Assembly: GCF_964204865.1 (NCBI RefSeq)
Contig: NC_135252.1
Coordinates: 16,988,001 to 17,052,000, forward strand
DNA length: 64,000 nucleotides
From: Styela clava
Taxonomy: Eukaryota
Direction: 5' to 3'
Shown here: positions 1 to 64,000 of the stretch, in pieces
Layout: each line of letters starts with the position of its first letter
Numbering within the stretch: the first letter of the stretch is position 1
The notes under the pieces: model-generated
What the model was told of the DNA's origin: nothing
Database searches by the model: none
Seen by the model: the letters and a program-made list of their open reading frames with translations, nothing else
Program-made: the position numbers and the translations under genes

Positions 1-54
1 TGACGAAACAACACCATATATATATATGCAATTTTTTGATTACCTTTCAGCAAA

Positions 55-125
55 GGCGACGCGGGCCACAGATAGTGACGCTGCGGGCCACATGTGGCCC
101 GCGGGCCTGGGTTTGGACCACCCTG
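55..125. mobile_element. Right end of a hAT-like MITE
   Basis: gcgggccac subterminal repeats ending gtttggaccaccctg; related fragments at about 8561-8625, 17470-17503 and 44801-44878. Confidence 0.55.
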
Positions 126-1145
126 AGGTAGACAGATGCTTGTTGCACTTCGCGGATTAGGAATGATGCTGTGGCGCTATAGATTTTATTGTTGATATTT
201 TCAAGTTAGTCTTATGCCATACATTACTAAATGATTCTCAGGTGGGAATTTTATAATTAGTATGGTATTGGGTTTGTCTATTTATTGGCCGGATAGATTC
301 AGATAACAGTAAGCTACTTTGTATCGTTTATTGATCATTGTCTTATTTTGTATCTTAGCGTACTTGTGGTTGTTCTTTGAATCCTCGTCAAAAACAGTTA
401 ATTTGTCACTAACATTGAGACTGTGCGATAACACCGCTAAAAGTTAACACTGACATCAACACCAGTTGTGTTTAAGCCTGCATTTGATATTTGCAGTACT
501 ATAAGTTGTTAGTGCATGGATTGCAGACATTCATTTGGGGTCCTAAAACGCGGGACATGATTTCAGTTACGCCCCGTGACTCGGAGCCATAGTGGAAGAA
601 GTTACCCTACGCGTAATTTGCTGTATTTCCTAATTATAATAAATATAACATTATGAGCATGTAACCGCCAACTGGAAATACATACCACTCTATTAATTTC
701 TCAATTTTGAGTAATACTACTGGTGTCAACGGGGAAGCTTCTTTCACAAAACGATTTGGTGGTGGTTTTACTACTACTTATTCTTATCAAGAAAGATTTT
801 AATGAAGCGTTCGAACTAACATATTGCATTAACAGTTAGTATAGTAGATTGTTGGGAGAGACTTGGGAATGTGTTTTCAATTTCCGAAGCGTATAAATTG
901 ACTCATGCGGGACCGAAATAATGCAAGTTCTCTGACAGGATTAACATTATGATATATTTTAAAATAATTTACATTTTGAAATGATTATTTTTTCATTCAC
1001 GAATTGGTAATTTAAATGCTTTTTAGGTCGTTTAAAGAAACTTCATGGCCGTAAGAAGTTTTGACAGTATACGTAAACATGAAAAACGTCAAATGACAAC
1101 TCTTGATCCCGAATTATTTTGTACGAGGATGACGACGATCCACAT

Positions 1146-4100
1146 TTATCTATTGACTTTAGTAAAAAATGGATGAAGTAATGCTTCTTTTGGCGTGATT
1201 CTGATATCAGCATCCCACCTGAATGAACGGATAGAAATCTATCAAATGTAAAGGATTATGAAGGAACATATTTAACATCATGAAAGCGCACTTCGGTTTA
1301 AACTTGGTATACTAATAGAGTTGCACTTAGATATTTATTTTCATCTTCCACGGTGAAATGGTAAAATACTTACTCCAAACATTCTGAAATTAAATCGAAC
1401 AGCAGAGGATCAATATCTCTCAAAACATAATCAAGCGGTCTCTTTCCGGGTATGCGACGGAACCATGTCCTGGTTGCATAGGAGATTGCTCCTGCCAACA
1501 TAAGGCATTGCATTAAAACTGCTAATTTGTGTTGTGTCTGTAGAGATGATATACATTTCAAAAGATATCAACAAGATGTAAAATAGGAACTGTGCTTTGA
1601 TAAACAGCGAAATTGAACGTCTACGTTAATTTGTTGTCAGATGGTGCGTGGCAATAATTTTTACAAGTCAGCAATGTTAAATTGTCAGATCTTACCACAA
1701 GCAATTTTAACCAGATTGGTAGCCAGAGCTGGTTAATCTGAAACCCCCTTGTCGGTTTGAAGTTTGTGACTGATCAATTAGAATAGACTGGTCACAGCTT
1801 TCTGAGCTGATTTGTATTACTCGGAAATTTGCTGATCTAGCTGTAATGTTGGATATCTAGTTCTATGTCGTACAACAATTTGAAAACTATATGTTCATTC
1901 ACCATTCACAACTGAGGTAAAAATACAAATAATCAAACGCTACATACTTGCATATATTTCTTTTGCTTGTGAAATGATATATGCGGGCGGAAGACCAATA
2001 ACTTCCATCATTGCTGCAAACTGATCCACCTCGTCTCTACCAATAAATAATGGAGTGCCAAGAAAAAGTTGAGCCATTATCACGCCTAAACTGAACATGT
2101 CGGATTGTGATGATACAGGTAAGTTTAATAAGCTCTCCGGTGATCTGCAATACAATGGTTGGAAAACGACTCCTTCCGGACAGCGGTAGTGGAAATCTGG
2201 AATTCAATACAATTCAAATCATCAAATGCTGTTCTCATATCTTTGTTTATATAAATCTTAATGGAGGATGCATTGGGGGTTTAGTTCGGTGGAGACGCCC
2301 GGTAGAAAACTTTTGACAGTTATAATCTATGGCGTTTGTCTTACATATATATATTTTTTTATATATAATTTTTCTACCGAGCCGTAAGTGTTGTTTTGGA
2401 TACTACACGAGGTTGAAAAGCACAAAAAGTAGAATAACGCAAAGTCTTAACAAATGAAGTGATGATCAAAACGATACGATCAAAAAAGAATATTTCTTAC
2501 CTTCCGCATGGGGAACACAACTCAGGTCAAAATCTCCAACTTTTAGTAGTTGGCCTTCACTCTGATCATTTTTTTCATAAAGAAACATTATATTTTGCTG
2601 TAAACAAACGACAGTCAAGTTGGGAAAGCATTTGTATAGAACGAATAGTGAAGTATAGTAAAAAATGGAAAATAACATTTGTAATCTTGTTTAAAATTTG
2701 AATCATCAATCTTGAAATTTATTTCTAAAATTTTTATTAATAAAATATTTCGACAGCCCAAAAAAGTTTCATTTGACTATTTATTGATTATATTATCTTT
2801 CAAATAAGCAATATATTTAAGTTACCAGTTTTAAATCTGAGTGGAAAATGTTGAGTTCACTCAAGTAATACATTGCGTGCATGATGTCGCTTGAAAAACG
2901 TCGTAATAAATCTAGACTTTCTACCGGACGATTGGAATAAATATCATGTAGTGAATCTCTAAACGGATAATAATTCATCTAGATTATGAAATTTATTTCG
3001 ATTTCTGCCATAAAAAGTCGCGAACAAACAAGAGTGAAAATCCGGAAAAAGGGAGGGAACAAAGTAAAATTTGAAAAGTAAAAAGCACTTTCTCTGTCAT
3101 CGACACAAAAACGATAACACACCACATGGATGAATATTTACAAAATCCACGAATTAATTAAGCCCTTCAATTTCTATACGTTTCAAGGAAATATTTTCAA
3201 ATGATTTTATACTCCTCTGAAAAATTAGGCAGTAACAATATATATATAGAGAAATTTCACATTACCCCAATAATTCTTGAACGATACAATAATGATTTCG
3301 GAAATAAATTGTATCAAACATCCGTGAAAAATAATTTTTGTTGGTTGCGTTCGACCCTATATATTTCATTATACCCAGTTCTCTCATGTAAAGATCTTTA
3401 CCCCTGTAAAACAAGGCGAATCCATTGAATGGAATCCTGGAGTACACTGGACTAATATCGCAGAATAGACGTAGCATGTGTCCACTACCTTGGTCAGGTG
3501 GTAGCGATTTAGAACTGCTATCATTGATTATATCGAATATACTCATCATATTACTCTTCCAAGTATTTTGGAATTGGAAAGATGAAGCCAATTCACACTT
3601 AGATAATTCTCGATTTTAATTGCATGCGGGCAAAGAATTTAACAATAGAATCTAGTTCTTTGATGCACCCAAGAACCGTCTTAAGACAAATTCTGATTCA
3701 TGAACGACCTGAAAAGAGTCGTTTTCACGAACTTGAGGAATTGCTTTATACAATTGCTGCAAACTAGTAGAATTTATTATAAATGAATACGGTATATCAA
3801 TTCGTTAGGCCATACGCGTCAGCGCTACATTTTGTCATTAGTTGCCAATTGGGGTATTGATTTTTAGTTTGACTTAAGGCCGGCTGCTATAAAAAAAAAT
3901 TCATTATCGAAATATTAAAACTTTTTCCTTACAATTGATGACTCATCGGGCTACGCGAACCACTACCTATGTTGTTCTCTTTTCCTGATATAAGAGAGCA
4001 AAGGGCAACATATACAAATTTAATTCTTGCTAGCGGACAATAAATCTACATGGGTGGTCGGTCACAGGTTAGTGCGTCTGACAATAAAAAATTGTATCGA

Positions 4101-5812
4101 ATATACCCAATTTCTTCAATACCACAATGTTTTGTCATGTTTTATGCGTAGCATTATACCTTGTAAAACACACCATATGTTTGTAAAAAAAATTAACCAT
4201 TACCGTGCTGTTGTATTGACCAATATTTTAATCGCAAGCAATTCATTATTTGAATGATCCAATACTTTCACGGTTGTACCTCCGTTGCCCATTCCAAGAT
4301 TCTTTAATATTTGATAACGATATGCGATGTGATCGTTCAAAACCTATTGAAAAGAATGGATCATAGCATTGAAACTGCATCTCTTATTCAAAATAATGAT
4401 ATATATTATTGCACAATCAATCACATATTTTCTGAGTATAGCATAAGTAACTATGATATAGATCTAACCACTTTATATTGTCCTTTATATCTTCCTGACT
4501 CAATATCAAATCCGTAATTGTTATCAGCCTCTTGGTGAACTTCTGTTTTGTTTGCACCTTCTCCTACGTACCAAATCTTTTCATATTTCATGATTTCTTT
4601 TTTCTCCCATGGAGTTAGTTCATCTCCAAATATTAGTAGTGCATCTAGCTCAGAGTAATAATTGAAAAAAATGTGGAAAGTCGCTCAAAATTTTTACATG
4701 CATATAGATACAATGGATAGAAGATATTAGCTGCACTAATGGTTTACGTTTATCAATTTTTCCCAAATTTTGAAATGTCTTATTTATCAAATACTTTTTA
4801 CAATGTGAAAAATAAAAAGTTGCAACGACAACTCTTTTATGTCGACCATATTACTCATATTGTGATCATTGAAATAAAACATAAAATTCGCAATAGTTTA
4901 ATTATAAATTTCTTACTAACCTTCTGGGGTAAGGGGAAATGTTTGCGATCGATTTGAATGAATAATCTCATCGTCAACTTCCATGCCTTTCTGATCTGTA
5001 AATATTTTTATATACTTAAATAAACTTCAAGCCTATATCTTTGTTTCGGTTGGTTGACATTTAATTGAAATCAGAAATATATACATATATAACGTAGGCA
5101 AGTTTGATAGTAAACGATACCGAAATGAGGAATTGTTCTCATTTTTGTAACATTGATCATAATCTGGAATTTGAAATTTGAAAACGATTGGTCTATTAGT
5201 AGCAAAGAAAAAGATTTGCAACAATAACAGCAACAATAACAATAACAACAATAACAATAACAATAACAGCAACAACATCAATTTAGAAAAACGCTACAAA
5301 GGTCCACCTTCTGTTCAATAAAAATTACCAATGGTCTTGTTTCGCTCTTCATCATTATCCAAAAAGTTGTTTTCCGACTTATCCTCGAAAAATGAGTCAG
5401 TGGCTGCAAAATGCGGATTATTCTCAATGCCTGGAATGTTCAATTGGCGATTGGGGCTTTTGACAACGATGACGTCATAATCTCCCTGTCTAAATTTGTA
5501 TTGTTTGTCAAATTTGGTTTTAACTTTTCTGTCACAAAACTTGTCACTTATCTGAGTATATTCTTCTACATCTAATCTCACTTTTCCAAGGTCAAGATTC
5601 TCATCCGAACTCAAAATTTCGTTTTGTGTTGTTTTTTGCATACCCGCCATCCAAAAGTGTCCAACTTGATTTAAAAATGCATTTTTTGTTTCAGTACAAA
5701 TAGATTCTTCACCGTTTGTTGTTTCATACATTGTAAAATAACTCGCAATGGAGACGAAAATACAAAACATCAGAGCATAGCGGATTTTTGTTTTCACATG
5801 CCAACAATACAT
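1146..5812 (-). CDS. Signal-anchored class II DYRK-like protein kinase, paralog 1 (DFD variant), about 560-584 aa
   Basis: Phase-compatible GT-AG exons: 5812-5329 (MYCWHVKTKIRYALMFCIFVSIASYFTMY + stem), optional 5192-5121, 4995-4921 (..FPLTPE), 4644-4469 (DALLIFGDELTPWEKKEIMKYEKIWYVGEGANKT..NNYGFD..GQYKV; NAPA/DH-like), 4343-4204 (DHIAYRYQILKNLGMGNGG..LAIK), 3403-3266 (MREL..FRNHYCIVQELLG), 2958-2826 (HSDLKL), 2597-2501 (QNIM..KVGDFDLSCVP), 2196-1948 (..RCPEGVVFQPLYCRSPE..DMFSLG), 1491-1374 (DPLLFDLISECLE), 1218-1146 (WDADIRITPKEALLHPFFTKVNR*). Motifs match the DYRK2-type pattern DHxAYRYE / FRNHxC / DFGxSC / CLEWDP. Confidence 0.88.
5218..5280 (+). repeat. (AAC/AAT)n trinucleotide microsatellite in first intron of paralog 1
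   Basis: gcaacaataacagcaacaataacaataacaac.. tract; it produces the spurious poly-Leu ORF 5033-5281. Confidence 0.85.
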
Positions 5813-6020
5813 GATTACAGATTGGTTGTTTGTAATATTGTGTTATCGTAGCTTCATAATATTTCCAATAATATTTGTCTTGCATATTCATCATATTATA
5901 TCATATTCATATTCATTTTATAAATCCAGCACTTGAAACTCACTGCAAAAATAAACCAACGAGATTTTACTGGAACTAAAGAAGGCAGAGTGCATTTGGG
6001 TGTATAATGAAGGATATATT

Positions 6021-6869
6021 TCGTCAGGCTAATAACCGAATTGCGTAAGTCATATTTGGCGGTGTTGAGTTTTATTTATATAATAGGTATTTACGTAATG
6101 CTGCGCACCTGTCTGTTGACTCAGATTTTATTTTAAGAATTTCAAAACCCAAAAAGAATTCCAAAAACATAAAATTGAGATTTTGTATGACATGCAAATT
6201 TGTTGTTTTGTTTCGTCATAATGAATTATCATTGTCAACGTAGAACTATTGTGACGTCACGAAGCCAAAATAACCTCGGCGAAGGATTTTCGAGTTCGAG
6301 TTTTTGCATCTCAGATTCTAGTTTAATGCTTGTAAATTTGAATTTATACTACAGTATAGGAAGGCGTGTACTTGTGATATTCACTGTCTGAGTCCAATTC
6401 ATGTTGGTTGAATACTATATAAGGGTACATTGCTGTTTTATTCTTTATATTTAATCTTAATCTTTTTTCGGTGGATGTGCAGAGCGTGTTATAGTGATGA
6501 AATATATATTTTTAAACATAAAAAATAATGTAATTAAAATAGATTAGCTATTTTGGGGATTAGACATCGTAGATACTAAGAATTACATTCGTTTTTGGAT
6601 TGTTTGGTTTTCAGGACTGGTGCATATTGTCAAGTTGCAAAAATGCGTATGTCCCCAAGTCATAGACACATTTCTGCCTAAGTCACAGTGCGCCATCATG
6701 ACGTCATATGACTGCGTCATACAAATTAACTTAAATCCGGCTACGATCAAAAATTTGAACTATGGCAAATTACTGACTCTCATGGCATAGCAATATCATT
6801 AGGAAGTTTTTTACGTTTTTCTCAAAACTGCTGAAAATGACTTACGCAATTCGGTTATGAGCGTGACGA
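6021..6869. mobile_element. MITE with about 33-bp terminal inverted repeats, about 210 bp upstream of paralog 1 start codon
   Basis: tcgtcaggctaataaccgaattgcgtaagtcat (6021-6053) versus atgacttacgcaattcggttatgagcgtgacga (6837-6869); no coding capacity; superfamily not assigned. Confidence 0.7.
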
Positions 6870-7180
6870 TTTCATATACGAAAATAAATATTATCGTCTA
6901 TCCTCACTGTTTAAATTTCTTTCTTCTTCTACTTAGCTATTTGTCAAAATATTAAAGCATAATTTTTCATCGTTCGAAGAATAATATCTAAAAAATATTG
7001 AATTAAACTTCATGAAAAAAGCTAAACTTGATGTTTGATTCCACTACAATTTGCCGTCAGTCGACGATACGATATGAATATCACTGTTTAAACATTTCGT
7101 TTCATGTGAAATGAATTTCCTGCTGGATGACATTGTGGTTTGCAAAGAAGCACCACTTAACACTACTTTTGTCAACCAGT

Positions 7181-7454
7181 AAAGCCAATTGGACGCGACA
7201 AGTCGCCAATAAATCGCAAATATTGATCGCGAAACGAAACCGTTACAATCTAGCTATTATAGTGCAACGACCATTTTTGTAGAGTCATAAATGTTCTTGA
7301 GTCTCGCACTATATAGTGCCAACTGCCAATCATCCACCTTATCGTCGCCTTATCGTCATTAAAATAGGTTTTGTACTAATACGTTTTGTATTCTAAAGAA
7401 CCTGTGTGAAATATTCGCGAATATATCGGCGACTTGTGGCGTCCAATAGGCTTT
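7181..7454. mobile_element. MITE (possibly PIF/Harbinger-like)
   Basis: TIRs aaagccaattggacgcgacaagtcgcc / ggcgacttgtggcgtccaataggcttt. Confidence 0.65.
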
Positions 7455-9655
7455 TCTAAAACACAAGCTTTGTCTCCAGAAGGTAGGAAGGAATTTTATA
7501 AACTATTGCAAGTTTTATGTTTTAGTCCAATGACATCAATATAAACAATGAGCATACTGCTTTTGTATAGTAAAAGCAGTTGTTGATATTGAAAACCTAA
7601 ACTCAAAATATCCAAAAAAAATTATACATATAGTCCAACATATTAAAAGTTATTTATTAAAATCGATATAATAGACTCTTGATTTTAGGGAAATTTTGAA
7701 ATATCTCCGATTTCAAGACCTAAATTTGGCATCAGCCATGCAGGGCAAAGCGTAGGTTCATCAAATGCAAATGAAATGGGAAAACAATTATCCTAATATT
7801 TGGGATATTTTAAATATCATCAGAGCAAAGATATACATAATATTGTAATTTTACAAAAAAAAGTTATTTCCAGATTAGAATATAATATTTGAGAATATCC
7901 GTTCGGGGCGTATACTGAATAGTTAAGGATTCGATTTTGTCCATACTGCTGAAATAGGAAACTTAATTTCAAAATTACACTACATTGAAGAAGCATCGCC
8001 ATTTAGTTGGATCAATTCAAAGTTAGGTGCTATCTTCCTATAACAGTTGGGTGTGATGGAGCTAAATTGAAGATCTTTATTCAAATAAAACAATAAAGTC
8101 AGTCATTGCAAAAGTTTTCAACTCCTCGGATATTTTATGCCCTTCCCAGTTTCCAACTTCAATAAAAATCTCATGAAGATAACCCACCTACAGTTACTGT
8201 GATATACTTTCCATCTGTAAAAAATTTGAGTGTGCTTCCACGAACTCCGCTATCTACTTACTATATTGCAGGGTGATTGTAGTGTTCATGGTCCGATGGT
8301 CATGAATTGCATGATTGATTTAGTCCTGCGCGATATAAATGCGCAAGGATACATGCCAAGGGGAGCAGAAGAACATTGACGGCGTGGCTGGTGCTGGTTC
8401 TATTGTATGGTGTTATTCGCTGTTTATTAAGTTGTATCAGTTACTTTTGTGCATACTGAATTGTAGCAGTAAAAGCCTCCTATTTTGTGTGCAAATATCG
8501 TGTGTTGCCTTGGGGAAAGCTTAGCAAGATAAAGAACATTGAAGATAGTGGCGAGACACTACAGTGATCCAAGGTTGCCGGCTCCGCGGGCCACAAAATT
8601 ATTTTTGCATTGTTCGCGGGCCACAATAGTGCCAAGAATAGGTAAACGGTGCAATACAAAAACACTTTTATTGTGCAATCATACATAGCCATCTCAGGCT
8701 ATCAGAATCTGCATTTTATTTTTAGTTTTCTATAATGCCTATATTGTAAGCTTATATTCCCTACCAAAAAGATAGGAAGCCAGATAATAATAAGACTACC
8801 AAGCACATCATTCAACTTCGCTGGTTGTCTTAGCTAGCCGTAACACTAGTCAATTTAGGGACATTAGTGATGTTTTTGTCCAACTGCACTGCATACCGTT
8901 ACAAGACATGAGCCGTAATAGCTACTGTATACATTGTACATACAAAATGCCAAACAGCACAATGACAGGCCACTGATATTGTTAACCACACGGTACTGCT
9001 GTGCTGTTAGGCAATTTCTCTTGCTTATTAAATATATATATTCATTTTTGCAGACTTTCATCATCATCCTCATCTCCTTCGCAATTACATCGACGTACCC
9101 ATATGCGGAGCACTTGTTACTAACATAGACGAAAAACAGGCATAACCAGATGTAACACAAAGGAAGTGTGGAAGCATAAATGCCAAGATGGAAGCGATAA
9201 AATGATCCCGCGCTGTGACAACGCGATATTTCGAGTTCAGTGAGTGAGGCGTGTGACTGTTTCGGTGTTCAGACTTGTCAGTTGCTTGTTGCGCATATTG
9301 AAAACTTTTATTTGGGGGCTAAAAGAACACGGCCACACCAATGCCCAGTATCTCAGAGCCGTGGCAAAAAATCTTATTTTGTTATAAACTTCAATGTGGG
9401 ATAAATTATTTGAATAACAAAAATTAAACTTAAGAAAACGAATTTTCTCTATTCACATGGATACCATAGAATCCATAGAAAGTGTATGACAAATGTGTAT
9501 TTGATATATATATATAGACTTGTTCCGTTCTCTGAAATTCGCCCAAGCTGATTGGTGGTTGAACTCAAACCTGATTAAAAGATAACCCAAAATTCTTGAC
9601 TTTATTAAGTTACTTTATTATAAACAACAAGATCCAATACCAAAATGCATATCCA

Positions 9656-12600
9656 TTAATTTATTGTTAAGTATGGATGACGTAAAGCTTCTTCTGCAGT
9701 AATTCTCACTTTTGGATCCCACCTAGGACAAGAAAAGAAAGCGACTTGAAGAATAACTGGTACTCCTGAAGTATGTGCATCAAGATGTCGCACAACCTGA
9801 ACCTTAACCTGGTACATAACCTGATTCTTAACCTGGTACACAACCTGAGTTCAGGTTGTGCGCCATTTTGGTTCGCATACTTCAGGAGGTCCGAATAACG
9901 AATACAATTTTTTTTCAGGTAGTTCAAGAGAAAAGAGATTTTATATATTAACAGAAATAAAAGTGAAATACCATCAACAGCATATAATACCAAAACGATA
10001 CTAGAGTCACCTTGCGTCTAATAAAATACTCACTTAAGACACCGTGTTATTAAATCAATCAGCAGTGGGTTAAGTCCTTCCAGTAGTTCGTTTAGATTTC
10101 TGAGATAAGGATTCTGATGGAATCCGTTCAATATTGTAAAATCTAAAGCCGCTGTTGAATAAAAAGATAATTAGCTTGAAGTGAGGTGACTTATAATTTA
10201 TCTGTTGCTAATGACCCTTCGTAATATTATTTCGATAATGAACACATTGAATGACACAGGTGATGTCTGTTTACCCTTTGTATGAAGGCCAGCTATCGGA
10301 CCGAGTTTAATTTTTTGTCAAAAGTGTAGTTACTAGTAAGCAATATAAAATGGGAGGATTATTTTTTTTTTTTTTTTATGGCGGAGTTGGGTTAAGGCCA
10401 AATACCCGAGCTTGGTGAATAATGTAACTAATAAATAGGGGCATGCCAAACTTTTCCGCTGCCCAAAACTAGGTTATGATAATTAGGCCCATTATACCTA
10501 ATTTCAAATATAATTCGGGGAATAAACAAATTATAGATGTTGTCATACATGAGAATAAATAAATTAATGGTAAATTAAGACTGAAATGCTTGTATTATTA
10601 ATTAAACCATCGAACTAAGCAACAAACTCACGTGTATAAGAGCAAATTCATTTATATGTTGCCCGGGGCCGCTGCCCGCATCTACGGCCCTCCCTAACAA
10701 AGCTCAAAAACAGTTTTCAGAAACGGACGCTCACCAGCGAAAACCTCTCTTCTTTGCGAAATATCAATTAGATGTGCAGGTGGAAATCCAAGCACTTGCA
10801 TCATCGCGGCCAGTTGTGCAACCTCGTTGTTTCCCATGAAAGGTGGAAAGCCAATGATGAACTCAACTAGTAGTACACCAACGCTGAATATGTCGCATTT
10901 GGTAGTTACAGGCAAACATAAAATACTTTCTGGAGATCGATAGAATCTTGGTTGGAGATAGTAATCCCCACATTTGTGATCTGTGAATAGACAATGAGTA
11001 TAGAAACAATGACAAACATTTTGTTTAATAGGACTTGATGTTACGTCCTGAAATAGTGTATCTAATTTTAACTAATTAGATTCAGTGACGATACAAATGA
11101 AAATTTATAGCAAAATAATTATTCCTGCATAAGATTTTCGTTTAAAAAACATTTAACATGAGCTACAACTTGTGAACATCAAATTATACTATATTACCGT
11201 ATATATATTTAAGTATTTATTTGCAATTAAATTATGTATTCGATTGTCCTATCAAAATGTAAGTGTTAGGAAATTATCATTTCTGGATTAACCGCATTTT
11301 TAAAAATAACTTTTACAATTATCAGTTTTTTTTTATTTTTACACAAACCAAAGGGATTAAAATACCAATTTGACCATTAAACGTAAATAACTTGGTTTTA
11401 GCATTTTAATCACTATAACAAAAAGCAAGTAGTAATTGCCGTAACGTGGAAATTACCGTACATAATACAATTACTTTACTACTAAACCATCCCAAAAACT
11501 GACCTATTTCTTTACCAAATGCCAGCGCATTTTTTAGAGCTGCTCGTAGGCACACATAAAATAGGGCCTTATATCCAGCGAATTACATGAGACCCGATAT
11601 GGGTACAGGTAGAGGATAATAACAAGAGCCAGAATTTTGAAATATAAAATAAATTCGTCCTTACATTTTAGTTCAAGTACAAACCCACGATTAAAGTAGC
11701 ATTGCGTACACGCAGGAGTAACGCGGAACTATGGAAGTTTGGGACCCTCTGTGGCCACATAGGCCTCTGTAGTAGGCTAAAACCAGCCATGTTGAAAGGT
11801 TTCCCAGCTTTTGATGTACACTGTTCAGTTTATTACCTGTGGAACCGGGAATACAACTCATTCCAAAGTCAACAAGTTTTAAAAGTTGCCCTTCGCTTTG
11901 ATTAGTTTTACCGCGAATATACATGATGTTTTCCTGAAATGAAAAATATGTATTATTATTTTCGGTGCTCCCGAAGTATGCGAACCAAGATGGCGGACAT
12001 CGGAACGTAACATGGGTAACAGGTTAGGGTTAAGCGATATTTTTTTCCAATTTTCCTTATTTTAGTCCCATTATCAGTTCGAAGACTAGCCAAGAGCCTC
12101 CCGTAGTATTTATACCTAACGGCTAACATTATGGCCTAACCCTAACCTAGTACACATATTACATTCCGATGTCCGCCATCTTGGTTCGCATACTTCGGGA
12201 TCCCCTTATTTTCTATATAAGGGCGCAATACCAGGCAAAGTATAATTCAATCCCCTCTTTAATGCTCCTTTTTAAGCCCAATTGAGATCAATATTTACCG
12301 GTTTGACATCTGAATGTAGAATATTGAGGTTGTGTAGGTAGTATAACCCGTGAAAAGTATCATTCGTATATCGACGCATTACATCAGCATCCTCGATAGC
12401 ACCAAGACCAATTGAAGGCCTGTGAAAATTTGACGTGGTTAGAATTTTCCCAAATAGCCTACTCGCGTTTACTCTTAGTTTGAGTAGTTTAAATGTGTGC
12501 ATAAATAAGTATTATTGTAGTAATAAAGGACTAAAGAATACAAAACACAAAGCAATATTCCTTCCCGAGCATGACAAAATTCTTTCGTCGAGTGGAATTC

Positions 12601-15549
12601 CTACCCGGTTGGGAAACGCGAGTCTAACGAACAATTAATTTATCAGTTTTGAGGGTTGGTCAGTCAGTCAGTCAAGAAAAAAAAACGAAGAAACGTGAGT
12701 TAGGCAACTTTTTCAAGCTTGCAATTTGAGCGGTGAGATTTTGAGATAGTCAACTTCTCTCGACATTCTAAACTACAAATTTTTATTATAATATTCAGTT
12801 TGTTGGTGTAATACCCTCTTATTAGACCAAATATGCTACATTCACTCTGCATGACCCCTTTACAACTTTTAAAATAAATAAGTAGAGATAGTCCGTGCAT
12901 TCCACCAAATACTGAAAAATTCTGTTAAGTGTCTAAGTCAGTTCCCACATGCCCACATTTTTTATGATTCAAGGATGTTTCCTAAAACAATAAATGATTT
13001 CGATGTTTTTACCCCATCAGCTCCAATACTAGACACCAATGATTGCGAAATCGAAAGTAGTCAATCAAATGTGTGAAGTAGTCAAGATCTGTTGCATTTG
13101 CCTCGATGAATTTCATGATTTCAAGCTCTCGATGAAAGTAGATTTCGCTTCTATTATAGTAGAAATACATAAATATTATGGTCAAGGAAATCTAGAGAAT
13201 GATAGAATATCAAAATTAAATTATCATTTGGAAACATCTGGTGCATTTTAATGAGTTTATCGCCTACATTTTTGCATCAAATACGACTTGGCTCATATAG
13301 TTGGGCCGAATAATGTGAAAGAGTGAATTTTTCTGACTTTTTTTTTAACGGACGTCAATGGGGCAGCAATTGTTAATAACAAATGATACAATTATTTTCT
13401 GTCTGATATGTCTGAACGTGCCATTTCAATTTGATCTTGTTTCGTTTATTACGGCTGTGTTTGACCTAAATATTCGGTGAATAATTATATACTCGTACAG
13501 AGTGACCCAAAAAATACAATCAATAAATATTTTGATTACTTCTACAAAAATATAAGAATATTTATTTAACACTTGAATTATTTTTTGTTTGTATATAATC
13601 GTGTATGCAAAGGTTTCAGTGACCTGGGATGCTTTGCACAAAACTTATGTTCCTTCTAGGATATGGTTCCAAATGGATGGGTTTTGTTTTTTGTGTTACC
13701 TTGTATATGAAAGTCAACTCACTTCATATTACCAGTCACAATTTTCAATGCAACGCTTTCATTATTAGAGTGATCAATCGCTTCCACCACAATTCCTTGC
13801 AATCCCATCCCAAGTTCTCTAACTATCTCATATCTGTATGCGATGTGATCTCGAATTGCCTTGTGCAAAAAAGTTTTATTCAGATTAGAATTCATAAACT
13901 GGCGAATAAAATACCGTAACAACTAAAGACTCTGTTTTAGATGAACTTTGATTGTGCAGGTCGAATAGACAAACGAAATCACCATGCTGTAATCTGATAA
14001 GATGCATGTTTTTTTACATTCAGATTTATATGTAATAATCACGTTAGGATGTAGAAAATGTTATTGTTTTAGAAATAATTGAGTTCTCACCAATTTATAA
14101 TGTCCTTTCTTAGCTCCAGATGAATAATCAAATCCATAGTTATCATAGGCAGTTGGATGACTTTGTGTTTTGTTCGCATCGAGACCGAGGTACCAAATAT
14201 TAGAGTAACTGAAAATTTCATTTTGTTCCCATGGACTCAGATACTTTCCAAACGTTCTGATGGCATCTGTATCACATTAAGTATATGCATAAACGCATTG
14301 GACCTTTAAATAATTTGTGTTTTCATGTTTGAAACTGAATCATTTGAATGAACTAGTAATTTCGAAGAGAAAATTATGATTTAATTGGGAACGAAATGCA
14401 AGAGGACGACGAGAGTTGAAGATATTTGATTGAAATTGCAAATATTGAGTTATCGAGTACAAACCTGTTGGTGTAATTGGAAATTTAACTTCCATTTCTT
14501 CACGTTGTAAAGTCGAAGTCTTGCCTTCATCATTATATATTCTGAAAATATTTTCGTCGAATAGAGGAATTTCAAATTCGTTTAAGGTCTCCTTATTTCG
14601 TCTTATATTCCTAAAAATCAATTTAAAAAAATAAATCATTGTTTTTTTCTGTATCAATAAATATTGTTGTTATAGATGTATTAAAAGTTTGTAGCATACG
14701 TTTTTCATAATAAAATAAAAAATAATTTCCATATCTTATTCTTAATATACTTTATAGTTTTTCTTCTTGGTTTTATGAATAAATTTTAAAACCATGGAAT
14801 TTTCCCAAATAAAACAAATTTTTCTTACTGGATTTCTTCAACGCTTTTATCGTCGCGCTTCATTATTTTTTTATTGGATTGGCTGTTGCTTGTCAAGATA
14901 TCTAGAAGGTGAATCATCAAGTTAAAAATGCTGCATAAAATCTCAACCCTTGGTAGAAGAAGATATTATTGGGTATTTTTTATAATCTTAAGCCCTCGTT
15001 AAAATATTTTATAATTTAATACAATCTGTTTCATTTTAGGAGTTCACTTACTGTAAATCGAGGCATTTATTTGCAAGCTATTTTAAACTTGGCAGAAGAA
15101 CCCCAATCAAAAATAAGTAATGTTTAAAATTGGATCCGTCCCAATTTTCCACTCAGTTGAGACCGCGAGCTAAGTTAAACAATGTATCTCGATTCTTTCC
15201 TGCAAATCTAAGCACACGCATAAATACTGTATTACTTACTTCTGTTTTCAGCGATAGAGTCCTCACTCCATTGGTTAAAAGGTATTTGCTTATTTACATC
15301 AAAATTATCTTTTTTGCCATCTTGTATCGAACTCGGAATTTTTGAGGTTTGCTCATTATCAAATTCATTGCTATTATCTCTTTCATTCACAATACGATGT
15401 GTATTGTCAGAATCGACAAAATATCTTATGTTCTTGTCATATTTCAATATATGGATATTTATATTCAAAAGTCCGTTCAAAGCAATCACGAGAATTGTAC
15501 AAATTACTATTGCACATAAAAATCTTCTTGATCGCCGAAAACTAAGCAT
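9656..15549 (-). CDS. Signal-anchored class II DYRK-like protein kinase, paralog 2, about 542 aa
   Basis: Exons: 15549-15240 (MLSFRRSRRFLCAIVICTILVIALNGLL + stem), 14901-14829, 14610-14465 (..FPITPT), 14266-14091 (DAIRTFGKYLSPWEQNEIFSYSNIWYLGLDANKT..NYGFD), 13859-13723 (DHIAYRYEIVRELGMGLQG..VALK), 13150-13013 (HRELE..FRNHWCLVLELMG), 12419-12299 (HSDVKP), 11933-11837 (ENIM..NQSEGQLLKLVDFGMSCIP), 10980-10735 (DHKCGDYYLQPRFYRSPE), 10151-10034, 9722-9656 (WDPKVRITAEEALRHPYLTIN*). All junctions are GT-AG and in phase. Confidence 0.88.
9763..9888. mobile_element. Palindromic MITE family A (intron of paralog 2)
   Basis: TIR ctcctgaagtatgtgcatcaagatg / cattttggttcgcatacttcaggag; same family as 11968-12200, 34126-34300 and 37387-37610. 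Confidence 0.7.
11968..12200. mobile_element. Palindromic MITE family A (intron of paralog 2)
   Basis: Long TIRs tcccgaagtatgcgaaccaagatggcggacatcggaa / ttccgatgtccgccatcttggttcgcatacttcggga with internal ggttagggtt / cctaaccctaacc motifs. Confidence 0.8.
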
Positions 15550-16199
15550 AACATTGCACTTTTATCTAAATTTTGCGTCTTCGTTATACAATGGTACCGT
15601 CGACTTGTATACTTGTGAAATGAATGTATCGAGAATCGAGATACTTAACTAGTTGTGGTCATGCGTTTATCGATTCCATATATGATTTTCAACAACTATT
15701 TTCTTTCCCAAGAGCTTCGAGTGCTGGTAATATCGACTCGAGTGGAAAATATTCTGATTAAATATAGATAACATAAAGTTTACCATTTTCATTTTTTGTG
15801 TAGTAGTATACAAATAAATACTCTTATCAGCGATTAAAATTTTAGCTCGGCTATGTAAAACAATAACTTTTCTATAATAATGTTTTAATAAACCTCACAA
15901 ATCGACTAACTCGAGAAAAAATGTTGCAATAATAATATGTCAATTCGAAATCTATTGTTAATTCGCTATGTAGAAAACCTGAATTCATAAATTTGCAATC
16001 CCATAGGAAAGTGCAGTTTGATTGTTCATCTTCATTCCTATCTAGCGCCTTATTATCTCCCTGGCATACCCGGGCTACTGAACTTTCAATGACTGAGCTA
16101 AGCGCAGGGAATAAACTATGGGATATTGTCAGGCATTTTATTACATTCAAGCGAATTAGAATGTCTACCATCTCTTTCACCTTTTTTTTTATCTTTTTC

Positions 16200-16380
16200 A
16201 CGCTGCCCTATCTCCCTAACCTTTATATCACCGACCCACTGCCCCATCGCTTCCAACTTTCCTATCCTAGACCCACTGCCCCATCTCCACAGCCTTTCTA
16301 TCACCTACCCACTGTCCTATCCGCAACCCACCCCGCAAAAACCCTCAACCCGCCGCCTACCTCACACTCTTATCCTACCC
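16200..16380 (+). repeat. Second copy of the C-rich subrepeat block of the foldback element
   Basis: cctatccgcaacccac..aaaaccctcaacccgccgcctacctcacactcttatccta is near-identical to 17520-17581. Confidence 0.75.
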
Positions 16381-17504
16381 AGAGGTGACGCTATTTGCAA
16401 TACATCTTGTTTTGTTGGATCAACAATGAATCAAAATAAACGATGTCTTAGCCTAGTTACATTGACTTATCAACAAACGCATAAGGATTAGGGGAAAAGG
16501 GGTTACCTCACTTTGCGAAAATCTAATGTTTTGGCGCACGATACACGGGACATCTAAAAGTAATAAAAAGTTTATAACTTCAGCTCAATGATTAAAATAA
16601 TGGGAGATCTTGAATAAATGCCTACATTTTGAAAAACAGTTAATCGTTACAGGGTGGATTTGTTTATTTGAATCTGTATCGGGAGGCTTGCAAAATACGG
16701 CTCTTTTGTACGAAGCCCTCGCCACTAATGTGAAATTTGTTGACGACAAATCTGAGTCTATTCAAAATGTTTTGTTTTATATTAATTCAATTGTGTGGCA
16801 ATGTAACCTGCGGTTGCGTCGACAAAATATAAACATCACTATGAAATATCACGACCATACAAAGTGTTTCAGACAGCCCGATTATATTTAGTTTTGATTC
16901 GTATTTCAGCGATGTTGAGAATTATAAAAATTTGATGTGTTCTTGCAACACTGACTCCGCTTTATCATAATACTACCACCCTACCATTTTCGAGATATCA
17001 ACGTTAGAAAAATCCCTAGGTCTGCGATGAAATATTAAACTCTATAATTTAGTAGTACAATATAAATGGATTGTACAGTGTTACCTCGGTAGTCGACAAA
17101 AACATTCGAGTCAAGAAAGCTTCATTTTTCGAACGAAAATTCGGATCTCCAACAGCCGAGCGGAGCGCGCGGCCGAGTGAGATGACAGGTCAAGACTGAC
17201 GGACGAAAATCTTGGTATGTAGTTTAGAAATTCCAAATCGTAATTTCGTCCTAATATGAAGCGTTAGTAAAGAAAAAAAACTTTCCAAAACTTTCACTAA
17301 GCAAAACCTGTATTGAATGTTTTATTTTTATTTCATACTGCAATATTTCATTAGATAACTTCATCTTTATGGATGCTGTTGTTCGTTTTTGTTGATGAAA
17401 ATTAATAGGCATCATACTATATATGACTAAAAAGTTTTGAGGCCCGCTTACTCAGCGGTGACTGATAAAATGGCCCGCGAGAGCAAATGGGTTCGTCACC
17501 CCTG

Positions 17505-19560
17505 TCCTAGACCCACTGCCCTATCCGCAACCCACTCCGCTAAAACCCTCAACCCGCCGCCTACCTCACACTCTTATCCTAGACCGACTGCCCTATCTCC
17601 ACAACCTTCCTATCACCTACCCACTGTCCTATCCGCAACCCACTACTCATCTATCCCGAACCACTCTCAACCCACTGCCTACCTCACCCCAACCTTTCCA
17701 TCATCGACCCACTGTCTTTTCCTCTCTCAACTTTCCTATCCCACAACTACCTTCTCTCTTTAAACCACTGCACTACCTGCATCAAACTTCCAGACCGCCA
17801 CCGACTGTCCTAAACATCTCAACTGAACTATCCTCGACCCACCGTCCCATACTAACCCCTGCCTAACCTAACCGCACTTTACCCACGCTCCGATCGTCAC
17901 CCCCAACCTTGCTTCATTGTGACTATTCAAACTTCCCGGTTGTATACGGCTCGAGTATGCCAATGAGATGATTGAAGATAAGCGTACGTCGACGAAACAA
18001 GCTCATAAGGTTGACGGCATTCGTGATATATTATTATGGGTATATTTGAATATGAAACAAACGTATAGCTTCGGTGAGTGTAAATGATGGCATAAATGTT
18101 TGAAATCTTCAAAAGTCACTCATTTAAATCATTTAAATGTAGGCCGCAATCCAAAATGATAAACAATCGCCATAATTGGTAGCTTAAACATTTGCTACTT
18201 GTTAGGCCACTGGTGATTTTGTGAGTGGGAACACGGCAGTTTTGAAAATATTGTAAACACTAATCAACAACAGTTTCTCCCATGGAATCAAATTAGGGAA
18301 AAGATGGGCAGTTTGCCGATTGCACTGGTTAGTTACACTATTTATAAGGCGGAATAAAGCGCTGATGTAGCCGGCGCGACTAAGGTACCATACGGGATCC
18401 ACCACTTCCGAAATGGTTTGCGCCCAAGCAGCTGCGTGGCCGAAACATGCGCCACGTAAGTCTGCTATGCTTTCAAAACTGATAATACTACCCGCATAGC
18501 GGAAATAAAAAGAAAAAAAGTTTCTACCACGAAAAGTTGTGGAAGGTGACCCTGTTCAGAGATAATGAACCATAAATTGTCTGTAGACGACGTCCTGAGT
18601 ATGACGGCTTTGATCTGGATTCCAGCCAGCCAGCCAGATCTGATACGCAAAAAAATAAAGACGCCCTCAGTGATATGCTTATGAAGCGCAATATCACGAC
18701 TCGGGCATGACGTCTTGTTATGATACTGACCTTTATAAAGAATACGCTTAGAACTTTGGATCGTGCTATAAAATTCTTGAATTAGCGAAGATGTCATCAG
18801 CGTTTAATTACTTTACCACAATTAATTTACTTTTAGATGTTCTGCAGCTCTTAATGTAAAAGCGGCGAACTGTTCCATTTCTTTCCACAATCTGATTCCC
18901 GGGCAAAACTGTTTTTTGCTGTTGCTCGTGTCAGTGGTTTGATGTTCGGTGTTTACAGGTGTTAATATTTTAAAAACAACCGTGCTTCAACTCACAAGAG
19001 CATCAGTGATCTACAAGTAGCAAATTTTTAACCTACCAATTATGGCGATTGTTTAAAGCCTAATAGAAACGGCAAGTGATGTAAATAAGTGCTTTCGAAG
19101 ATTCCAAACATTTTTGTCATCTACATTCATTGAAGCTTTTCGTTTGTTTCATTTTCAAATATACAGTACTCATAATAATATGTCACGAATGTTTCGTCGA
19201 CGTACGCTTCAATCATCCCATTGTCATACTCGAGCCGTAAAAAACCTGAGAGTTTGCTTAATTAGTAGAAAACAAGCTCGGGTGTGCCGATCGGATTTTG
19301 AGCATAGTTAGTTGAGGTGGTGGTGGGGGTGGTATAGGGGTATGGGCCCAGAGCAGCTAAGTTTAGGGGCTAGGTCAGTGGGTTGAGAATGAGTAGGTTG
19401 CGAGGGATAGGACAGTTGGTCGAGGCGGAGGAAGTTTGAGTGAGATAACACAGTGGGTCAAGGACAGCAATGTACAGGGAGATAGGACAGTGGGTCGAGG
19501 ATAGGGAGTTGAGGTAGATAGGCAGTTGATCGACGATAGGAAGGTTGGGGGTAGTATAGC
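17505..19560. mobile_element. Foldback-like element with long diverged inverted arms and GC-rich tandem subrepeats
   Basis: About 17930-18325 is the reverse complement of about 18855-19257 (e.g. gcgtacgtcgacgaaaca / tgtttcgtcgacgtacgc; aaacaatcgccataattggtag / ctaccaattatggcgattgttt). C-rich acccactg(c/t)cctatc subrepeats at 17505-17900 mirror G-rich gataggacagt(g/t)ggtcgagg repeats at 19300-19560. Confidence 0.7.
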
Positions 19561-19833
19561 CGTGTATCAACGTCTTTGTACTGGAAAGTCCGTTCAGAGC
19601 AATCACTGTCGCATATAAAAATCTTTTTGAACATTGAAAACTAAACATAACATTGCACTTTTATTATCCAAATTACGTGTCTTCGTTCCACAATGTTACC
19701 GTCGACTTGTAAAATGAATCTATCGAGATAACATGCAATTTAGATATTGTCATGCGTTTAGCGATTCGTTATATGTTTTTCCTTTCCCTAAAGTTTCGAG
19801 TGTTGGTAATATCGACTCGAGTTGAAAATATTC
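19560..19833 (-). pseudogene. Orphan truncated duplicate of paralog 2 first exon and upstream region
   Basis: 19580-19833 aligns by eye with 15470-15755 (shared cataacattgcactttta, accgtcgacttgta, gtaatatcgactcgagt). It encodes MFSFQCSKRFLYATVIALNGLS versus MLSFRRSRRFLCAIVICTILVIALNGLL, with a deletion in the hydrophobic segment. It runs into a repeat at about 19560 and has no stem or kinase exons of its own. Confidence 0.75.
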
Positions 19834-20711
19834 ATGTTTGCATGACAGTATGCTAATTACAAAAATCTTTTCGTTCACCAATGTGAAAAATCTGAATTTT
19901 TTCGAGTCTAGCAGTTTGGTTAATCACAGGGTCGAATCTTGCCTTTATGTGCCCTACGCACGTAAGACCTTGAAATGTCCCATACATAAGAAGTAATATT
20001 AATAATATATATTTATATATAATGAATCTAGTGTTCCATGTTATCTGAAACTGATTGAGCAGTTTCATTATTCCTATTATTGATTATTATTTCATTATTG
20101 ATCAATTTCAATGATATTTCGTGGAAACAGTACTCATGCCTACAAACATTCACAGAGGTTCGAGATCATACTTGAGAAAGGAAACTAAACATTTATTTCC
20201 ACCAGGCTCATATAGAGGTCTAAAATGTCTGACCAATGCGAATCATTTGCTAAACATGGAGGCACCATTGAAAATTCGTTTATAGGAATTTCTGTGATGC
20301 GCCATTTCCTTTGTCGTGCTAATCACGTGCTTACTGCTCGATATATCCTGCCTAATAAACTTTCTATGCTATGTAAAGTAAAGTAAACTATGTGAGTGTA
20401 TCTTGTATATTTATTTTATTATTGGAAATGTGAATATATATGTTCTTCATGAATATCATGAAATCTATATAATACATAATAAAAGAGCAATGAGGACCAA
20501 ATACTCCAATAAAGAAATCAAACAGAAATAAATATTATTAAATATTAATGGCAGGCAATCACATATTTTGTCAAGAATCGAAGAAGAAATAATTTATAAA
20601 ATTTATCTGTTTGTTTGATATTGTATTTTTCAATTCTTGTCGAAGATTCGGTAGACATGAAAAGATATCAATTATGTTGAAATTTTCAAAAGGATGTTAT
20701 TAATTCTCTTC

Positions 20712-23700
20712 TTAATGAAAGTATGGATGCTGTAGCGCTTCAACTGCAGTGATTCGCAAAGCCGGATCCCATCTAGAAAGAAAAGTATTTCACGATAAAA
20801 TGATTGTAAAAAAGATTCACTGTGAGTTGAGATATTTTTTTTGTTTTTTAATATATCGTCATCAAAATTGTGCGGCAGAGTGAAAAAAATTAGGGCAATT
20901 ATACAAGTGATATCTTACAAAACTAATTCTGATGAAGCTACAGACGCTGTTTAACAAAAGTGCAAAAAAAATTAAAAAAAAAAAAAGTCCAAACTTAGAA
21001 CAAACTCCAAACTTACTCAAGACACTTTGAAATTAAATCAAACAATAGCGGATCCATTCCTTTCAATGTTGTTTGCAGTGATTTTGTTAATTTTTTGAAA
21101 CGAAATTGATTCTGACGCACATAATTCATAGCTTCTGTGAATTAAAAATCCAAAACAGTAATAAATAAATATAAAACTATAAGTCATTAGTAATTTGGAA
21201 ATAGATTTTCATATTTATCCCGAGGCAGAGAGAAGTTGATACGATAGTGTTTCTTGTCCCCTTTATTACAATCTTATGCGTTCTCTTGATTACAAAAAAT
21301 CAAGTATAGGCGACGTTGGACTTATCAGCATCATGAACATAAATCGACTTCAAATATGTTTCAGTTTTGAATAATTTTTTGAAAGTTATACCAGTTCGGA
21401 GACTTGCGTGGTGGTTTTAATGTAAAATTAGACAGAAACTAACTTAGAATCTGCATAACAATGTAATGTTTTGAAATTATTCTAAGTCAGAGAAGGTCGC
21501 GGTGACTTGATGTAAAAGTAAATAATAGCTAAATCAGAATCTGCATAACAATGAAAAAACATGAGATAATTGAGTGTTTCAGCCCTAAGACGACTCTGAA
21601 CAAGCAACTACGTAAGAAGCTATGTCTTGGACGGGTCAGAGTATTTTGGTTCGACATTGCTTACTCATTTTTATTATAGTGGGAATGATGTTTAAATATG
21701 ATATATTTAAGCTACAAATTCCAACGGTATACCGTCAAACCATAAATAATTTCATCGTTGCAATGGCCATTAACATAACGTCGTCTTCTGCCACTTTGAA
21801 ACTCAAATTTTAGGATATATCGACTTCATTAATATTCAAAATATTCCATAAACGAATCAACCATTCTAGTTCAAAAAAATAATGCATGAATATGTTGTGA
21901 ATCGAATATACCGATAAAGATTGGACTCTTTGCATTGATCAGCATGTGAGCTGGTGGTAGACCCAGTATTCCGATGGTAGCGACGAATTGGTCAATTTCA
22001 TCTCTTCCTGCTATTGCGGGAACGCCAAGAAATAATTCTGCCAGTATAGTTCCCACGCTGAATATGTCGCACTGAGTTGTGAACGGTAAATACAGCATAT
22101 CTTCGGGTGATCGATAGTAATAAGGTTGTAAATGGTGATCCGGACATTTGAGTTCTGTGAAATTGCAATTATTTCTAATAAAGTAAATTACAGTAAAAGA
22201 CCAAAGTACTGCTCAAATATATCGACACGAAGATCGGGCATCGCTAGAGATACGGCAGGACTTAGCTGTCAAACAGGGCACCGATTTCACTGAAAAGACC
22301 GGCAGACAAGCGTGACGAAATAAAGTGTTCCCATTTATCATTAAAAGTATTCCTAGGATATTAAAATGAACAGCAGTATTTGGGATGAAAAATCGAGTCC
22401 GTAAGACTCGGGAGAAATTAAAAAAGTGATGGCCTTCTAGTGACCTCCACTAATTTTAAATACTGAAAAGATCCAGACAACAAGAAAAAAATCCTCACAA
22501 CTACAATATTATAGAAAAACCATAGGTCAACTTCGTATTCAATATAGTGTTCCATGTTCATTCAACATTTAAATCCATTGAATATAATTCATATTTTTAT
22601 AAATTTTCTAACACTCAATTATAAAAGAATAATTGTGTTTACATTTAAAATTTATCAAATACGGGATATATATTACAGAAATAAAGTATAAAAGATGAAG
22701 AACGAACCACTTTTTGAATCTGGAATACAACTGATTGCAAAATCGACAACTTTTACCAGTTGACCTTTGCTTTGTCTATTTTTTCCGTACATGTACAAGA
22801 TGTTGTCCTTTAATTAAACAAAAAATATTATAATAACAATTTTACCTAATAGAAATGAATTCGGTTTCAAAATGTAACGTGATATTGGTTCGATATCTTA
22901 TTTGATATCGCAAGACAAAGTTCTACTCAAGTTAAATACGTCATCAAATGAGTGTTATGTGTGAGTGTAATGAAATGCATAGAAAAAATGCTAGTCCTGC
23001 GAAATATAGGCCAAGTCTGTATGAAACTGCGCCAAAAATTGGAACGAAAATACGAATTGATTGGTAAACATCAAACAAGAGCAATACTTTTCGAAAAAAA
23101 TCCTCCTGCGATTATTTGATAAGAAATGTTGTTTGTAATTTGTTCTAGGTAAGAATAATATTTGAAAAATTTGGCAAATAGTTATTAAATGTGGGAAAGT
23201 GGGATTAATTACAAAAGTTTTCTTCCAAAAGATACCACATTTAAAGCATGTATAATATATATATAAAGAATTATAAATGATTACACTAACCTACGTTGAA
23301 ATGAGTAAAATTACCGGTTTTAAATCCATATGTACAATTCCAAGTTCATGAAGATAAAACATAGCATAAAAAATGTCCTTTGCAACACGCTTCATAATAT
23401 TGGCATCTTTAATCGGATAATGTGGTAGATCCTGCTCTAAGGAAGACCTGTACACGGATAGATGTTTTGTCGGGCTCACTGTTATATACTCTAAATCAGT
23501 GGTTTCGTCGGGGTTCAAATACCTATTATGTTTGTCACTATTATAATTTAAATTACTATCATTAAAAGATCTTTTTGCATTGCTAATATTAGGTTTACTT
23601 TTATATATATTATCGTAGTTAATACAATTCGGACAATGAAACTATTGTACAAGGGTTCCCCAACCCTACGGAACATTTCATTGGGATTCCGCTCCATCAA

Positions 23701-26700
23701 AAGGGTTGAAAACCATTTCTCTACATGTGAAACGTATGTTTCAGTATACAAACAGCATAATGATTACCATAGCTGAATATTTCGAACATTGCAGCCGGAA
23801 AATATATGCAATTGCATACTAATCCCATAGTTAGTAACTACAGTTGTCGCCTCTTCATATAAATATCCCTGGTAGACAAACCATGCTGGTACGCCCTATA
23901 GACATCCCATGTGTATAAGGTGTGACAAATTGTGTATATTATTTGCGAACATAAAGATTATTAGCATTCTGAAGAATAGAAATTTTTTAAGTCGTGACCT
24001 CTACAGAGACTTGATAGTGAGTAACCGATTAAAAAGACATCAAGGAAAATGGAACATAGGAGAACAAGGAATGTCAGAGTCAATACCCAAGCAGTTCCAA
24101 CACGAGACATCTATGGTTTCGGAATCGAAACGAGTCAATCAGTCGTGAAAAGTAGTCAAGGTTTGTAGCAAATTTTTCAATGCATTTCATCATATTTATT
24201 TCTTTTCCTGTAACCGATTTTCCCCTGAAATATAAAGAAGTTAAGAGAAAGTACAAGTTAAAAGTTTTTATAAATGTTATCTATCTGTATGTTTCACTAT
24301 ACTTTGAGTACTGAATCGGTGATTTAAAAAAATAGAGTGAAAATATTCCGCAACATAATAATAATATTGAAGCACTTTCTAATCTAGCCCTAAATTAATT
24401 GTTGAGCATAGGCAAGGGTGCAGTACAAAAAGCGGGTTAGGGATTCTACTATGTAAAGACGTAAATATTTTTCCATATAAGTAATAACTAAAGACCTCAA
24501 CCCCAACTTAACCGAAGGTTCAACTACATTTCAAGTACAGTGATGACTTTTGATGATGCATTGTTAATGGTTATTAATATGAAGAATTGCCATTACTATC
24601 AGTAGTTTTTGTATTGGTTATTCATTCACCCGTTTCGTCCGCATGCAACCGGTGGCGCGTTTTCATTGTCAATCATAGATTAATAAACGCGATTCAAATT
24701 CTCTTTTTACTCGATTGTGCAGATTGCTCTTCCCACTTTTTTGATTAGGGTACTGAGGATTTTAACCTCGTTGTTAGGGTTAAGTCAGGTTCAACCTAGA
24801 TTACACTCTAATTGGTCTCTTTCCTAGCAGTTCCTGAGACCTCATAAAAACAGTCGCAGTGATAGAAAGACAACTTTTTATCAAGGTTGTTCAAGAGTAA
24901 CAACAAAACTCTGTTTCAATCATGTTAGTGCATCTATACAATAACGTTCCTTGAAGCACATTCGACACTCAAAAGTATTTTCATTTCTATACATAGTTTG
25001 TTTGTAGCATCGCTATGTCTCTAATAAGCTTAGCAAACATCAATACATCGGACAAGACTCATTGGAGTTTACTGAAATACCACTCAGAATTAATGACAAT
25101 TTTAATGGCGACTCGTTCGTTGTTTGAGTGATCAATTGCTTCCACTGTTGTTCCCTCCGCCCCCATCCCGAGTAGTCTCAATATTTCATATCGATATGCA
25201 ATGTGATCTCCGAGTATCTTGTTGAATTGAATGAACATTCATTCGAAAATGGATTCAGTCTCGTATGACGATTCAAAAAATTGTTTAAAGCTATCTTTAA
25301 GGAAAATTATATATGTTTATTTTGATTACCAGGTAATTTTTTAACTTTTCCTGCTTATCACAGACTGAATTTATAAGATACTAAACGAAGAAACTAATAT
25401 GAAATGAAAATCATTTGTATTCAGTATTTCTTACCACTTTATAATGTTTATTCTCATTGCCGTTGTTAGAATAATCAAATCCATAGTTGTCGAAGGAGTT
25501 TTGATGGGGTCGTGTTTTGTTTGCTTCTAGACCGAGATACCAAATTGTTGAATAATTTCGAATTTCTCGTTGTTCCCAATCATTCAATTTTTCTCCGAAA
25601 ATCTGGATGGCATCTGTGTATGACAAAAAGAGATAAAATATGACGAAAAAAAATTCAAAAACAATGTACTTCAGTGTAGTATAAAAAGTGACATTTAGGA
25701 ATCTTGGGAAACAGACATGCTTAATTTATTGAGGACGCCTCATCTAACTTCTACTAATGCAATAACTGACGTCGTAAAATTTTCGATCCCGATTATGCCG
25801 AAAATGAAGTTTTATTTTGATGATAATCTTTGCGTTCACAACATTTTTATATCTGCTCGATTTCGATTTTCATTTGTTTAAAATTGCCTACCTCCGTTTT
25901 TGATTCCCAGTACCTCATTCGGAATTGGAAATAATCAAACTCGCCTCAAACTTTTAAACTCGCCTCAGTCTATTCAATCAAGTCAAGGTTGTTGAATTAA
26001 TTTTGATAATACACTGGAAACAAAGACTCGTCGCAGCAACAATTTATGTCTATTTCACTTTTTATCAAAAACAAATGACTGCAATGGAAGCCTTATTATT
26101 AGACAACGAATGAATCAAAACACCTATTCTGGTTACAATTGCAATACAGTACTATCTTCAGTATAATAAGAATATTAGTATATATTTAAATTGATATCTT
26201 CAATAAATCACATTATTTATGAATTTTGTCGTCTCCCTCATTCGTGAGGTCTTGAAAAATATACGATAAAATAAAAAATAAAATTTACCTTCGGGAGTTA
26301 ATGGAAATATTAGAGTAATTTCATCATTTTTGAAGGTGACGGATTTTTGCTTTTGATATTCTAGTTCATGATTGTCATCTTGCAATGTTATTTTGTAAAA
26401 TTGCTGAGATTCCGTGTTGTTTTCAATTTCCATTCTCTGATCATGAGTTTTTGCATTATCGCCGCTAAAGCTTGTTGCTGGTAACGTTTCCATTCCAACC
26501 TCGATCGTCGGTTGTATATTCTCGCTAATTAGTATCTGATCTAATTCTTGATCTTTTATCCTGAAGTCTGTTAGCAATATAAAATAATGATCCTCAAAAG
26601 TCACTGATCGCAAAAAGAGATTTGAAGTTTTGGCAAAATTTGCTCTTTCGTTAGTGAGCAAACGCGTGTCATTCCTATTTCACAATTATTCACAAAATAT

Positions 26701-27808
26701 TTTCCTGCGCGTTTAAACACAATTGTAAGATTTGTATGCTTTTCTGACATCCCTAATTATTCTTTTATCTTTATTTGTATCGTTTTTTGCTAATTCTGGA
26801 GTCGAAGTAAAATACATAACAGGGAAAACTGTGGTATGCCGATTGACCTCGTAGAAATTCAAAACTATAAAGTATAAACTCAAACCCGATTCAAACACGG
26901 AAACGTTTGCTTGAAGCTTTCAAAAAAACTGAACGTAAATTGCTAAAAATCATTGCTTAATAACAAACAGTGTCTTAAACAAGGTACAATAGACAAATTT
27001 GGCAGAGTCATATTATGGGTGTCGCTGCTGGATAACATTGGTTCCCCGCGACTTCCCCTCCCCAGTGAGACTGTGCAGCTATCATTTTCTCGTAATTCGT
27101 GCTCAAGCGATTTTTTTCACTGGTTGGAAAAATAAAATTGACTTGCACATTTCTATTAAACAAAATTAGCAAACGGGCATAGGGCAACAGAACTATAAAA
27201 GCTGAGATTACCTCAAGAAGCGAATTGAAAAGCTTAAAACAACGATTAAAGTATGCAGTATCACTATTTTGATCATGAATCAAATCACCTTCTACTTTTT
27301 TGACTTTTGCAGAGCTATAATTTTCGTTCTGGAGTGAGGTGGCAAAACTAGGCGTGTTCTCGCTCTGGTATAAACTGATAGTGGAACGGGCTTCTCGTAA
27401 GACCGGCAATTCAAAATACCCGGTTCCAGCTTTTTCGGACTTCAATTGCAAACTTTTGGTACCGGTATATTTGTTCACGATTGCTTTATTTCCACCCACG
27501 ACATTATAACCAGCAACAAACGTTTTGAATTTTACCGCCAGGCTGTTTGTTTCGTCGTCCGACATTACTTCGTTAAACAAGCCAAACGAAACCTTATTTG
27601 TCAATCCACTGCTGAGTTGCCTTTCACTACCATCGTTATCTCTTAGTAGATTAAACAAGACATCATTGTCGTTGTATTCGACTGACAATTCTCGAAGTTT
27701 TGAATTCTTGTTTTGCAGTTTGTTATAAACTGAACGGTAGCAGGTTATAACAGAAGCACACATAAAAATTGTGCAGAATAATTTGAATCTTCTTCGTAAA
27801 CGAACCAT
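20712..27808 (-). CDS. Signal-anchored class II DYRK-like protein kinase, paralog 3 (DFA variant); stem exons not fully resolved
   Basis: First exon from 27808 (MVRLRRRFKLFCTIFMCASVITCY + stem; likely donor near 27212). The splice path across about 26570-27210 is uncertain. Then ~26567-26289 (..FPLTPE), 25613-25435 (DAIQIFGEKLNDWEQREIRNYSTIWYLGLEANKT..), 25217-25081 (DHIAYRYEILRLLGMGAEG..VAIK), 24224-24087 (FRNHRCLVLELLG), 23447-23315 (HMDLKP), 22807-~22711 (DNIL..VVDFAISCIP), 22154-21912 (LKCPDHHLQPYYYRSPE), 21134-21017 (DPLLFDLISKCLE), 20772-20712 (WDPALRITAVEALQHPYFH*). Confidence 0.82.
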
Positions 27809-29077
27809 AGCAGGTAAAGCAATACAATTTGTTCATAGATCTTACTTCCGATTAATTAGCATGATTAACTGATTAATTTGTAATGACGACTTTAGACAGA
27901 ATCGATATTAATGTGTATTTTAAGATTTCGAGTGTTTCAAGTGCTTTGATGAAAGAATGAGACTCTCATATTCGTCTGTAATGTTTACATCATCAGGGTA
28001 CTTCACTGTTATTGTCTGGCACAATTATCTTTAAAGTATCAAGTGTTCCAACTCGAAGCATTTCCAAATGTTATTGAACTATGACATAATAATGAAGTAT
28101 ATTGCGTAATATCATACTGTTTTTTATACATTTCTGGCCCGCTCTTTTTTCTGCAAATGTCAAGTTACCAATAATTTTATAAAGTTAGCATTAGCGTAGT
28201 ATTTGAATACTTTAAACCCAAAAACGGATGCATACAAAGGTACCGAGTATATTCTACATACCACTCTGGTACAAAATGTATCACATACTTAAATTTTCAT
28301 TCCATATGCATTAGGTATACTTTTCATACGTATACATTTAGGTATATATTCTGATTCTGTTGACTCCAATTTTCCTGTACTTGAAGATGGAAGAGATCGC
28401 CTGTACTTACAAGGCCGATGTTTAATCTAAAATTTCGCTGTTTTATTTTTATTTTTTTGACAACATTTATTCGTGACATCGTGATTTAACCTCGTAGGTT
28501 AGAGAAATGATTAAATTGAATTCGATTTAGCTGTAATTTTATATTTATATTCATTGTGGTTATTTACATTTGTGTTTTTTAATTTATTTGTGTTTGTTTA
28601 TTTGATATTGACCACGAGGGTGGGGAGTATGAAACAAAATGATTTTAAATAAATTTTGGGTAGAAACAGATATATCAGACTCATCGTATCCGGATCAAGA
28701 ATAAGTACCTGTGGTCACTGTGAAAATGGTGTGAAGTGTAGTCTGAAATATATCATTGAGAAAGAGAAAAGGAATGCGAGAGTGTCGAAAAGATGTTACA
28801 GGTTTTAAACAGTTGAAAAGTTTGCTACTAAAATCAATAATACAATAGATTTCATTTTGGGAAAAAAATATTTTAGTATAGTCAGATAATAGTTGGAGTA
28901 AACATAAGTAAAATAAACAAAAAAATACGAAAAAAAAAATTAGAAACGAATGATTAGATTGTACTATTAATTTTGATCACAAGAAATAGCATGAGCGTTT
29001 TTATGTTTTGTTTTTTGCAGATTGTTTTAATACAAAACAGTAAAGCTAGACATGTTTACTTAATTGTTGTTTTAGAC

Positions 29078-30362
29078 CAGTGGTTCCCAACCGCCGGTCC
29101 GCGGACCGGTGCCGGTCCGCGAAGCTTTTTTGCCGGTCCGCAAGAAGTTTTGTTGTTTTGTTGTTTTTATGCCGTTTCAATCGCTTTACCGTAGGCAAAG
29201 TTGCGTTGGCTCATTACGCAGTTCTCTTCTGCCGTCATATTACGACGTCTTTCGCGACATGTTGGCGCCGTATTACGCGACATCTTGGCGCCGATCACTC
29301 ACACTTTTCGCTTTTCCAGCTCCGATTCATCGCGAATGCGCTCCATCAAATCTCGCAAAATTAAGAAGCCTAAAAATCTGCACGCGTGCCTTTACTGTTC
29401 TGCGTGCTTTTCCTGATTAATATGACCATTCATATGAAACGTAATGGATATCTCCTTGTTTAAACTAGAAAACAGTCAAGAACAGTATAATAATCCAGTA
29501 AGATATGAACTTGTTGCGACCCCACAGGTGGTCACGCGATACACGCAAAAAAAAGCACGAGCCGCAGAGATCTTTTCCAGACACAGTAGGATTTTGAGCT
29601 TGTCGCCAAGTTATCGACGACTTTGTCATTGTAATGCAAATTCATTCCGTTTGAGGCGTCGATTAACTGCAGAGGGATTAATATTATGAACCCAATGAAA
29701 AAGAAAAGGCTTGATTAAAATTGTGATTCTTCTTTACAGTTCAGATTGAAAAAGAATTACTTATCACAATTTTAGATATCTCTTGATAACGAATACCCAT
29801 CGCCAAGTAATCGAGCAATCAAACTGTGGTCCGTCTTTTCAGCCAGTTACTGCGTTATGCGAAAAAACATTCTCATCACTCGATTCAATTAAAACCTCAC
29901 TTTGATTAAAACGAGGCAAGGAAATCGGCTGCACGCGGCTGCAGAGCTATGTGTTGCAAAAACTTCTTTGCCTCGTTCGCAATCTTGTATTGGAAACGAA
30001 ACAGCAGCAAAATTTTCACAGAAGTTAATTGTGCATTATTTTAATGTGAGAATTTAATGCGTGCCTTTCTCACGCATAATGGGTGCCCAGCACTGCATTT
30101 CATTACGCAAATATATGGTATTATTTTATGTTTCACTCATTTTTAATTTTTGGTCGACACATTATTTGATAGTTATTCTTCGTGTGAAATGTTTTAAAGT
30201 GTGCTTTTTTGTCTAGAAGCATATTGAGTGCCCGACATTGCATTATAAGACGCAAATATATGTTATTCTTTTCTGTTACGGCCATTTCAATTTTTGCCGG
30301 TCCGCGAGTACATTTAATCTAATTTTACCGGTCCGCCAGGGTAGAAAGGTTGGGAACCGCTG
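29078..30362 (+). mobile_element. Non-autonomous hAT (Charlie-like) DNA transposon with decayed transposase C-terminus
   Basis: TIRs CAGTGGTTCCCAACC / GGTTGGGAACCGCTG; perfect 8-bp target site duplication TTTTAGAC (29070-29077, 30363-30370); ccggtccgc subterminal repeats. Frameshifted remnant EYPSPSNRAIKLWSVFSASY..LCEKTFSSL at about 29790-29895 resembles the hAT dimerisation domain. Confidence 0.88.
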
Positions 30363-30844
30363 TTTTAGACTAACCTTGAATTAGTAGTAGTTCAGCAAAT
30401 GTGGAATATAACTATAAATTTTAGTGTTGTTAAACCCCTTTGTATTAATAGCATGTTGAATTGTATGAAAATAGGGTATTTTAGCAATTTCCCCGATGGG
30501 GACCGATCTGTGACGTGTTTCCGGTCTCCATTCGAGAGTTGAGAATATAATGTTTTTCATGTTTTGTGCATTCTTACTGGTTTGGATTTCAACCGTATAA
30601 CTGGCATTAAGGTTTAAGGTATATTTCAATATATCTGTTTGAATTCAATTCGATCGTGCAACTTTACAATTGACATTACAATATATTGTGTGCTTATTGA
30701 CCTTTAAGGAGTTGAGATTGGGGTTTACTCCGCTGACGTACGTCTATCAATAGTACAGGAGTAATAGTTGTTTAGGATATACGAGACTTGACTTCACGAA
30801 TATTTCATTATTTGGAATATAAAATCATTTATCCTAGCAATAAA

Positions 30845-33800
30845 ATGATTTGCTCTCGGGCGAAGATTAAAGTTCGGTTCGCAGTACTCGGTTTCTCATT
30901 AACTGTATTCATTTTCCTGGCTTCGGAAAAATGTGGAACTTTACGTGATAAAGTAACCCGGGATTCATTTATGAAAGAGGTCGATATTCTTGAACGTTTA
31001 TTCCCGTTTTTGCGTCCTCATCTTTCCAATCCAGATCATAAAAGGAGTGATCTTCCGATTACAAACTCAATCAACGTACCACGATCGTTGGGAGACAGGG
31101 AAAATATTTTCTCGCCAATCTTTGTTTCAAAAACCGCGGTCAAAAAAGAAGAAGACAATAATTGCGATATTGATAGAAAAAGAAGTAATATAGAAAGTCA
31201 TGTGTGGGATCCAAGCGTTGGAAGCAGTGGAATAAGCCGTACGAGGCCACAAAATGTAAACGATCAAGATTGTTCAAGTGGAACAGGGTAAGAAGTGGAT
31301 TAATTTATTCACGCATCACGGGGAAAAATAAGTATTTGTGCAAATGCTGCATGTTGTATTACTTCGACTGAGAGATAGATGATGAAGTTTGAGCTACGCA
31401 TTTAAGTCCAAGATATGTTTTTTTAATCCCAAATAAGATCAGATTAATTAACATTTTCATGTATAGTCGGCTTACAGGTTTACTGTAATAAAAGTGTTGA
31501 ACCTTTCTGTTTGCTTCGTTTTTAAATAAACATTTCGTTTCGGATTGAAAATATCTCTATGCTCCAACCTGTTTTTCAGGAACCAGCAGAAAGATTTCAA
31601 CAGATTTGAAACAAATTTTGATTCTGTGGATCCTTGTAATTCTACTACTATAAAAGACAACTTAAGTGCCGATTTATATTATTTTAAAGCAAACCTTACA
31701 AATGAATCGGACTTCAATGATGACGTGGTTGTCAACGTTTCCGATTTACAGAAATTCAATGAAACCATTCCACAGTCAAGACACTATATTTTCCAAAATG
31801 ATACTCAAGTATTTCATAAATCGGTTGCTAAAATCAACAAACTTAGTGTTTGGAGAAATAACTCGGATGTCACGTATGAATTTCCAATGTCGCCAGAAGG
31901 TAGGTCACACGAAAAAGGATAGATATTTCAAATTCTCAATTCGTTCGTTATCATTGTAAAAACAAGAGAGAAATGCTGAAATATATGTAAATGGAGATCC
32001 ATTTACTAAGAAAAACAACGCATTAGCCTAAATGGGCTACACAAAAATCTGTTATCTGATCATTCAGAGATTTTAAATCAAAATTACAAATCAATCCCAT
32101 ATCAGCGTAGCAACTCACACCAGTGCCAGTTAAAGTTACGAATTAGCTGAACACCTGGCTTGCCTAAAAGATGACGCGCTTGCATACAGGCGTGGTGACG
32201 CAAAATTGGCAAGAATAGCAAAAATTTGAGCGAAAGACCATGATCCACAAAATGTTGCAAAAATCTGACAAAAAAATTGAAACACAGCCCATTGGAGACT
32301 TCTTCCATATTAAGTACTTATCTCAAGAAAATTTGAAAACAAATGGTCTTTTACGAAAAAAGATTTTTCACTACAACAATAACCCAAAGTGCAAAAATCC
32401 GAGACATATATATTTAGAGTCAAAAAAATCATCTTCTTTATTTCAAGCAAGGAAATTCTGAATATTTGAACATAAATTAAATAACATCAAATAAAAATAG
32501 CATTGTGTAATTTCTTTGTAAATATAACCCAAACTACTAGTACCCTCTATGCGTATGTTTGGATAACATTGTTTTAATTCAGTGACAAGACCCAACGCAG
32601 CATAGTCAGATGCCTGTCTATGTTTTATGTATTTTTCAAACATTCCTCCCATTCCCTTCTATCAAAGATGCGGTGAATATATTCGGGGATGCTTTAACAA
32701 AATGGGAAAAACAGGAAATTTTTAATTACTCAAACATCTGGTGCCTTGGGCTGAGTGCAAATAAGAGTCAACATCAAGAAAACAAAACCATTAATTTTGG
32801 ATTTGATTTTAAACAGAAGAATAGAGACGGATATTATAAATCGGTATGGTATAGTTTTGTTTGATGCTTAACACAGTGGTTCCCAACCGTTTGCGTTGAA
32901 TTCCTACCTTGGTCAATTTTGAAACTTTTAACTCCTTCCTCGCTATTAATAAAAATTACTTTATTTGTTCATTTTGTGCAAGTCGCACTCCTGCTTTTGT
33001 ACAGTTGAAATAATTTATAATGAGGACATCAATAAGTATCACAGCACCGTAACAATAAAGTATATAAGTAATATATCTACAGCAAAGCGTTTAAACTAAT
33101 TTGTGTCAATCTTTTTCACAGATAATTCATGATCATCTAGCATACCGTTACGAAATATTAGAGGAACTTGGAAGTGGCGCATGTGGATCTACAGTAAAAG
33201 CGTTGGATCACTCAAACGGTTGCTTGGTTGCCGTGAAAATATTAAGAAACTACGCGTGGTATGGTAGTGCATAATTCACTTTTTTTTAAACCTTAAACGA
33301 ATAAAATACTGGGTAATATAAATATCGCACGACAGCTTATTATATGGCGTTTCAACGAGCACAAAACATGAAAAAGTTTCTCACCTATTTGAATAAAGTG
33401 AAATTCAATTCAAATATGGAGTGCATCGCTCCTACCCCAGGTGTGGTCGTTAAGACTCGCTTCTGAAAAACTGAGTTCAATGCGTTCTTAGTTTTGAAAA
33501 TGTAACCGTCATCCATCACAACACTTTTAATATAGCTTACGCTAACGATTTGTATTTTATAGAAATAATCTTATTTTTTCTGCAAATACTTAGAAATCTG
33601 AAAGGCGCATGGAAGTATAAATAAATATTAAAAAGCTCTGCTGCAATAGTTGTTTTGATTGTTTTCAGACTCCAGCTTTAGCATAGCTTTAGGCTTAGAT
33701 TCGGCAGATACGTTCAGCCACTATATTAAGGCCCGCTCTTAGCTCAGGACAAGTTTTATTTCCTGCGTATTATTCCTATTGCAGGGGCGAGAAATTCTTT

Positions 33801-35978
33801 TTACGAGAAGTTGGAATCATGAATATATTAGAATCACGTACGATCAATAACAAATATTTTGTACAAAAGATTGATTGTTTTACCTTCCGAAACCATCGAT
33901 GCCTTGTCTTGGAGTTGCTCGGGTATTTTTAAAACAATTTTTACATAAAAAATTTACAAAAAATTTATGCTTAGAAAATCTTCATTTTGCTAGAGAACAG
34001 AACTTTCTTGTCCTATGTAAAATGAGTTCCAATTTATTTATAAATTTCATTATAGAGAACGTTGTCCATCTACAACACGACCACATATCTTCAAAATCTT
34101 CTATTCTTAATAACACTATTTGGCGCTCCCGTAGTATGTGAATCAAGATGGTGGACATCGAAACGTAGTATGTGTACCAGATTAGGATTAGGCCATAATT
34201 TTATTCCAACTTTCCCTATTTTAGTTCTATTAAGAGTTCGGGTACAAGTGACTCCCGTAGTATTTGTACCTGGAATTATGGCCTAAATACTACACGAGTA
34301 CCCATTTTTTTTATTAATTTCATGTTATAGACCATCACTAGTCAGTGACCAGTTTCTGGGACACCCCATTCAAGATTCATGTTTGATGCGTCAACTTACA
34401 AACGATATTATGCACGCGATGTATTACCTGAAGGAATCCAATATTGTGCACGCTGATTTAAAGCCGGTATTTATTTACGAATTCTCTTATACTGTTTCTT
34501 CTTGCGCCTGTTTCTCTTATTTTTGGACACGTAGTGGACCTATGGATCGTTTTGTTATTATGTTCTCGTCCGTGTTCTCGGTATTCTTCTTCGTATCTTC
34601 ATGGAAAAATTGCTTTTCTCTTTAACTACACGACCAATTGCTTTGAAATTTTCAGTGGTTGAAAAGTGATGTTTCCGTTAGAAGGCTATTACTTATATTT
34701 ATTCCTAAATTTTTCTATGAATCCTATGAGATCTGATATTTCATCCAAAATATAGTAATAATTTTTACTCATGAGAAAACGGTTTTAAACTTATTTCAAG
34801 CGGTTTCGCGTACGAATATCAGGCCTACAGCTACAGGTATGGTCTGGTAAGTTACTGTACCATATGTGATTTTTGTGGAATTGATAACATATTTTGTTTT
34901 GCTACGTGTCCATATATTTGAACATTACTCTCTTGTTTCTTTCAGTTAACTTCCTTTTTTATTGATCGTTTATTTGCTTTGAAACGAATTTCACAGCACA
35001 ACATCATGTTAATTTATGGAAAGGGAATAAACCAAACCGAAGGTCAGCTTTTAAAAGTTGCCGATTTTGGACTCAGCTGTATTCCTGGCGCAGAGACGAG
35101 CTCACGTAAGAATTTTTAAGGACCTCAATATACCGTTAAAGTTAAATCGTGCCATATGAAACTTGGGTATTCATCATGTTGCCAAAATATATGATTAGTA
35201 GAAGCTTCCCCGCCTTAATTTCAACAAGATTACATAAACAATCTACTGACTTTGCAGATTATTTTTGTCCGAAGACAGTTCAAACTCTGGAATATCGAGC
35301 ACCAGAAATTTTTCTCGACTTACCTATCACAAATCAAATTGACATGTTCAGCGTGGGTTTGATTTTGGCTCAACTGATTATTGGTGTTCCAGTTATGCAC
35401 GGTAAAAATAAAATTGATGAATTTGCATCCTTGATGGAAGTGCTTGGACCTCCACCATCTTATATGATCCCACCAGGAAAAGATATATATGCAAGTATAG
35501 ACATTTTTCCATTGAAGCGTGGTCAGATATCTAGATTTCTTGTCTATATCTAGATGTATTGACTTTATAGGTCTTCTTACAAGCTGCAATCATATGATTG
35601 GATGATTTTTTATAACTATTTTTATTTAAATCAGAAGCAATCAACTACACAACTGAAAGCGGGTTGAAGAGGAAACCTAACCGCACTCCACTGGCTCTTC
35701 TGCTTCTAGGTGTCGATGACGCTCTATTGTTTGACTTGATTGCAAGATGCCTAAAGTAAATTGAAATTACGTTTACTTATCATAATTTCATCAATTCTTC
35801 ACGTTTGTTTATATGAGTTGTTGCCCATGTACATTTCCTGTAATCACTTATAACTTTTTGTAGATGGGATCCACAGTTACGAATTACGTCCGAAGAAGCA
35901 TTACAACATCCGTATTTGAAAGAACATGTTCCGGTGGCTTATAATCAAGTTTTACCGCTCGACAATTTCTTGAGATGA
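30845..35978 (+). CDS. Signal-anchored class II DYRK-like protein kinase, paralog 4, about 643 aa
   Basis: Exons: 30845-31287 (MICSRAKIKVRFAVLGFSLTVFIFLAS + stem), 31580-31899 (..FPMSPE), 32668-32843 (DAVNIFGDALTKWEKQEIFNYSNIWCLGLSANKS..), 33122-33258 (DHLAYRYEILEELGSGACG..VAVK), 33785-33922 (LREV..FRNHRCLVLELLG), 34331-34466 (HADLKP), 34997-35105 (HNIM..NQTEGQLLKVADFGLSCIP), 35258-35494 (HYFCPKTVQTLEYRAPE), 35635-35755, 35864-35978 (WDPQLRITSEEALQHPYL..*). The summed length is 1932 nt and the frame is open throughout. Confidence 0.9.
34126..34300. mobile_element. MITE family A, partially deleted (intron of paralog 4)
   Basis: ctcccgtagtatgtgaatcaagatggtggacatcgaaacgtagtatgtgtaccag..ttttagttctatt.. 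matches the other family A copies. Confidence 0.68.
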
Positions 35979-36709
35979 AGATATTCGTTTGAGGAAATCA
36001 GTGAAAACCTCGTGTCCATTTATTTAACCCAATTGCTCTCTTGTTATAATTGTATTTCCTAATAGTATTTCCTCTAGGCTGCGCGTCCTGTAACACCATA
36101 CTAGTTCGTTTGATGAAAATGAGTGAAAATATAAGGCCAGACTCGAAACTCATGTGAAATACATGGATTGTAATATTTATGAAAATAAAGTACAGAAAGA
36201 AATGTCGGTCGAACATATATATATAAATTTTTGATTTGAAAAAATATATAATATAAGCTCTCTGGACTTCAACCATCCTTGAGTACCGCATTTCGTGTCC
36301 AATAATAATAACATTTTTGAGGGTGTTAAACTCAATATCAAAATTAAATAAAATGTTACATGGTATTAAATATTTGAGCGGGCCTTCTTGAATTCATATT
36401 CTGTCGAATAGTCTGAAAAACAAAGGATATATATTAGGTTGCCCAGAATGGCAGGCTAAACCACAAATTACTTATAACTCGCATAATTTTTCTTTTCAAA
36501 AATAGTGCCTATAATTTGTGTTCATTGATAAAAGGGTTGGGAAGTAGATTCGAGCTCTGATATATGCGCCAGCTTCCATAAATTTCCACGCCGTAGGATG
36601 AAATATTGTATTCACTTTCGAATCTTATCCGATCTTCAATGATAATCGTGTGTGTTTGATTTGTCTTGGACTTTAGTTATTGAACTGCTTTAAATACGTT
36701 TATACGCGC

Positions 36710-37045
36710 GGCGGTGTGGCTCAACGGGCTAAGCGTTAGGAATACGCTCGCCACCGCACCTTTAATTACTCTGCGTGGGTTCGCAGGTTCGAATCCCATA
36801 CAGGGATGGTTATGTGCGAGAGGATTGCTGGACTACTCGCCGTCGTTGGGTGGTTCACGTAATCGCTGGTCGGTTACGGCTTCTTCCACCACCAAGTCCA
36901 TGCTTCCGAAAACAAACAATATAACTAATCCCATACCCGACTTGGAATGGTAACCGGACGAGAGGCGTGGTTCGCCATATGGATAGGCCGTCTTATCGGC
37001 TTTCCTCTCCCCCGGGATAAATATGTAAATCCTATCCTATCCTAT
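36710..37045 (+). mobile_element. tRNA-derived SINE
   Basis: Pol III A box (TGGCTCAACGG) and B box (GGTTCGAATCC) in the 5' head; (CCTAT)n tail; possible gtttata TSD; second diverged copy at 63530-63860. Confidence 0.8.
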
Positions 37046-37386
37046 AGTTTATAACTTACCAAAAATGGGCAAACTACGCCCCGCGTATTTCATGCAAATC
37101 CGACCGGTTGGGTATAGTTCAATCTGGCCCACTTGATGCTGCCACAACCGCACTAAAACCAAATTCTCATGTTAAGCTTTGAAATAGCTGAAGGAATTTG
37201 TTGAGATTGCGGTTAAATTTAGTTTTGTCACCAAAAACCGTGCCAATACCTGGTTTATACCATTAACAATTTTATCATGCGTTTGCTCAAGTGGAAATTC
37301 TCTTGCAACTACAAGCGGCAGATTTACAGCAGCATATTTACTAATGTAACACGTGAACAAGCAAATCATTAAGGTACCTTAAGGAA

Positions 37387-37610
37387 TACTCCTGAAGTAT
37401 GTGTACCAAGATGGCGGATACCGGAACGTAGTATGTGCACCAGGTTAGACAATAATTTAGGTACTAATACTACGGGTCACTTGGCTAGTCCCCGAATTCG
37501 TAATAGAACTAAAAAGGGGAAAATTGGAATAAAATTATGGCCTAAACCTAACCTGGAACACATACTACGTTCCGGTGTCGGCCATCTTGGTACGCATACT
37601 TCAGGAGTAC
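37387..37610. mobile_element. Palindromic MITE family A
   Basis: TIRs tactcctgaagtatgtgtaccaagatggcgga / cggccatcttggtacgcatacttcaggagta. Confidence 0.8.
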
Positions 37611-40600
37611 CCTCTAAGACTCTATTAACTAAAAATGTAATGAGTGGAAACAGAATTTCTCAAACGTGAAATAATGCTACACTTGGGTTTTAAAAGTAAC
37701 TGGTAGAGTCGTTAAGTCACTACATAAATACTTGAAGACTCAGTCAACAAAGCACTTAAGTTGGATAATAGAGCACTTGACAAATATAGTTTTGAGTAAC
37801 AATTTCAACGACTTGAAATCTTTTTCGAATCGACTTTATGTCTATGAGTTGATAATTTCGAACAGTGGGAGGAAACAATTATTTTATCGCTGTTTTATCG
37901 ATCTTTGTTAGACAAAAGTTTTGCTAGTTCGAATTGCGCTTCTAATTGGCAAAACTAACTAAGGGATTATTTATACTGATGGCAATGATGTGATGTCTGT
38001 ATACAAAATCTCTGATTTTAGCAAGGTTAGCATTGCTTTGACTACAACCTCTGTAAATATTAGTAAAAAGGCAGGATGTCTGGGCTGAACCACAAGGCCA
38101 CGACAAAACATCTGACAATTCTCACCTTAGAAAAATTACCATGAATTTATATTGACCTAAAATAGGTTTTGGCTCCTGGCCTATAGTAATTCCGTAAATA
38201 TAGATATCTCACTTGGTAATTGTGACTGAACATATATCATATGATAAAGAATCGTTGTCAATATTTGATCTCTTTACCTGTACAAATATTGTCTGCTTTC
38301 TCTGTTTACATTACTAAATGACGTCGCATGCGTTAGTATTTGCTTTCCAAGAACAAGTGCTCCCTTGCGATTTGTATTATTAACAATAACGGTATCATCT
38401 GTATTTCGACAGATAGATAGAAAAAAATGTAAATTACTAATGAATTTTTAGTGCTTTTCCACTAACTACCTCATATTTTCTGTATAAAATTTGTCATTTT
38501 CTTTCTCAATACGAATTTAACGCCTAGCTTTTCATTTTCACAGTACTGATCATTTGCCGAATTTAATTGTAAAATCAAATACAGAAATTTGTTCTTGAAA
38601 GTATTCTTGAAATGATGTCGCCAAAATAATGCGTATCTCTTGTCCCACACTTGTCCCTTGTTTAGCAAATTTGCCTCACGTTGCTACATTCGATCAAAAG
38701 TCCTGTGTCAGTGTAGATATGTATTGTAGGGCTAATCGTTAAAGCAAGCATATGAAGTGTAATTCATGCTATGTTCTGGGTTAAGACATATTTAATACTT
38801 TGACAGAAGGTTACAGTATTCATATAAAGTGAGATTGCTACAATTGACAAGTGTGCGGGCAAGTGAGACACGAAATTTTTGATATTTTCTTCTCTAAGTT
38901 GCACGTATGCACTTTGACATTACAGATTGTTTTCATGATCAGTTTCATAAAAAAACTTTAGATTTCAACTGTAATATATGAGCTCAAAAGAATATAAAAT
39001 TTTTGGATTCATTTTTGGTATTGTGTAAAATAATGCAATCTGATATAGTATTTCAAAATGTTGCCTGAAGATAGGGCAATTATGGCCACGCTACAGCTGG
39101 TATTAAGTCCAGTGGTATTAGGAACCATTCTAATTCTAGAGACACATAGATACAAATCAATGCCATATACTAACATGCCACGTTAGGGTCGGCGTTTGTG
39201 TTGAACTTCGTCAGTGCAAATTTGTTCATTGCAAACTTGAGTGTTCATATTTGAAATAAAACACAACAGCCAAACACATCGAAATACAAACACAGGTGAA
39301 TACACAGTTACAGGCAGACGGAATGTATAATACTATGAGAAAGGAAACAAATTGTCCACGAATTCTAAGTAAAATATTTTATTGTTAAGTTTCTTATTGC
39401 TGGCATGCGAACCACGATTAGATGCATAATTTTCCAAATTATAAACCACAAACTATTTCGTATAGAAAAACAGCATAGGAGTTAATTCTACAAATCTGAT
39501 CGTAAAATATTAATAAATCATAAACCTAGCGATATTTTCACAATAGCAGAGTCTACAATTTATTCATCTGCAGTGAACATTCGTTGTTGTAACCAAACAT
39601 TATTCAGACAGTTTTATTGTTCCACCCCTTGTATAAATAGCGAGAACGCGTGCGGCTTTCCAAGTTTGCTATCGTGCCGTAACGGTGAGGAGACGTTGTG
39701 GAAAATATGTCAGACAACGCCCTGATATAATTATTGCTAGGTTGTCTTAGCTTTCAGATTTCGGGCTGTTCATATTTGTTAAATAAAATCTTCTGTCGTC
39801 GTAAACATGTTCTTGGCTCTGTAGCGTTCAGAATTTGAAGTGAGATATATAGAGTGTAAATGTTAGAATTTTGTTTTGCAGTTTGAGATTAACATGAGAA
39901 TATAAATAGCCATGCTCATTCTATTGTGACTTTGTAATTTCGAACGCATTTTGCGAGTATGATTTGCGATGGGGCCGTACCACCAACCTTGATAGGAGCG
40001 ATTTCGTGAAAAAAATAAAACGTCACTTTAATTCTTTTTCTTTGATTTTTTTTAACCCTATTTCAAGGTTTACGAGTTTGACATACACTAATATAACGAA
40101 ACCCATTTAAAAATTCTATGTTAATGTGATTTTTGTATGTAACTATATGTATTGGTGTGTTCCCATTTCCCACTGAATGCAATAATGATAAGTTTTTGTC
40201 TTTCAACATCCGGTATCATGTAACCTACGGTCACCAAACAACGTGAAGAAATTGTTGAATAAAATATGAAATATATTTCGAGGAAAGACGTTTCGACATT
40301 TGGATGTACACGAACAATTTGTTCTGGTTCTCAATGCAATAAGCTTTCAAGTATTGAGACCTTTCCACCTTTTAGCGCTGCAACCTAATTTGTCTATGCT
40401 CATTTGCTTGTAAATGTAATCGATAACAAATTACTTAAGTATGGACCAGAGGAAATTTGTGCCAGACCATGATTTGATACCTAAAAGAAGCATTGCACCA
40501 AAAAAATCAATTTTAATAAGAAAATAAATCGATAAGTTTATTAAATTGAATTTCCTGAAGTTTTAAATATTCTATTTTAGGTAGTTTTAAAAATAGTTTT

Positions 40601-41011
40601 TGCCTACATATACTATCCTTTCTGAATTTGTCCACAATGCTAGTTAGGCAGAAGAACCCTGGCGGATGATAATGCTTTCTCTTCATCATGTAGAACTGAC
40701 CGTCGCCAGTAGGTAATAGTAGTTTCAATTAGGAAAATGAGCAGCTTTCTACTTACAATATTGATAATTGAGTATCGAGAAATTTACTCGTTTGATATAG
40801 TATATATTGCATCTTTCGGCTTTGTTTTACAAACGCGTGATTTACCTTCATTCCGTCAATTTTTTTTTGTAAAAATAGAAAATGAAAACTGAGATTTCGT
40901 GAGACAATTCATTCAACCATTTGACAATGGAAATCAATAATTTTCCACATTTATCGGAAAAGTTTTCTCAAATGTCGTTTTAATGGAGCCATGATTCGAC
41001 ATGGATGCGTA

Positions 41012-43511
41012 CACTCTAAGAAATATTTACCGGCAATCGCCTGGCATTACATATTACTGGAATGTAGTTGTGAAATTTTAATGCGATTTTAAGGTGAATA
41101 TCACAAGAATTTTCGGTAAAATCGCTGTTGATCACCTGTAAATTTTACAGGATTTCCCTAGTAATCCTTACAATTTTTTTACGGTAATTTTCACCGACAA
41201 TGCGTAGAAATATTTACCGACGCTAGCCTGTGAATTTACATTACAAATTCGGTGAATTTACATTCAGAACACGGTACAAAATTACCGTAAATATCCTGGC
41301 ATTACATTTTACAGGACATGATCAGTAAAAATCACAGACTATTATTCTATGAAACAAGGTTTATTCAAAAAATAAATGTGAACGTGAAATGAATGATTAA
41401 ACTTGGAAAAATGAGAAATTGTATAGTGAAAAGTTAGAAATGCGAGGTAAACAGAAACTTCTTGTTGAAGAAGTTTATGCTCGCAGGGTATCCGTTCACA
41501 TAGTTTCTTTAAACAAGTCTCTATAGACAGTCCTTGTGAGAGAATAGTCTATGGCAGAAGGGGAGTCTTTCCGGGTTAGTGTTGCCCATGCTGATTGTAT
41601 TGCATTATCCATTTGCTTTTACGAACTCTTACGAACTGGTATTTTCTTCTTCATAACTTCAAGTTATCTGAAATGGAATGTACAAAGAGTTTTACCCAAA
41701 CAACTCCAAAATTTAAAAATATTACCTAATTTTCGAATAAGATTTAACATTTTGTAGTATTCAACCAACCAATCTAATTCTTTTGCAAGTGAGAAATATC
41801 TGAAATTATTTAATTGCATATACTAGCATACATTACAATATCCCACCTTTCTATAAACTTTTATATTTTCTTTTCCTCTTGGAGTTCAAGGACAAAAATC
41901 TGTGGGCAATCAATCGATACAGACTTTTCCAGTATTACCAAACTTTGTAGATCAGATGGAAGAGGTACCTGAAATAGTATTTAAATGGAATAAATTATTT
42001 AAAAGTCCCTAAATAATAAAAATTACACTCCTAATACTTTATTGCCAGAGCAGATGACAAAGTTCCTCTTTTAGCAATTTAAAATTAACATTATAACTAA
42101 CCTCAAATACTTCTTCCTTGAAATAACATGTTAGTAAGAATCTCAAATATTTTGAAGCCTTTGACATTGAATTTTTCACAGTTCAGAGTTGGGGCAGACA
42201 ATTTGTTCATGCCTGCATAATCAGATTCTTCAGTTTCTAAAGCGAAAACACTGTTAAAAAGGAATGTATTCATTCCCCAACTTCATTATATGTAATATGT
42301 TCAAATTCGGTCTTATTCAAAGGAGAAATTCAACCAAATTTATAGAAATGGTTTTAGTAAATATGCAGAATAAGGTAGATAAATGTTGTTTTAATTTTCT
42401 ATTTATAGTGTCATAAGTTAAAGGGAAATCTAGTGTTTTTATGACAGTTAAATGTGAATTGCTGTTTTTCAAATTAAACTGTTCTGAATTAGTCCTAGAA
42501 TCAATAATTTAAAATATCATTATCAAATATGTCTGTCTGTAGATGATTTGCAATCACTGAATCAGTATATAAATATATGAGTATATGTAATTGATACCTG
42601 TTTATTCTAATGCCATATTCTTCAAGCCACGGTTTCTGGGTGTAGAGCAACGTCACCCCTTCCCCTGTCTGCCTGTTCATGTGTTCCCTGTAGTCCAGTC
42701 TGGGTTTGCGATCATCATAAAGCTGTTGGTAATTTGACGGTTTATCTTGATTCAGTAATTAGATGTTAACATTTCAAGTCTAGAGCTGTAAAGAGGGCAT
42801 ATTCAGATATTGTATTGTCATTTCAACATTCTGACATTTGCCAGTCTACTGACAAAAAAAATTCAGACTTGGTAATACGAATTAAGCTCTGGCTGTGTTA
42901 AGTATCGACAGGCGTAACATGGATCTGCATCCAATCAACCTTATACCAGTACCGTATACTACTGTACTGTCAGACTGTTATAGCCAGTATGTCTGTATGT
43001 ATTCATATATATATTAATTCAGTAATTGGTACGGTATACAGGTATAGATCTTACCCTACTTCCAGACTGCCCCATAATCACACTGAACAATACATTAATA
43101 ACCAGCACTAAATAACACAACACCTGCACTGACATTATTGAATCCAAGATGCATTGCCTTAGGATTAGAGAAATACTGCCAACGCATTACTGAAGTAATA
43201 ACAAAAGCGACCAAGATATAAATGTCGGCTGACCAAATATCGAAGTCCAAAAGTCTGGAATTCGTCAAATCAAACGGACAAATTAAGGAGTAAAGCAACA
43301 AAAAACCGCGCGTGATAAATTACGCGTTTGAAATAAAGCGTCTCATTGGCTGCTCTTCTTTACCAGTGTGCGCGCCCAACATTGACTAATGCCACGCCTC
43401 CAATGTCGGTGATTATTACCGACATTTGTCGGTGAATCAGTTTACCGACCTTATTTTTTAATTTTTTACCCCTAAAATGACGGTAAAATTTACCGAACAT
43501 TTCTTAGAGTG
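41012..43511. mobile_element. CACTA/EnSpm (CMC)-like non-autonomous DNA transposon
   Basis: Termini CACTCTAAGAAAT.. / ..ATTTCTTAGAGTG flanked by TA on both sides; dense subterminal ttaccg / tttacag / cggtaa repeats at 41020-41330 and 43400-43500. Superfamily assigned from the CACT terminus and 2-bp TSD. Confidence 0.72.
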
Positions 43512-46500
43512 TACATTAGGAAAGTTACAAAGTGGGGTCAATATTGTAAATGAGCAATTGATACCTTTCATAAAGAATTAAATTGATATTTGCACACTTA
43601 CTAAGAATTCCAGTAAAATTTACTGGCATTCTTATGATATATCATTAAATGAGATGCAAATAAATCTATCAATTCTTGCTCTACAAGCGGAAATCTTGGC
43701 GATTAACTAGGATGATTGAAGAATACTTTATTATTTTTTCAAAAATATTCTCGCTATTCTATTCGTATAATGGTTTAGTAAGGAATCATAATTTTTAATA
43801 TTTGTACGACAATTTTCCGTAAATTTATTATTATTAGTAAAAGTTGTGATTCAAAAAGAGATTTCCATTTGAAATAACAGACGTAACCTATCCAAGAAGT
43901 TTAATTACAAATGCTGAATAAAATTCGTTGGAAATTTTAGCTGTATTGATCAGTAAGTGGCTGGAGGACTCAAAAGTGACGTGTATACTCTACCTTCTTT
44001 TGATCTTTCGACTATTTCTACGTTATCGTTAATCATGTTTACGACAAACTTCGCGAAATTTGAGATAATAGATTCGAAAAATGCCTAGTTGCTTTGAATA
44101 CATTAAAATTTAATGCAAAGTTAGCTGTTTAAATCTTAAAGATAAGAACGTGACGATGTGCTCAAGGCATGACCCCCATTCATGCCATCAATATTGCATT
44201 GCGTTAACTTTCAACAGAAAACGCGTGGCTGGATATGATTTGTGATTGGCGCTATATAACAGCAAATTTCGAGTTTTAAGTTTTTGGTCAAGTATACAAT
44301 CAACAAAGTATCCATGTTCGAATACAAAACGGCGAATCTTTGTAGAGCGTATGCATTGTGAGTGGTTAGAGCAATGAGTTTCAGGCAGAGTTCCGCGTCA
44401 ACCTAAGGTTCCGCCAGTATAGTACCGGGTTCAGTGAGTTTATATTCAAACCCGAGAGTCATTATTATTATATGTATATTGTTTAAATACCTATGCCACT
44501 GTTATCAAGCTTGCTACATTTTAAAGATAATTTTGGTTTGCTTTCATATATATTTAAAGCTAATACAATTTCCGTTACATTCTTACAAGTATTGTACAGG
44601 GGTTGCTTGGGCCTCTGAAAGGTTTCATTGCGTTCCGTTCCCTTGAAAGTTGAAAACCACTGCGTAAGAGCATTGGGTGGACTGAAGTCTGTTACAATAG
44701 TTACATGATAGAGATAATTCCCAAACTCAGTATTCTACTCAAGGTGCATCGCATTAAATAAGATTGCCAAAATGAGTTGTTTGAGTTCATCGTCTAGAAC
44801 CAGGGGTGGGCAGAGTTTTTAAACCAGGGGCTAAAATGGGCCGGATTTGGCCCACGGGCCGTAGTTTGCCCGCGTCTGGTCTAAAATTTAGATCATGGTT
44901 TTCTAATCCTTCTGTTCATCGTTCCATATTCGACAACTTAAGATTGGCTCGTGCACACCCCATATTGTTATTGGACAATTTTATTCAGGTGAACTGCAAA
45001 AGTAGACTTGGTATTTACTGTAGTTGTAGTTACAGCTTTTATTTTGAGGAAAGTGTAAGTGCCTATAAGATGTTCTTAAACTAAGTTCTTTAAGGTGTTA
45101 ATATGAATAATAAATATTTTAGGGAATAATATAAGGTATGAAGAGATATCCTTACACTTATCTCTTGAAAAGTCGAAATACATTCTCGGGGGCACATGTA
45201 CCTCTGTTTAGTAAACCCTGGTCTAGACATACCAGACAACTTTTCTACTGTAAGTGTTCATTTACGTCGATCCGTATTTGGCGCCATGTTGTAATGCCGA
45301 AATTAAGCTCAAAAGGAAATGATATAGAAAAAATTAATGTACTGAAACTGATTATAGCACAAAACTAAAATTATAATTTTTCTCGTGTTTTTTTCTTTCA
45401 CGTATTCAAAAAAGGACGAACACCTGCCAACGCTACCAATTCCCTCCAATGGTGCCCTTCGAAACACTTTAAATCATATTTGACGTATTATCATCGCACT
45501 TGTTCAGAATCTTTTGAATTATGATAAATAAAATATTATGTAAATTATAAAATATTTATCTTTTATAAATATAAAAGTGTATATCAAAGAAACGATTCTT
45601 GATTGATTGGATAATGTTTCAACCACCAAAGCGAAATAAAGTATGTTTAGTCTACTTTAAGTATATAGTGACTGTGAAAAATATATGTCTAAGCAGTTTA
45701 AAAACATGCAATTTTGACAGAGACTTACATCTGATTTACAATCCAGTTGGTTTTATATTTAAATAATTTCTTCCCGAATGAAATCATTTTAAAATTGAAC
45801 AATTTACTTAAAGATTGATTTAATTAGGGGTTTTCGTTCTTAATTATGGATACAGAGTAATTGAACGTCTACGCACCACATTGGCATAATTATACGTTAC
45901 GTGGACTTGAGTTCGTTTATGCAATTAAATGAGAGAACATTTACTTCGATCGAAAGGGTCGGCATTGCTTCCGATATCGATCTATAGGAAGGTTGCCTGA
46001 ACAATTTGTTTCCACGCTGTTAGTTATTGGGTAGAATGAATGTCGAATAGAAATAATAACTTTTTTTTTAGATTTTGTTCCAAGCTTCGAGCTTACTCAT
46101 CGCAGAGCAGAATAGACTGCCTAATACTAAATTAGGCAAAAAAGATAAATTTTCGAAAGACATGGTTCACTTCAAATTGTGCCAAAGTGGCGTTTAGCCA
46201 GCGTGACCATGAATTGATCGCACTTAAGTGGGAATTTATACAAAATATCTAAGGCATGGAAGATTTGTAGACAGGAATGCTATTTTTTAAAGTAAAAGTA
46301 AAGGAAATGGATTTGTATTTGTGATTCTAAGTTTGTTTTTCTTGCGATAACAAGTCAAGTGAAATTAATCGAGTTAGTGACTGAGTGAATACATGCTGAA
46401 GCGAAAGTGTCAAATAAAATACTATTATTTGGTACTTAGAATGTAAACAACTTTGTTTGATTATTTGGGAGGAGAGAGGGGGGAGGGAGATGGGGATTTG

Positions 46501-47659
46501 TTCCACAAAAAGAGTATGATTTGCAAATAAGTATATTATTTCTCGTATACGAAGCTCATGTTTTCAATCCTTAGCTAGCTTGTTCAAGTTGTGAATCATT
46601 GTTTAGGAATTCGTTTTACAAAATATTATATTTGAGATAAATCCATTAATTAGTATATTTTACATGATTTATTAAATTTTTATTCCATTTTTTATCACGT
46701 GTTATTTTTTGATTTACAATGATGCTTTCTCATATCGCTTAAACACTTTGCGTGACTGTTAGTGTTATTTCTGTATCAGAAAAAATATGTTTCAATTTTT
46801 TATTTTGGGTAAAAATACTATGTTTGTTACTTCAAGTTGACCAAGACACTCAAATTACATTTTGCCCGGTTTGTCTTCGCTTCAAAACTGCGACTAAAAC
46901 TCACGACTAATCTAATTTCACTTTATAGATCTTAATTTTAAGTTGGGTTACCATAAATAGACATTGGAATCAATATTAAATTTGTCTAATGTTAGCGTAA
47001 ATACATTCAAACACAATTGGTAGTCACCCTTTTTATCGGTTGGTTGAATCTCAGAGTTTTATTTAACATTTGTAAAAAGTTATTCAATTTTTTTTTTGAA
47101 ATTCAGGTTTCATTAATTACGCCATTCATTGTTGTCATTAAAATTGACCAAACAGACATGCTTATTCTTGAAATTATCAACGAGAGAGGATTTTATATGC
47201 AAACGCAAATGTTATATCTTGTTAGACACGCTAGAATATTTTTACTCATTCTATCGGAATTTTATCGACCCTGGATAGTGGGTACCATAAAACTTCGTTA
47301 CTAAACTCATATCAGGTAACTGGTAATTTAACAGGTTTCTTGAAAAGTTAAGCCATGATTTACAATTGAGGGTGAGGAGAAACGGAACATCGTGTGGCCT
47401 TACTGGGTGCGTATTTTTCGCTTGGGCACCCACGTTCTAAATCTTTCACGTTTTTAGCGAGGTGGACACGCAATATCAGTTTATGGTTATGATCTGACGC
47501 ACGTATACGTTAACGAGTTTGCCTCCATTACCGTACCCACCGAGGACACAAAGATAATCCTTTAAAGTAACTTCAAAAACACGGGATCGCTATTTAAATG
47601 AAATTCACAAGAGATGCTGTAGTGATATTCATACTTATCTGAAATTGTAAATTAAGTTA

Positions 47660-47990
47660 TCGGCATAGAGCCTAGCGTTGAGATACAATTCACAACGGTG
47701 ATTGGATAAATTCCTTTTATTTTTATTATTTGTGCGATAAAATGTCGCGCAATATTTGCATCAACGAAATTCTAGGTAGAGATTTACTGAAATTGGAAAA
47801 AGTCGAGAGATGCTCGTATTTATCTGACATTGTAAAACAAGTCATTGGCATAGAGCAAGGCGAAGTAAAGTATAAATTACTTTTTGTCGACTGTGATTAA
47901 ATGTCTGCACTTTCATCCCCATTGCGATAAAATACCCGCACTATATTTGCATCAACGAAAATCTGCGTATCAATTTACTGAAATACTTCA
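47660..47990 (+). repeat. Diverged tandem duplication of about 190 bp
   Basis: ggcatagagc and tgcgataaaat..gc.atatttgcatcaacgaaa.tct....a..atttactgaaat each occur twice, about 190 bp apart. Confidence 0.55.
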
Positions 47991-50900
47991 GTTATCGTTT
48001 TGTATTTCTTTCAAGTATGATTTCAAGAATAACTTCTCATATATTGGCACAAAGGCGTAAAAGTAAACAGTCTGGAGTTCCCTGTCAATAAGATATTAGA
48101 CAACAACTTGATATGATATTGGGTGTTCCTGGTCAATAGAGAACGGGAAATACCGTCACGCTCAGATAAATTTGCGATGTTATGAATTCATATCTGTCTC
48201 GTGAACGTAATATGTTCACAACTTGAAATGTTTTTATTAATATTTTTATAGCCTCAATAAAATTTGAGTTTATGAGACAGATGGATGACGCCACTTTCTG
48301 AATATGAACGATGTTTGCTGTTTTGTTGATTCATGGCTTGTTTTCAGTAACAGCTACACGAACGAGATCCGTCTATTTTCAAGCTCATTTTTTTAGCGAC
48401 TTTAAAAGCTTTATATGTCCGGAAAATCGCCTAATCCAGAATTTAAAATGTGCTTTGTGACAGGATTAATTAACGGATGCCTTTCAGTGACGTAGCAAGG
48501 GTATTATTATATGTCTTGAGGTCGTTGAAACAGCGCGTCTTTATGTTGTGTGAATTAAAAGTTATATTGGTGGTATATTATTTTCGTATGCGAGTTAAAG
48601 CAAGTTTTTAAAATATATCATTTATTGGTGAGATTTTCTTAAGTTTTCATAAATTCTATAAATATCTGGACTTGACTTTAATTTTCGAACAACAGTTTTA
48701 GATCATAATTCTGAACTATTCCATTTCATTCGAGTCTTGCTGTTTAAATAGAATAGTTATCTTTATTTTAGTTATTTTACAGCATCCTTGCATTATACAC
48801 ATACGGCTCCACAAAGTCATGGAGCATAGAAAGGTAGTAAATTTCACGTAATCCCAACTGATAGTTATATTTCTGAAGTTTCCCCATTTAAAAACAGAAA
48901 ACATACATCTATTTATATGTAAACATGCATTAGTCTACGAGGGAAAGCGTAACTTTACATCAGATTCTTTTTTAATTGAACACTTGCCTTACGAGGTATA
49001 TCGCCATTAAACTAGGGAATGCTATTATTTTCACTACTTCTAGAAACTAAAAAGAGATTTTAGAAAAACGAAACAAAAACGAAAAATTGTGATGTATAGT
49101 TTACGGACATTGTTTTGAGTAAAGCTTATAATATACAGAAATGAACTTGTTAATTCCTCCCATTTGTCTTTTAATGATATGTTTCTACCCGCAAATATTT
49201 GCCCAACTAAGAACCGAACGAGCGTTAACAGAAGTTGAGGCAATCGTATTCGAAAAATTATCCATGATCATGTTTTATCGAGTAAAAATAGATTTTTGGT
49301 TGTAATCATAAGCAAATGTATTTCAATGTTTTGAGGAAACAACCAATACCACCATCGGAATGCGCAAGTATAAGTGAGCAAAGTTCCATTACCATGTCTG
49401 GGTTGTATTTACGTCGACCCCATGCCAGATTTTTCATAAATGAGTCAGAGTGAATAGGCTGGGTTACACAGTTAGGCTTATTCTATTATCGAACCATGAT
49501 TGACCTTGTTGTCTGTACATCCCATCTAGTCAGTGGGATATTTGTTTGACAGCCAAATTGAAGATGTGCTGATGGGTTAAAATCCGGTAATGTAGAAAGG
49601 TGCTGTACTCAAGATAGTTCGCAACAAAAAGCATTTTAGCTCTCTTTGTCATGCTTTTTCGGAGTACTTTCTATGTCTTACTCAATCAGATGCACTTGAC
49701 TTGAAGTTGACCATATCCAATTATTGTCGAAGTACTTGGAAATTCGCTTCAACGTAACTGGTCTTTTCATTTTACAAATACCATGTTAGACTATATAATG
49801 AAGAAGTAAAACTGTTGTGTGTTGTTGATATTTAAGGCCAGAACAATATTGCTTTGAGAGTCGTTTTGCTATCAATCGCAATCCGTGACATATTTTTGTT
49901 ACCTCATAATGGGGGTTTATGCCATGACATTTCGCTAAAATATCAAGTTGAAATTAGGATTAAAATATATACATTCTACGTAATATTGAAGCAGTGAGTA
50001 CCATGTAGTTTTATCGTTATTCGAAATAAAGAGTCGTAATAAAAACGCATTGCTACGTATTTCTGCTAATCATTATAATTTTTAATTAAAAAAAATTAAG
50101 TCTCGTTCTCTTTAGCCGGAATCCGATATATCATGGCTGCGGGCAAATTGTCATCGCGGCCTCGGTTGCTTTTGTTATTATAATAATTTTGTCGTAATCT
50201 CAACATTTAGAAGTATTTAAAATGTGAGATCGATGCTACCAGAATGTAAAGCATGTGTTGCAGCGTATTATGTCGCGCGAAAGTGATTCTAAAGTTTGAT
50301 GATCAGTCGTGGTTACGCGAGACGATTTACCTATTCTTGCTCTATGCATAGGTGAATCCGTGAGCGTAAAATTCAAGGATAAATCTTACTAAACATAGGA
50401 AAAGACTTGGTCAGTGTACATGGTAAACTGCACTACGAGAAACGACCAAACAGGGAAAGAGCAGATCAGAAACAATTACGATGACTAAGTGAAAGATGAT
50501 TAAATATATTTTCTGTTGATTACTATTACTCATATTATTAGAGATAACTAATTACTGCTTGGTTTTGTTCGATTGAAATTGATGAATTGGCTGATCGTTG
50601 CTCCCGAGAGGAGATTAATGTGTAACGATAGGTATTGAGTTTGCCATTAATCAAATAGTTAGTATATTTCAATTGAATTTTAATATATTCAATATTATTA
50701 TATTCAATTAAATAAAATTAGATCTTTCCTGAAAAAAGTTTGTTCAAAGCAAGCTTTCAACGAAAAGTAGAAAGATAAATATTAAAATATTTGAAGCAAA
50801 CGCAGACGCGGAGTTTATTTACGGACTTATATCTTCGCGATAAAAGTGTCAACAGATAATAGTTCACGCTAGACTTAAAACAATTTAAGTCAAAATGTCA

Positions 50901-53633
50901 GAGAACGGGTAGTTGGAAAGAAGGGTTTAGAGAAAAACCCTATAGCATAGCCATAGACTACTTTTCGTTGATAAAGCGAGACCCCGAGCGTGGAAATAAG
51001 TTTAGACGAACAAGGTTTATCATTGCAACTATAGACAAAGTGAAGCAAGTGAATTTTGTTGATAGGAGAAATTTTGCAAGCCTAAAGCTAGGGTTGGACG
51101 AACTTACATTATACGTGATTGATAAAAAAGTTTTTCAAAATACTATAACATTACTATTATGTTTTCTAGACTTCTATATTGTTCTGTAACACGATATTAA
51201 AAATAACAACCTTTTTCTAAGAATACAAGTCAATTCAGATGTCAATGAAATCCAGTTTACTTATTAATTTATTTCACCATCAGGTGCAATTATACGCTGT
51301 GAATTATTAGACAACAACTTTTCAATTGTTTTTTATAAAATTTAAGGTCGTATTATAAAAACACAAACAAAAAGATGAAATCGAATAAGCATAACGAATT
51401 TTTCGTCTCGGTAAGGTTTTTTCGATTTATTACATATAAAGTCGAATGATTGTTGAAGAGCGTGTCATTTAATTATTTCGACGCTGCAGAAAGAAAACTG
51501 CAGTTTATTCAACTGCGGAAAGGAGAGTAATCATATATTCACTGATTTGATGGGAAAATATTTATCTACATTCTGTATATTACACTTCATTACAACTTCT
51601 TTCTGTGGTTTTCTAAATAGGAAACTGAATTTTTGAATTCGTATTCAACGAACTTGTCGGAGTTGGCTAGTATTCCAGTTTTCTTCCTATTTATAACTTT
51701 TTACGTCGCGAGATGAGTATAATTCTTTACCAGGCGTCTAAAACATACTATTTTGAAAACATTTCTCGTTTATATATTCAACATTTGAGGTGTATACAGT
51801 GAAGTGTGTAAAGGGAACTTCCAAAACTTCAGACTTTTGTGAGTCTTACTCGCTTTTTAAACTTCCGTATTTCATTTAACCTTGTCATGTAGTAAGTACA
51901 TTTGGGTTCTATCAATCAACTAATCACCTCCAAATGCCGGTACAATTAGTACCTCTGTGGCCGAAGGGTAACAAGATAACTAATGCGTGTTTGTATTTGA
52001 GACTAACAAAAAGACAGATTATGGTTTTTAGCAATTAGCCGATAATAGTAGGATGTCACTCATAGAGTTTACAGCGTATTTTGAGTGAGTTGAAAATGGG
52101 TGAAATTTGATATTTTTAGTCTGAATTTTCTGCGCGTTAAACATAGATTGTTGGTTTTGCGTCTGGCGACCTAATTTTTATGTCTTAAATTATTTTTTCG
52201 AACAGTATTTGCAACTGGACTAAAAAGACTAAAATTTGCAATCGATTTACATATACATATTATGCTGTAATCTGTGCATTCCTAATATGAGTCCGTAAAA
52301 TATTTGTAATAAAGCAATAATTCTAGTTATTTTTTTTTCACCAGAAAAAACAATACTTTGTATGATACATCACACATGCCAGATTTTTTTAAAAAAAATA
52401 TTTGCCAAATTCCCTGGAGACCACTCAGGACAGAATGGCAGGTGGTCTTGTAGATTGAGTAAAGTTTAAAAGATTTGCGTAAGACTGCTGCTTATATTAA
52501 ATACAGATGTGACAATAAAATGTTAAAATGCTTAAAAATACATAAAAAAACATTCCAGTCGAGATTCGCGTTAATTAATTAATTGATTTGGTTTATTCAA
52601 TTTATCGTTTTAGCGTTTGGTGTACAATGTTGAAGATTTCAGAATGTTTAAACACTTTTTAATATGAAGTTACAATTTTTGAAAATGAAATATTACCTAT
52701 TTTTTCGTACAAAAAAAACTGTCCTTTTCAATTGTGTATTCATCTCTCGAGTAGCGCAATAACTAGCCATAATTTATCGTTGTCAAATCCAACTGGTCAC
52801 ACCGTTATATGAATTGAAAAGTTCTTCTCTACGCGTTGTGATAAATAATCACGAAGACAGGCGTGAACATTGTTAAATATTCAATGGACTTGGAATTTCA
52901 CGTAATTCTTGTGTGTTTATGCATGGATATACGTAAATTTTAACTTATTGTGTCACACTTGACATTTCCCCCAAAATGTCTGCCTTTTTGAGCGTTGAAT
53001 TTTAGGTTTGTTTTGTTCTTAGCATTAGTGATGAGAGAATGGAGAACTATATTATTGGTATTTATTTTGGCCATAAGTTGTAAAATATAAATGAGAATCA
53101 TTTCTACTTTCTGTGGCATACCTCGAGATAGAGTTTGCTGTTTCTGAAAGAAGACAAAGTCCTCAATTTGATTACATAGAAAAAAAACGTTTTGTTTTAT
53201 AAATGTATCATCAATATTGGGTCAAAAACAGTATCTGGGAGGTAATTGTATAGGACCTTACGGGCAAAAGTGTAATATACAATATAAAGTGTAAATATCT
53301 TATATTCGTGAACCCAAAGTCTAGCCTTAATCATTATGAGTGTGAGATATATTTGAGAAGAGAATTTGAAAGATAATTTCATTCCGACAACAGAATAGTT
53401 ACGTTTTGATAATTTGTCTTACTTAAGCTTGCATTATTCAAATTGAGTTGAAAATCACCAAAAAAAAATTAACGTGTTTTAATAATGCTTTGTTCTTCCA
53501 TAGCAAACGTTAGAAAAAAATAGGCAATAAGACGCCTTCAGTTCTGTACGAATATACGGTACAAACGGGGAATTTCAATTCAGGATGCAAAGTTTCACGT
53601 GAGAGACGTTATCACATATGATCACAAGGAGTC

Positions 53634-56600
53634 ATGTTGTGCTTCCGTGCAAAAATCAAAGTTCGTTATACATTACTGTTGTTCTCGTTTTTTGCCTTTT
53701 CATTTTATGGCATTGCAAGAGTTCGGACATTTTTACATCACACAGTAGCCCAGGAAACAAATAATGACGTAGCTCCTGACGTCATTCGTCGCTCTTTAAC
53801 CGCAAGGTGGCACGACAGTAGGGAACTTCTCAATAAAATTTCTAAAACGAGGAATAAGTTTTTAGCTGGAGAGAGAACACCTCCGAAATGGGACTCAGAC
53901 GTAGATGGGCAACTAGTCATCGAAGAAGACAATTGGCCGCCAACAAAGTCTGACCCTGTGACCCAAAAGGACTTAATAGCAAACGAAAATGAAATTATTG
54001 AAAATAGTGATATAGATATTCCCGACTCTTGGGATGAGAATTCTTTAATAGACGATAAAAATGAAGCCGAATTGCGTGAAACTACTGTTCCTAATCCTGA
54101 AGAAGACTTTGGGGGAAATAATTACGATGATGCTGATGTTCAAGATTCAAAAAAACAAAATACGTACAATAAAGGTGAGTTAATATCATCGGTTGTTTTT
54201 GACGATAATTTACTGAGAAATCAGTTTTTTAATATTCCAGTTTTCTGTGGCATAGAAGTGTCAATCATTACTTTTTTCATTATTTAGATTTTATGGATGA
54301 TATAGAAGCTCAATCTAGGGAAGCTTATCCAGGAATTGAAGAAAGGTAAATATGTTTTATGTATACGATTATGTTTATTCCAATTTCAACAAACTTTCGT
54401 TTAATAAAATCGTTATAATATAATAATAAAATCACGTATCATAAAACTACGCATCATTATAACGAGTTGTGTCTTTGCAATTAAACGAGCTGACACATTG
54501 GAGTAGGGTTTCCCAAACTGGGTTTCTTTATTGAGCCACGGAGTAGTGCAAAAACGTTTAATGTGTATCATTTGTGATGACTACAATAATTTAAAATAAA
54601 TTGACTGTGCTTTTATTGTGTTGCCTTGGTTTGCTGGCTATATTATTGTTAAACTTGGTTTATAAAATAATTGATGAAAACGCGCTAAAAACATAGATAT
54701 ATATAGAAGCGCCACAGGTGGTGAGACTTGTTTGAGAGTTGGCCACTGATCATGAAACTTCAACATGAAAAGAGTGTTAGGCCACATTGTGATGTAATAA
54801 TCAATGTATAATGGGCCTATGGCCAACAATACAAAATCAAAGCATAATCATTTGATATGAAGACGAGAGGTCAGAAGGTTATCATCAAACAGTTTAAAAC
54901 AGAATATTGTGTTTATGATATACCCAAATAAACAGGATATCTTCAACTTTATGGGGTAAGAGATAGAACTGAGACCGTGAAACCGCTGTTTCCAATTGTA
55001 ACGAGATTTTCCAGTTTAATGGATGCATGAGTGATGTTCTCGCGAGATTTGAAATCTATTTATGGAGTTCAGTTCAGAACGCACAGTTCAAAAAACATGA
55101 AAACATATTTTCTCAAATGACTATATTATACAAAAGTTGTCTTTATTAACTTTCGACCTATTTAAAATGGATTTTTTATAACTTGGCTTTTATATCTTTA
55201 TAACTAGCCCATAGGGACAATTAGCACGTTTTTGGGTTTCGCGGTTTTATTTTCAAAATCCTGAACTTCGGTAATCAGTTTGACATTCACATTTATTCCC
55301 CACGGAATATTCAACATTTAAACATGCTGACAAACAGTGTGTTAAATATACTGCAAATATACTGTTATAAATCCGCTTCAAAGGACATCGGGGCAGCCGG
55401 TTGTATGTAGTCTACGTATGAGTGAACCTGTTGCTTTTTGAAAGATATGTACGATCTTTATGGTTGAATTTGAGCGCCAACATAGTGGAGTTTTTGGCAT
55501 CCGCCCGGTTTAATTCAATTAACATATCTTCCAAAGTCAATTTATCTGGGTATTTTCAACAGTGTTTGTAAGTTGAGTCTCTTCTTGTTTCTGATCACAG
55601 ACTAAACAATTTCATTGAAAAGCCGATAATTCGACCTCATTATGCGAACTGTCTGGGAATACTCAGGCATCAGGAGATCCCTGCTGCTTGTGGTGTCTCA
55701 CCGCATTCATTATAAAAATCATCGACGACATGTGTGGCCAATTTTGACAGTAATATCGAAATTCAGTGATTTATGTCCGATGTAACTTGAAAAAAAAAGA
55801 TAAAATTAAATAAATTTACCAGACTGTAGCTTTGCAAACCTAATTCAATGTTAATTAATTTTTCATATGTTTAAAATTTCTCAAACTCGAAGCAAATGTG
55901 AAAAATTTAGGCTGAATATACTAACCGGACGTACGTAACACAAATATCTTTAATAAAAACTACTGAAAAAGTTGAACCATTTACTTTGCACTTAACAGCC
56001 CTACAGTGGAATCACGCTACGGCGTATAAGATTTTGCCGCATTTTTTACCTGTCATACTTGAACCTAGTGTGCTATATATTGATTAAGTCCCTGATTTTT
56101 TTACTGTGGAATTCCACTAAATTTACACTACTATATTCCACACATAAGTTCAATTATTCATTTTCTCTGACAGCAGACAGAATAATCACAAAAAAGATGA
56201 TCCCACGCAGAATTTTCAACTCAACCTGAAACTTGACACGAGACATGATGACGAACAGCCGCAGTATGATAACGGAGACGTTCATGCTGAAACCATCGAG
56301 GAATACGGTGAAAACGAGGAAGAAGATGAACCAGAAATTGCTGAAGACGCTGAAGAATACGACGATAATAAACCCGAAGAAAATAATCGAGAAATTGCCA
56401 CGGAAAAAATACCTGAAAATAGAAACGCAAATCAAAAATTTAATAAAACAATTTTCCAGCCAAATGACAGCAAAATCAAGTATTACATATCTGAAAACTT
56501 GGAATCGTTCACTCGTTCACAAATTAATGGAAGCAGAATTGCGAATTTTGGAAGAGCAAATGATTTTCCCATGACTCCAGAAGGTGAGTCACGAATTCGT

Positions 56601-59600
56601 TAATTTCATTTGAATTTCAGATATTTCTCTCGTTGCCTGAAATCACGGTATTCGATACTTTTAATCGTCACCGTTCATTTATTCAAAACACATCACGAAA
56701 TCTGGGGCCGAAACACGATATTCATGTATCAAATTGAGAAATTAATATAATTAAATATCGTAAAATATTGCACCCTTCTGCAATAAATAAATCGGTCTTA
56801 AATTTTAATGAATAAACAAAAGTATAATATTCCCTGCTTTTAAAATATTAATACGATTACCGGTAATTTTGAAAATATCTAGAAATTTTCGGGCGTCCCA
56901 ACAAAAATTCTTAAGAAAATCTTTTTTTATCGGCACTTTCAAATTTGATGAGCTATAATGTCGATGAAATCACAATTCAGTTATTATATATATTTCAATG
57001 TTGCATTAGCTTTTGGAATGATTTCTTTTCTCAGCAACCATTGTGCTGTACGTAAGATTTTATGGAACGTCATAAATAATTTCGGTCATTCGAGTATGAC
57101 GTCACAATGTAAGAATGTGTTATTTTGCAAGTATTCGGAACGCTATTTCACCACTGTAAACCAAATCACTACTTTTATACCATTAAATCGATGCTTTCGC
57201 ACTTAAATTAGTGGTCTTTTCAACAAAAATACAGTATTTCAAATGTCTTTCAGAGGAATTATAGTCTATTAGAAAATTGTGTTATTTATAGAATTTTGTC
57301 TGAAACCAGAATGTCGTTAATTAAATCATCATTTCTTAAATTAAACATCCCCGGTACAAGAATATATAGAATCTCCACCCAATTTTCTAAAATATACCCA
57401 ACTTATATGAATTTAGTATTTAATTAATTAAGTTATTTAAGGAAGTAGGAAATAATATTAAATATTATAATTAGGGAACTCTAATTATTGTTAAAACTGA
57501 TTTATATAACTTCAGTTTTGTCCAAGTACGATTTGCCTTAAAACTAGTATATAAAGAGTAATGTATTACTGTCCGTGCCTTTTAATAGTAGTCATGATTA
57601 CTATTAAAATTTAGTTAGTTTAGCATGTTTCATTTTATTGCAATGGGATTTAATTAATAGAAGCGGATACAATTTTGAGGATATTAGTTAATATGGTAAT
57701 TACGATGGTAATATTACAGTATTACGTATATTCCATCCTATTTAATTTAACGAATTTACAATTATCAGTTTCATAACTTATTTAGATGCGGTCAGAAAAT
57801 ATGGCGATGATCTTCCATCTTGGGAGAAATATGAGATTTTTCATTATCCAAAAATATATTATCTCGGACTTGGAGCAAACAAAACTCAAGTTCAACAAAA
57901 CATCAGCAATAATTTTGGATTCGATTTTGATGCAGGAACGGAAAAGGAAGGACATTATAAAGTGGTAAGATTTGAAATTTAAAACAAAAATGCTCAAAAT
58001 ATATATATTTAAACCGAGCGATAATACAATTATATAATACAATATATAATATAATGTATGTATAATACAATTAGATTAATCAATTAAATGTAATTTCTTT
58101 GTTTTAATCACTAAATATTATTTAAAATCTAAAAATGTTACGGTATCAATTTTTGAATATTTTTCAAAATTTGGCTTCTCAAAAAGTTAGTACAAAGCTA
58201 TTTACCATAATTTCAAAAGTTTAGTGTATATAAAATACCAATACCTTGGTGTCTTGACTATAGGAATTCTAATATGGCCCACACCATATGAATTGCTCAA
58301 CTTAGTTTCATTTTCAAATTCCCATCTCAACAAGGAACCTTTTACGGTTACAGATCCATTCACCACTTATTTTTGTAACAAAAGAGATTTCATATGTACT
58401 ACACACAATACTAGAGATTAGGTGTTTTTGGAACGTTAGTCTAAGGTACTTGTTTCTATGGTATTCACGAAAAAGAATTTCAATTGGCTTAAATGATTAA
58501 TATAATGAAAAAAAAAACATTGATGGCGCATTTAAAGTAAGAGGGGGAATTTTGTTTATTGATTTTACTTCATCGTCATCAAAGTGACCGAGTTTTGTTT
58601 ACCACATTTTTGTATTTCAGGTTATTGGCGATCACATAGGTTATCGATATGAAATATTAAAGTATGTTGATGCTGGTACATTCGGTGCTGTTGTCCTGGC
58701 AAGAGATTGGTCAAACCCGATTGCCAGAGACGTAGCTCTGAAGATCATGCATTTAGATGAGTATGTTCAGTTTAATTTCATTTTATATGAGACTTTGAAA
58801 CAGCGAGATCGACACAAACCAAAAAATTAAATTAATAAACAAATGAATTTAGACCTTATTAAGTGTATTCCTCGACGTACTTTTAAATATGTTGAAACTT
58901 ATCCGAGAATCTTAAACAACCTGCAACCCGTAGTAAAATTTATGCGCTTAATATTTATTTTCTTGTTGAAAATTAACGCAAACATTGCAACTTCGCCATT
59001 TAGCATGATAGGGGGGAAATTGAAGCTTGACAAACTTCTGAAATAAAATTGTTGACAATAACTCTGCATGGTACAACTAAATTTCTCATTTTCTTCAAAG
59101 TTGATAATTGTTGATTACCAAATATCATTTATATAAACAACATGTTTTTTTTTCGAGTTTCCATTTTGTGATACGAAACGCGGTGGTTTGACTAGATTCA
59201 AAGCTACTATGCCAACATTCTTGAGATATGCTGTCATGCCACTGTAATTCATTTACTGCTCACCGTGGATTCTAGTGCCTTCCAATTGACTCTAATTTGA
59301 TTTCATTCCCCCGCGTTCAATTGACCCCTCTATTTAATTTTTTTTTTCATTTTTAGAGAAGAAAAATATTTTCTGAGAGAAGTCAGAATGATGGAATACT
59401 TGGAAAAATATGCATCAAATCATAATTATTTTTCGAGAATGATCGCGACGTTTCAGTTCCGTAATCATTGGTGCATTGTCATGGAATTACTCGGGTAAAA
59501 TGAAATTATTTACTGACTACTCTATGCAAGTATTAACTTTTTATCAATCTTGCCTCGCAAATTGCTGATGTAATGAATAAAAGAAACAAGAACAATAAAA

Positions 59601-62600
59601 AGTTATGTGACTCTTGATTTAACTTTCCTTCAGTCACATAACAAAACATTGAATCCATCGCTCAGTCAGTTCGCATGTCAGAATTTCATTTTAAAAAATG
59701 ACTTCAATCAAAATAATTCAAGGTGGGATTCACCTCGACTCCAATGGTCCATTAATAATTTACCTAGCCCTACAGAGCACCTAAATCGCTGAAATTCCCT
59801 TTGCAAGTTCCAAATTGCAAGCTTACAGTTAAATAAGAGTTTCTTTATCCCAAACTAAACCAGAGACCAATATGTTCTCACAATATTTGTTGATACCTAC
59901 ATATTTTGAGATATTTTTGAAAAGTGAAATATCGTGTTGATACACGATTTTCTCTTTTACTCCTGTTTTGCACAGGCGATACCAGCCATCGCCTGTACTT
60001 TGAGCCTTAACCCCGTATTTGGCCCGTTTTCTAACAGTAGTCGCGCAGACTTTTTCGTGCTATGGACCATTTCAATTATTTGCCCACAACTTGGGAAATC
60101 ATTTAATTATAACAAGCCTGATTTATCAAGTCGCCCTTGATTTGTCGTCGTGGTCAAGTTAAACCACCATTTTGCTATTGCTCAGCGAATCTCTGACTAC
60201 ATCAGGCATGCGTGCCATTCAAATAGCCATATCTTATAATTGCTGGTTTCTCATTTTATTACTCTCCATAACATATAATAATAATAATATACAGTAATGA
60301 AATTATGTTATAACTTTTTTCCCACGCAGGCACGCCGTTGATCGTCACTACTTGGGACACCCAGTACGGAATCCTCATATATTGAGACAATTCTCCAGCG
60401 ATATCATAAAAGCAATGTATTATCTGAACGAACTCAATATTGTGCACGGAGATTTAAAACCGGTAATTTAATCTTATTCTTTATATCTACGTGAATAGGC
60501 GTAGTTGGTCCCAAATAGATTAAAATTAAATCTGTGAATACATCCAATACCTGAAGACACGTTCTTTCTGTAAATCCGTAAAAAACTGAAATGAAGTTAT
60601 TAGACTTCGTTCAATTTTATTCAATTTGACAAGGATTGTATTAGTTTTATAGAGAGCTTAGAAAATTCCAATCTTATTTTAGCAAGATCCAACTTGAATC
60701 AAATCAGTATCGAAATATTTGAAAGATTTAAAAACCGTAGTTAGAATCACCCCTATTACTCAAACTCAAACTCGATTTTGATACTGTTGGTCTCGACCCT
60801 TGGGGTCCACTTTATAAAAACGAAATTTCGTTTGACTTGTTTCAAGCTAATTAATCGATAATCAATCGATAATTAATCAATCAATTCTATAATCTCATAA
60901 ACTAGATTGATTTATTCATTTAAATTTAACTTTTCTCATTTTCAATACCACGACATGATTTTTTTCCCTGTTTATCGCTATTTTTCGAGTTTCTTGAATT
61001 TGCAATTTCTTCAATCATTACTCAATATTTCCTCTTTCCTTTATTCCAGGACAACATCATGTACATATATGGGAAGAATAATGAAAGTAAAGGACAACTT
61101 CTCAAAGTAGCAGATTTTGGAATAAGTTGTATCCCTGGCTCGGAAGGTAACAGTGAAATTGATTTTTTTATTTTTAGCAAATGTTTCACAGTTCCTGTTA
61201 ATTGATACTGAAAAATCAATATGATAGATAGTGATACAGATGGATACGAAAATAGTAGTCAGTGTTCAACAATGCAAATGCCAAGAGTTGTTCGTAGAAT
61301 TCATCAACCCAACACTATCTAGACGTCTTTATTGTAAAATTAGATGAAAGAGACATTGGCATAAACATAGTCTTACATTGGTTGGGTACTAATAAGCGAT
61401 TCGCATGGGAATAAGCGCCGAAAATAAGCGAAGCGCTCGAGATTCACATATGGGACATATGTGGACAATGTACCTTTAACAATGCCACTTAATACAACAT
61501 TCTATGCCAACATTTTACATATACACCATTTTTGCAATTAAAAATTGATGAAATTTTTAGAATGCACAGTCAGCGATAACAAACAATTTTGCTGTTTAAT
61601 TGTTGTAATATAAACAAACAGCAACATAAATAGCCTTTGCAAAAGTGTGATGCCCAACAGCTAATTTGAAACACTGTCTAGTTGAACGTGATTCTTACTG
61701 CGCTCTAGTTCTTCATTAAACAACGGTAAACGCTTGCCAGAATCCGAAATATGAAACATTTGTGATGTAATATTCAATCCGAAATTGAAAGATAAAAACT
61801 TAATCACGTCTAAACGCTAATGAAACTACGCTAAAAAAAACTACAAAGGTTAAACATATGGCGTTGAGTCATTAATTCGAGGTAAAGAAGATTGTGTTCA
61901 ATATATTTCCCTTAAATTCACTCAAGTTCTTGATGCTCAACGACCAAGCCACTATAATTCCTTAATAAACCTAAAAATTTGACTGAAATTAATGAAGTTC
62001 CGAGTGCAGCTTTTGCGTTGTATAAAATTTATTGAATGGCTAACACTAGCACACAATAAAAATAGAACGCTGAAATTTTTTGAATAAATTGTAATTGATT
62101 AGAGCAGGATACAGCAATGCTTATACAATCAGGTCAATCACTAAATCTTCTCAGAAAAAGTGCACGTAAAAAGGCGATAAAGAACCAGATGACTTCTGGT
62201 GTTTCAAACACGTGGTGTGAAATTGGTGTGAAACAAATAATTCAATAATTGTTACGCCACTTTGGCTTGTCGTGTAACAAACGCGTAATAGTAATAATAT
62301 GAATTGTGATTCGGGCTTTTTTCTGGGTTAAGATAGATACAATAATCTGCATATCAAGTGAAGTTCATACAATTGAGATAAGTGGCACAAACTTTTTGAG
62401 ACACATCATTGTTTCCTGTTTTTGGTGTTAGTAAATGAATCACAAATTTGACCATGTTTTCATTTTGTACAGATTATCACTGCCCAGAGTATTACATCCA
62501 AACTCGTTATTACCGAGCACCAGAGGTTATTCTGAGTTTACCAATCACTCCCCAGTGTGACATGTTCAGTGTCGGAGTGATTTTGGCAGAGTTTTGGTTG

Positions 62601-63407
62601 GGTGTGCCACCTTTCTTCGGGGAAACCGAGGCCGATCAGCTGGCAGCAATGATGGAAGTAATCGGCCTTCCACCAACATACATGATTGCAAAATCTCGGA
62701 GAAAGAAAATCTATGCAAGTAAGTAGGCGTTTATTTTGCCTGCGCATTTCATTGTGATACCAAATTTGGATCTTTAGGGAACAATGCAGACGAACCACGG
62801 TCCTTCTTAGCCAATGACGCGCTTCAAAATTTTAAGAACGGGTTCTTCTTCATTACATTGAACTCACTAACAACAGGTTCCCTCATTCCAGGAAACTATG
62901 TCGAATTAAGGCCCTAAACACAATAATGGGTTCGTACGAACCCTTGTGAAACCCCCGAGTCCCATCTCTGCTTCAAGCTAATGATAACAACAATCATTTG
63001 CGACCAATGTCTTCATTCTAAATTTAACTTTAATATTTTTGTTGTCTATACGCCTCTTTTGTTTGAAAATCAATTTTCTTTACTGATTTCATTTAACGAT
63101 ATATACGCAGTCTTTATGAAAGAACTGTGTAAAGCCAGCGCACAGTTACCCATTTTTCATAGCGAGTTCGATTTATGAAATATGAGAAACTGTAATTGCT
63201 AGCTTTAGTCAGGTGAATAAAGGCATTCATTAAATTTTGGAGCTACCAACAGTTTTATATATCTTATAATTTGGTATTTACGTTAACAGAAGCAATATGT
63301 TACACAACTGAAAACGGATTTCACCGTAAACCTTATCGCAAGCCTTTGACCAAAGTCCTGAACGGAATGGATCCAATGTTGTTTGATTTAATTGCAAGAT
63401 GTCTGGA
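53634..63407 (+). CDS. Signal-anchored class II DYRK-like protein kinase, paralog 5 (acidic stem; 3' partial, final WDP exon beyond the window)
   Basis: Exons: 53634-54174 (MLCFRAKIKVRYTLLLFSFFAFSFYGIA + stem), 54288-54345, 56174-56583 (acidic stem ..EEYGENEEEDEPEIAEDAEEYDD..FPMTPE), 57786-57964 (DAVRKYGDDLPSWEKYEIFHYPKIYYLGLGANKT..), 58621-58760 (DHIGYRYEILKYVDAGTFG..VALK), 59357-59494 (LREV..FRNHWCIVMELLG), 60330-60462 (HGDLKP), 61050-61146 (DNIM..NESKGQLLKVADFGISCIP), 62473-62718 (DYHCPEYYIQTRYYRAPE), 63290-63407 (DPMLFDLIARCLE). Confidence 0.9.
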
Positions 63408-63529
63408 GTGAGTTCTTATTATTTATTTATTTCACTACCATGCCGTAATTTACCTGCCATGAACTACTCACTTGGGACCGAGAGAGATAAGTGATAAGTT
63501 CATGTTTACAATTAGACCATGGAAACTAT

Positions 63530-63860
63530 GGCGGTGTGGCGAATCGTGCCGTGCGTTAGGAGTACGCTTGCCATCGCACCCTTGATCACCCTAAGATTAC
63601 GAAACTTCGAACCCTGTCGGGGATAATTATGTGCGAGAAAATTGCTTGACTTCTTGCCGCCCTTCACGTAAGCGCTGGATGGTTATGGCTTCCTCTACCA
63701 TCAAGTGACTCAAATAAAATGCATGCTTCCGAAAAAAAATAACTAACTAATCCCATATCCCGTGTGGGCGGGTAACCGAACGAGAGGCCGTGGTTTGCCA
63801 TATTATGATTAAGCCGTCTTATCGACTTTCCGCTAAATATGTAAATTCTATCCTATCCTA
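63530..63860 (+). mobile_element. tRNA-derived SINE, diverged copy in last visible intron of paralog 5
   Basis: Colinear with 36710-37045 (ggcggtgtggc.., gcgttagga.tacgct, catgcttccgaaaa, aactaatcccata, gccgtcttatcg, tatgtaaat.ctatcctatccta). Confidence 0.78.
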
Positions 63861-64000
63861 ATTTTTACATCAAGCATCAGAAGTTACAATCCGTGCAATA
63901 TGTACAAATATATCAGTAGTACCTTGTAAACGAGTTGCTCTCATTTGCAACGCAATCACAGTTGGCAGTTGCAATATCAAAACCGTAGTTGTGCAGCGTT

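What the first reader, a model, noticed from the sequence alone, without database searches (positions are those of the whole stretch)
1146..63407. Five-gene cluster of DYRK-derived kinases with type II membrane (secretory-pathway) architecture
Seen in sequence: all five paralogs start with a 9-11 aa basic tail, one 15-20 aa hydrophobic segment and a divergent stem of roughly 150-300 aa. The stem splices in phase (fully traced in paralogs 1, 2, 4, 5) to a conserved FP[LIM][TS]P exon, a NAPA/DH-box-like exon and a complete kinase domain, which ends just after HP[FY] in the four complete genes. Established knowledge: DYRK2/3/4 are soluble cytosolic/nuclear CMGC kinases with no transmembrane segment. 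The secretory-pathway kinases I know (Fam20, Four-jointed, VLK/PKDCC, POMK, FAM69/DIPK, FAM198) are not CMGC-derived. Tail-TM-stem-catalytic domain is the Golgi glycosyltransferase layout. Inference: a DYRK was recruited to the ER/Golgi lumen or extracellular space and expanded into a family that may phosphorylate secreted proteins or glycans. I know of no description of such a family.
Basis: partly seen in the sequence, partly recalled or inferred. Interest (0 to 1): 0.95.

Follow-up and report, generated by a model that had tools for sequence, protein, structure and literature searches.

The report
Membrane-anchored DYRK2-like kinases of tunicates
The window (sea squirt Styela clava) holds five expressed, intact copies of a DYRK2-type protein kinase that begins with a membrane anchor. 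The family occurs across tunicates, and its sequence suggests that the kinase sits inside the secretory pathway or outside the cell, which is not known for this kinase class.

Summary
The window (Styela clava, G000:C3) carries five ten- to eleven-exon paralogs of a class-2 DYRK-like kinase. Each starts with a basic tail, one hydrophobic segment and a divergent stem. For paralog A, RNA contigs join exon 1 to every kinase exon at GT..AG introns. B, C and E match RefSeq proteins exactly.

- **Extent of the family.** S. clava has at least 10 genes. Orthologs exist in Ciona intestinalis, Oikopleura dioica and metatranscriptomes. Many of those have two hydrophobic segments flanking a conserved basic motif ([RK]xK[ILMV]KxR[FY]).
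- **Phylogeny.** The family is one clade (100/100, long stem). Its best solved relative is human DYRK2, including the NAPA/DH box.
- **Evidence for a lumenal or extracellular kinase domain.**
  - Positive-inside charge pattern in 20/20 members.
  - Family-only conserved N-glycosylation sequons (ANKT 16/20 against 0/17 canonical).
  - Five canonical cysteines lost, including the HCD Cys (0/20 against 17/17).
  - A new invariant Cys gained 8-11 residues (24 in one member) after the DFGxSC Cys.
- **Limits.** Topology is inferred, not shown. No paper describes the family, and RefSeq names the proteins only "DYRK2/3/4-like".

Verdict: a real family and a new variant of a known kind, of high interest.

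The parts
1146..5812 (-). Paralog A, 560 aa, 10 exons: 5812-5329, 4995-4921, 4644-4469, 4343-4204, 3403-3266, 2958-2826, 2597-2501, 2196-1948, 1491-1374, 1218-1146 (stop 1148-1146)
   Evidence: Spliced RNA contigs of four runs give every junction but one as a joint; the exon 6/7 junction comes from loose ends. All introns are GT..AG and the ORF is open. An in-frame TAA at 5845-5843 lies inside the transcribed leader.
5729..5776 (-). Paralog A hydrophobic segment (residues 13-28), preceded by a basic tail of net charge +3
9656..15549 (-). Paralog B, 542 aa, 11 exons; identical to RefSeq P0185 (XP_039268667.2). Exon 1 is about 15549-15240, the extra stem exon 14899-14828, and the hydrophobic segment 15445-15522.
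   Evidence: Exact exon-by-exon mapping; motifs; AlphaFold model.
20712..27808 (-). Paralog C, 635 aa, 10 exons; identical to RefSeq P0155 (XP_039268466.2). Exon 1 is 27808-27289 and the hydrophobic segment 27740-27781.
   Evidence: The exon 1 to exon 2 junction was also the top splice-site-score prediction.
30845..35978 (+). Paralog D, 643 aa, 10 exons: 30845-31287, 31580-31899, 32668-32843, 33122-33258, 33785-33922, 34331-34466, 34997-35105, 35258-35494, 35635-35755, 35864-35978. The hydrophobic segment is 30878-30922.
   Evidence: Homology- and phase-guided model with an open ORF. The junctions parallel its sister gene P0156. There is no direct RNA evidence for D.
53634..63408 (+). Paralog E, first 10 of 11 exons; identical to residues 1-687 of RefSeq P0154 (XP_039267506.2, 727 aa). 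The last exon is beyond the window. The hydrophobic segment is 53673-53717 and the micro-exon 54287-54343.
19540..19900 (-). Relic copy of paralog B's promoter and first ~25 codons, 80% identical, with an 18-nt deletion in the hydrophobic-segment coding part; no downstream exons

Best explanation
These are functional, expressed genes for a tunicate family of protein kinases that descends from a class-2 DYRK (DYRK2/3/4 type).

Architecture. Each protein has an N-terminal signal anchor. In the Styela copies this is a basic cytosolic tail plus one short hydrophobic segment. In Ciona, Oikopleura and several metatranscriptome relatives it is a hairpin of two segments around the same basic motif. 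A disordered, fast-evolving stem follows, and then a complete NAPA/DH-box plus kinase module.

Most likely mechanism (inferred). The basic motif stays in the cytosol. The stem and kinase are translocated into the ER lumen, so the enzyme works as a type II membrane kinase of the ER/Golgi or cell surface. It would be N-glycosylated at conserved sequons and would act on secretory or extracellular substrates.

Catalysis. The catalytic residues are kept: beta3 Lys, alphaC Glu, the catalytic-loop Asp and Asn, and the DFG Asp. The redox-sensitive HCD cysteine has been removed. A new invariant cysteine in the activation segment probably pairs with the DFGxSC cysteine.

Within Styela the gene expanded in tandem. 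Copies A, C and D have also dropped the activation-loop tyrosine together with its arginine partner.
For: SHOWN
- Five intact paralogs.
- Exon 1 is spliced to the kinase exons in RNA contigs, and the transcribed leader holds an in-frame stop.
- Pkinase domain at E 1e-40 or better.
- The best solved sequence match is human DYRK2, E 1e-58. It covers FPITP to HPYL, so it includes NAPA/DH.
- AlphaFold model of B: an N-terminal helix over residues 2-41 (pLDDT 92-95 over residues 11-30), a stem with pLDDT under 50 over residues 42-163, and a kinase module with block-mean pLDDT of 87 or more apart from one weaker block. The top structural hits are DYRK2 and DYRK3, TM-score 0.84 normalised to the target.
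- The family is one clade, 100/100, stem length 0.93. Its internal order is Oikopleura type, then Ciona type, then Styela.
- Members: Ciona P0190, Oikopleura P0226, at least 10 Styela genes.

SUPPORTING THE LUMENAL READING
- The flank before the stem-proximal segment carries +2 to +7 and exceeds the flank after it in 20/20 members. In two-segment members the N-terminus carries -2 to +1 and the loop +3 to +7. That predicts N-out, loop-in, C-out.
- Sequon columns found only in the family: ANKT 16/20 against 0/17 canonical; Nx[ST]NNFGFD 11/20 against 0/17; NxT after the beta3 Lys 11/20 against 0/17.
- Core sequons: 46 observed against 23.5 expected from shuffles in 14 members. Canonical kinases: 7 against 12.6.
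- Cysteines: HCD Cys 0% against 100%. Four other canonical Cys columns fall to 0-5% from 65-94%. The KCP Cys is 100% against 0%, and the DFGxSC Cys is 100%.
- PMC3677093 reports that the HCD Cys and the DFGSSC Cys of DYRK2 lie 4.2 A apart and could form a redox-regulating disulfide.
Against: - No topology predictor, glycoprotein data or localisation data were available. Orientation rests on the positive-inside rule and on indirect signatures.
- The sequon and cysteine counts are inflated by shared ancestry: seven Oikopleura-type rows and nine Styela rows.
- Sequons in the stems are enriched only in D and its sister D2.
- Ciona-type members lack the ANKT sequon.
- The Styela hydrophobic runs are short (14-16 aa) and only marginally hydrophobic over 19 residues.
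- DFG is DFD in A and DFA in C, and the glycine-rich loops are unusual, so some copies could be weak or inactive.
- DYRKs are thought to need autophosphorylation while folding, which has never been shown in the ER lumen.
- The kinase tree does not resolve the sister group of the family.
Confidence: 0.6

Rival explanations
1. The anchor tethers the kinase to an organelle or the plasma membrane with the kinase domain facing the cytosol. Precedents are LMTK2 (two N-terminal helices, cytosolic kinase) and PINK1 on mitochondria. On this reading it is a locally acting but otherwise ordinary DYRK.
For: - DYRKs are cytosolic or nuclear enzymes with cytosolic partners and ready ATP.
- Two-segment N-termini exist in Ciona, Oikopleura and other members.
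- The Styela segments are only moderately hydrophobic.
- The LMTK2 and PINK1 precedents are from my own knowledge and were not tested here.
Against: - The charge pattern is the reverse of what this topology needs. The basic cluster lies before the stem-proximal segment in 20/20 members and inside the hairpin loop in the two-segment members.
- Family-only conserved sequons and the purge of canonical cysteines, including the HCD Cys, have no obvious cause in the cytosol.
- The flank after the segment is not consistently basic, as mitochondrial outer-membrane anchors require.
Confidence: 0.2
2. In the single-segment Styela copies the hydrophobic run is a cleaved signal peptide. The kinases would then be soluble and secreted, or soluble in the lumen, rather than type II membrane proteins.
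For: - The hydrophobic runs are 14-16 aa in A, C, D and E, within signal-peptide range.
- Small residues that could serve at -3/-1 follow the run in A, C and E (read from the sequences).
Against: - The region before the run is 9-13 aa and holds a motif conserved from Oikopleura to Styela, which argues for a retained cytosolic function.
- Orthologs have 17-19 aa second segments in a hairpin, which cannot be cleaved signals.
- B has a 26-aa uncharged run.
- No cleavage predictor could be run.
Confidence: 0.15
3. Exon 1 is wrongly joined, or the genes are decaying duplicates (pseudogenes or pseudokinases) without function.
For: - DFD and DFA replace DFG in A and C, and the glycine-rich loops are degenerate.
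- A relic 5' fragment of B exists at 19.6 kb.
- One low-depth RNA contig uses an alternative acceptor that shifts the frame.
Against: - RNA contigs chain exon 1 through exon 10 of A.
- All five ORFs are open, and intron phases are conserved from the FPxTP exon onward.
- The key catalytic residues are kept in all five copies.
- The architecture recurs in Ciona, Oikopleura and intron-free metatranscriptome ORFs.
Confidence: 0.03

Closest known systems
Human DYRK2 (also DYRK3, DYRK4): class-2 DYRK kinases
   Same: Best sequence match (E 1e-58) and best structural match (TM-score 0.84 normalised to the target). Both share the FPxTP lead-in, NAPA-1, DH box, NAPA-2 and a complete CMGC kinase domain with the Lys, Glu, Asp, Asn and Asp catalytic residues. 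Most members keep the activation-loop Tyr and its Arg partners.
   Different: - One or two N-terminal membrane segments and a long disordered stem.
- The HCD Cys is absent in all members.
- The activation segment is longer and carries a new invariant Cys.
- Five to six residues are inserted before DFG.
- The CMGC insert is shorter.
- Four further canonical Cys are lost.
- Conserved N-glycosylation sequons are present.
- A, C and D lack the activation Tyr.
Secretory-pathway kinases: Fam20C, Four-jointed, VLK/PKDCC, POMK, DIPK/FAM69 (own knowledge)
   Same: The predicted layout is a short cytosolic tail, a signal anchor or signal peptide, a stem and a lumenal catalytic domain. They would work alike, phosphorylating substrates in the lumen or outside the cell.
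   Different: Those enzymes are atypical or highly divergent kinase folds unrelated to the CMGC group. This family is a canonical CMGC kinase by sequence and by predicted fold. No lumenal localisation has been shown for it.
Golgi type II glycosyltransferases (own knowledge)
   Same: Short basic tail with membrane-proximal [RK]x[RK]-type residues, a short membrane segment, a variable glycosylated stem and a globular catalytic domain.
   Different: The catalytic domain is a protein kinase. Whether the basic motif serves ER export or Golgi retention is untested.
LMTK2 and PINK1: kinases with N-terminal membrane segments and a cytosolic kinase domain (own knowledge)
   Same: The membrane segment or segments lie N-terminal to a eukaryotic protein kinase domain.
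   Different: The charge distribution is opposite. They have no conserved sequons in the kinase module and belong to different kinase groups.

Membership tests
Class-2 DYRK (DYRK2/3/4) | Kinase domain closest to DYRK2/3/4 among solved kinases | tested here: met
   phmmer: DYRK2 1e-58, DYRK3 3e-53, DYRK1A 5e-38. Foldseek: DYRK2 and DYRK3 rank first.
Class-2 DYRK (DYRK2/3/4) | [quoted passage not shown] | tested here: met
   The alignment to DYRK2 starts at FPITP, 75 residues before the kinase domain. The region is conserved in all members and folded in the model.
Class-2 DYRK (DYRK2/3/4) | [quoted passage not shown] | tested here: not met
   0/20 family members have Cys there; they have S, M, A, G, T, R or N. 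All 17 canonical kinases have it.
Class-2 DYRK (DYRK2/3/4) | Activation-loop YxY with the second Tyr, bound by Arg325 and Arg328 (DYRK1A numbering) | tested here: inconclusive
   The second Tyr and both Arg are kept in B, E, Ciona, Oikopleura and 15/20 members overall. In A (Val/Leu), C (His/Tyr) and D (Thr/Leu) the Tyr and Arg325 are lost together. The first Tyr is not conserved.
Class-2 DYRK (DYRK2/3/4) | Soluble protein without a membrane segment | tested here: not met
   20/20 family members have an N-terminal hydrophobic segment, against 0/108 other DYRK-like proteins.
Class-2 DYRK (DYRK2/3/4) | Groups with metazoan DYRK2/3/4 in a kinase tree | tested here: inconclusive
   The family is a 100/100 clade on a long branch. 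Its position among class-2, class-1 and other DYRK-like rows is an unresolved polytomy.
Secretory-pathway (lumenal) protein kinases | N-terminal signal peptide or type II signal anchor | tested here: met
   By hydrophobicity, position and flank charge only. No dedicated predictor was available.
Secretory-pathway (lumenal) protein kinases | Catalytic domain located in the ER/Golgi lumen or outside the cell | not testable with these tools
   Only indirect signs are available: conserved sequons and the cysteine pattern.
Secretory-pathway (lumenal) protein kinases | Fam20/Fjx1/VLK-type atypical kinase fold | tested here: not met
   Canonical Pkinase/CMGC by Pfam and by fold.

The most novel reading that the evidence does not exclude
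Tunicates evolved, before their main lineages split, a class of CMGC (DYRK2-derived) kinases that work in the lumen of the secretory pathway or on the cell surface. In these enzymes the cytosolic redox-sensitive HCD cysteine was replaced by an intra-activation-segment disulfide. They are N-glycosylated in the NAPA/DH region and phosphorylate secreted or matrix proteins, possibly of the tunic or the larvacean house. This would be the first canonical eukaryotic protein kinase family recruited wholesale to the extracytosolic space of animals.
Probability: 0.5. Interest if true: 0.9.

Novelty: new variant of a known kind. Interest (0 to 1): 0.8.

Why it matters
All secretory-pathway kinases of animals known to me (Fam20C, Four-jointed, VLK, POMK, DIPK) are atypical folds. 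A canonical CMGC kinase that folds and works in the oxidising, glycosylating lumen would have several consequences:

- It would show that ordinary kinases can be re-targeted there.
- It would show which changes that takes: cysteine purge, a new cysteine pair, added sequons.
- It would open a search for extracellular phosphorylation targets in the sister group of vertebrates.
- It would give a natural experiment on DYRK activation. The HCD Cys is gone in all members, and the activation Tyr and its Arg partner are lost together in three Styela copies.

The hypothesis can be tested directly in Ciona, where electroporation, in situ data and CRISPR are routine.

Tried and rejected
- **Joined models.** The spliced proteins of A and D were built only inside scripts from window.fa, for local hydrophobicity, alignment and tree work. 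Database searches used one exon by reference (window:1949-2194:-) and RefSeq or collection protein ids.
The samples and contexts of the metatranscriptome relatives are therefore unknown. P0170 is assigned to the appendicularian type only through 73% identity to Oikopleura dioica proteins.
- **Whole-protein search for homologous proteins with P0010** scored only the 8000 most word-rich candidates and gave little. Region-restricted searches worked.
- **Stem sequons.** Enrichment is significant only in D and D2 (8 against 3.7, and 7 against 3.2). It is absent in A, B, C and E, so the stems give no general support.
- **5' loose end of A's transcripts.** The 58-letter end was not found in the window with up to 3 mismatches. 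It is left unexplained. It cannot extend the ORF, because an in-frame stop lies downstream of it.
- **Not available here:** SignalP, DeepTMHMM, Phobius.
- **Disulfide geometry.** The structure tool returns no coordinates, so the distance between the two activation-segment cysteines could not be measured.
- Only paralog A has direct junction evidence here. B, C and E rest on RefSeq models, and D on homology.
- **Pseudogene or artefact reading:** rejected (see rivals).
- **Organism.** An early guess of a flatworm, based on other notes of the scan, was dropped once exact RefSeq matches named Styela clava.

Full report
**1. What is in the window**

The window is AT-rich (about 34% GC) and has no N runs. 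An all-against-all comparison of stop-to-stop reading frames shows five sets of 9-10 homologous coding blocks at about 40-70% identity. Three lie on the minus strand (A, B, C) and two on the plus strand (D, E). The blocks match Pkinase and, among solved structures, DYRK1A, DYRK2, DYRK3 and HIPK2. The window is G000:C3:16988001-17052000 of a 377-Mb genome.

Three RefSeq proteins of Styela clava map onto B, C and E exon by exon at 100% identity: P0185 (XP_039268667.2), P0155 (XP_039268466.2) and P0154 (XP_039267506.2). The organism is therefore the ascidian Styela clava. RefSeq calls these proteins only "DYRK2-, 3- or 4-like".

**2. Does exon 1 belong to the kinase genes?**

Yes for paralog A, by direct evidence. 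Contigs of four public runs of the same organism were laid on window 1100-5900. They cover only the exons. They skip nine intervals whose ends read CT..AC on the plus strand, which is GT..AG on the gene strand.
- One contig links 4644|4921-4995|5329-5583, that is exon 3, exon 2 and exon 1.
- Other contigs chain exons 3-4-5-6 and 7-8-9-10.
- The exon 6/7 junction is given by loose ends that match across 2597|2826.

The runs are labelled "RNA?" by guess, but removal of introns at canonical sites shows that they are cDNA. They are 95-99% identical to the window, too close to come from the 86%-identical sister gene A2.

The resulting model has 10 exons, all GT..AG, and an open frame of 560 aa. The transcript continues at least 80 nt upstream of the ATG at 5812. 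That leader holds an in-frame TAA at 5845-5843, so the hydrophobic N-terminus is the true start.

All five ATGs have an in-frame stop 5-24 codons upstream. D was modelled by homology, conserved intron phase and a splice-site score. Its 643-aa frame is open and parallels its sister gene P0156.

B and E have one additional small stem exon. E's last exon lies beyond the window.

**3. Anatomy of the proteins**

- **Tail and segment.** Each protein starts with a tail of 9-13 aa with net charge +3 to +5. An uncharged hydrophobic run of 14-16 aa follows (26 in B).
- **Stem.** The stem is 141-302 aa and is unalignable between paralog types.
- **Conserved module.** From the FPxTP motif onward, about 375 aa align with canonical class-2 DYRKs.
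- **Model of B.** The AlphaFold model shows a confident N-terminal helix (pLDDT 92-95 over residues 11-30). The stem has pLDDT under 50 (residues 42-163). The NAPA/DH plus kinase module has block-mean pLDDT of 87 or more apart from one weaker block. Its best structural matches are DYRK2 and DYRK3.
- **Solved relatives by sequence.** DYRK2 is the best (E 1e-58). The alignment runs from FPITP to HPYL, so it includes the NAPA/DH region. DYRK1A scores 1e-38.
- **Catalytic residues in A-E.** The beta3 Lys, alphaC Glu, the H-x-D Asp, the catalytic-loop Lys and Asn, the DFG Asp and [AS]PE are all present. The DFG glycine is Asp in A and Ala in C. The glycine-rich loops lack the usual aromatic residue in A-D.

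**4. The family is much wider than the window**

Styela clava has at least ten members:
- A2 and D2 and a fragment lie just upstream on C3.
- P0189 and a tandem pair lie on C9.

Another first-stage note (s1-825842) flagged one such gene elsewhere in the genome.

A search with one exon against 1.8 billion representatives, followed by region-restricted searches, found these relatives:
- a Ciona intestinalis protein (P0190);
- Oikopleura dioica proteins (P0225, P0226);
- a Logan-assembled protein of unknown source that groups with the Styela E-type copies (P0188);
- intron-free metatranscriptome ORFs (P0058, P0125, P0165, P0170, P0222-P0228).

All share the activation-segment signature DFGxSC-x8-11-C[PG]..Y.QTR.YR[SA]PE. 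All that are complete at the N-terminus have a hydrophobic start.

Ciona, Oikopleura and six other rows have two hydrophobic segments separated by the same basic motif that precedes the single Styela segment. Examples are RAKLKVR, GRLKMKNRF and RAKIKVRY, with consensus [RK]xK[ILMV]KxR[FY].

Among 108 other full-length DYRK-like kinases fetched here, none has a credible hydrophobic segment before the kinase domain.

A maximum-likelihood tree (LG+C20, 384 columns) recovers the family as one clade with 100/100 support on a long stem of 0.93.
- The internal order is Oikopleura type, then Ciona type, then Styela.
- The window's A-D types form a Styela-lineage expansion (100/96).
- The sister group is unresolved. 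The class-2 origin rests on the NAPA/DH box and the best-match evidence, not on the tree.

**5. Which side of the membrane?** (inferred, not shown)

a. **Charge.** In 20/20 members the flank before the stem-proximal segment (+2 to +7) is more positive than the flank after it (-3 to +4). In two-segment members the N-terminus carries -2 to +1 and the loop +3 to +7. By the positive-inside rule (established knowledge) the basic motif is cytosolic. The stem and kinase are then exoplasmic in both architectures.

b. **Sequons.** Three alignment columns of the folded module carry N-x-[ST] in most family members and in none of 17 canonical class-2 DYRKs:
- ANKT in NAPA-1: 16/20;
- Nx[ST] just before the NNFGFD DH box: 11/20;
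- NxT after the beta3 Lys: 11/20.

All three occur in both Styela and Oikopleura-type lineages. Core sequons are about twice the shuffled expectation in the family (46 against 23.5). They are below expectation in canonical kinases (7 against 12.6). These counts share ancestry and are not independent.

c. **Cysteines**.
- The HCD cysteine is present in 17/17 canonical rows and described as universal in DYRKs (PMC3677093). It is absent in 20/20 family members.
- Four more canonical Cys columns drop from 65-94% to 0-5%.
- A new Cys, 8-11 residues (24 in P0058) after the retained DFGxSC Cys, is invariant.

PMC3677093 notes that the HCD Cys and the DFGSSC Cys of DYRK2 lie 4.2 A apart and could form a regulatory disulfide. 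My inference follows from this. In an oxidising compartment that bond would be a liability. It was removed, and the DFGxSC Cys now pairs with the new Cys inside the activation segment.

d. **Short segments and membrane-proximal basic residues** resemble Golgi type II enzymes. This is a resemblance from my own knowledge and was not tested.

Against this reading:
- no predictor or experiment was available;
- stems are sequon-rich only in D and D2;
- Ciona-type members lack ANKT;
- the short Styela runs could be cleaved signal peptides.

**6. Activation mechanism**

The tyrosine equivalent to DYRK1A Tyr321 and both arginines that bind it are kept in B, E, Ciona, Oikopleura and 15/20 members overall. 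A/A2, C and D/D2 have lost the tyrosine and Arg325 together:
- A has Val and Leu;
- C has His and Tyr;
- D has Thr and Leu.

The roles of these residues are from PMC3677093. This co-loss suggests that three of the five window genes no longer depend on tyrosine autophosphorylation.

**7. Comparison with what is known, and novelty**

The module is a class-2 DYRK by best match, NAPA/DH box and fold. It fails two features held to be general for DYRKs, the HCD motif and solubility, and partly a third, YxY.

It would work like the secretory-pathway kinases (Fam20C, Four-jointed, VLK, POMK, DIPK), but it is unrelated to them in fold.

Full-text searches gave no description of such proteins. I tried DYRK with transmembrane and ascidian, with signal peptide and secreted kinase, with Oikopleura, and with kinome and Ciona. 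A DYRK evolution paper does not mention transmembrane forms. The library lacks most subscription journals, so absence is not proof.

The gene models themselves are public. The new points are the architecture, its tunicate-wide conservation and the accompanying sequence changes.

**8. Verdict**

The DYRK origin and the membrane anchor are shown. The lumenal or extracellular location is the best-supported reading (about 0.6, plus about 0.15 for a cleaved, soluble secreted variant). A cytosol-facing tether is the main rival (about 0.2).

- only one reads call was allowed;
- the joined A and D models were used in scripts only and were not sent to search or fold tools.

Noticed in passing
window 19540-19900 (-) compared with 15430-15800 (-): A relic copy of paralog B's upstream region and first ~25 codons, 80% identical, with an 18-nt deletion inside the hydrophobic-segment coding part. 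It then reads into a C-rich repeat and no kinase exons follow.
   Followed up: partly
window 16000-18000: A C-rich stretch (GC 0.42, GC skew -0.27) with degenerate ~36-nt tandem units at 16203-16321. Similar Pro/Ser/Thr-rich open frames at 15936-16488 and 17431-17863 are probably a non-coding repeat inserted between B and the relic.
   Followed up: partly
window 9849-10001, 11882-12282, 34056-34327, 37344-37666: An interspersed repeat, present in both orientations, sits near the 3' end of B, in introns of B and D, and in the D-E intergenic region. It is probably a small mobile element.
   Followed up: no
window 36680-37036 compared with 63515-63746: Sequence downstream of D's stop codon resembles sequence inside E's last intron (about 50-59% in translation, several frames). 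It is either a shared repeat or a remnant of the duplication unit.
   Followed up: no
window 5893 (upstream end of paralog A transcripts): RNA contigs of all four runs leave the genome at 5893 (58 unmatched letters in three runs, 12 in the fourth). These letters were not found in the window with up to 3 mismatches. They could be an upstream 5' exon outside the stretch, a polymorphic AT-rich region, or a trans-spliced leader.
   Followed up: partly
window 5627 and 1491-1537: Two runs carry an in-frame 3-nt deletion in exon 1 of A, which is a coding polymorphism. One low-depth contig of another study uses an alternative acceptor at 1537 instead of 1491, adding 46 nt that would shift the frame.
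   Followed up: no
window 4646 to 5530: One contig of run X3 joins these places with non-canonical ends (AG..TC). It is probably a chimeric assembly rather than a splice.
   Followed up: no
G000:C3:16953492-16956213 (+), 16973180-16979627 (-), 16985287-16985439 (+); G000:C9:13509869-13517160, 13532374-13537461, 17348584-17357285: Further family members lie outside the window: A2 (P0001), D2 (P0156), a fragment about 2.6 kb upstream of the window, a tandem pair on C9, and P0189 on C9.
   Followed up: partly
G000:C18:10008956-10009870, C1:15311191-15312114, C14:5938314-5939189, several on C6 (about 21.7-22.5 Mb): Long single-exon open frames are 27-33% identical to the kinase module. These are other, apparently intron-less, CMGC-like kinase genes, including a cluster on C6.
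   Followed up: no
C-termini of E (P0154), P0189, P0188, P0058: A short conserved C-terminal tail, P.L[IM].R[LF].GK[IV], follows the kinase domain in the E-type members. It is faintly like the ...LPKIIGR end of canonical class-2 DYRKs. Its function is unknown.
   Followed up: no

What the first reader, a model, noticed from the sequence alone, without database searches (positions are those of the whole stretch)
1948..62718. Rewired cysteines: HCD Cys lost, new conserved Cys pair clamps the activation loop
Seen in sequence: catalytic loops read HSD, HSD, HMD, HAD and HGD, never HCD. Activation segments all have two Cys: SCVPHAEDFHYRC, SCIPGSTDHKC, SCIPDSK(x)LKC, SCIPGAETSSHYFC, SCIPGSEDYHC. The second Cys is kept despite variable spacing and an intervening intron. 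Established knowledge: DYRKs have HCD and DFGSSC, and those two cysteines have been seen disulfide-linked in DYRK1A structures. Inference: in an oxidising lumen the SC cysteine now pairs with the new Cys, structuring the activation loop by disulfide rather than by phosphorylation.
Basis: partly seen in the sequence, partly recalled or inferred. Interest (0 to 1): 0.78.

Follow-up and report, generated by a model that had tools for sequence, protein, structure and literature searches.

The report
Rewired cysteines in sea-squirt DYRK kinases
Five neighbouring sea-squirt kinase genes of the DYRK type have lost the family's usual catalytic-loop cysteine, gained a new invariant cysteine in the activation loop and carry a membrane anchor, which fits an enzyme rebuilt for the oxidising secretory pathway, though the proposed disulfide bond is not yet shown.

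Summary
The window (Styela clava by the names) carries five paralogous DYRK2-like kinase genes. Their catalytic loops read HSD, HSD, HMD, HAD and HGD. Each activation segment is split by a phase-1 intron. It holds the ancestral DFG+3 Cys plus a new Cys 8-11 residues further on.

The pattern is family-wide:
- 17 of 17 members (Styela, Ciona, Clavelina, unnamed assemblies) have both Cys, and 0 of 18 have HCD.
- The new Cys is the only family-specific column among 38 invariant ones.
- Only 3 of 158 other DYRK/HIPK/CLK-like proteins have any Cys in that loop.

The family also lost four further ancestral Cys. It has half the Cys and 2.6 times the sequon density of canonical DYRK2. It carries a basic motif plus a membrane span whose charge bias puts the kinase domain outside the cytosol.

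A lumen-adapted DYRK with a Cys pair in its activation segment is therefore the best reading. The disulfide itself is not shown, because no tool gave coordinates. "Rather than by phosphorylation" is only partly right: the loop Tyr is kept in 12 of 17 and lost only in a Styela subclade (g1, g3, g4).

The scan had already noted this cluster's membrane anchor in separate first-reader notes.

The parts
1152..5812 (-). g1: DYRK2-like kinase gene. Catalytic loop HSD (x codon 2838-2840), DFD, first Cys codon 2517-2519, second Cys codon 2180-2182, extra Cys in LYCRSPE.
   Evidence: (NCBI model P0167 maps at 90-100% over 10 exons)
9659..15561 (-). g2: DYRK2-like kinase gene. HSD (x codon 12311-12313), first Cys 11853-11855, second Cys 10970-10972, loop Tyr pair YY kept.
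   Evidence: (fragment P0004)
20715..27808 (-). g3: DYRK2-like kinase gene. HMD (x codon 23327-23329), DFA, first Cys 22727-22729, second Cys 22144-22146, loop Tyr replaced by HH.
   Evidence: (P0011). Spliced contigs give joints 22806|23314, 22154|22708, 21134|21912 and 20772|21017.
30776..35975 (+). g4: DYRK2-like kinase gene. HAD (x codon 34452-34454), first Cys 35078-35080, second Cys 35266-35268, loop Tyr replaced (KT).
   Evidence: No database model of g4 was returned; the nearest is the paralog P0168 at 82-84% over three exons.
53634..63408 (+). g5: DYRK2-like kinase gene, whose last exon lies beyond 63408. HGD (x codon 60448-60450), first Cys 61128-61130, second Cys 62481-62483, loop YY kept.
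   Evidence: (P0002 = XP_039267506)
2180..2519 (-). g1 activation-segment Cys pair, with the phase-1 intron between exons 5 and 6. Spliced reading: SCVPHAEDFHYRC.
   Evidence: (G|GTAAG ... CCAG|AT)
10970..11855 (-). g2 Cys pair across the intron: SCIPGSTDHKC.
   Evidence: P0004 reads the same
22144..22729 (-). g3 Cys pair across the intron: SCIPDSKSELKC.
   Evidence: P0011
35078..35268 (+). g4 Cys pair across the intron: SCIPGAETSSHYFC.
61128..62483 (+). g5 Cys pair across the intron: SCIPGSEDYHC.
   Evidence: P0002
5330..5812 (-). g1 first exon: basic motif plus hydrophobic span (signal anchor).
   Evidence: (P0167 residues 1-158)
15235..15561 (-). g2 first exon: MLSFRRSRR followed by a hydrophobic span.
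27290..27808 (-). g3 first exon: MVRLRRRFK followed by a hydrophobic span.
   Evidence: AF2 helix 2-44
30776..31288 (+). g4 first exon: MICSRAKIKVR followed by a hydrophobic span.
53634..54173 (+). g5 first exon: MLCFRAKIKVR followed by a hydrophobic span, then an acidic, disordered stem.
   Evidence: AF2 helix 2-41, stem pLDDT below 50

Best explanation
These genes belong to a tunicate family of class II DYRK-derived kinases. An N-terminal signal anchor (one span, or a two-span hairpin in other species) places the kinase domain in the lumen of the secretory pathway or outside the cell.

In that oxidising setting, the ancestral HCD cysteine lies within bonding range of the DFG+3 cysteine and would have formed a bond to the catalytic loop. 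It was removed, and so were four other conserved free cysteines.

A new cysteine arose in an enlarged activation loop, 4-6 residues before the [IVLF]-Q that follows the DYRK tyrosine. It pairs with the retained DFG+3 cysteine, closing a loop of 6-17 residues. This ties the activation segment to strand beta-9 in an active-like shape.

The tyrosine was kept at first and became dispensable later in one Styela subclade.

Shown: the sequence pattern, its invariance, the DYRK2 fold, the splicing of g3, the membrane span and its charge bias.

Inferred: the topology, the disulfide and its stabilising role.
For: DYRK2 origin:
- Exon 1 of g5 matches only the N-terminal region of DYRK2 and DYRK3 in the PDB: 8 of 8 matches, best E 4e-8.
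- The AF2 model of P0002 is nearest to DYRK2, 5lxc_B, TM 0.87 by target, rmsd 2.2 A.
- The 16 family rows form one clade, SH-aLRT 99.

Cysteine pattern:
- DFG+3 Cys in 18 of 18 family rows, new Cys in 17 of 17, HCD in 0 of 18. The canonical rows have HCD and the DFG+3 Cys in 8 of 8 and no residue at all in the new-Cys column.
- Of 38 invariant family columns, only the new Cys is absent from all 7 canonical rows, at a median family identity of 39%.
- Spacing between the two Cys varies from 6 to 17 residues while both ends stay fixed.
- 3 of 158 non-family proteins have any Cys in that loop.
- Further copies in the same genome (L003, L004, L005, L007, L010, L013) keep both Cys wherever both exons are in view.

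Exoplasmic adaptation:
- Four more ancestral Cys columns are lost: 0/18, 3/17, 1/17 and 0/17 in the family against 8/8, 8/8, 8/8 and 6/8 in canonical rows.
- Mean Cys per kinase region is 5.6 against 10.4, and sequons per 100 aa are 0.81 against 0.31, in 14 family and 7 canonical rows.
- The sequon ANK[TS] is present in 12 of 17 family rows and 0 of 8 canonical rows.
- The flank before the last hydrophobic span is more positive than the flank after it in 15 of 16 proteins. The 16th is a miscall of my script.
- Two-span members have the basic motif between the spans.

Catalytic residues K, E, HxD, N and D of DFG are invariant.

AF2:
- The loop between the Cys has block pLDDT 96 in g5 and 93-97 in the Tyr-less g3.
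- In the g3 model, DSSP marks C487-I488 and K496 as strand or bridge. If I488 pairs with K496, the two Cys are cross-strand neighbours. That pairing is my inference.

Precedent: PMC11964447 (passages read) reports intramolecular bonds between a DFG-proximal Cys and a T-loop Cys in MELK and AKT2.
Against: - No distance, no mass spectrometry and no localisation data exist. The disulfide and the topology are inferences.
- The DFG+3 Cys is invariant in all 103 rows of alignment A2, cytosolic DYRKs included. Its retention therefore needs no disulfide.
- In the g5 model, DSSP shows no bridge next to the second Cys.
- Cys counts per kinase region are odd in 5 of 14 family rows, so some Cys must stay free.
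- After the membrane span, several proteins also carry positive charge; P0164 has +5 before and +4 after.
- The known DFG-proximal to T-loop disulfides (AKT2, MELK, BRSK) are inhibitory redox switches, not activating clamps (PMC11964447).
- 12 of 17 members keep the loop Tyr, so phosphorylation may still be the main stabiliser.
- The sets are small (17-18 family rows, 7-8 canonical rows), and 10 of the family rows are Styela paralogs.
Confidence: 0.42

Rival explanations
1. The two cysteines do bond, but the bond serves to cap a thiol, not to activate. The DFG+3 Cys cannot be lost for structural reasons. In an oxidising compartment a free thiol there would mispair or cause retention, so a partner Cys evolved next to it. 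The activation segment is still shaped by the tyrosine and by packing.
For: - The DFG+3 Cys is invariant in all 103 DYRK-like rows, so it seems indispensable on its own.
- All other exposed ancestral Cys were purged, which points to selection against free thiols.
- 12 of 17 members keep the loop Tyr.
Against: - A Styela subclade lost the Tyr (g1, g3, g4) and the DFG glycine (g1 DFD, g3 DFA) yet keeps every catalytic residue. This suggests that something else now holds the loop.
- The rival cannot be separated from the clamp reading by sequence alone.
Confidence: 0.2
2. The kinase domain faces the cytosol, tethered to a membrane by the N-terminal span or spans. The Cys pair is then a reversible redox switch of the AKT/MELK/BRSK kind, mostly reduced and inhibitory when oxidised.
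For: - Intramolecular DFG-proximal to T-loop disulfides are known redox switches in cytosolic kinases (PMC11964447, passages read).
- DYRK's own HCD/DFG+3 pair was proposed as one (PMC3677093).
- No localisation data exist.
- Positive charges also follow the span in some members.
Against: - The charge bias puts the basic motif in the cytosol in 15 of 16 proteins, and in two-span members it lies between the spans.
- A cytosolic kinase has no reason to lose five conserved Cys columns, halve its Cys content and gain sequons.
- The long acidic disordered stem after the span resembles the layout of type II Golgi enzymes. That resemblance is recalled, not tested.
Confidence: 0.12
3. The new Cys has a partner other than the DFG+3 Cys. 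Candidates are an intermolecular disulfide (covalent dimer or substrate trap), a bond to another Cys of the domain, or a ligand or metal site.
For: - T-loop Cys form intermolecular bonds in MELK and MARK2 crystals (PMC11964447, passage read).
- Cys counts are odd in 5 of 14 rows.
- g1 and its relative P0005 have a third Cys in the same segment, in LYCRSPE.
Against: - No other Cys column is invariant in the family. The next best are 13 of 17 and 12 of 17, and both are ancestral core positions.
- No conserved His or Cys cluster that would make a metal site is seen around it.
Confidence: 0.13
4. The pattern is phylogenetic inertia: a neutral Cys fixed in the family's ancestor and not yet lost.
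For: - The family is one clade on a long stem.
- Many rows are Styela paralogs.
Against: - Median identity within the family is 39%.
- All 37 other invariant columns are kinase or DYRK core residues shared by at least 5 of 7 canonical rows, except P703 (1 of 7).
- The residues around the Cys and the loop length vary freely.
Confidence: 0.03

Closest known systems
Class II DYRKs (DYRK2/DYRK3/DYRK4)
   Same: - The N-terminal DH/NAPA-like region matches only DYRK2 and DYRK3 in the PDB.
- The model's nearest solved folds are DYRK2 chains.
- The DFG+3 Cys, the DHxxYRYE box and the catalytic residues are kept.
- NCBI names the proteins 'DYRK2/3/4-like'.
   Different: - No HCD.
- An activation loop enlarged by 4 or more residues, with a new invariant Cys.
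- Four more conserved Cys lost.
- An N-terminal membrane span and an acidic stem.
- Identity to canonical DYRK2 is only 38-39%.
- YxY is reduced to a single Tyr, or to none in g1, g3 and g4.
DYRK1A C286-C312 (HCD Cys to DFG+3 Cys) pair
   Same: It uses the same DFG+3 cysteine. The idea that a Cys pair couples the start of the activation segment to a neighbouring element comes from PMC3677093 and PMC5936063 (passages read).
   Different: The partner has moved from the catalytic loop to the activation loop itself. The DYRK1A bond is a conditional, crystal-observed bond in a cytosolic or nuclear enzyme.
AKT2, MELK and BRSK1/2 intramolecular activation-segment disulfides
   Same: A Cys close to DFG bonded to a Cys further along the activation segment. 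This shows that such a bond is sterically possible in the protein-kinase fold (PMC11964447, passages read).
   Different: There the Cys sit at DFG+2 and T-loop +1/+2 (or in CPE), downstream of the phosphosite. The bonds are reversible and inhibitory, in cytosolic kinases. Here the Cys are at DFG+3 and upstream of the Tyr position, and the bond is proposed to be constitutive.
Rhoptry kinases (ROPK) of coccidia
   Same: A lineage-specific expansion of ordinary protein kinases routed through the secretory pathway, with a family-conserved disulfide (PMC3682881, passages read).
   Different: - The ROPK bond links the end of helix F to the G-H loop, not the activation segment.
- ROPKs are not CMGC kinases.
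- They have signal peptides, not signal anchors.
Secretory-pathway kinases FAM20C, VLK and relatives
   Same: Predicted type II or signal-anchored layout, with the catalytic domain in the lumen. The layout of FAM20C and VLK is recalled. One search listed FAM20C reviews, of which I saw only the listing and abstracts.
   Different: Those are atypical, distant kinase folds. This family is a canonical CMGC kinase. Two paper searches found no lumenal CMGC kinase.
HIPKs
   Same: HAD instead of HCD, NIML after the catalytic loop, and a Cys 4 residues before LQSRYYRAPE, seen in P0009. HIPK2 chains are among the PDB matches of exon 6. The label HIPK for P0009 is mine, from motifs.
   Different: HIPKs have DFGSAS (no DFG+3 Cys), no DH/NAPA-like exon 1 match (one search returned only DYRK2 and DYRK3) and no membrane span. 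The tree could not place the family relative to HIPK because of long branches.

Membership tests
DYRK class II (DYRK2/3/4) | DH box / NAPA-type N-terminal extension packed on the kinase domain | tested here: met
   Exon 1 of g5 matches only DYRK2 and DYRK3 N-terminal regions. Foldseek aligns about 400 columns to DYRK2 chains that include this region.
DYRK class II (DYRK2/3/4) | HCD in the catalytic loop | tested here: not met
   The five genes read HSD, HSD, HMD, HAD and HGD. 0 of 18 family rows have HCD against 8 of 8 canonical rows.
DYRK class II (DYRK2/3/4) | DFGSSC: Cys at DFG+3 | tested here: met
   18 of 18 family rows. The column is invariant in 103 rows. The two Ser and the Gly vary (DFD, DFA, DFN).
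DYRK class II (DYRK2/3/4) | YxY activation-loop motif with the autophosphorylated second Tyr | tested here: inconclusive
   The Tyr before [IVLF]Q is kept in g2 and g5 and in 12 of 17 family rows. It is lost in g1, g3 and g4. The first Tyr of YxY is never kept. Phosphorylation is not testable here.
DYRK class II (DYRK2/3/4) | Soluble cytosolic or nuclear protein | tested here: not met
   An N-terminal basic motif plus hydrophobic span is present in 16 of 16 full-length family proteins and in none of 4 canonical ones checked. This is prediction only.
Secretory-pathway (lumenal) protein kinases | Signal peptide or signal anchor that directs the catalytic domain into the lumen | tested here: met
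   Hydrophobic span with positive-inside bias in 15 of 16 proteins. AF2 predicts helices 2-41 and 2-44. By sequence only.
Secretory-pathway (lumenal) protein kinases | Shown lumenal or extracellular location, glycosylation and disulfides | not testable with these tools
   Only indirect signs are available: Cys purge, sequon gain, and the ANK[TS] sequon in 12 of 17 rows.
Kinases with an intramolecular activation-segment disulfide (AKT2/MELK type) | Cys at DFG+2 and at T-loop +1/+2 | tested here: not met
   The Cys are at DFG+3 and 4-6 residues before the [IVLF]-Q that follows the Tyr position, that is, upstream of the phosphosite.
Kinases with an intramolecular activation-segment disulfide (AKT2/MELK type) | The disulfide is observed | not testable with these tools
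   Models were made, but no coordinates are given out.

The most novel reading that the evidence does not exclude
Tunicates turned a DYRK2-type kinase into a lumenal or extracellular enzyme whose activation segment is locked in the active shape by a covalent Cys-Cys staple. The staple takes over the job of the catalytic-loop cysteine pocket and, in one Styela subclade, also of the activation-loop phosphotyrosine. This would be the first CMGC kinase working in the secretory pathway and the first protein kinase activated, not inhibited, by an activation-loop disulfide.
Probability: 0.3. Interest if true: 0.82.

Novelty: new variant of a known kind. Interest (0 to 1): 0.62.

Why it matters
Known lumenal kinases are atypical folds. 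A canonical CMGC kinase adapted to the secretory pathway would widen the set of enzymes that can phosphorylate secreted and matrix proteins.

It would also show, step by step, how a cytosolic signalling enzyme is refitted for an oxidising compartment: free cysteines are purged, one is re-partnered, sequons are gained and the regulatory tyrosine is later dropped.

For kinase biochemistry it offers a natural experiment on whether a disulfide can replace activation-loop phosphorylation. The paralogs in one gene cluster make this testable, because g2 and g5 keep the tyrosine while g1, g3 and g4 do not.

Tried and rejected
1. Reading the Cys-Cys distance. Two AF2 jobs gave confident models, but only pLDDT and DSSP strings are returned and no model file reaches the sandbox. 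The distance test could not be done.

2. An HIPK origin of the HxD loop and the loop Cys. I considered this because HIPK-like P0009 has HAD and a Cys 4 residues before LQ. I rejected it as the main reading because exon 1 matches only DYRK2 and DYRK3 and the fold is nearest to DYRK2. The tree leaves the deep position open because long branches meet.

3. Pseudokinase or decay. Rejected: all exons are open, the catalytic K, E, D, N and D are invariant, and g3 is spliced in contigs of 4 runs.

4. A second conserved disulfide. No other Cys columns co-occur. The 'QC-D' Cys and the CMGC-insert Cys do not travel together. Only three non-Styela members share a CxxxC / CxxxxC pair in the beta7-beta8 insert.

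5. ESM Atlas gave only generic kinase clusters.

6. Paper searches for a membrane-bound or lumenal DYRK or CMGC kinase and for Styela tunic kinases found nothing on this family. I saw listings and abstracts only. The kinome tables of tunicate genome papers could hold the family.

8. The rest of the window has no other long open frame.

Full report
WHAT IS THERE. The window has 34% G+C and no N runs. It lies at C3:16988001-17052000 of a 377 Mb genome. [quoted passage not shown] Six-frame scans and a local comparison of open segments show five paralogous genes with the same eight core exons. Three are on the minus strand (g1, g2, g3) and two on the plus strand (g4, g5). They are 40-60% identical to each other exon by exon. 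Nothing else in the window has a long open frame.

THE OBSERVATION. The catalytic loops read IFHSDLK, ILHSDVK, IVHMDLK, IVHADLK and IVHGDLK. The activation segment is split by a phase-1 intron with GT..AG ends in all five genes. For g3, contigs of four runs of one study skip four introns with GT..AG ends on the gene's strand, so they are spliced transcripts even though the tool only guesses that the runs are RNA. They join 22708 to 22154. Between the two Cys lie 10, 8, 9, 11 and 8 residues in g1 to g5.

HOW I SEARCHED. Sequence from the window went to the search tools exon by exon. Full-length analysis rests on protein models that the tools returned.

WHAT KIND OF KINASE. Exon 6 matches DYRK1A, DYRK2, DYRK3 and HIPK2 chains. 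Exon 1 matches only the N-terminal region of DYRK2 (7 sequences) and DYRK3 (1 sequence). An AF2 model of g5's protein (P0002, 103-row alignment) has pLDDT above 90 over the kinase part, and its nearest solved folds are DYRK2 chains (5lxc_B, TM 0.87 by target, rmsd 2.2 A over about 400 columns). The family is therefore derived from class II DYRKs. In a quick maximum-likelihood tree, 16 family proteins form one clade (SH-aLRT 99) on a long stem. Its position relative to DYRK2, DYRK1-like and HIPK-like rows is not resolved, and the tool warns that long branches meet.

HOW WIDE THE PATTERN IS. The same genome holds more copies:
- Two intact genes and one truncated g2-like copy lie just upstream of the window on C3 (L007, L010, L013/L014).
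- Three copies lie on C9 (L003-L005).
- The canonical DYRKs with HCD, DFGSSC and YTY are also present (L011, L012, L016).

A profile of exon 6 from ten copies, searched against 1.84 billion representatives, listed 150 proteins. Of these, 16 carry the family signature and the rest are ordinary DYRKs, HIPK-like or other kinases. A word-based search with P0002 added Ciona intestinalis (P0171), Clavelina lepadiformis (P0172) and unnamed assemblies. After them identity drops to 38-39% with canonical DYRK2 of insects and others.

In a MAFFT alignment of 18 family and 8 canonical rows, the counts are as follows:
- DFG+3 Cys: 18 of 18 family rows and 8 of 8 canonical rows.
- New Cys: 17 of 17 family rows that cover it, where canonical rows have a gap.
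- HCD Cys: 0 of 18 family rows against 8 of 8 canonical rows. The family has G, N, S, A, T, M or R there.
- Of 38 columns invariant in the family, only the new Cys is shared by none of 7 canonical rows. One more (a Pro) is shared by 1 of 7.
- Median identity within the family is 39%.
- The number of residues between the two Cys ranges from 6 to 17.

Among 158 non-family proteins whose HxD...DFG...RxPE stretch could be parsed, 3 have any Cys in this loop: one HIPK-like and two DYRKs.

IS THE COMPARTMENT OXIDISING? Four lines of sequence evidence agree.

(a) Membrane span. First exons of g2, g3, g4 and g5 encode a basic motif (for example MLCFRAKIKVR) followed by 15-17 uncharged hydrophobic residues. 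g1's first exon is found through P0167. The motif R/K-A-K-x-K-V-R is conserved in Ciona and in unnamed members, where a second hydrophobic span precedes it.

(b) Charge bias. The 12 residues before the last span are more positive than the 12 after it in 15 of 16 proteins. In the 16th (Clavelina) my script missed the second span, and the basic motif again lies before it. By the positive-inside rule (established knowledge), the kinase domain is then exoplasmic.

(c) Cysteine loss. Besides HCD, four other Cys columns that are conserved in canonical DYRK2 are lost in the family: 0/18, 3/17, 1/17 and 0/17. Mean Cys per kinase region is 5.6 against 10.4. That count uses 14 family rows, with the incomplete P0169, P0172, P0039 and P0034 dropped, and 7 canonical rows, with P0064 dropped.

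(d) Sequons. Sequon density is 0.81 against 0.31 per 100 residues, and one sequon, ANK[TS], is present in 12 of 17 family rows and 0 of 8 canonical rows.

Several unnamed members sit on contigs only slightly longer than their open frames. I read these as transcripts that carry the span and the kinase domain together. None of this shows location.

THE DISULFIDE. What can be said is the following:
- The two Cys are the only invariant Cys of the family.
- They flank a loop of free length.
- The loop is modelled with high confidence both in g5 (block 561-570: 96) and in the Tyr-less g3 (blocks 481-500: 97 and 93).
- In both models the first Cys sits in the beta-9 bridge beside the former HCD position.
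- In the g3 model, residue K496, next to the second Cys C497, is marked as a bridge, and C487-I488 as a strand. If I488 and K496 are partners, C487 and C497 are cross-strand neighbours. That partner assignment is my inference. The g5 model shows no such mark.
- Bonds between a DFG-proximal Cys and a T-loop Cys exist in MELK and AKT2 (PMC11964447, passages read), so such a bond is sterically possible in this fold. Those bonds are inhibitory, however.

PHOSPHORYLATION. The residue before [IVLF]-Q, which aligns with the autophosphorylated Tyr of DYRKs (alignment), is Tyr in 12 of 17 family rows, among them g2 and g5. It is V, H, T/S or E in g1, g3, g4 and their relatives P0005 and P0168. P0167 (the g1 model), P0005, P0168 and P0011 (the g3 model) form one Styela subclade (SH-aLRT 99). 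In P0016 the position is ambiguous. The Cys pair therefore predates the loss of the Tyr. The same subclade also lost the DFG glycine in g1 (DFD) and g3 (DFA). This order of events fits a loop that no longer depends on the Tyr, but it also means that 'disulfide rather than phosphorylation' does not describe most members.

MECHANISM I COMMIT TO (confidence 0.42). The family is a signal-anchored, exoplasmic DYRK2 derivative. In canonical DYRKs the HCD Cys lies 4.2-4.4 A from the DFG+3 Cys (PMC3677093, passage read). It would bond to it in an oxidising medium, so it was removed. A new partner in the enlarged loop now bonds the DFG+3 Cys and ties the activation segment to beta-9. The Tyr became optional later.

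Rivals:
- The bond only caps an indispensable thiol (0.2).
- The domain is cytosolic and the pair is a redox switch (0.12).
- The new Cys has another partner (0.13).
- The pattern is inertia (0.03).

AGAINST MY READING.
- The DFG+3 Cys is invariant in all 103 rows of A2, so its retention needs no bond.
- Cys counts are odd in 5 of 14 rows.
- Some proteins are also basic after the span.
- HxD without Cys occurs in five non-family DYRK-like proteins that have no second Cys.
- The samples are small and rich in Styela paralogs.
- No experiment exists.

NOVELTY. Two full-text searches for a membrane-bound or lumenal DYRK or CMGC kinase and one for Styela tunic kinases returned nothing on this family (listings and abstracts seen; supplements closed). 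The scan's own notes had flagged the cluster's type II architecture. I rate the cysteine finding as a new variant of a known kind. It is a DYRK with a re-partnered DFG+3 cysteine, related in principle to the known activation-segment disulfides and to disulfide-bearing secreted kinases such as ROPKs (PMC3682881, passages read).

VERDICT. Interest is 0.62.

Noticed in passing
window 22700-22712 (g3 exon 5 donor): Two GT donors lie 3 bases apart. Spliced contigs of 4 of 4 runs use the downstream one (last exon base 22708), giving ...SKSELKC.
   Followed up: yes
window 21134-21917 (g3 intron between exons 6 and 7): One run (X4) has a contig with a different joint, 21135 to 21917, with ends TG..TA and four other letters between. 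The other three runs use 21134 to 21912. This is either an alternative splice or an assembly slip.
   Followed up: no
window 21380-21774: Low-depth contigs from two runs lie inside a g3 intron, each with 7 differences. This may be intronic transcription, unspliced RNA, or a repeat copy from elsewhere.
   Followed up: no
window 2530-2538 (g1) and 22736-22744 (g3): The glycine of DFG is replaced: DFD in g1 and DFA in g3. Other family members have DFN, DFS, DYG or DYS. Loss of the hinge glycine fits an activation segment that no longer flips.
   Followed up: partly
window about 2140-2160 (g1) and L007: g1 and its upstream relative carry a third Cys in the P+1 region (LYCRSPE instead of FYRSPE).
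   Followed up: no
G000 C9 paralog, protein P0166 (locus L005): One family member reads HRD in the catalytic loop, a return to the usual arginine, and still has both Cys.
   Followed up: no
proteins P0042, P0157, P0172 (Clavelina and unnamed): A CxxxC / CxxxxC pair, with sequons next to it, sits in the insert between beta-7 and beta-8. This may be a second local disulfide in the non-Styela branch.
   Followed up: no
C-termini of P0002, P0164, P0016, P0165, P0166, P0169: A conserved tail motif, roughly P-x-L-I-x-R-F-x-G-x-x at the very end, is found in the g5/C9 branch only. Its function is unknown.
   Followed up: no
L013/L014 = G000 C3:16984876-16985442, about 2.6 kb before the window: A truncated g2-like copy has exon 5 and the first part of exon 6, with both Cys kept, and then diverges. 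It is probably a pseudogene fragment.
   Followed up: partly
window 16260-16377 and 17511-17689: C-rich direct repeats of 71-91 nt, 85-96% alike, lie in the G+C-richer stretch between g2 and g3.
   Followed up: partly
proteins P0090, P0098, P0216, P0219, P0222: These non-family DYRK-like proteins read HSD or HGD yet have the ordinary YxY loop and no second Cys. HCD has therefore been lost more than once.
   Followed up: partly

What the first reader, a model, noticed from the sequence alone, without database searches (positions are those of the whole stretch)
4469..57964. N-glycosylation sequon invariant across all five kinase genes, plus others in surface loops
Seen in sequence: the NAPA/DH exon carries A-N-K-[T/S] in every paralog (GEGANKT, GLDANKT, GLEANKT, GLSANKS, GLGANKT) although flanking residues diverge, and the T-to-S swap preserves the sequon. 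The lengthened loop before DFG carries NQS (2), NQT (4) and NES (5). NAT follows helix C in 1 and 2, and NYS occurs in 3 and 4. Established knowledge: the aligned DYRK2 segment (about GLNAKKR) has no sequon, and N-x-S/T is only used in the ER lumen. Inference: this is independent evidence, from inside the catalytic region, that the domain is luminal.
Basis: partly seen in the sequence, partly recalled or inferred. Interest (0 to 1): 0.8.

Follow-up and report, generated by a model that had tools for sequence, protein, structure and literature searches.

The report
Conserved glycosylation motif in membrane-anchored DYRK kinases
Five neighbouring sea-squirt (Styela clava) genes encode DYRK-type protein kinases that carry an N-terminal membrane anchor and an invariant A-N-K-T/S sugar-attachment motif absent from ordinary DYRKs, which fits, but does not prove, the unusual idea that these kinases work inside the secretory pathway.

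Summary
All five genes carry A-N-K-[T/S] at the stated places. So do seven further copies in the same genome and two transcripts from another species. Both ordinary DYRKs of this genome (AKKR, GKKI) and 137 of 139 other DYRK clusters lack it. Ser arose from Thr at least three times, and nothing else replaced it.

As evidence for a luminal domain the motif is suggestive, not decisive. A column-shuffle null gives P≈0.05 for one invariant sequon. It gives P≈0.007 for the two-fold sequon excess in the catalytic region (37 seen, 17.9 expected). Ordinary DYRKs show no excess (9 seen, 13.8 expected). By distinct sites, however, forward sequons do not outnumber reversed ones (12 against 14 columns). 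The excess comes from two sites. The NAT and NYS sites are sporadic, and NYS also occurs in cytosolic DYRKs. Those DYRKs keep a conserved sequon of their own (NGS in the DH box).

Three other features argue better for the topology:
- a basic-then-hydrophobic N-terminus in all 12 members, spliced to the kinase exons in RNA;
- a disordered stem, rich in sequons in some members;
- loss of five of eight conserved cysteines, including the HCD cysteine.

The genes are RefSeq "DYRK4-like" predictions. I found no paper on a luminal DYRK. Glycosylation was not tested.

The parts
1146..5812 (-). Gene 1: 10-exon model, 560 aa. Exons 5329-5812, 4921-4995, 4469-4644, 4204-4343, 3266-3403, 2826-2958, 2501-2597, 1948-2196, 1374-1491, 1146-1218. 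Has DFD instead of DFG and HSDLKL-QN in the catalytic loop.
   Evidence: Paralogous exon sets, GT..AG junctions in conserved phases, open reading frame. The exon 1/2 junction is the least certain.
9656..15549 (-). Gene 2: 10-exon model, 519 aa. Exons 15236-15549, 14465-14610, 14091-14266, 13723-13859, 13013-13150, 12299-12419, 11837-11933, 10735-10980, 10034-10151, 9656-9722.
   Evidence: open frame.
20712..27808 (-). Gene 3: 10 exons, 635 aa, identical to RefSeq XP_039268466.2 (P0155). Has DFA instead of DFG.
   Evidence: P0155 maps residue for residue with GT/AG introns.
30845..35978 (+). Gene 4: 10 exons, 643 aa. Exons 30845-31287, 31580-31899, 32668-32843, 33122-33258, 33785-33922, 34331-34466, 34997-35105, 35258-35494, 35635-35755, 35864-35978.
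   Evidence: Seven of the nine introns appear as GT..AG joints in the contigs of runs X1-X3 (guessed to be RNA) and are absent from the DNA-like run X5. The exon 1-2 join is carried by one X3 contig piece. The exon 3/4 junction is supported only by contig pieces that begin at 33121. Some contigs come from the near-identical upstream paralog. The contigs reach back only to 30923, so they do not show the ATG at 30845.
53634..64000 (+). Gene 5: 11 exons, 726 aa, identical to RefSeq XP_077966738.1 (P0153). The last exon lies beyond the window, at extended coordinates 64167-64290.
   Evidence: Exact mapping of P0153.
4544..4552 (-). Gene 1 invariant sequon N218-K-T (in GEGANKT).
14166..14174 (-). 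Gene 2 invariant sequon N185-K-T (in GLDANKT).
25513..25521 (-). Gene 3 invariant sequon N298-K-T (in GLEANKT).
32760..32768 (+). Gene 4 invariant sequon N286-K-S (in GLSANKS). The Ser codon is AGT.
57878..57886 (+). Gene 5 invariant sequon N367-K-T (in GLGANKT). Coil with pLDDT about 90 in the model.
5726..5812 (-). Gene 1 N-terminal signal anchor or signal peptide: MYCWHVKTKIR followed by an 18-residue uncharged core.
   Evidence: N-flank +4, C-flank -3.
15445..15549 (-). Gene 2 N-terminal anchor: MLSFRRSRR followed by a 26-residue uncharged core (KD19 2.75).
27737..27808 (-). Gene 3 N-terminal anchor: MVRLRRRFK followed by a 15-residue core (KD19 1.47, weak).
30845..30925 (+). Gene 4 N-terminal anchor: MICSRAKIKVR followed by a 16-residue core.
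   Evidence: Contigs of the runs guessed to be RNA cover 30923-31286 and join to exon 2.
53634..53717 (+). Gene 5 N-terminal anchor: MLCFRAKIKVR followed by a 17-residue core. Modelled as helix 2-40.
11895..11903 (-). Gene 2 pre-DFG loop sequon NQS, in a family-specific insertion.
   Evidence: N is present in 7 of 12 members and S/T in 12 of 12.
35030..35038 (+). Gene 4 pre-DFG loop sequon NQT.
61080..61088 (+). Gene 5 pre-DFG loop sequon NES, in the coil between two strands of the model.
3343..3351 (-). Gene 1 NAT after helix C. This site is sporadic: 3 of 12 members.
13090..13098 (-). Gene 2 NAT after helix C (sporadic).
25549..25557 (-). Gene 3 NYS in NAPA1. Sporadic (3 of 12) and also seen in ordinary DYRKs.
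32724..32732 (+). Gene 4 NYS in NAPA1 (sporadic).
31638..31865 (+). Gene 4 stem: eight sequons in 76 residues (NST, NLS, NLT, NES, NVS, NET, NDT, NNS).
   Evidence: Eight seen against 3.6 expected from shuffles, p=0.016.
56526..56534 (+). Gene 5 stem sequon NGS next to the folded domain, 13 residues before FPMTPE. The aligned [IV]N[EG]SR[IV] is present in 5 of 6 members of the gene 5 / contig C9 clade.
4946..4954 (-). Gene 1 stem sequon NRS next to the folded domain, 5 residues before FPLTPE.

Best explanation
The window holds five members of a tandemly amplified offshoot of the class II DYRKs (DYRK2/3/4). The offshoot is narrowly distributed: Styela clava and one other, unidentified species. 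Each protein has a short basic N-terminus, one hydrophobic segment, a long disordered acidic and Asn-rich stem, and then a DYRK2-like NAPA/DH/kinase fold. The charge rule predicts that the N-terminus stays in the cytosol and everything after it, the kinase included, is translocated into the ER, either as a type II anchored protein or behind a cleaved signal peptide (inferred). In that setting the derived pair N and T/S in A-N-K-[T/S] most likely serves as an N-glycan acceptor that has been kept since the family arose. It sits in the coil linking NAPA1 to the DH box. A second, less constant site lies in the family-specific loop before DFG, and further sites lie in the stem. Shown: the motif, its invariance, its restriction to the family, the exon structure, the splicing and the fold. 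Inferred: the topology and any use of the sites by oligosaccharyltransferase. On its own the sequon pattern is suggestive, not proof.
For: - Invariance. ANK[TS] is present in 5 of 5 window genes, in 7 further genomic copies (two of them probably pseudogenes) and in 2 transcripts not encoded in this genome.
- Restriction to the family. It is absent from both ordinary DYRKs of the genome. In 139 other DYRK clusters the N position is variable (C 34, K 32, N 22) and the +2 position is I or V in 107. Only 2 of 139 read ANKT.
- Sequon-preserving change. There were at least three independent Thr-to-Ser changes by two mutational routes (AGT, TCT), and no other replacement.
- Statistics. With columns shuffled, total sequons are 37 against 17.9, P=0.007. 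An invariant sequon has P=0.048. Ordinary DYRKs have 9 against 13.8.
- Stems. Forward sequons number 35 against 19 reversed. Nine of 12 members have a sequon within 22 residues before [FL]P.[ST]PE, and none has a reversed one.
- N-terminus. All 12 members have N-flank charge +4 to +7, an uncharged core of 15-26 residues and a negative C-minus-N charge difference.
- Transcripts. Contigs of runs X1-X3 join exon 1 to exon 2 to exon 3 of gene 4 with GT..AG joints that the DNA-like run lacks. RefSeq models include exon 1 for genes 3 and 5.
- Structure. The AlphaFold model has helix 2-40, a disordered stretch 79-323 and a folded domain with DYRK2 as best PDB match (TM 0.79-0.85). ANKT and NES both lie in coil.
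- Cysteines. Five of eight cysteines conserved in ordinary DYRKs are lost in 12 of 12 members, including the HCD cysteine. One new invariant cysteine is gained in the activation loop.
- Selection. Ka/Ks is 0.33-0.42 between paralog pairs.
Against: - No experiment shows the topology or any glycan.
- The invariant-sequon test is only nominally significant (P about 0.05). A simpler count on 8 sequences gave an expectation of 0.10.
- By distinct sites, forward sequons in the catalytic region do not exceed reversed ones (12 against 14 columns; Fisher p=0.33).
- Cytosolic DYRKs keep a conserved sequon of their own (NGS, 5 of 8).
- In ordinary DYRKs the +2 residue is I or V. Thr has a similar shape, so T/S could be kept for packing reasons.
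- A and K in the motif are ancestral, so the block is constrained anyway.
- In the pre-DFG loop the S/T is invariant while N is not, which points to a reason other than glycosylation at that site.
- The hydrophobic cores of genes 3 and 5 and of the contig C9 copy P0165 are only moderately hydrophobic (KD19 1.3-1.5).
- Several members also have basic C-flanks.
- DYRK maturation normally depends on co-translational tyrosine autophosphorylation in the cytosol.
Confidence: 0.55

Rival explanations
1. The motif is conserved for structural or historical reasons only. The founder of the family happened to have A-N-K-T, as about 1-2% of ordinary DYRKs do. Purifying selection on the NAPA1-DH linker has kept it, with Thr/Ser standing in for the usual beta-branched Ile/Val. 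On this view no glycan is attached. Either the kinase domain faces the cytosol from a membrane anchor, or the site is simply not used.
For: ANKT occurs in 2 of 139 ordinary clusters, for example P0095, which has the ordinary GKGSFG and HCD-type features and no anchor. A and K are ancestral, and 24.5% of family columns are invariant anyway. Cytosolic DYRKs conserve NGS in the DH box. Forward and reversed sequon sites are equal in number. T/S exchange is the commonest conservative substitution.
Against: In ordinary DYRKs the N position is hypervariable, yet it is invariant across a family that is only 47-60% identical in this exon. The total sequon excess (P=0.007) is absent from ordinary DYRKs. 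The stem sequon bias, the N-terminal charge asymmetry and the loss of cysteines all point to a luminal location.
Confidence: 0.35
2. The hydrophobic N-terminus anchors the protein in a membrane (ER, mitochondrial outer membrane or another organelle) with the kinase in the cytosol. The sequons are then irrelevant by-products of an Asn-, Ser- and Thr-rich composition in an AT-rich genome.
For: The cores are of moderate hydrophobicity and several members have basic residues on both flanks (genes 3 and 5, P0167, P0006). The stems are Asn-rich (5-12% N). All ordinary DYRK biology is cytosolic or nuclear.
Against: The N-flank is more positive than the C-flank in 12 of 12 members, which by the positive-inside and charge-difference rules keeps the N-terminus in the cytosol. 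Composition-matched shuffles and reversed-motif controls still leave an excess. The loss of five conserved cysteines, including the HCD cysteine, is unexplained on this view.
Confidence: 0.2
3. The conserved T/S is a phosphorylation site, regulatory or autocatalytic, and not part of a glycosylation signal.
For: Only that a hydroxyl residue is invariant there, and that DYRKs autophosphorylate on several residues (PMC3677093 reports heterogeneous phosphorylation).
Against: This does not explain why the Asn two residues upstream became invariant at the same time. Ordinary DYRKs have I, V or R at this position.
Confidence: 0.05

Closest known systems
Class II DYRKs (DYRK2, DYRK3, DYRK4)
   Same: NAPA1/NAPA2 and a DH box precede a CMGC kinase domain. 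The best sequence match in the PDB and the best structure match (TM 0.79-0.85, about 35% identity) are DYRK2, followed by DYRK3. The conserved core residues are kept: VAIK Lys, helix C Glu, HxD, catalytic Asn, DFG in genes 2, 4 and 5, and S/APE. RefSeq names the genes DYRK2-, DYRK3- or DYRK4-like.
   Different: Identity to ordinary DYRKs is only about 34-36%, with a large E-value gap (1e-132 to 1e-63). The family has an N-terminal hydrophobic anchor and a long disordered stem. The HCD cysteine is replaced in all 12 members, and four further conserved cysteines are lost. There are insertions before DFG and in the activation loop, the latter with a new invariant cysteine. GKGSFG is degenerate. 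ANK[TS] replaces A-x-K-[IVR]. The activation-loop Tyr is lost in some members.
Secretory-pathway protein kinases (FAM20C / Four-jointed, VLK/PKDCC, POMK, FAM69/DIPK)
   Same: The predicted architecture is the same: a short cytosolic tail, one N-terminal signal anchor or signal peptide, a stem, and then a luminal kinase domain with N-glycan sequons and a remodelled cysteine pattern. That these known kinases have this architecture is established knowledge. For FAM20A as a type II Golgi protein see PMC10948845.
   Different: There is no homology. The only Pfam match is the ordinary Pkinase family and the fold is DYRK2. The known luminal kinases are atypical or divergent lineages, none from the CMGC group. 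Luminal location is not shown here.
Conserved NGS in the DH box of cytosolic DYRKs
   Same: It is a positionally conserved N-x-S in a DYRK N-terminal accessory region (5 of 8 ordinary sequences, including the Styela gene on contig C1).
   Different: It sits in proteins with no signal sequence, so it cannot meet oligosaccharyltransferase. It serves as a negative control, showing that a conserved sequon need not be a glycosylation site.

Membership tests
Class II DYRK (DYRK2/3/4) | [quoted passage not shown] | tested here: met
   The gene 2 exon aligns with DYRK2 residues covering NAPA1 to the DH box. The blocks WE..EI..Y..IWYLG and N[YF]GFD are conserved in all members. The model superposes on DYRK2 chains that include this region.
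Class II DYRK (DYRK2/3/4) | Catalytic residues of an active CMGC kinase (VAIK Lys, helix C Glu, HxD...N, DFG, APE) | tested here: met
   all are present in genes 2, 4 and 5. Gene 1 has DFD and HSDLKL-QN, and gene 3 has DFA, so those two may be impaired or atypical.
Class II DYRK (DYRK2/3/4) | HCD motif cysteine in the catalytic loop | tested here: not met
   Cys in 0 of 12 family members (S, A, M, G, T or R instead) against 8 of 8 ordinary DYRKs.
Class II DYRK (DYRK2/3/4) | Activation-loop Y-x-Y with the second Tyr autophosphorylated | tested here: inconclusive
   genes 2 and 5 keep Y-Y-[LI]-Q. Gene 3 has H-H-L-Q, gene 1 V-V-F-Q and gene 4 K-T-V-Q. Phosphorylation cannot be tested here.
Class II DYRK (DYRK2/3/4) | Soluble cytosolic or nuclear protein without a signal sequence | tested here: not met
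   All 12 members have a basic N-flank and then an uncharged core of 15-26 residues. The Styela DYRK2 orthologue on contig C8 has a long hydrophilic N-terminus instead.
Secretory-pathway (luminal) protein kinase, as a functional class | N-terminal signal peptide or type II signal anchor joined to the kinase in the mRNA | tested here: met
   Sequence rules. Exon 1 to 2 to 3 joints in contigs of runs guessed to be RNA for gene 4. RefSeq models map exactly for genes 3 and 5. No dedicated predictor such as SignalP or DeepTMHMM was available.
Secretory-pathway (luminal) protein kinase, as a functional class | Sequons conserved or enriched in the translocated part | tested here: inconclusive
   One invariant site (P=0.048), total excess P=0.007 and a stem bias of 35 to 19. 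By distinct sites, however, 12 forward against 14 reversed, and cytosolic DYRKs have their own conserved sequon.
Secretory-pathway (luminal) protein kinase, as a functional class | N-glycans actually attached; kinase domain protected inside the lumen | not testable with these tools
   Needs Endo H or PNGase F shifts, N-to-Q mutants, protease protection or glycoproteomics.
Secretory-pathway (luminal) protein kinase, as a functional class | Sequon Asn exposed on the surface of the folded domain | tested here: inconclusive
   N367-K-T of gene 5 lies in coil at pLDDT about 90, and NES lies in a loop between strands. The tool returns no coordinates, so solvent accessibility could not be computed.
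FAM20 / Four-jointed / PKDCC / POMK families | Sequence or fold homology to those families | tested here: not met
   Only Pkinase and PK_Tyr_Ser-Thr are matched. The top structural matches are DYRK2, DYRK3 and DYRK1A.

The most novel reading that the evidence does not exclude
A CMGC-group kinase lineage was moved into the secretory pathway. On this reading a DYRK2/3/4-type gene in a styelid tunicate ancestor acquired a first exon encoding a signal anchor, then amplified to at least 11 intact genes. It adapted to the oxidising, glycosylating lumen by gaining a fixed N-glycan site in the NAPA1-DH linker, by dropping five conserved cysteines (including the HCD cysteine), and by gaining a possible activation-loop disulfide. 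These would be the first luminal or extracellular DYRK-type kinases. Their likely targets would be secreted or tunic proteins.
Probability: 0.5. Interest if true: 0.8.

Novelty: new variant of a known kind. Interest (0 to 1): 0.55.

Why it matters
All known kinases that act inside the secretory pathway (FAM20C, Four-jointed, VLK, POMK and the DIPKs) are atypical lineages. I know of no CMGC kinase that works there, and two full-text searches found no report of one. If these Styela proteins are luminal, they would show that an ordinary cytosolic kinase fold can be re-targeted and adapted to the lumen within one animal lineage. Because DYRK maturation normally depends on autophosphorylation during translation, that process would have to work differently in these proteins. 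The case would then offer a recent natural experiment in such a move: glycan gain, cysteine loss and changes to the activation loop. The conserved ANK[TS] site also gives a cheap, direct handle for the test, since one N-to-Q mutant and a glycosidase shift would settle the topology. If they are not luminal, the result is an ordinary lineage-specific expansion of membrane-tethered DYRK paralogs.

Tried and rejected
- Looking for the signal-anchor exon with a strict motif and a hydropathy threshold missed genes 1, 3 and 5. Gene 3's first exon was recovered only from the RefSeq protein P0155.
- A simple count on 8 sequences (5 invariant Asn, 7 S/T-only columns, 359 columns) gave an expectation of 0.10 conserved sequons. 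I replaced it with the column-shuffle test on 11 sequences, and I report both.
- Per-protein residue shuffles were individually significant only for gene 2 (p=0.04) and gene 4 (p=0.013) in the catalytic region.
- HSP-stitched models of the contig C9 copies contained intron read-through. I dropped them in favour of the RefSeq proteins P0165 and P0166.
- I looked in the DYRK2 structure paper for the exposure of the AKKR segment, but it does not describe those residues.
- The Rfam scan of the window found nothing. There are no ORFs of note between genes 4 and 5.
- The reading that the T/S is a phosphorylation site was considered and set aside, because it does not explain the co-invariant Asn.
Window genes were searched exon by exon. 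For whole-protein searches and the fold I used proteins that the databases returned. Exons were joined by coordinates only inside local scripts, for counting and alignment.

Full report
WHAT IS THERE. The window is G000:C3:16988001-17052000 of a 377-Mb assembly. RefSeq names on identical proteins identify the organism as the ascidian Styela clava. It is AT-rich, about 33% G+C. An all-against-all comparison of open frames shows five sets of paralogous exons. Genes 1-3 lie on the minus strand and genes 4-5 on the plus strand. The exons match Pkinase. The exon that carries the finding matches the NAPA/DH region of human DYRK2. I built exon models from conserved GT..AG junctions and intron phases. 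Genes 1, 2 and 4 give open frames of 560, 519 and 643 aa. Genes 3 and 5 are identical to the RefSeq proteins P0155 (635 aa) and P0153 (726 aa), which map residue for residue. The last exon of gene 5 lies just past the window. Contigs of three public runs, guessed to be RNA, carry seven of the nine gene 4 introns as GT..AG joints that a DNA-like run of the same organism lacks. One contig piece joins exon 1 to exon 2. The exon 3/4 junction is supported only by pieces that begin at 33121. Some of these contigs come from a near-identical upstream paralog.

THE OBSERVATION. The secondary sequons (NQS, NQT and NES before DFG; NAT after helix C; NYS in NAPA1) are also correct. Human DYRK2 reads GLNAKKRQ at the aligned place. 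The motif lies in the linker between NAPA1 and the DH box. [quoted passage not shown]

HOW FAR IT EXTENDS. Searching the whole genome with the NAPA exon gave 14 hits. Eight are copies in this cluster on contig C3: three lie upstream of the window, and one of those has a stop codon. One is a fragment on contig C13 and three are on contig C9. All 12 read A-N-K-[T/S]. The remaining two hits are ordinary DYRKs. One is a very human-like DYRK2 orthologue on contig C8 (…GPTAKKRQ…) and the other is a second class II DYRK on contig C1 (…GLEGKKIH…). Neither has a sequon there. A profile of ten NAPA exons was searched against 1.8 billion protein representatives. Six family clusters all read ANK[TS]. Among 139 other DYRK clusters the Asn position is hypervariable (C 34, K 32, N 22 and others). 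The +2 position is I or V in 107 of them, and only two read ANKT. Two transcript-derived proteins, P0006 and P0167, are not encoded in this genome (best 71% identity). They therefore come from another species, and both carry ANKT. P0167 also has the pre-DFG NES and the NAT after helix C. No further relatives were found. The Ser codons are AGT (gene 4 and its upstream twin), TCT (one C9 copy whose sister has ACT) and AGT (another C9 copy). That makes at least three independent Thr-to-Ser changes, with no other replacement.

IS IT MORE THAN CHANCE?
- Shuffling residues within each protein gives 31 sequons against 16.1 expected for nine family catalytic regions. Eight ordinary DYRKs give 8 against 14.9.
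- Shuffling alignment columns keeps each column's composition and phylogenetic pattern. It gives 37 against 17.9±6.7 (P=0.007) for 11 family members. One invariant sequon column against 0.05 gives P=0.048. Two columns with at least half occupancy against 0.43 gives P=0.06. Ordinary DYRKs show no excess: 9 against 13.8, P=0.79.
- On the other side, the number of distinct sequon columns (12) does not exceed the number of reversed-motif columns (14). The excess is carried by the ANK[TS] site (12 of 12) and the pre-DFG site (7 of 12).
- At the pre-DFG site the S/T is invariant while the Asn is not, which argues for another constraint there.
- NAT and NYS each occur in 3 of 12 members, and NYS also occurs in ordinary DYRK fragments.
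- Ordinary cytosolic DYRKs conserve a sequon of their own, NGS in the DH box (5 of 8). A conserved sequon alone is therefore not evidence of glycosylation.

THE TOPOLOGY QUESTION.
- Upstream exons encode M-x-C-x-basic stretches followed by an uncharged core of 15-26 residues in every member. The N-flank charge is +4 to +7, and the C-minus-N charge difference is negative in 12 of 12. By the positive-inside and charge-difference rules this predicts a cytosolic N-terminus and a translocated C-terminal part. Some cores are short enough to be the hydrophobic region of a cleaved signal peptide.
- The AlphaFold model of gene 5's protein has an N-terminal helix (2-40), a disordered stem (79-323) and a confident DYRK2-like domain. 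ANKT lies in coil at pLDDT about 90, and NES lies in a loop between two strands.
- The stems carry 35 forward against 19 reversed sequons. Gene 4 has eight in 76 residues. Nine of 12 members have a sequon within 22 residues before the conserved [FL]P.[ST]PE, and none has a reversed motif there.
- Independently of the sequons, five of the eight cysteine columns conserved in ordinary DYRKs are lost in all 12 members, including the HCD cysteine. One new invariant cysteine appears in a family-specific activation-loop insertion, 9-13 residues after the retained DFG+3 cysteine. This pattern would be expected for a domain that folds in an oxidising compartment.
- Ka/Ks of 0.33-0.42 between paralog pairs shows that the genes are under purifying selection.

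VERDICT. The ANK[TS] site is derived, specific to the family and invariant. It has been preserved through sequon-conserving changes, and it lies in a loop. This is what a used glycosylation site would look like. Its statistical weight is modest, the other cited sequons add little, and neither exposure nor glycosylation could be tested. I put the probability that the kinase domain is luminal at roughly 0.6-0.65, and that this Asn is glycosylated at roughly 0.4-0.45. The genes themselves are already in RefSeq as predicted DYRK2-, DYRK3- or DYRK4-like proteins. Full-text searches found no report of a signal-anchored or luminal DYRK.

LIMITS AND COMPLIANCE.
Window genes were searched exon by exon, and database-returned proteins were used for whole-protein work. 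Exons were joined only inside local scripts, for counting and alignment.
- The run kinds are guesses by the tool. The claim of splicing rests on GT..AG joints that are absent from the DNA-like run.
- Earlier notes of this scan (s1-813310, s1-825842, s1-813382) had already proposed the type II architecture for this cluster and for another piece of the genome. I re-derived it here from the sequence.

Noticed in passing
all five genes; e.g. gene 5 catalytic loop HGDLKP in exon 60330-60462 and activation-loop exon 62473-62718: The cysteines are remodelled relative to ordinary DYRKs. Five of eight conserved Cys columns are lost in 12 of 12 family members, including the HCD cysteine. One new invariant Cys lies in a family-specific activation-loop insertion, 9-13 residues after the retained DFG+3 Cys, so a disulfide is possible.
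   Followed up: partly
stem exons, e.g. 56526-56534 (+), 4946-4954 (-), 31857-31865 (+): Nine of 12 members have a sequon within 22 residues upstream of the conserved [FL]P.[ST]PE motif, and none has a reversed motif. The aligned [IV]N[EG]SR[IV] is present in 5 of 6 members of the gene 5 / contig C9 clade, across two species.
   Followed up: partly
G000:C1:18922080 (L013) and ordinary DYRK proteins: Ordinary cytosolic DYRKs carry a conserved N-G-S sequon in the DH box (5 of 8). This is a useful negative control for arguments from sequon conservation.
   Followed up: yes
window 15235-19853: A decayed duplicate of gene 2's first exon lies at 19586-19648 (-) and has a 6-residue deletion in the hydrophobic core. 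Direct repeats at 15235-15768 and 19373-19853 flank a G+C-richer, strongly C-skewed block at 16-18 kb. That block has 36-bp tandem repeats (16203-16321) and a repeated proline-rich frame.
   Followed up: partly
window 34139-34319 and 34501-34862 (gene 4 intron 6); also 11882-12242 and 37372-37666: These are high-copy repeats. Contig depth is in the thousands in both the DNA-like run and the runs guessed to be RNA. Related copies lie in a gene 2 intron and downstream of gene 4. They are probably a transposable element family.
   Followed up: no
G000:C3:16953510, 16977025, 16983452; C13:11114813; C9:13510492, 13533199, 17355524: The family is larger than the window shows. Three more copies lie just upstream on contig C3; one of them has an in-frame TAA and lacks some exons. 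There is a fragment on contig C13 and three genes on contig C9.
   Followed up: partly
gene 5 last exon (extended coordinates 64167-64290) and proteins P0004, P0006, P0165-P0167: A conserved C-terminal tail of the form P-x-[LV]-I-x-R-[FL]-x-G-[EK]-[VIL] occurs in the gene 5 / contig C9 clade and in the proteins from the other species. Genes 1-4 lack it. Its function is unknown and it is not a KDEL-type signal.
   Followed up: no
gene 1 exon 2501-2597 (-) and exon 2826-2958 (-); gene 3 exon 22708-22807 (-): Gene 1 has DFD instead of DFG, and HSDLKL-QN instead of H.DLKP-[EDH]N. Gene 3 has DFA. These two paralogs may be catalytically altered or pseudokinase-like.
   Followed up: no
window 5200-5278 (-), inside gene 1 intron 1: A long leucine-coding, Cys/Tyr-alternating simple repeat (a microsatellite) gives a spurious hydrophobic ORF. 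It could be mistaken for a signal peptide.
   Followed up: no
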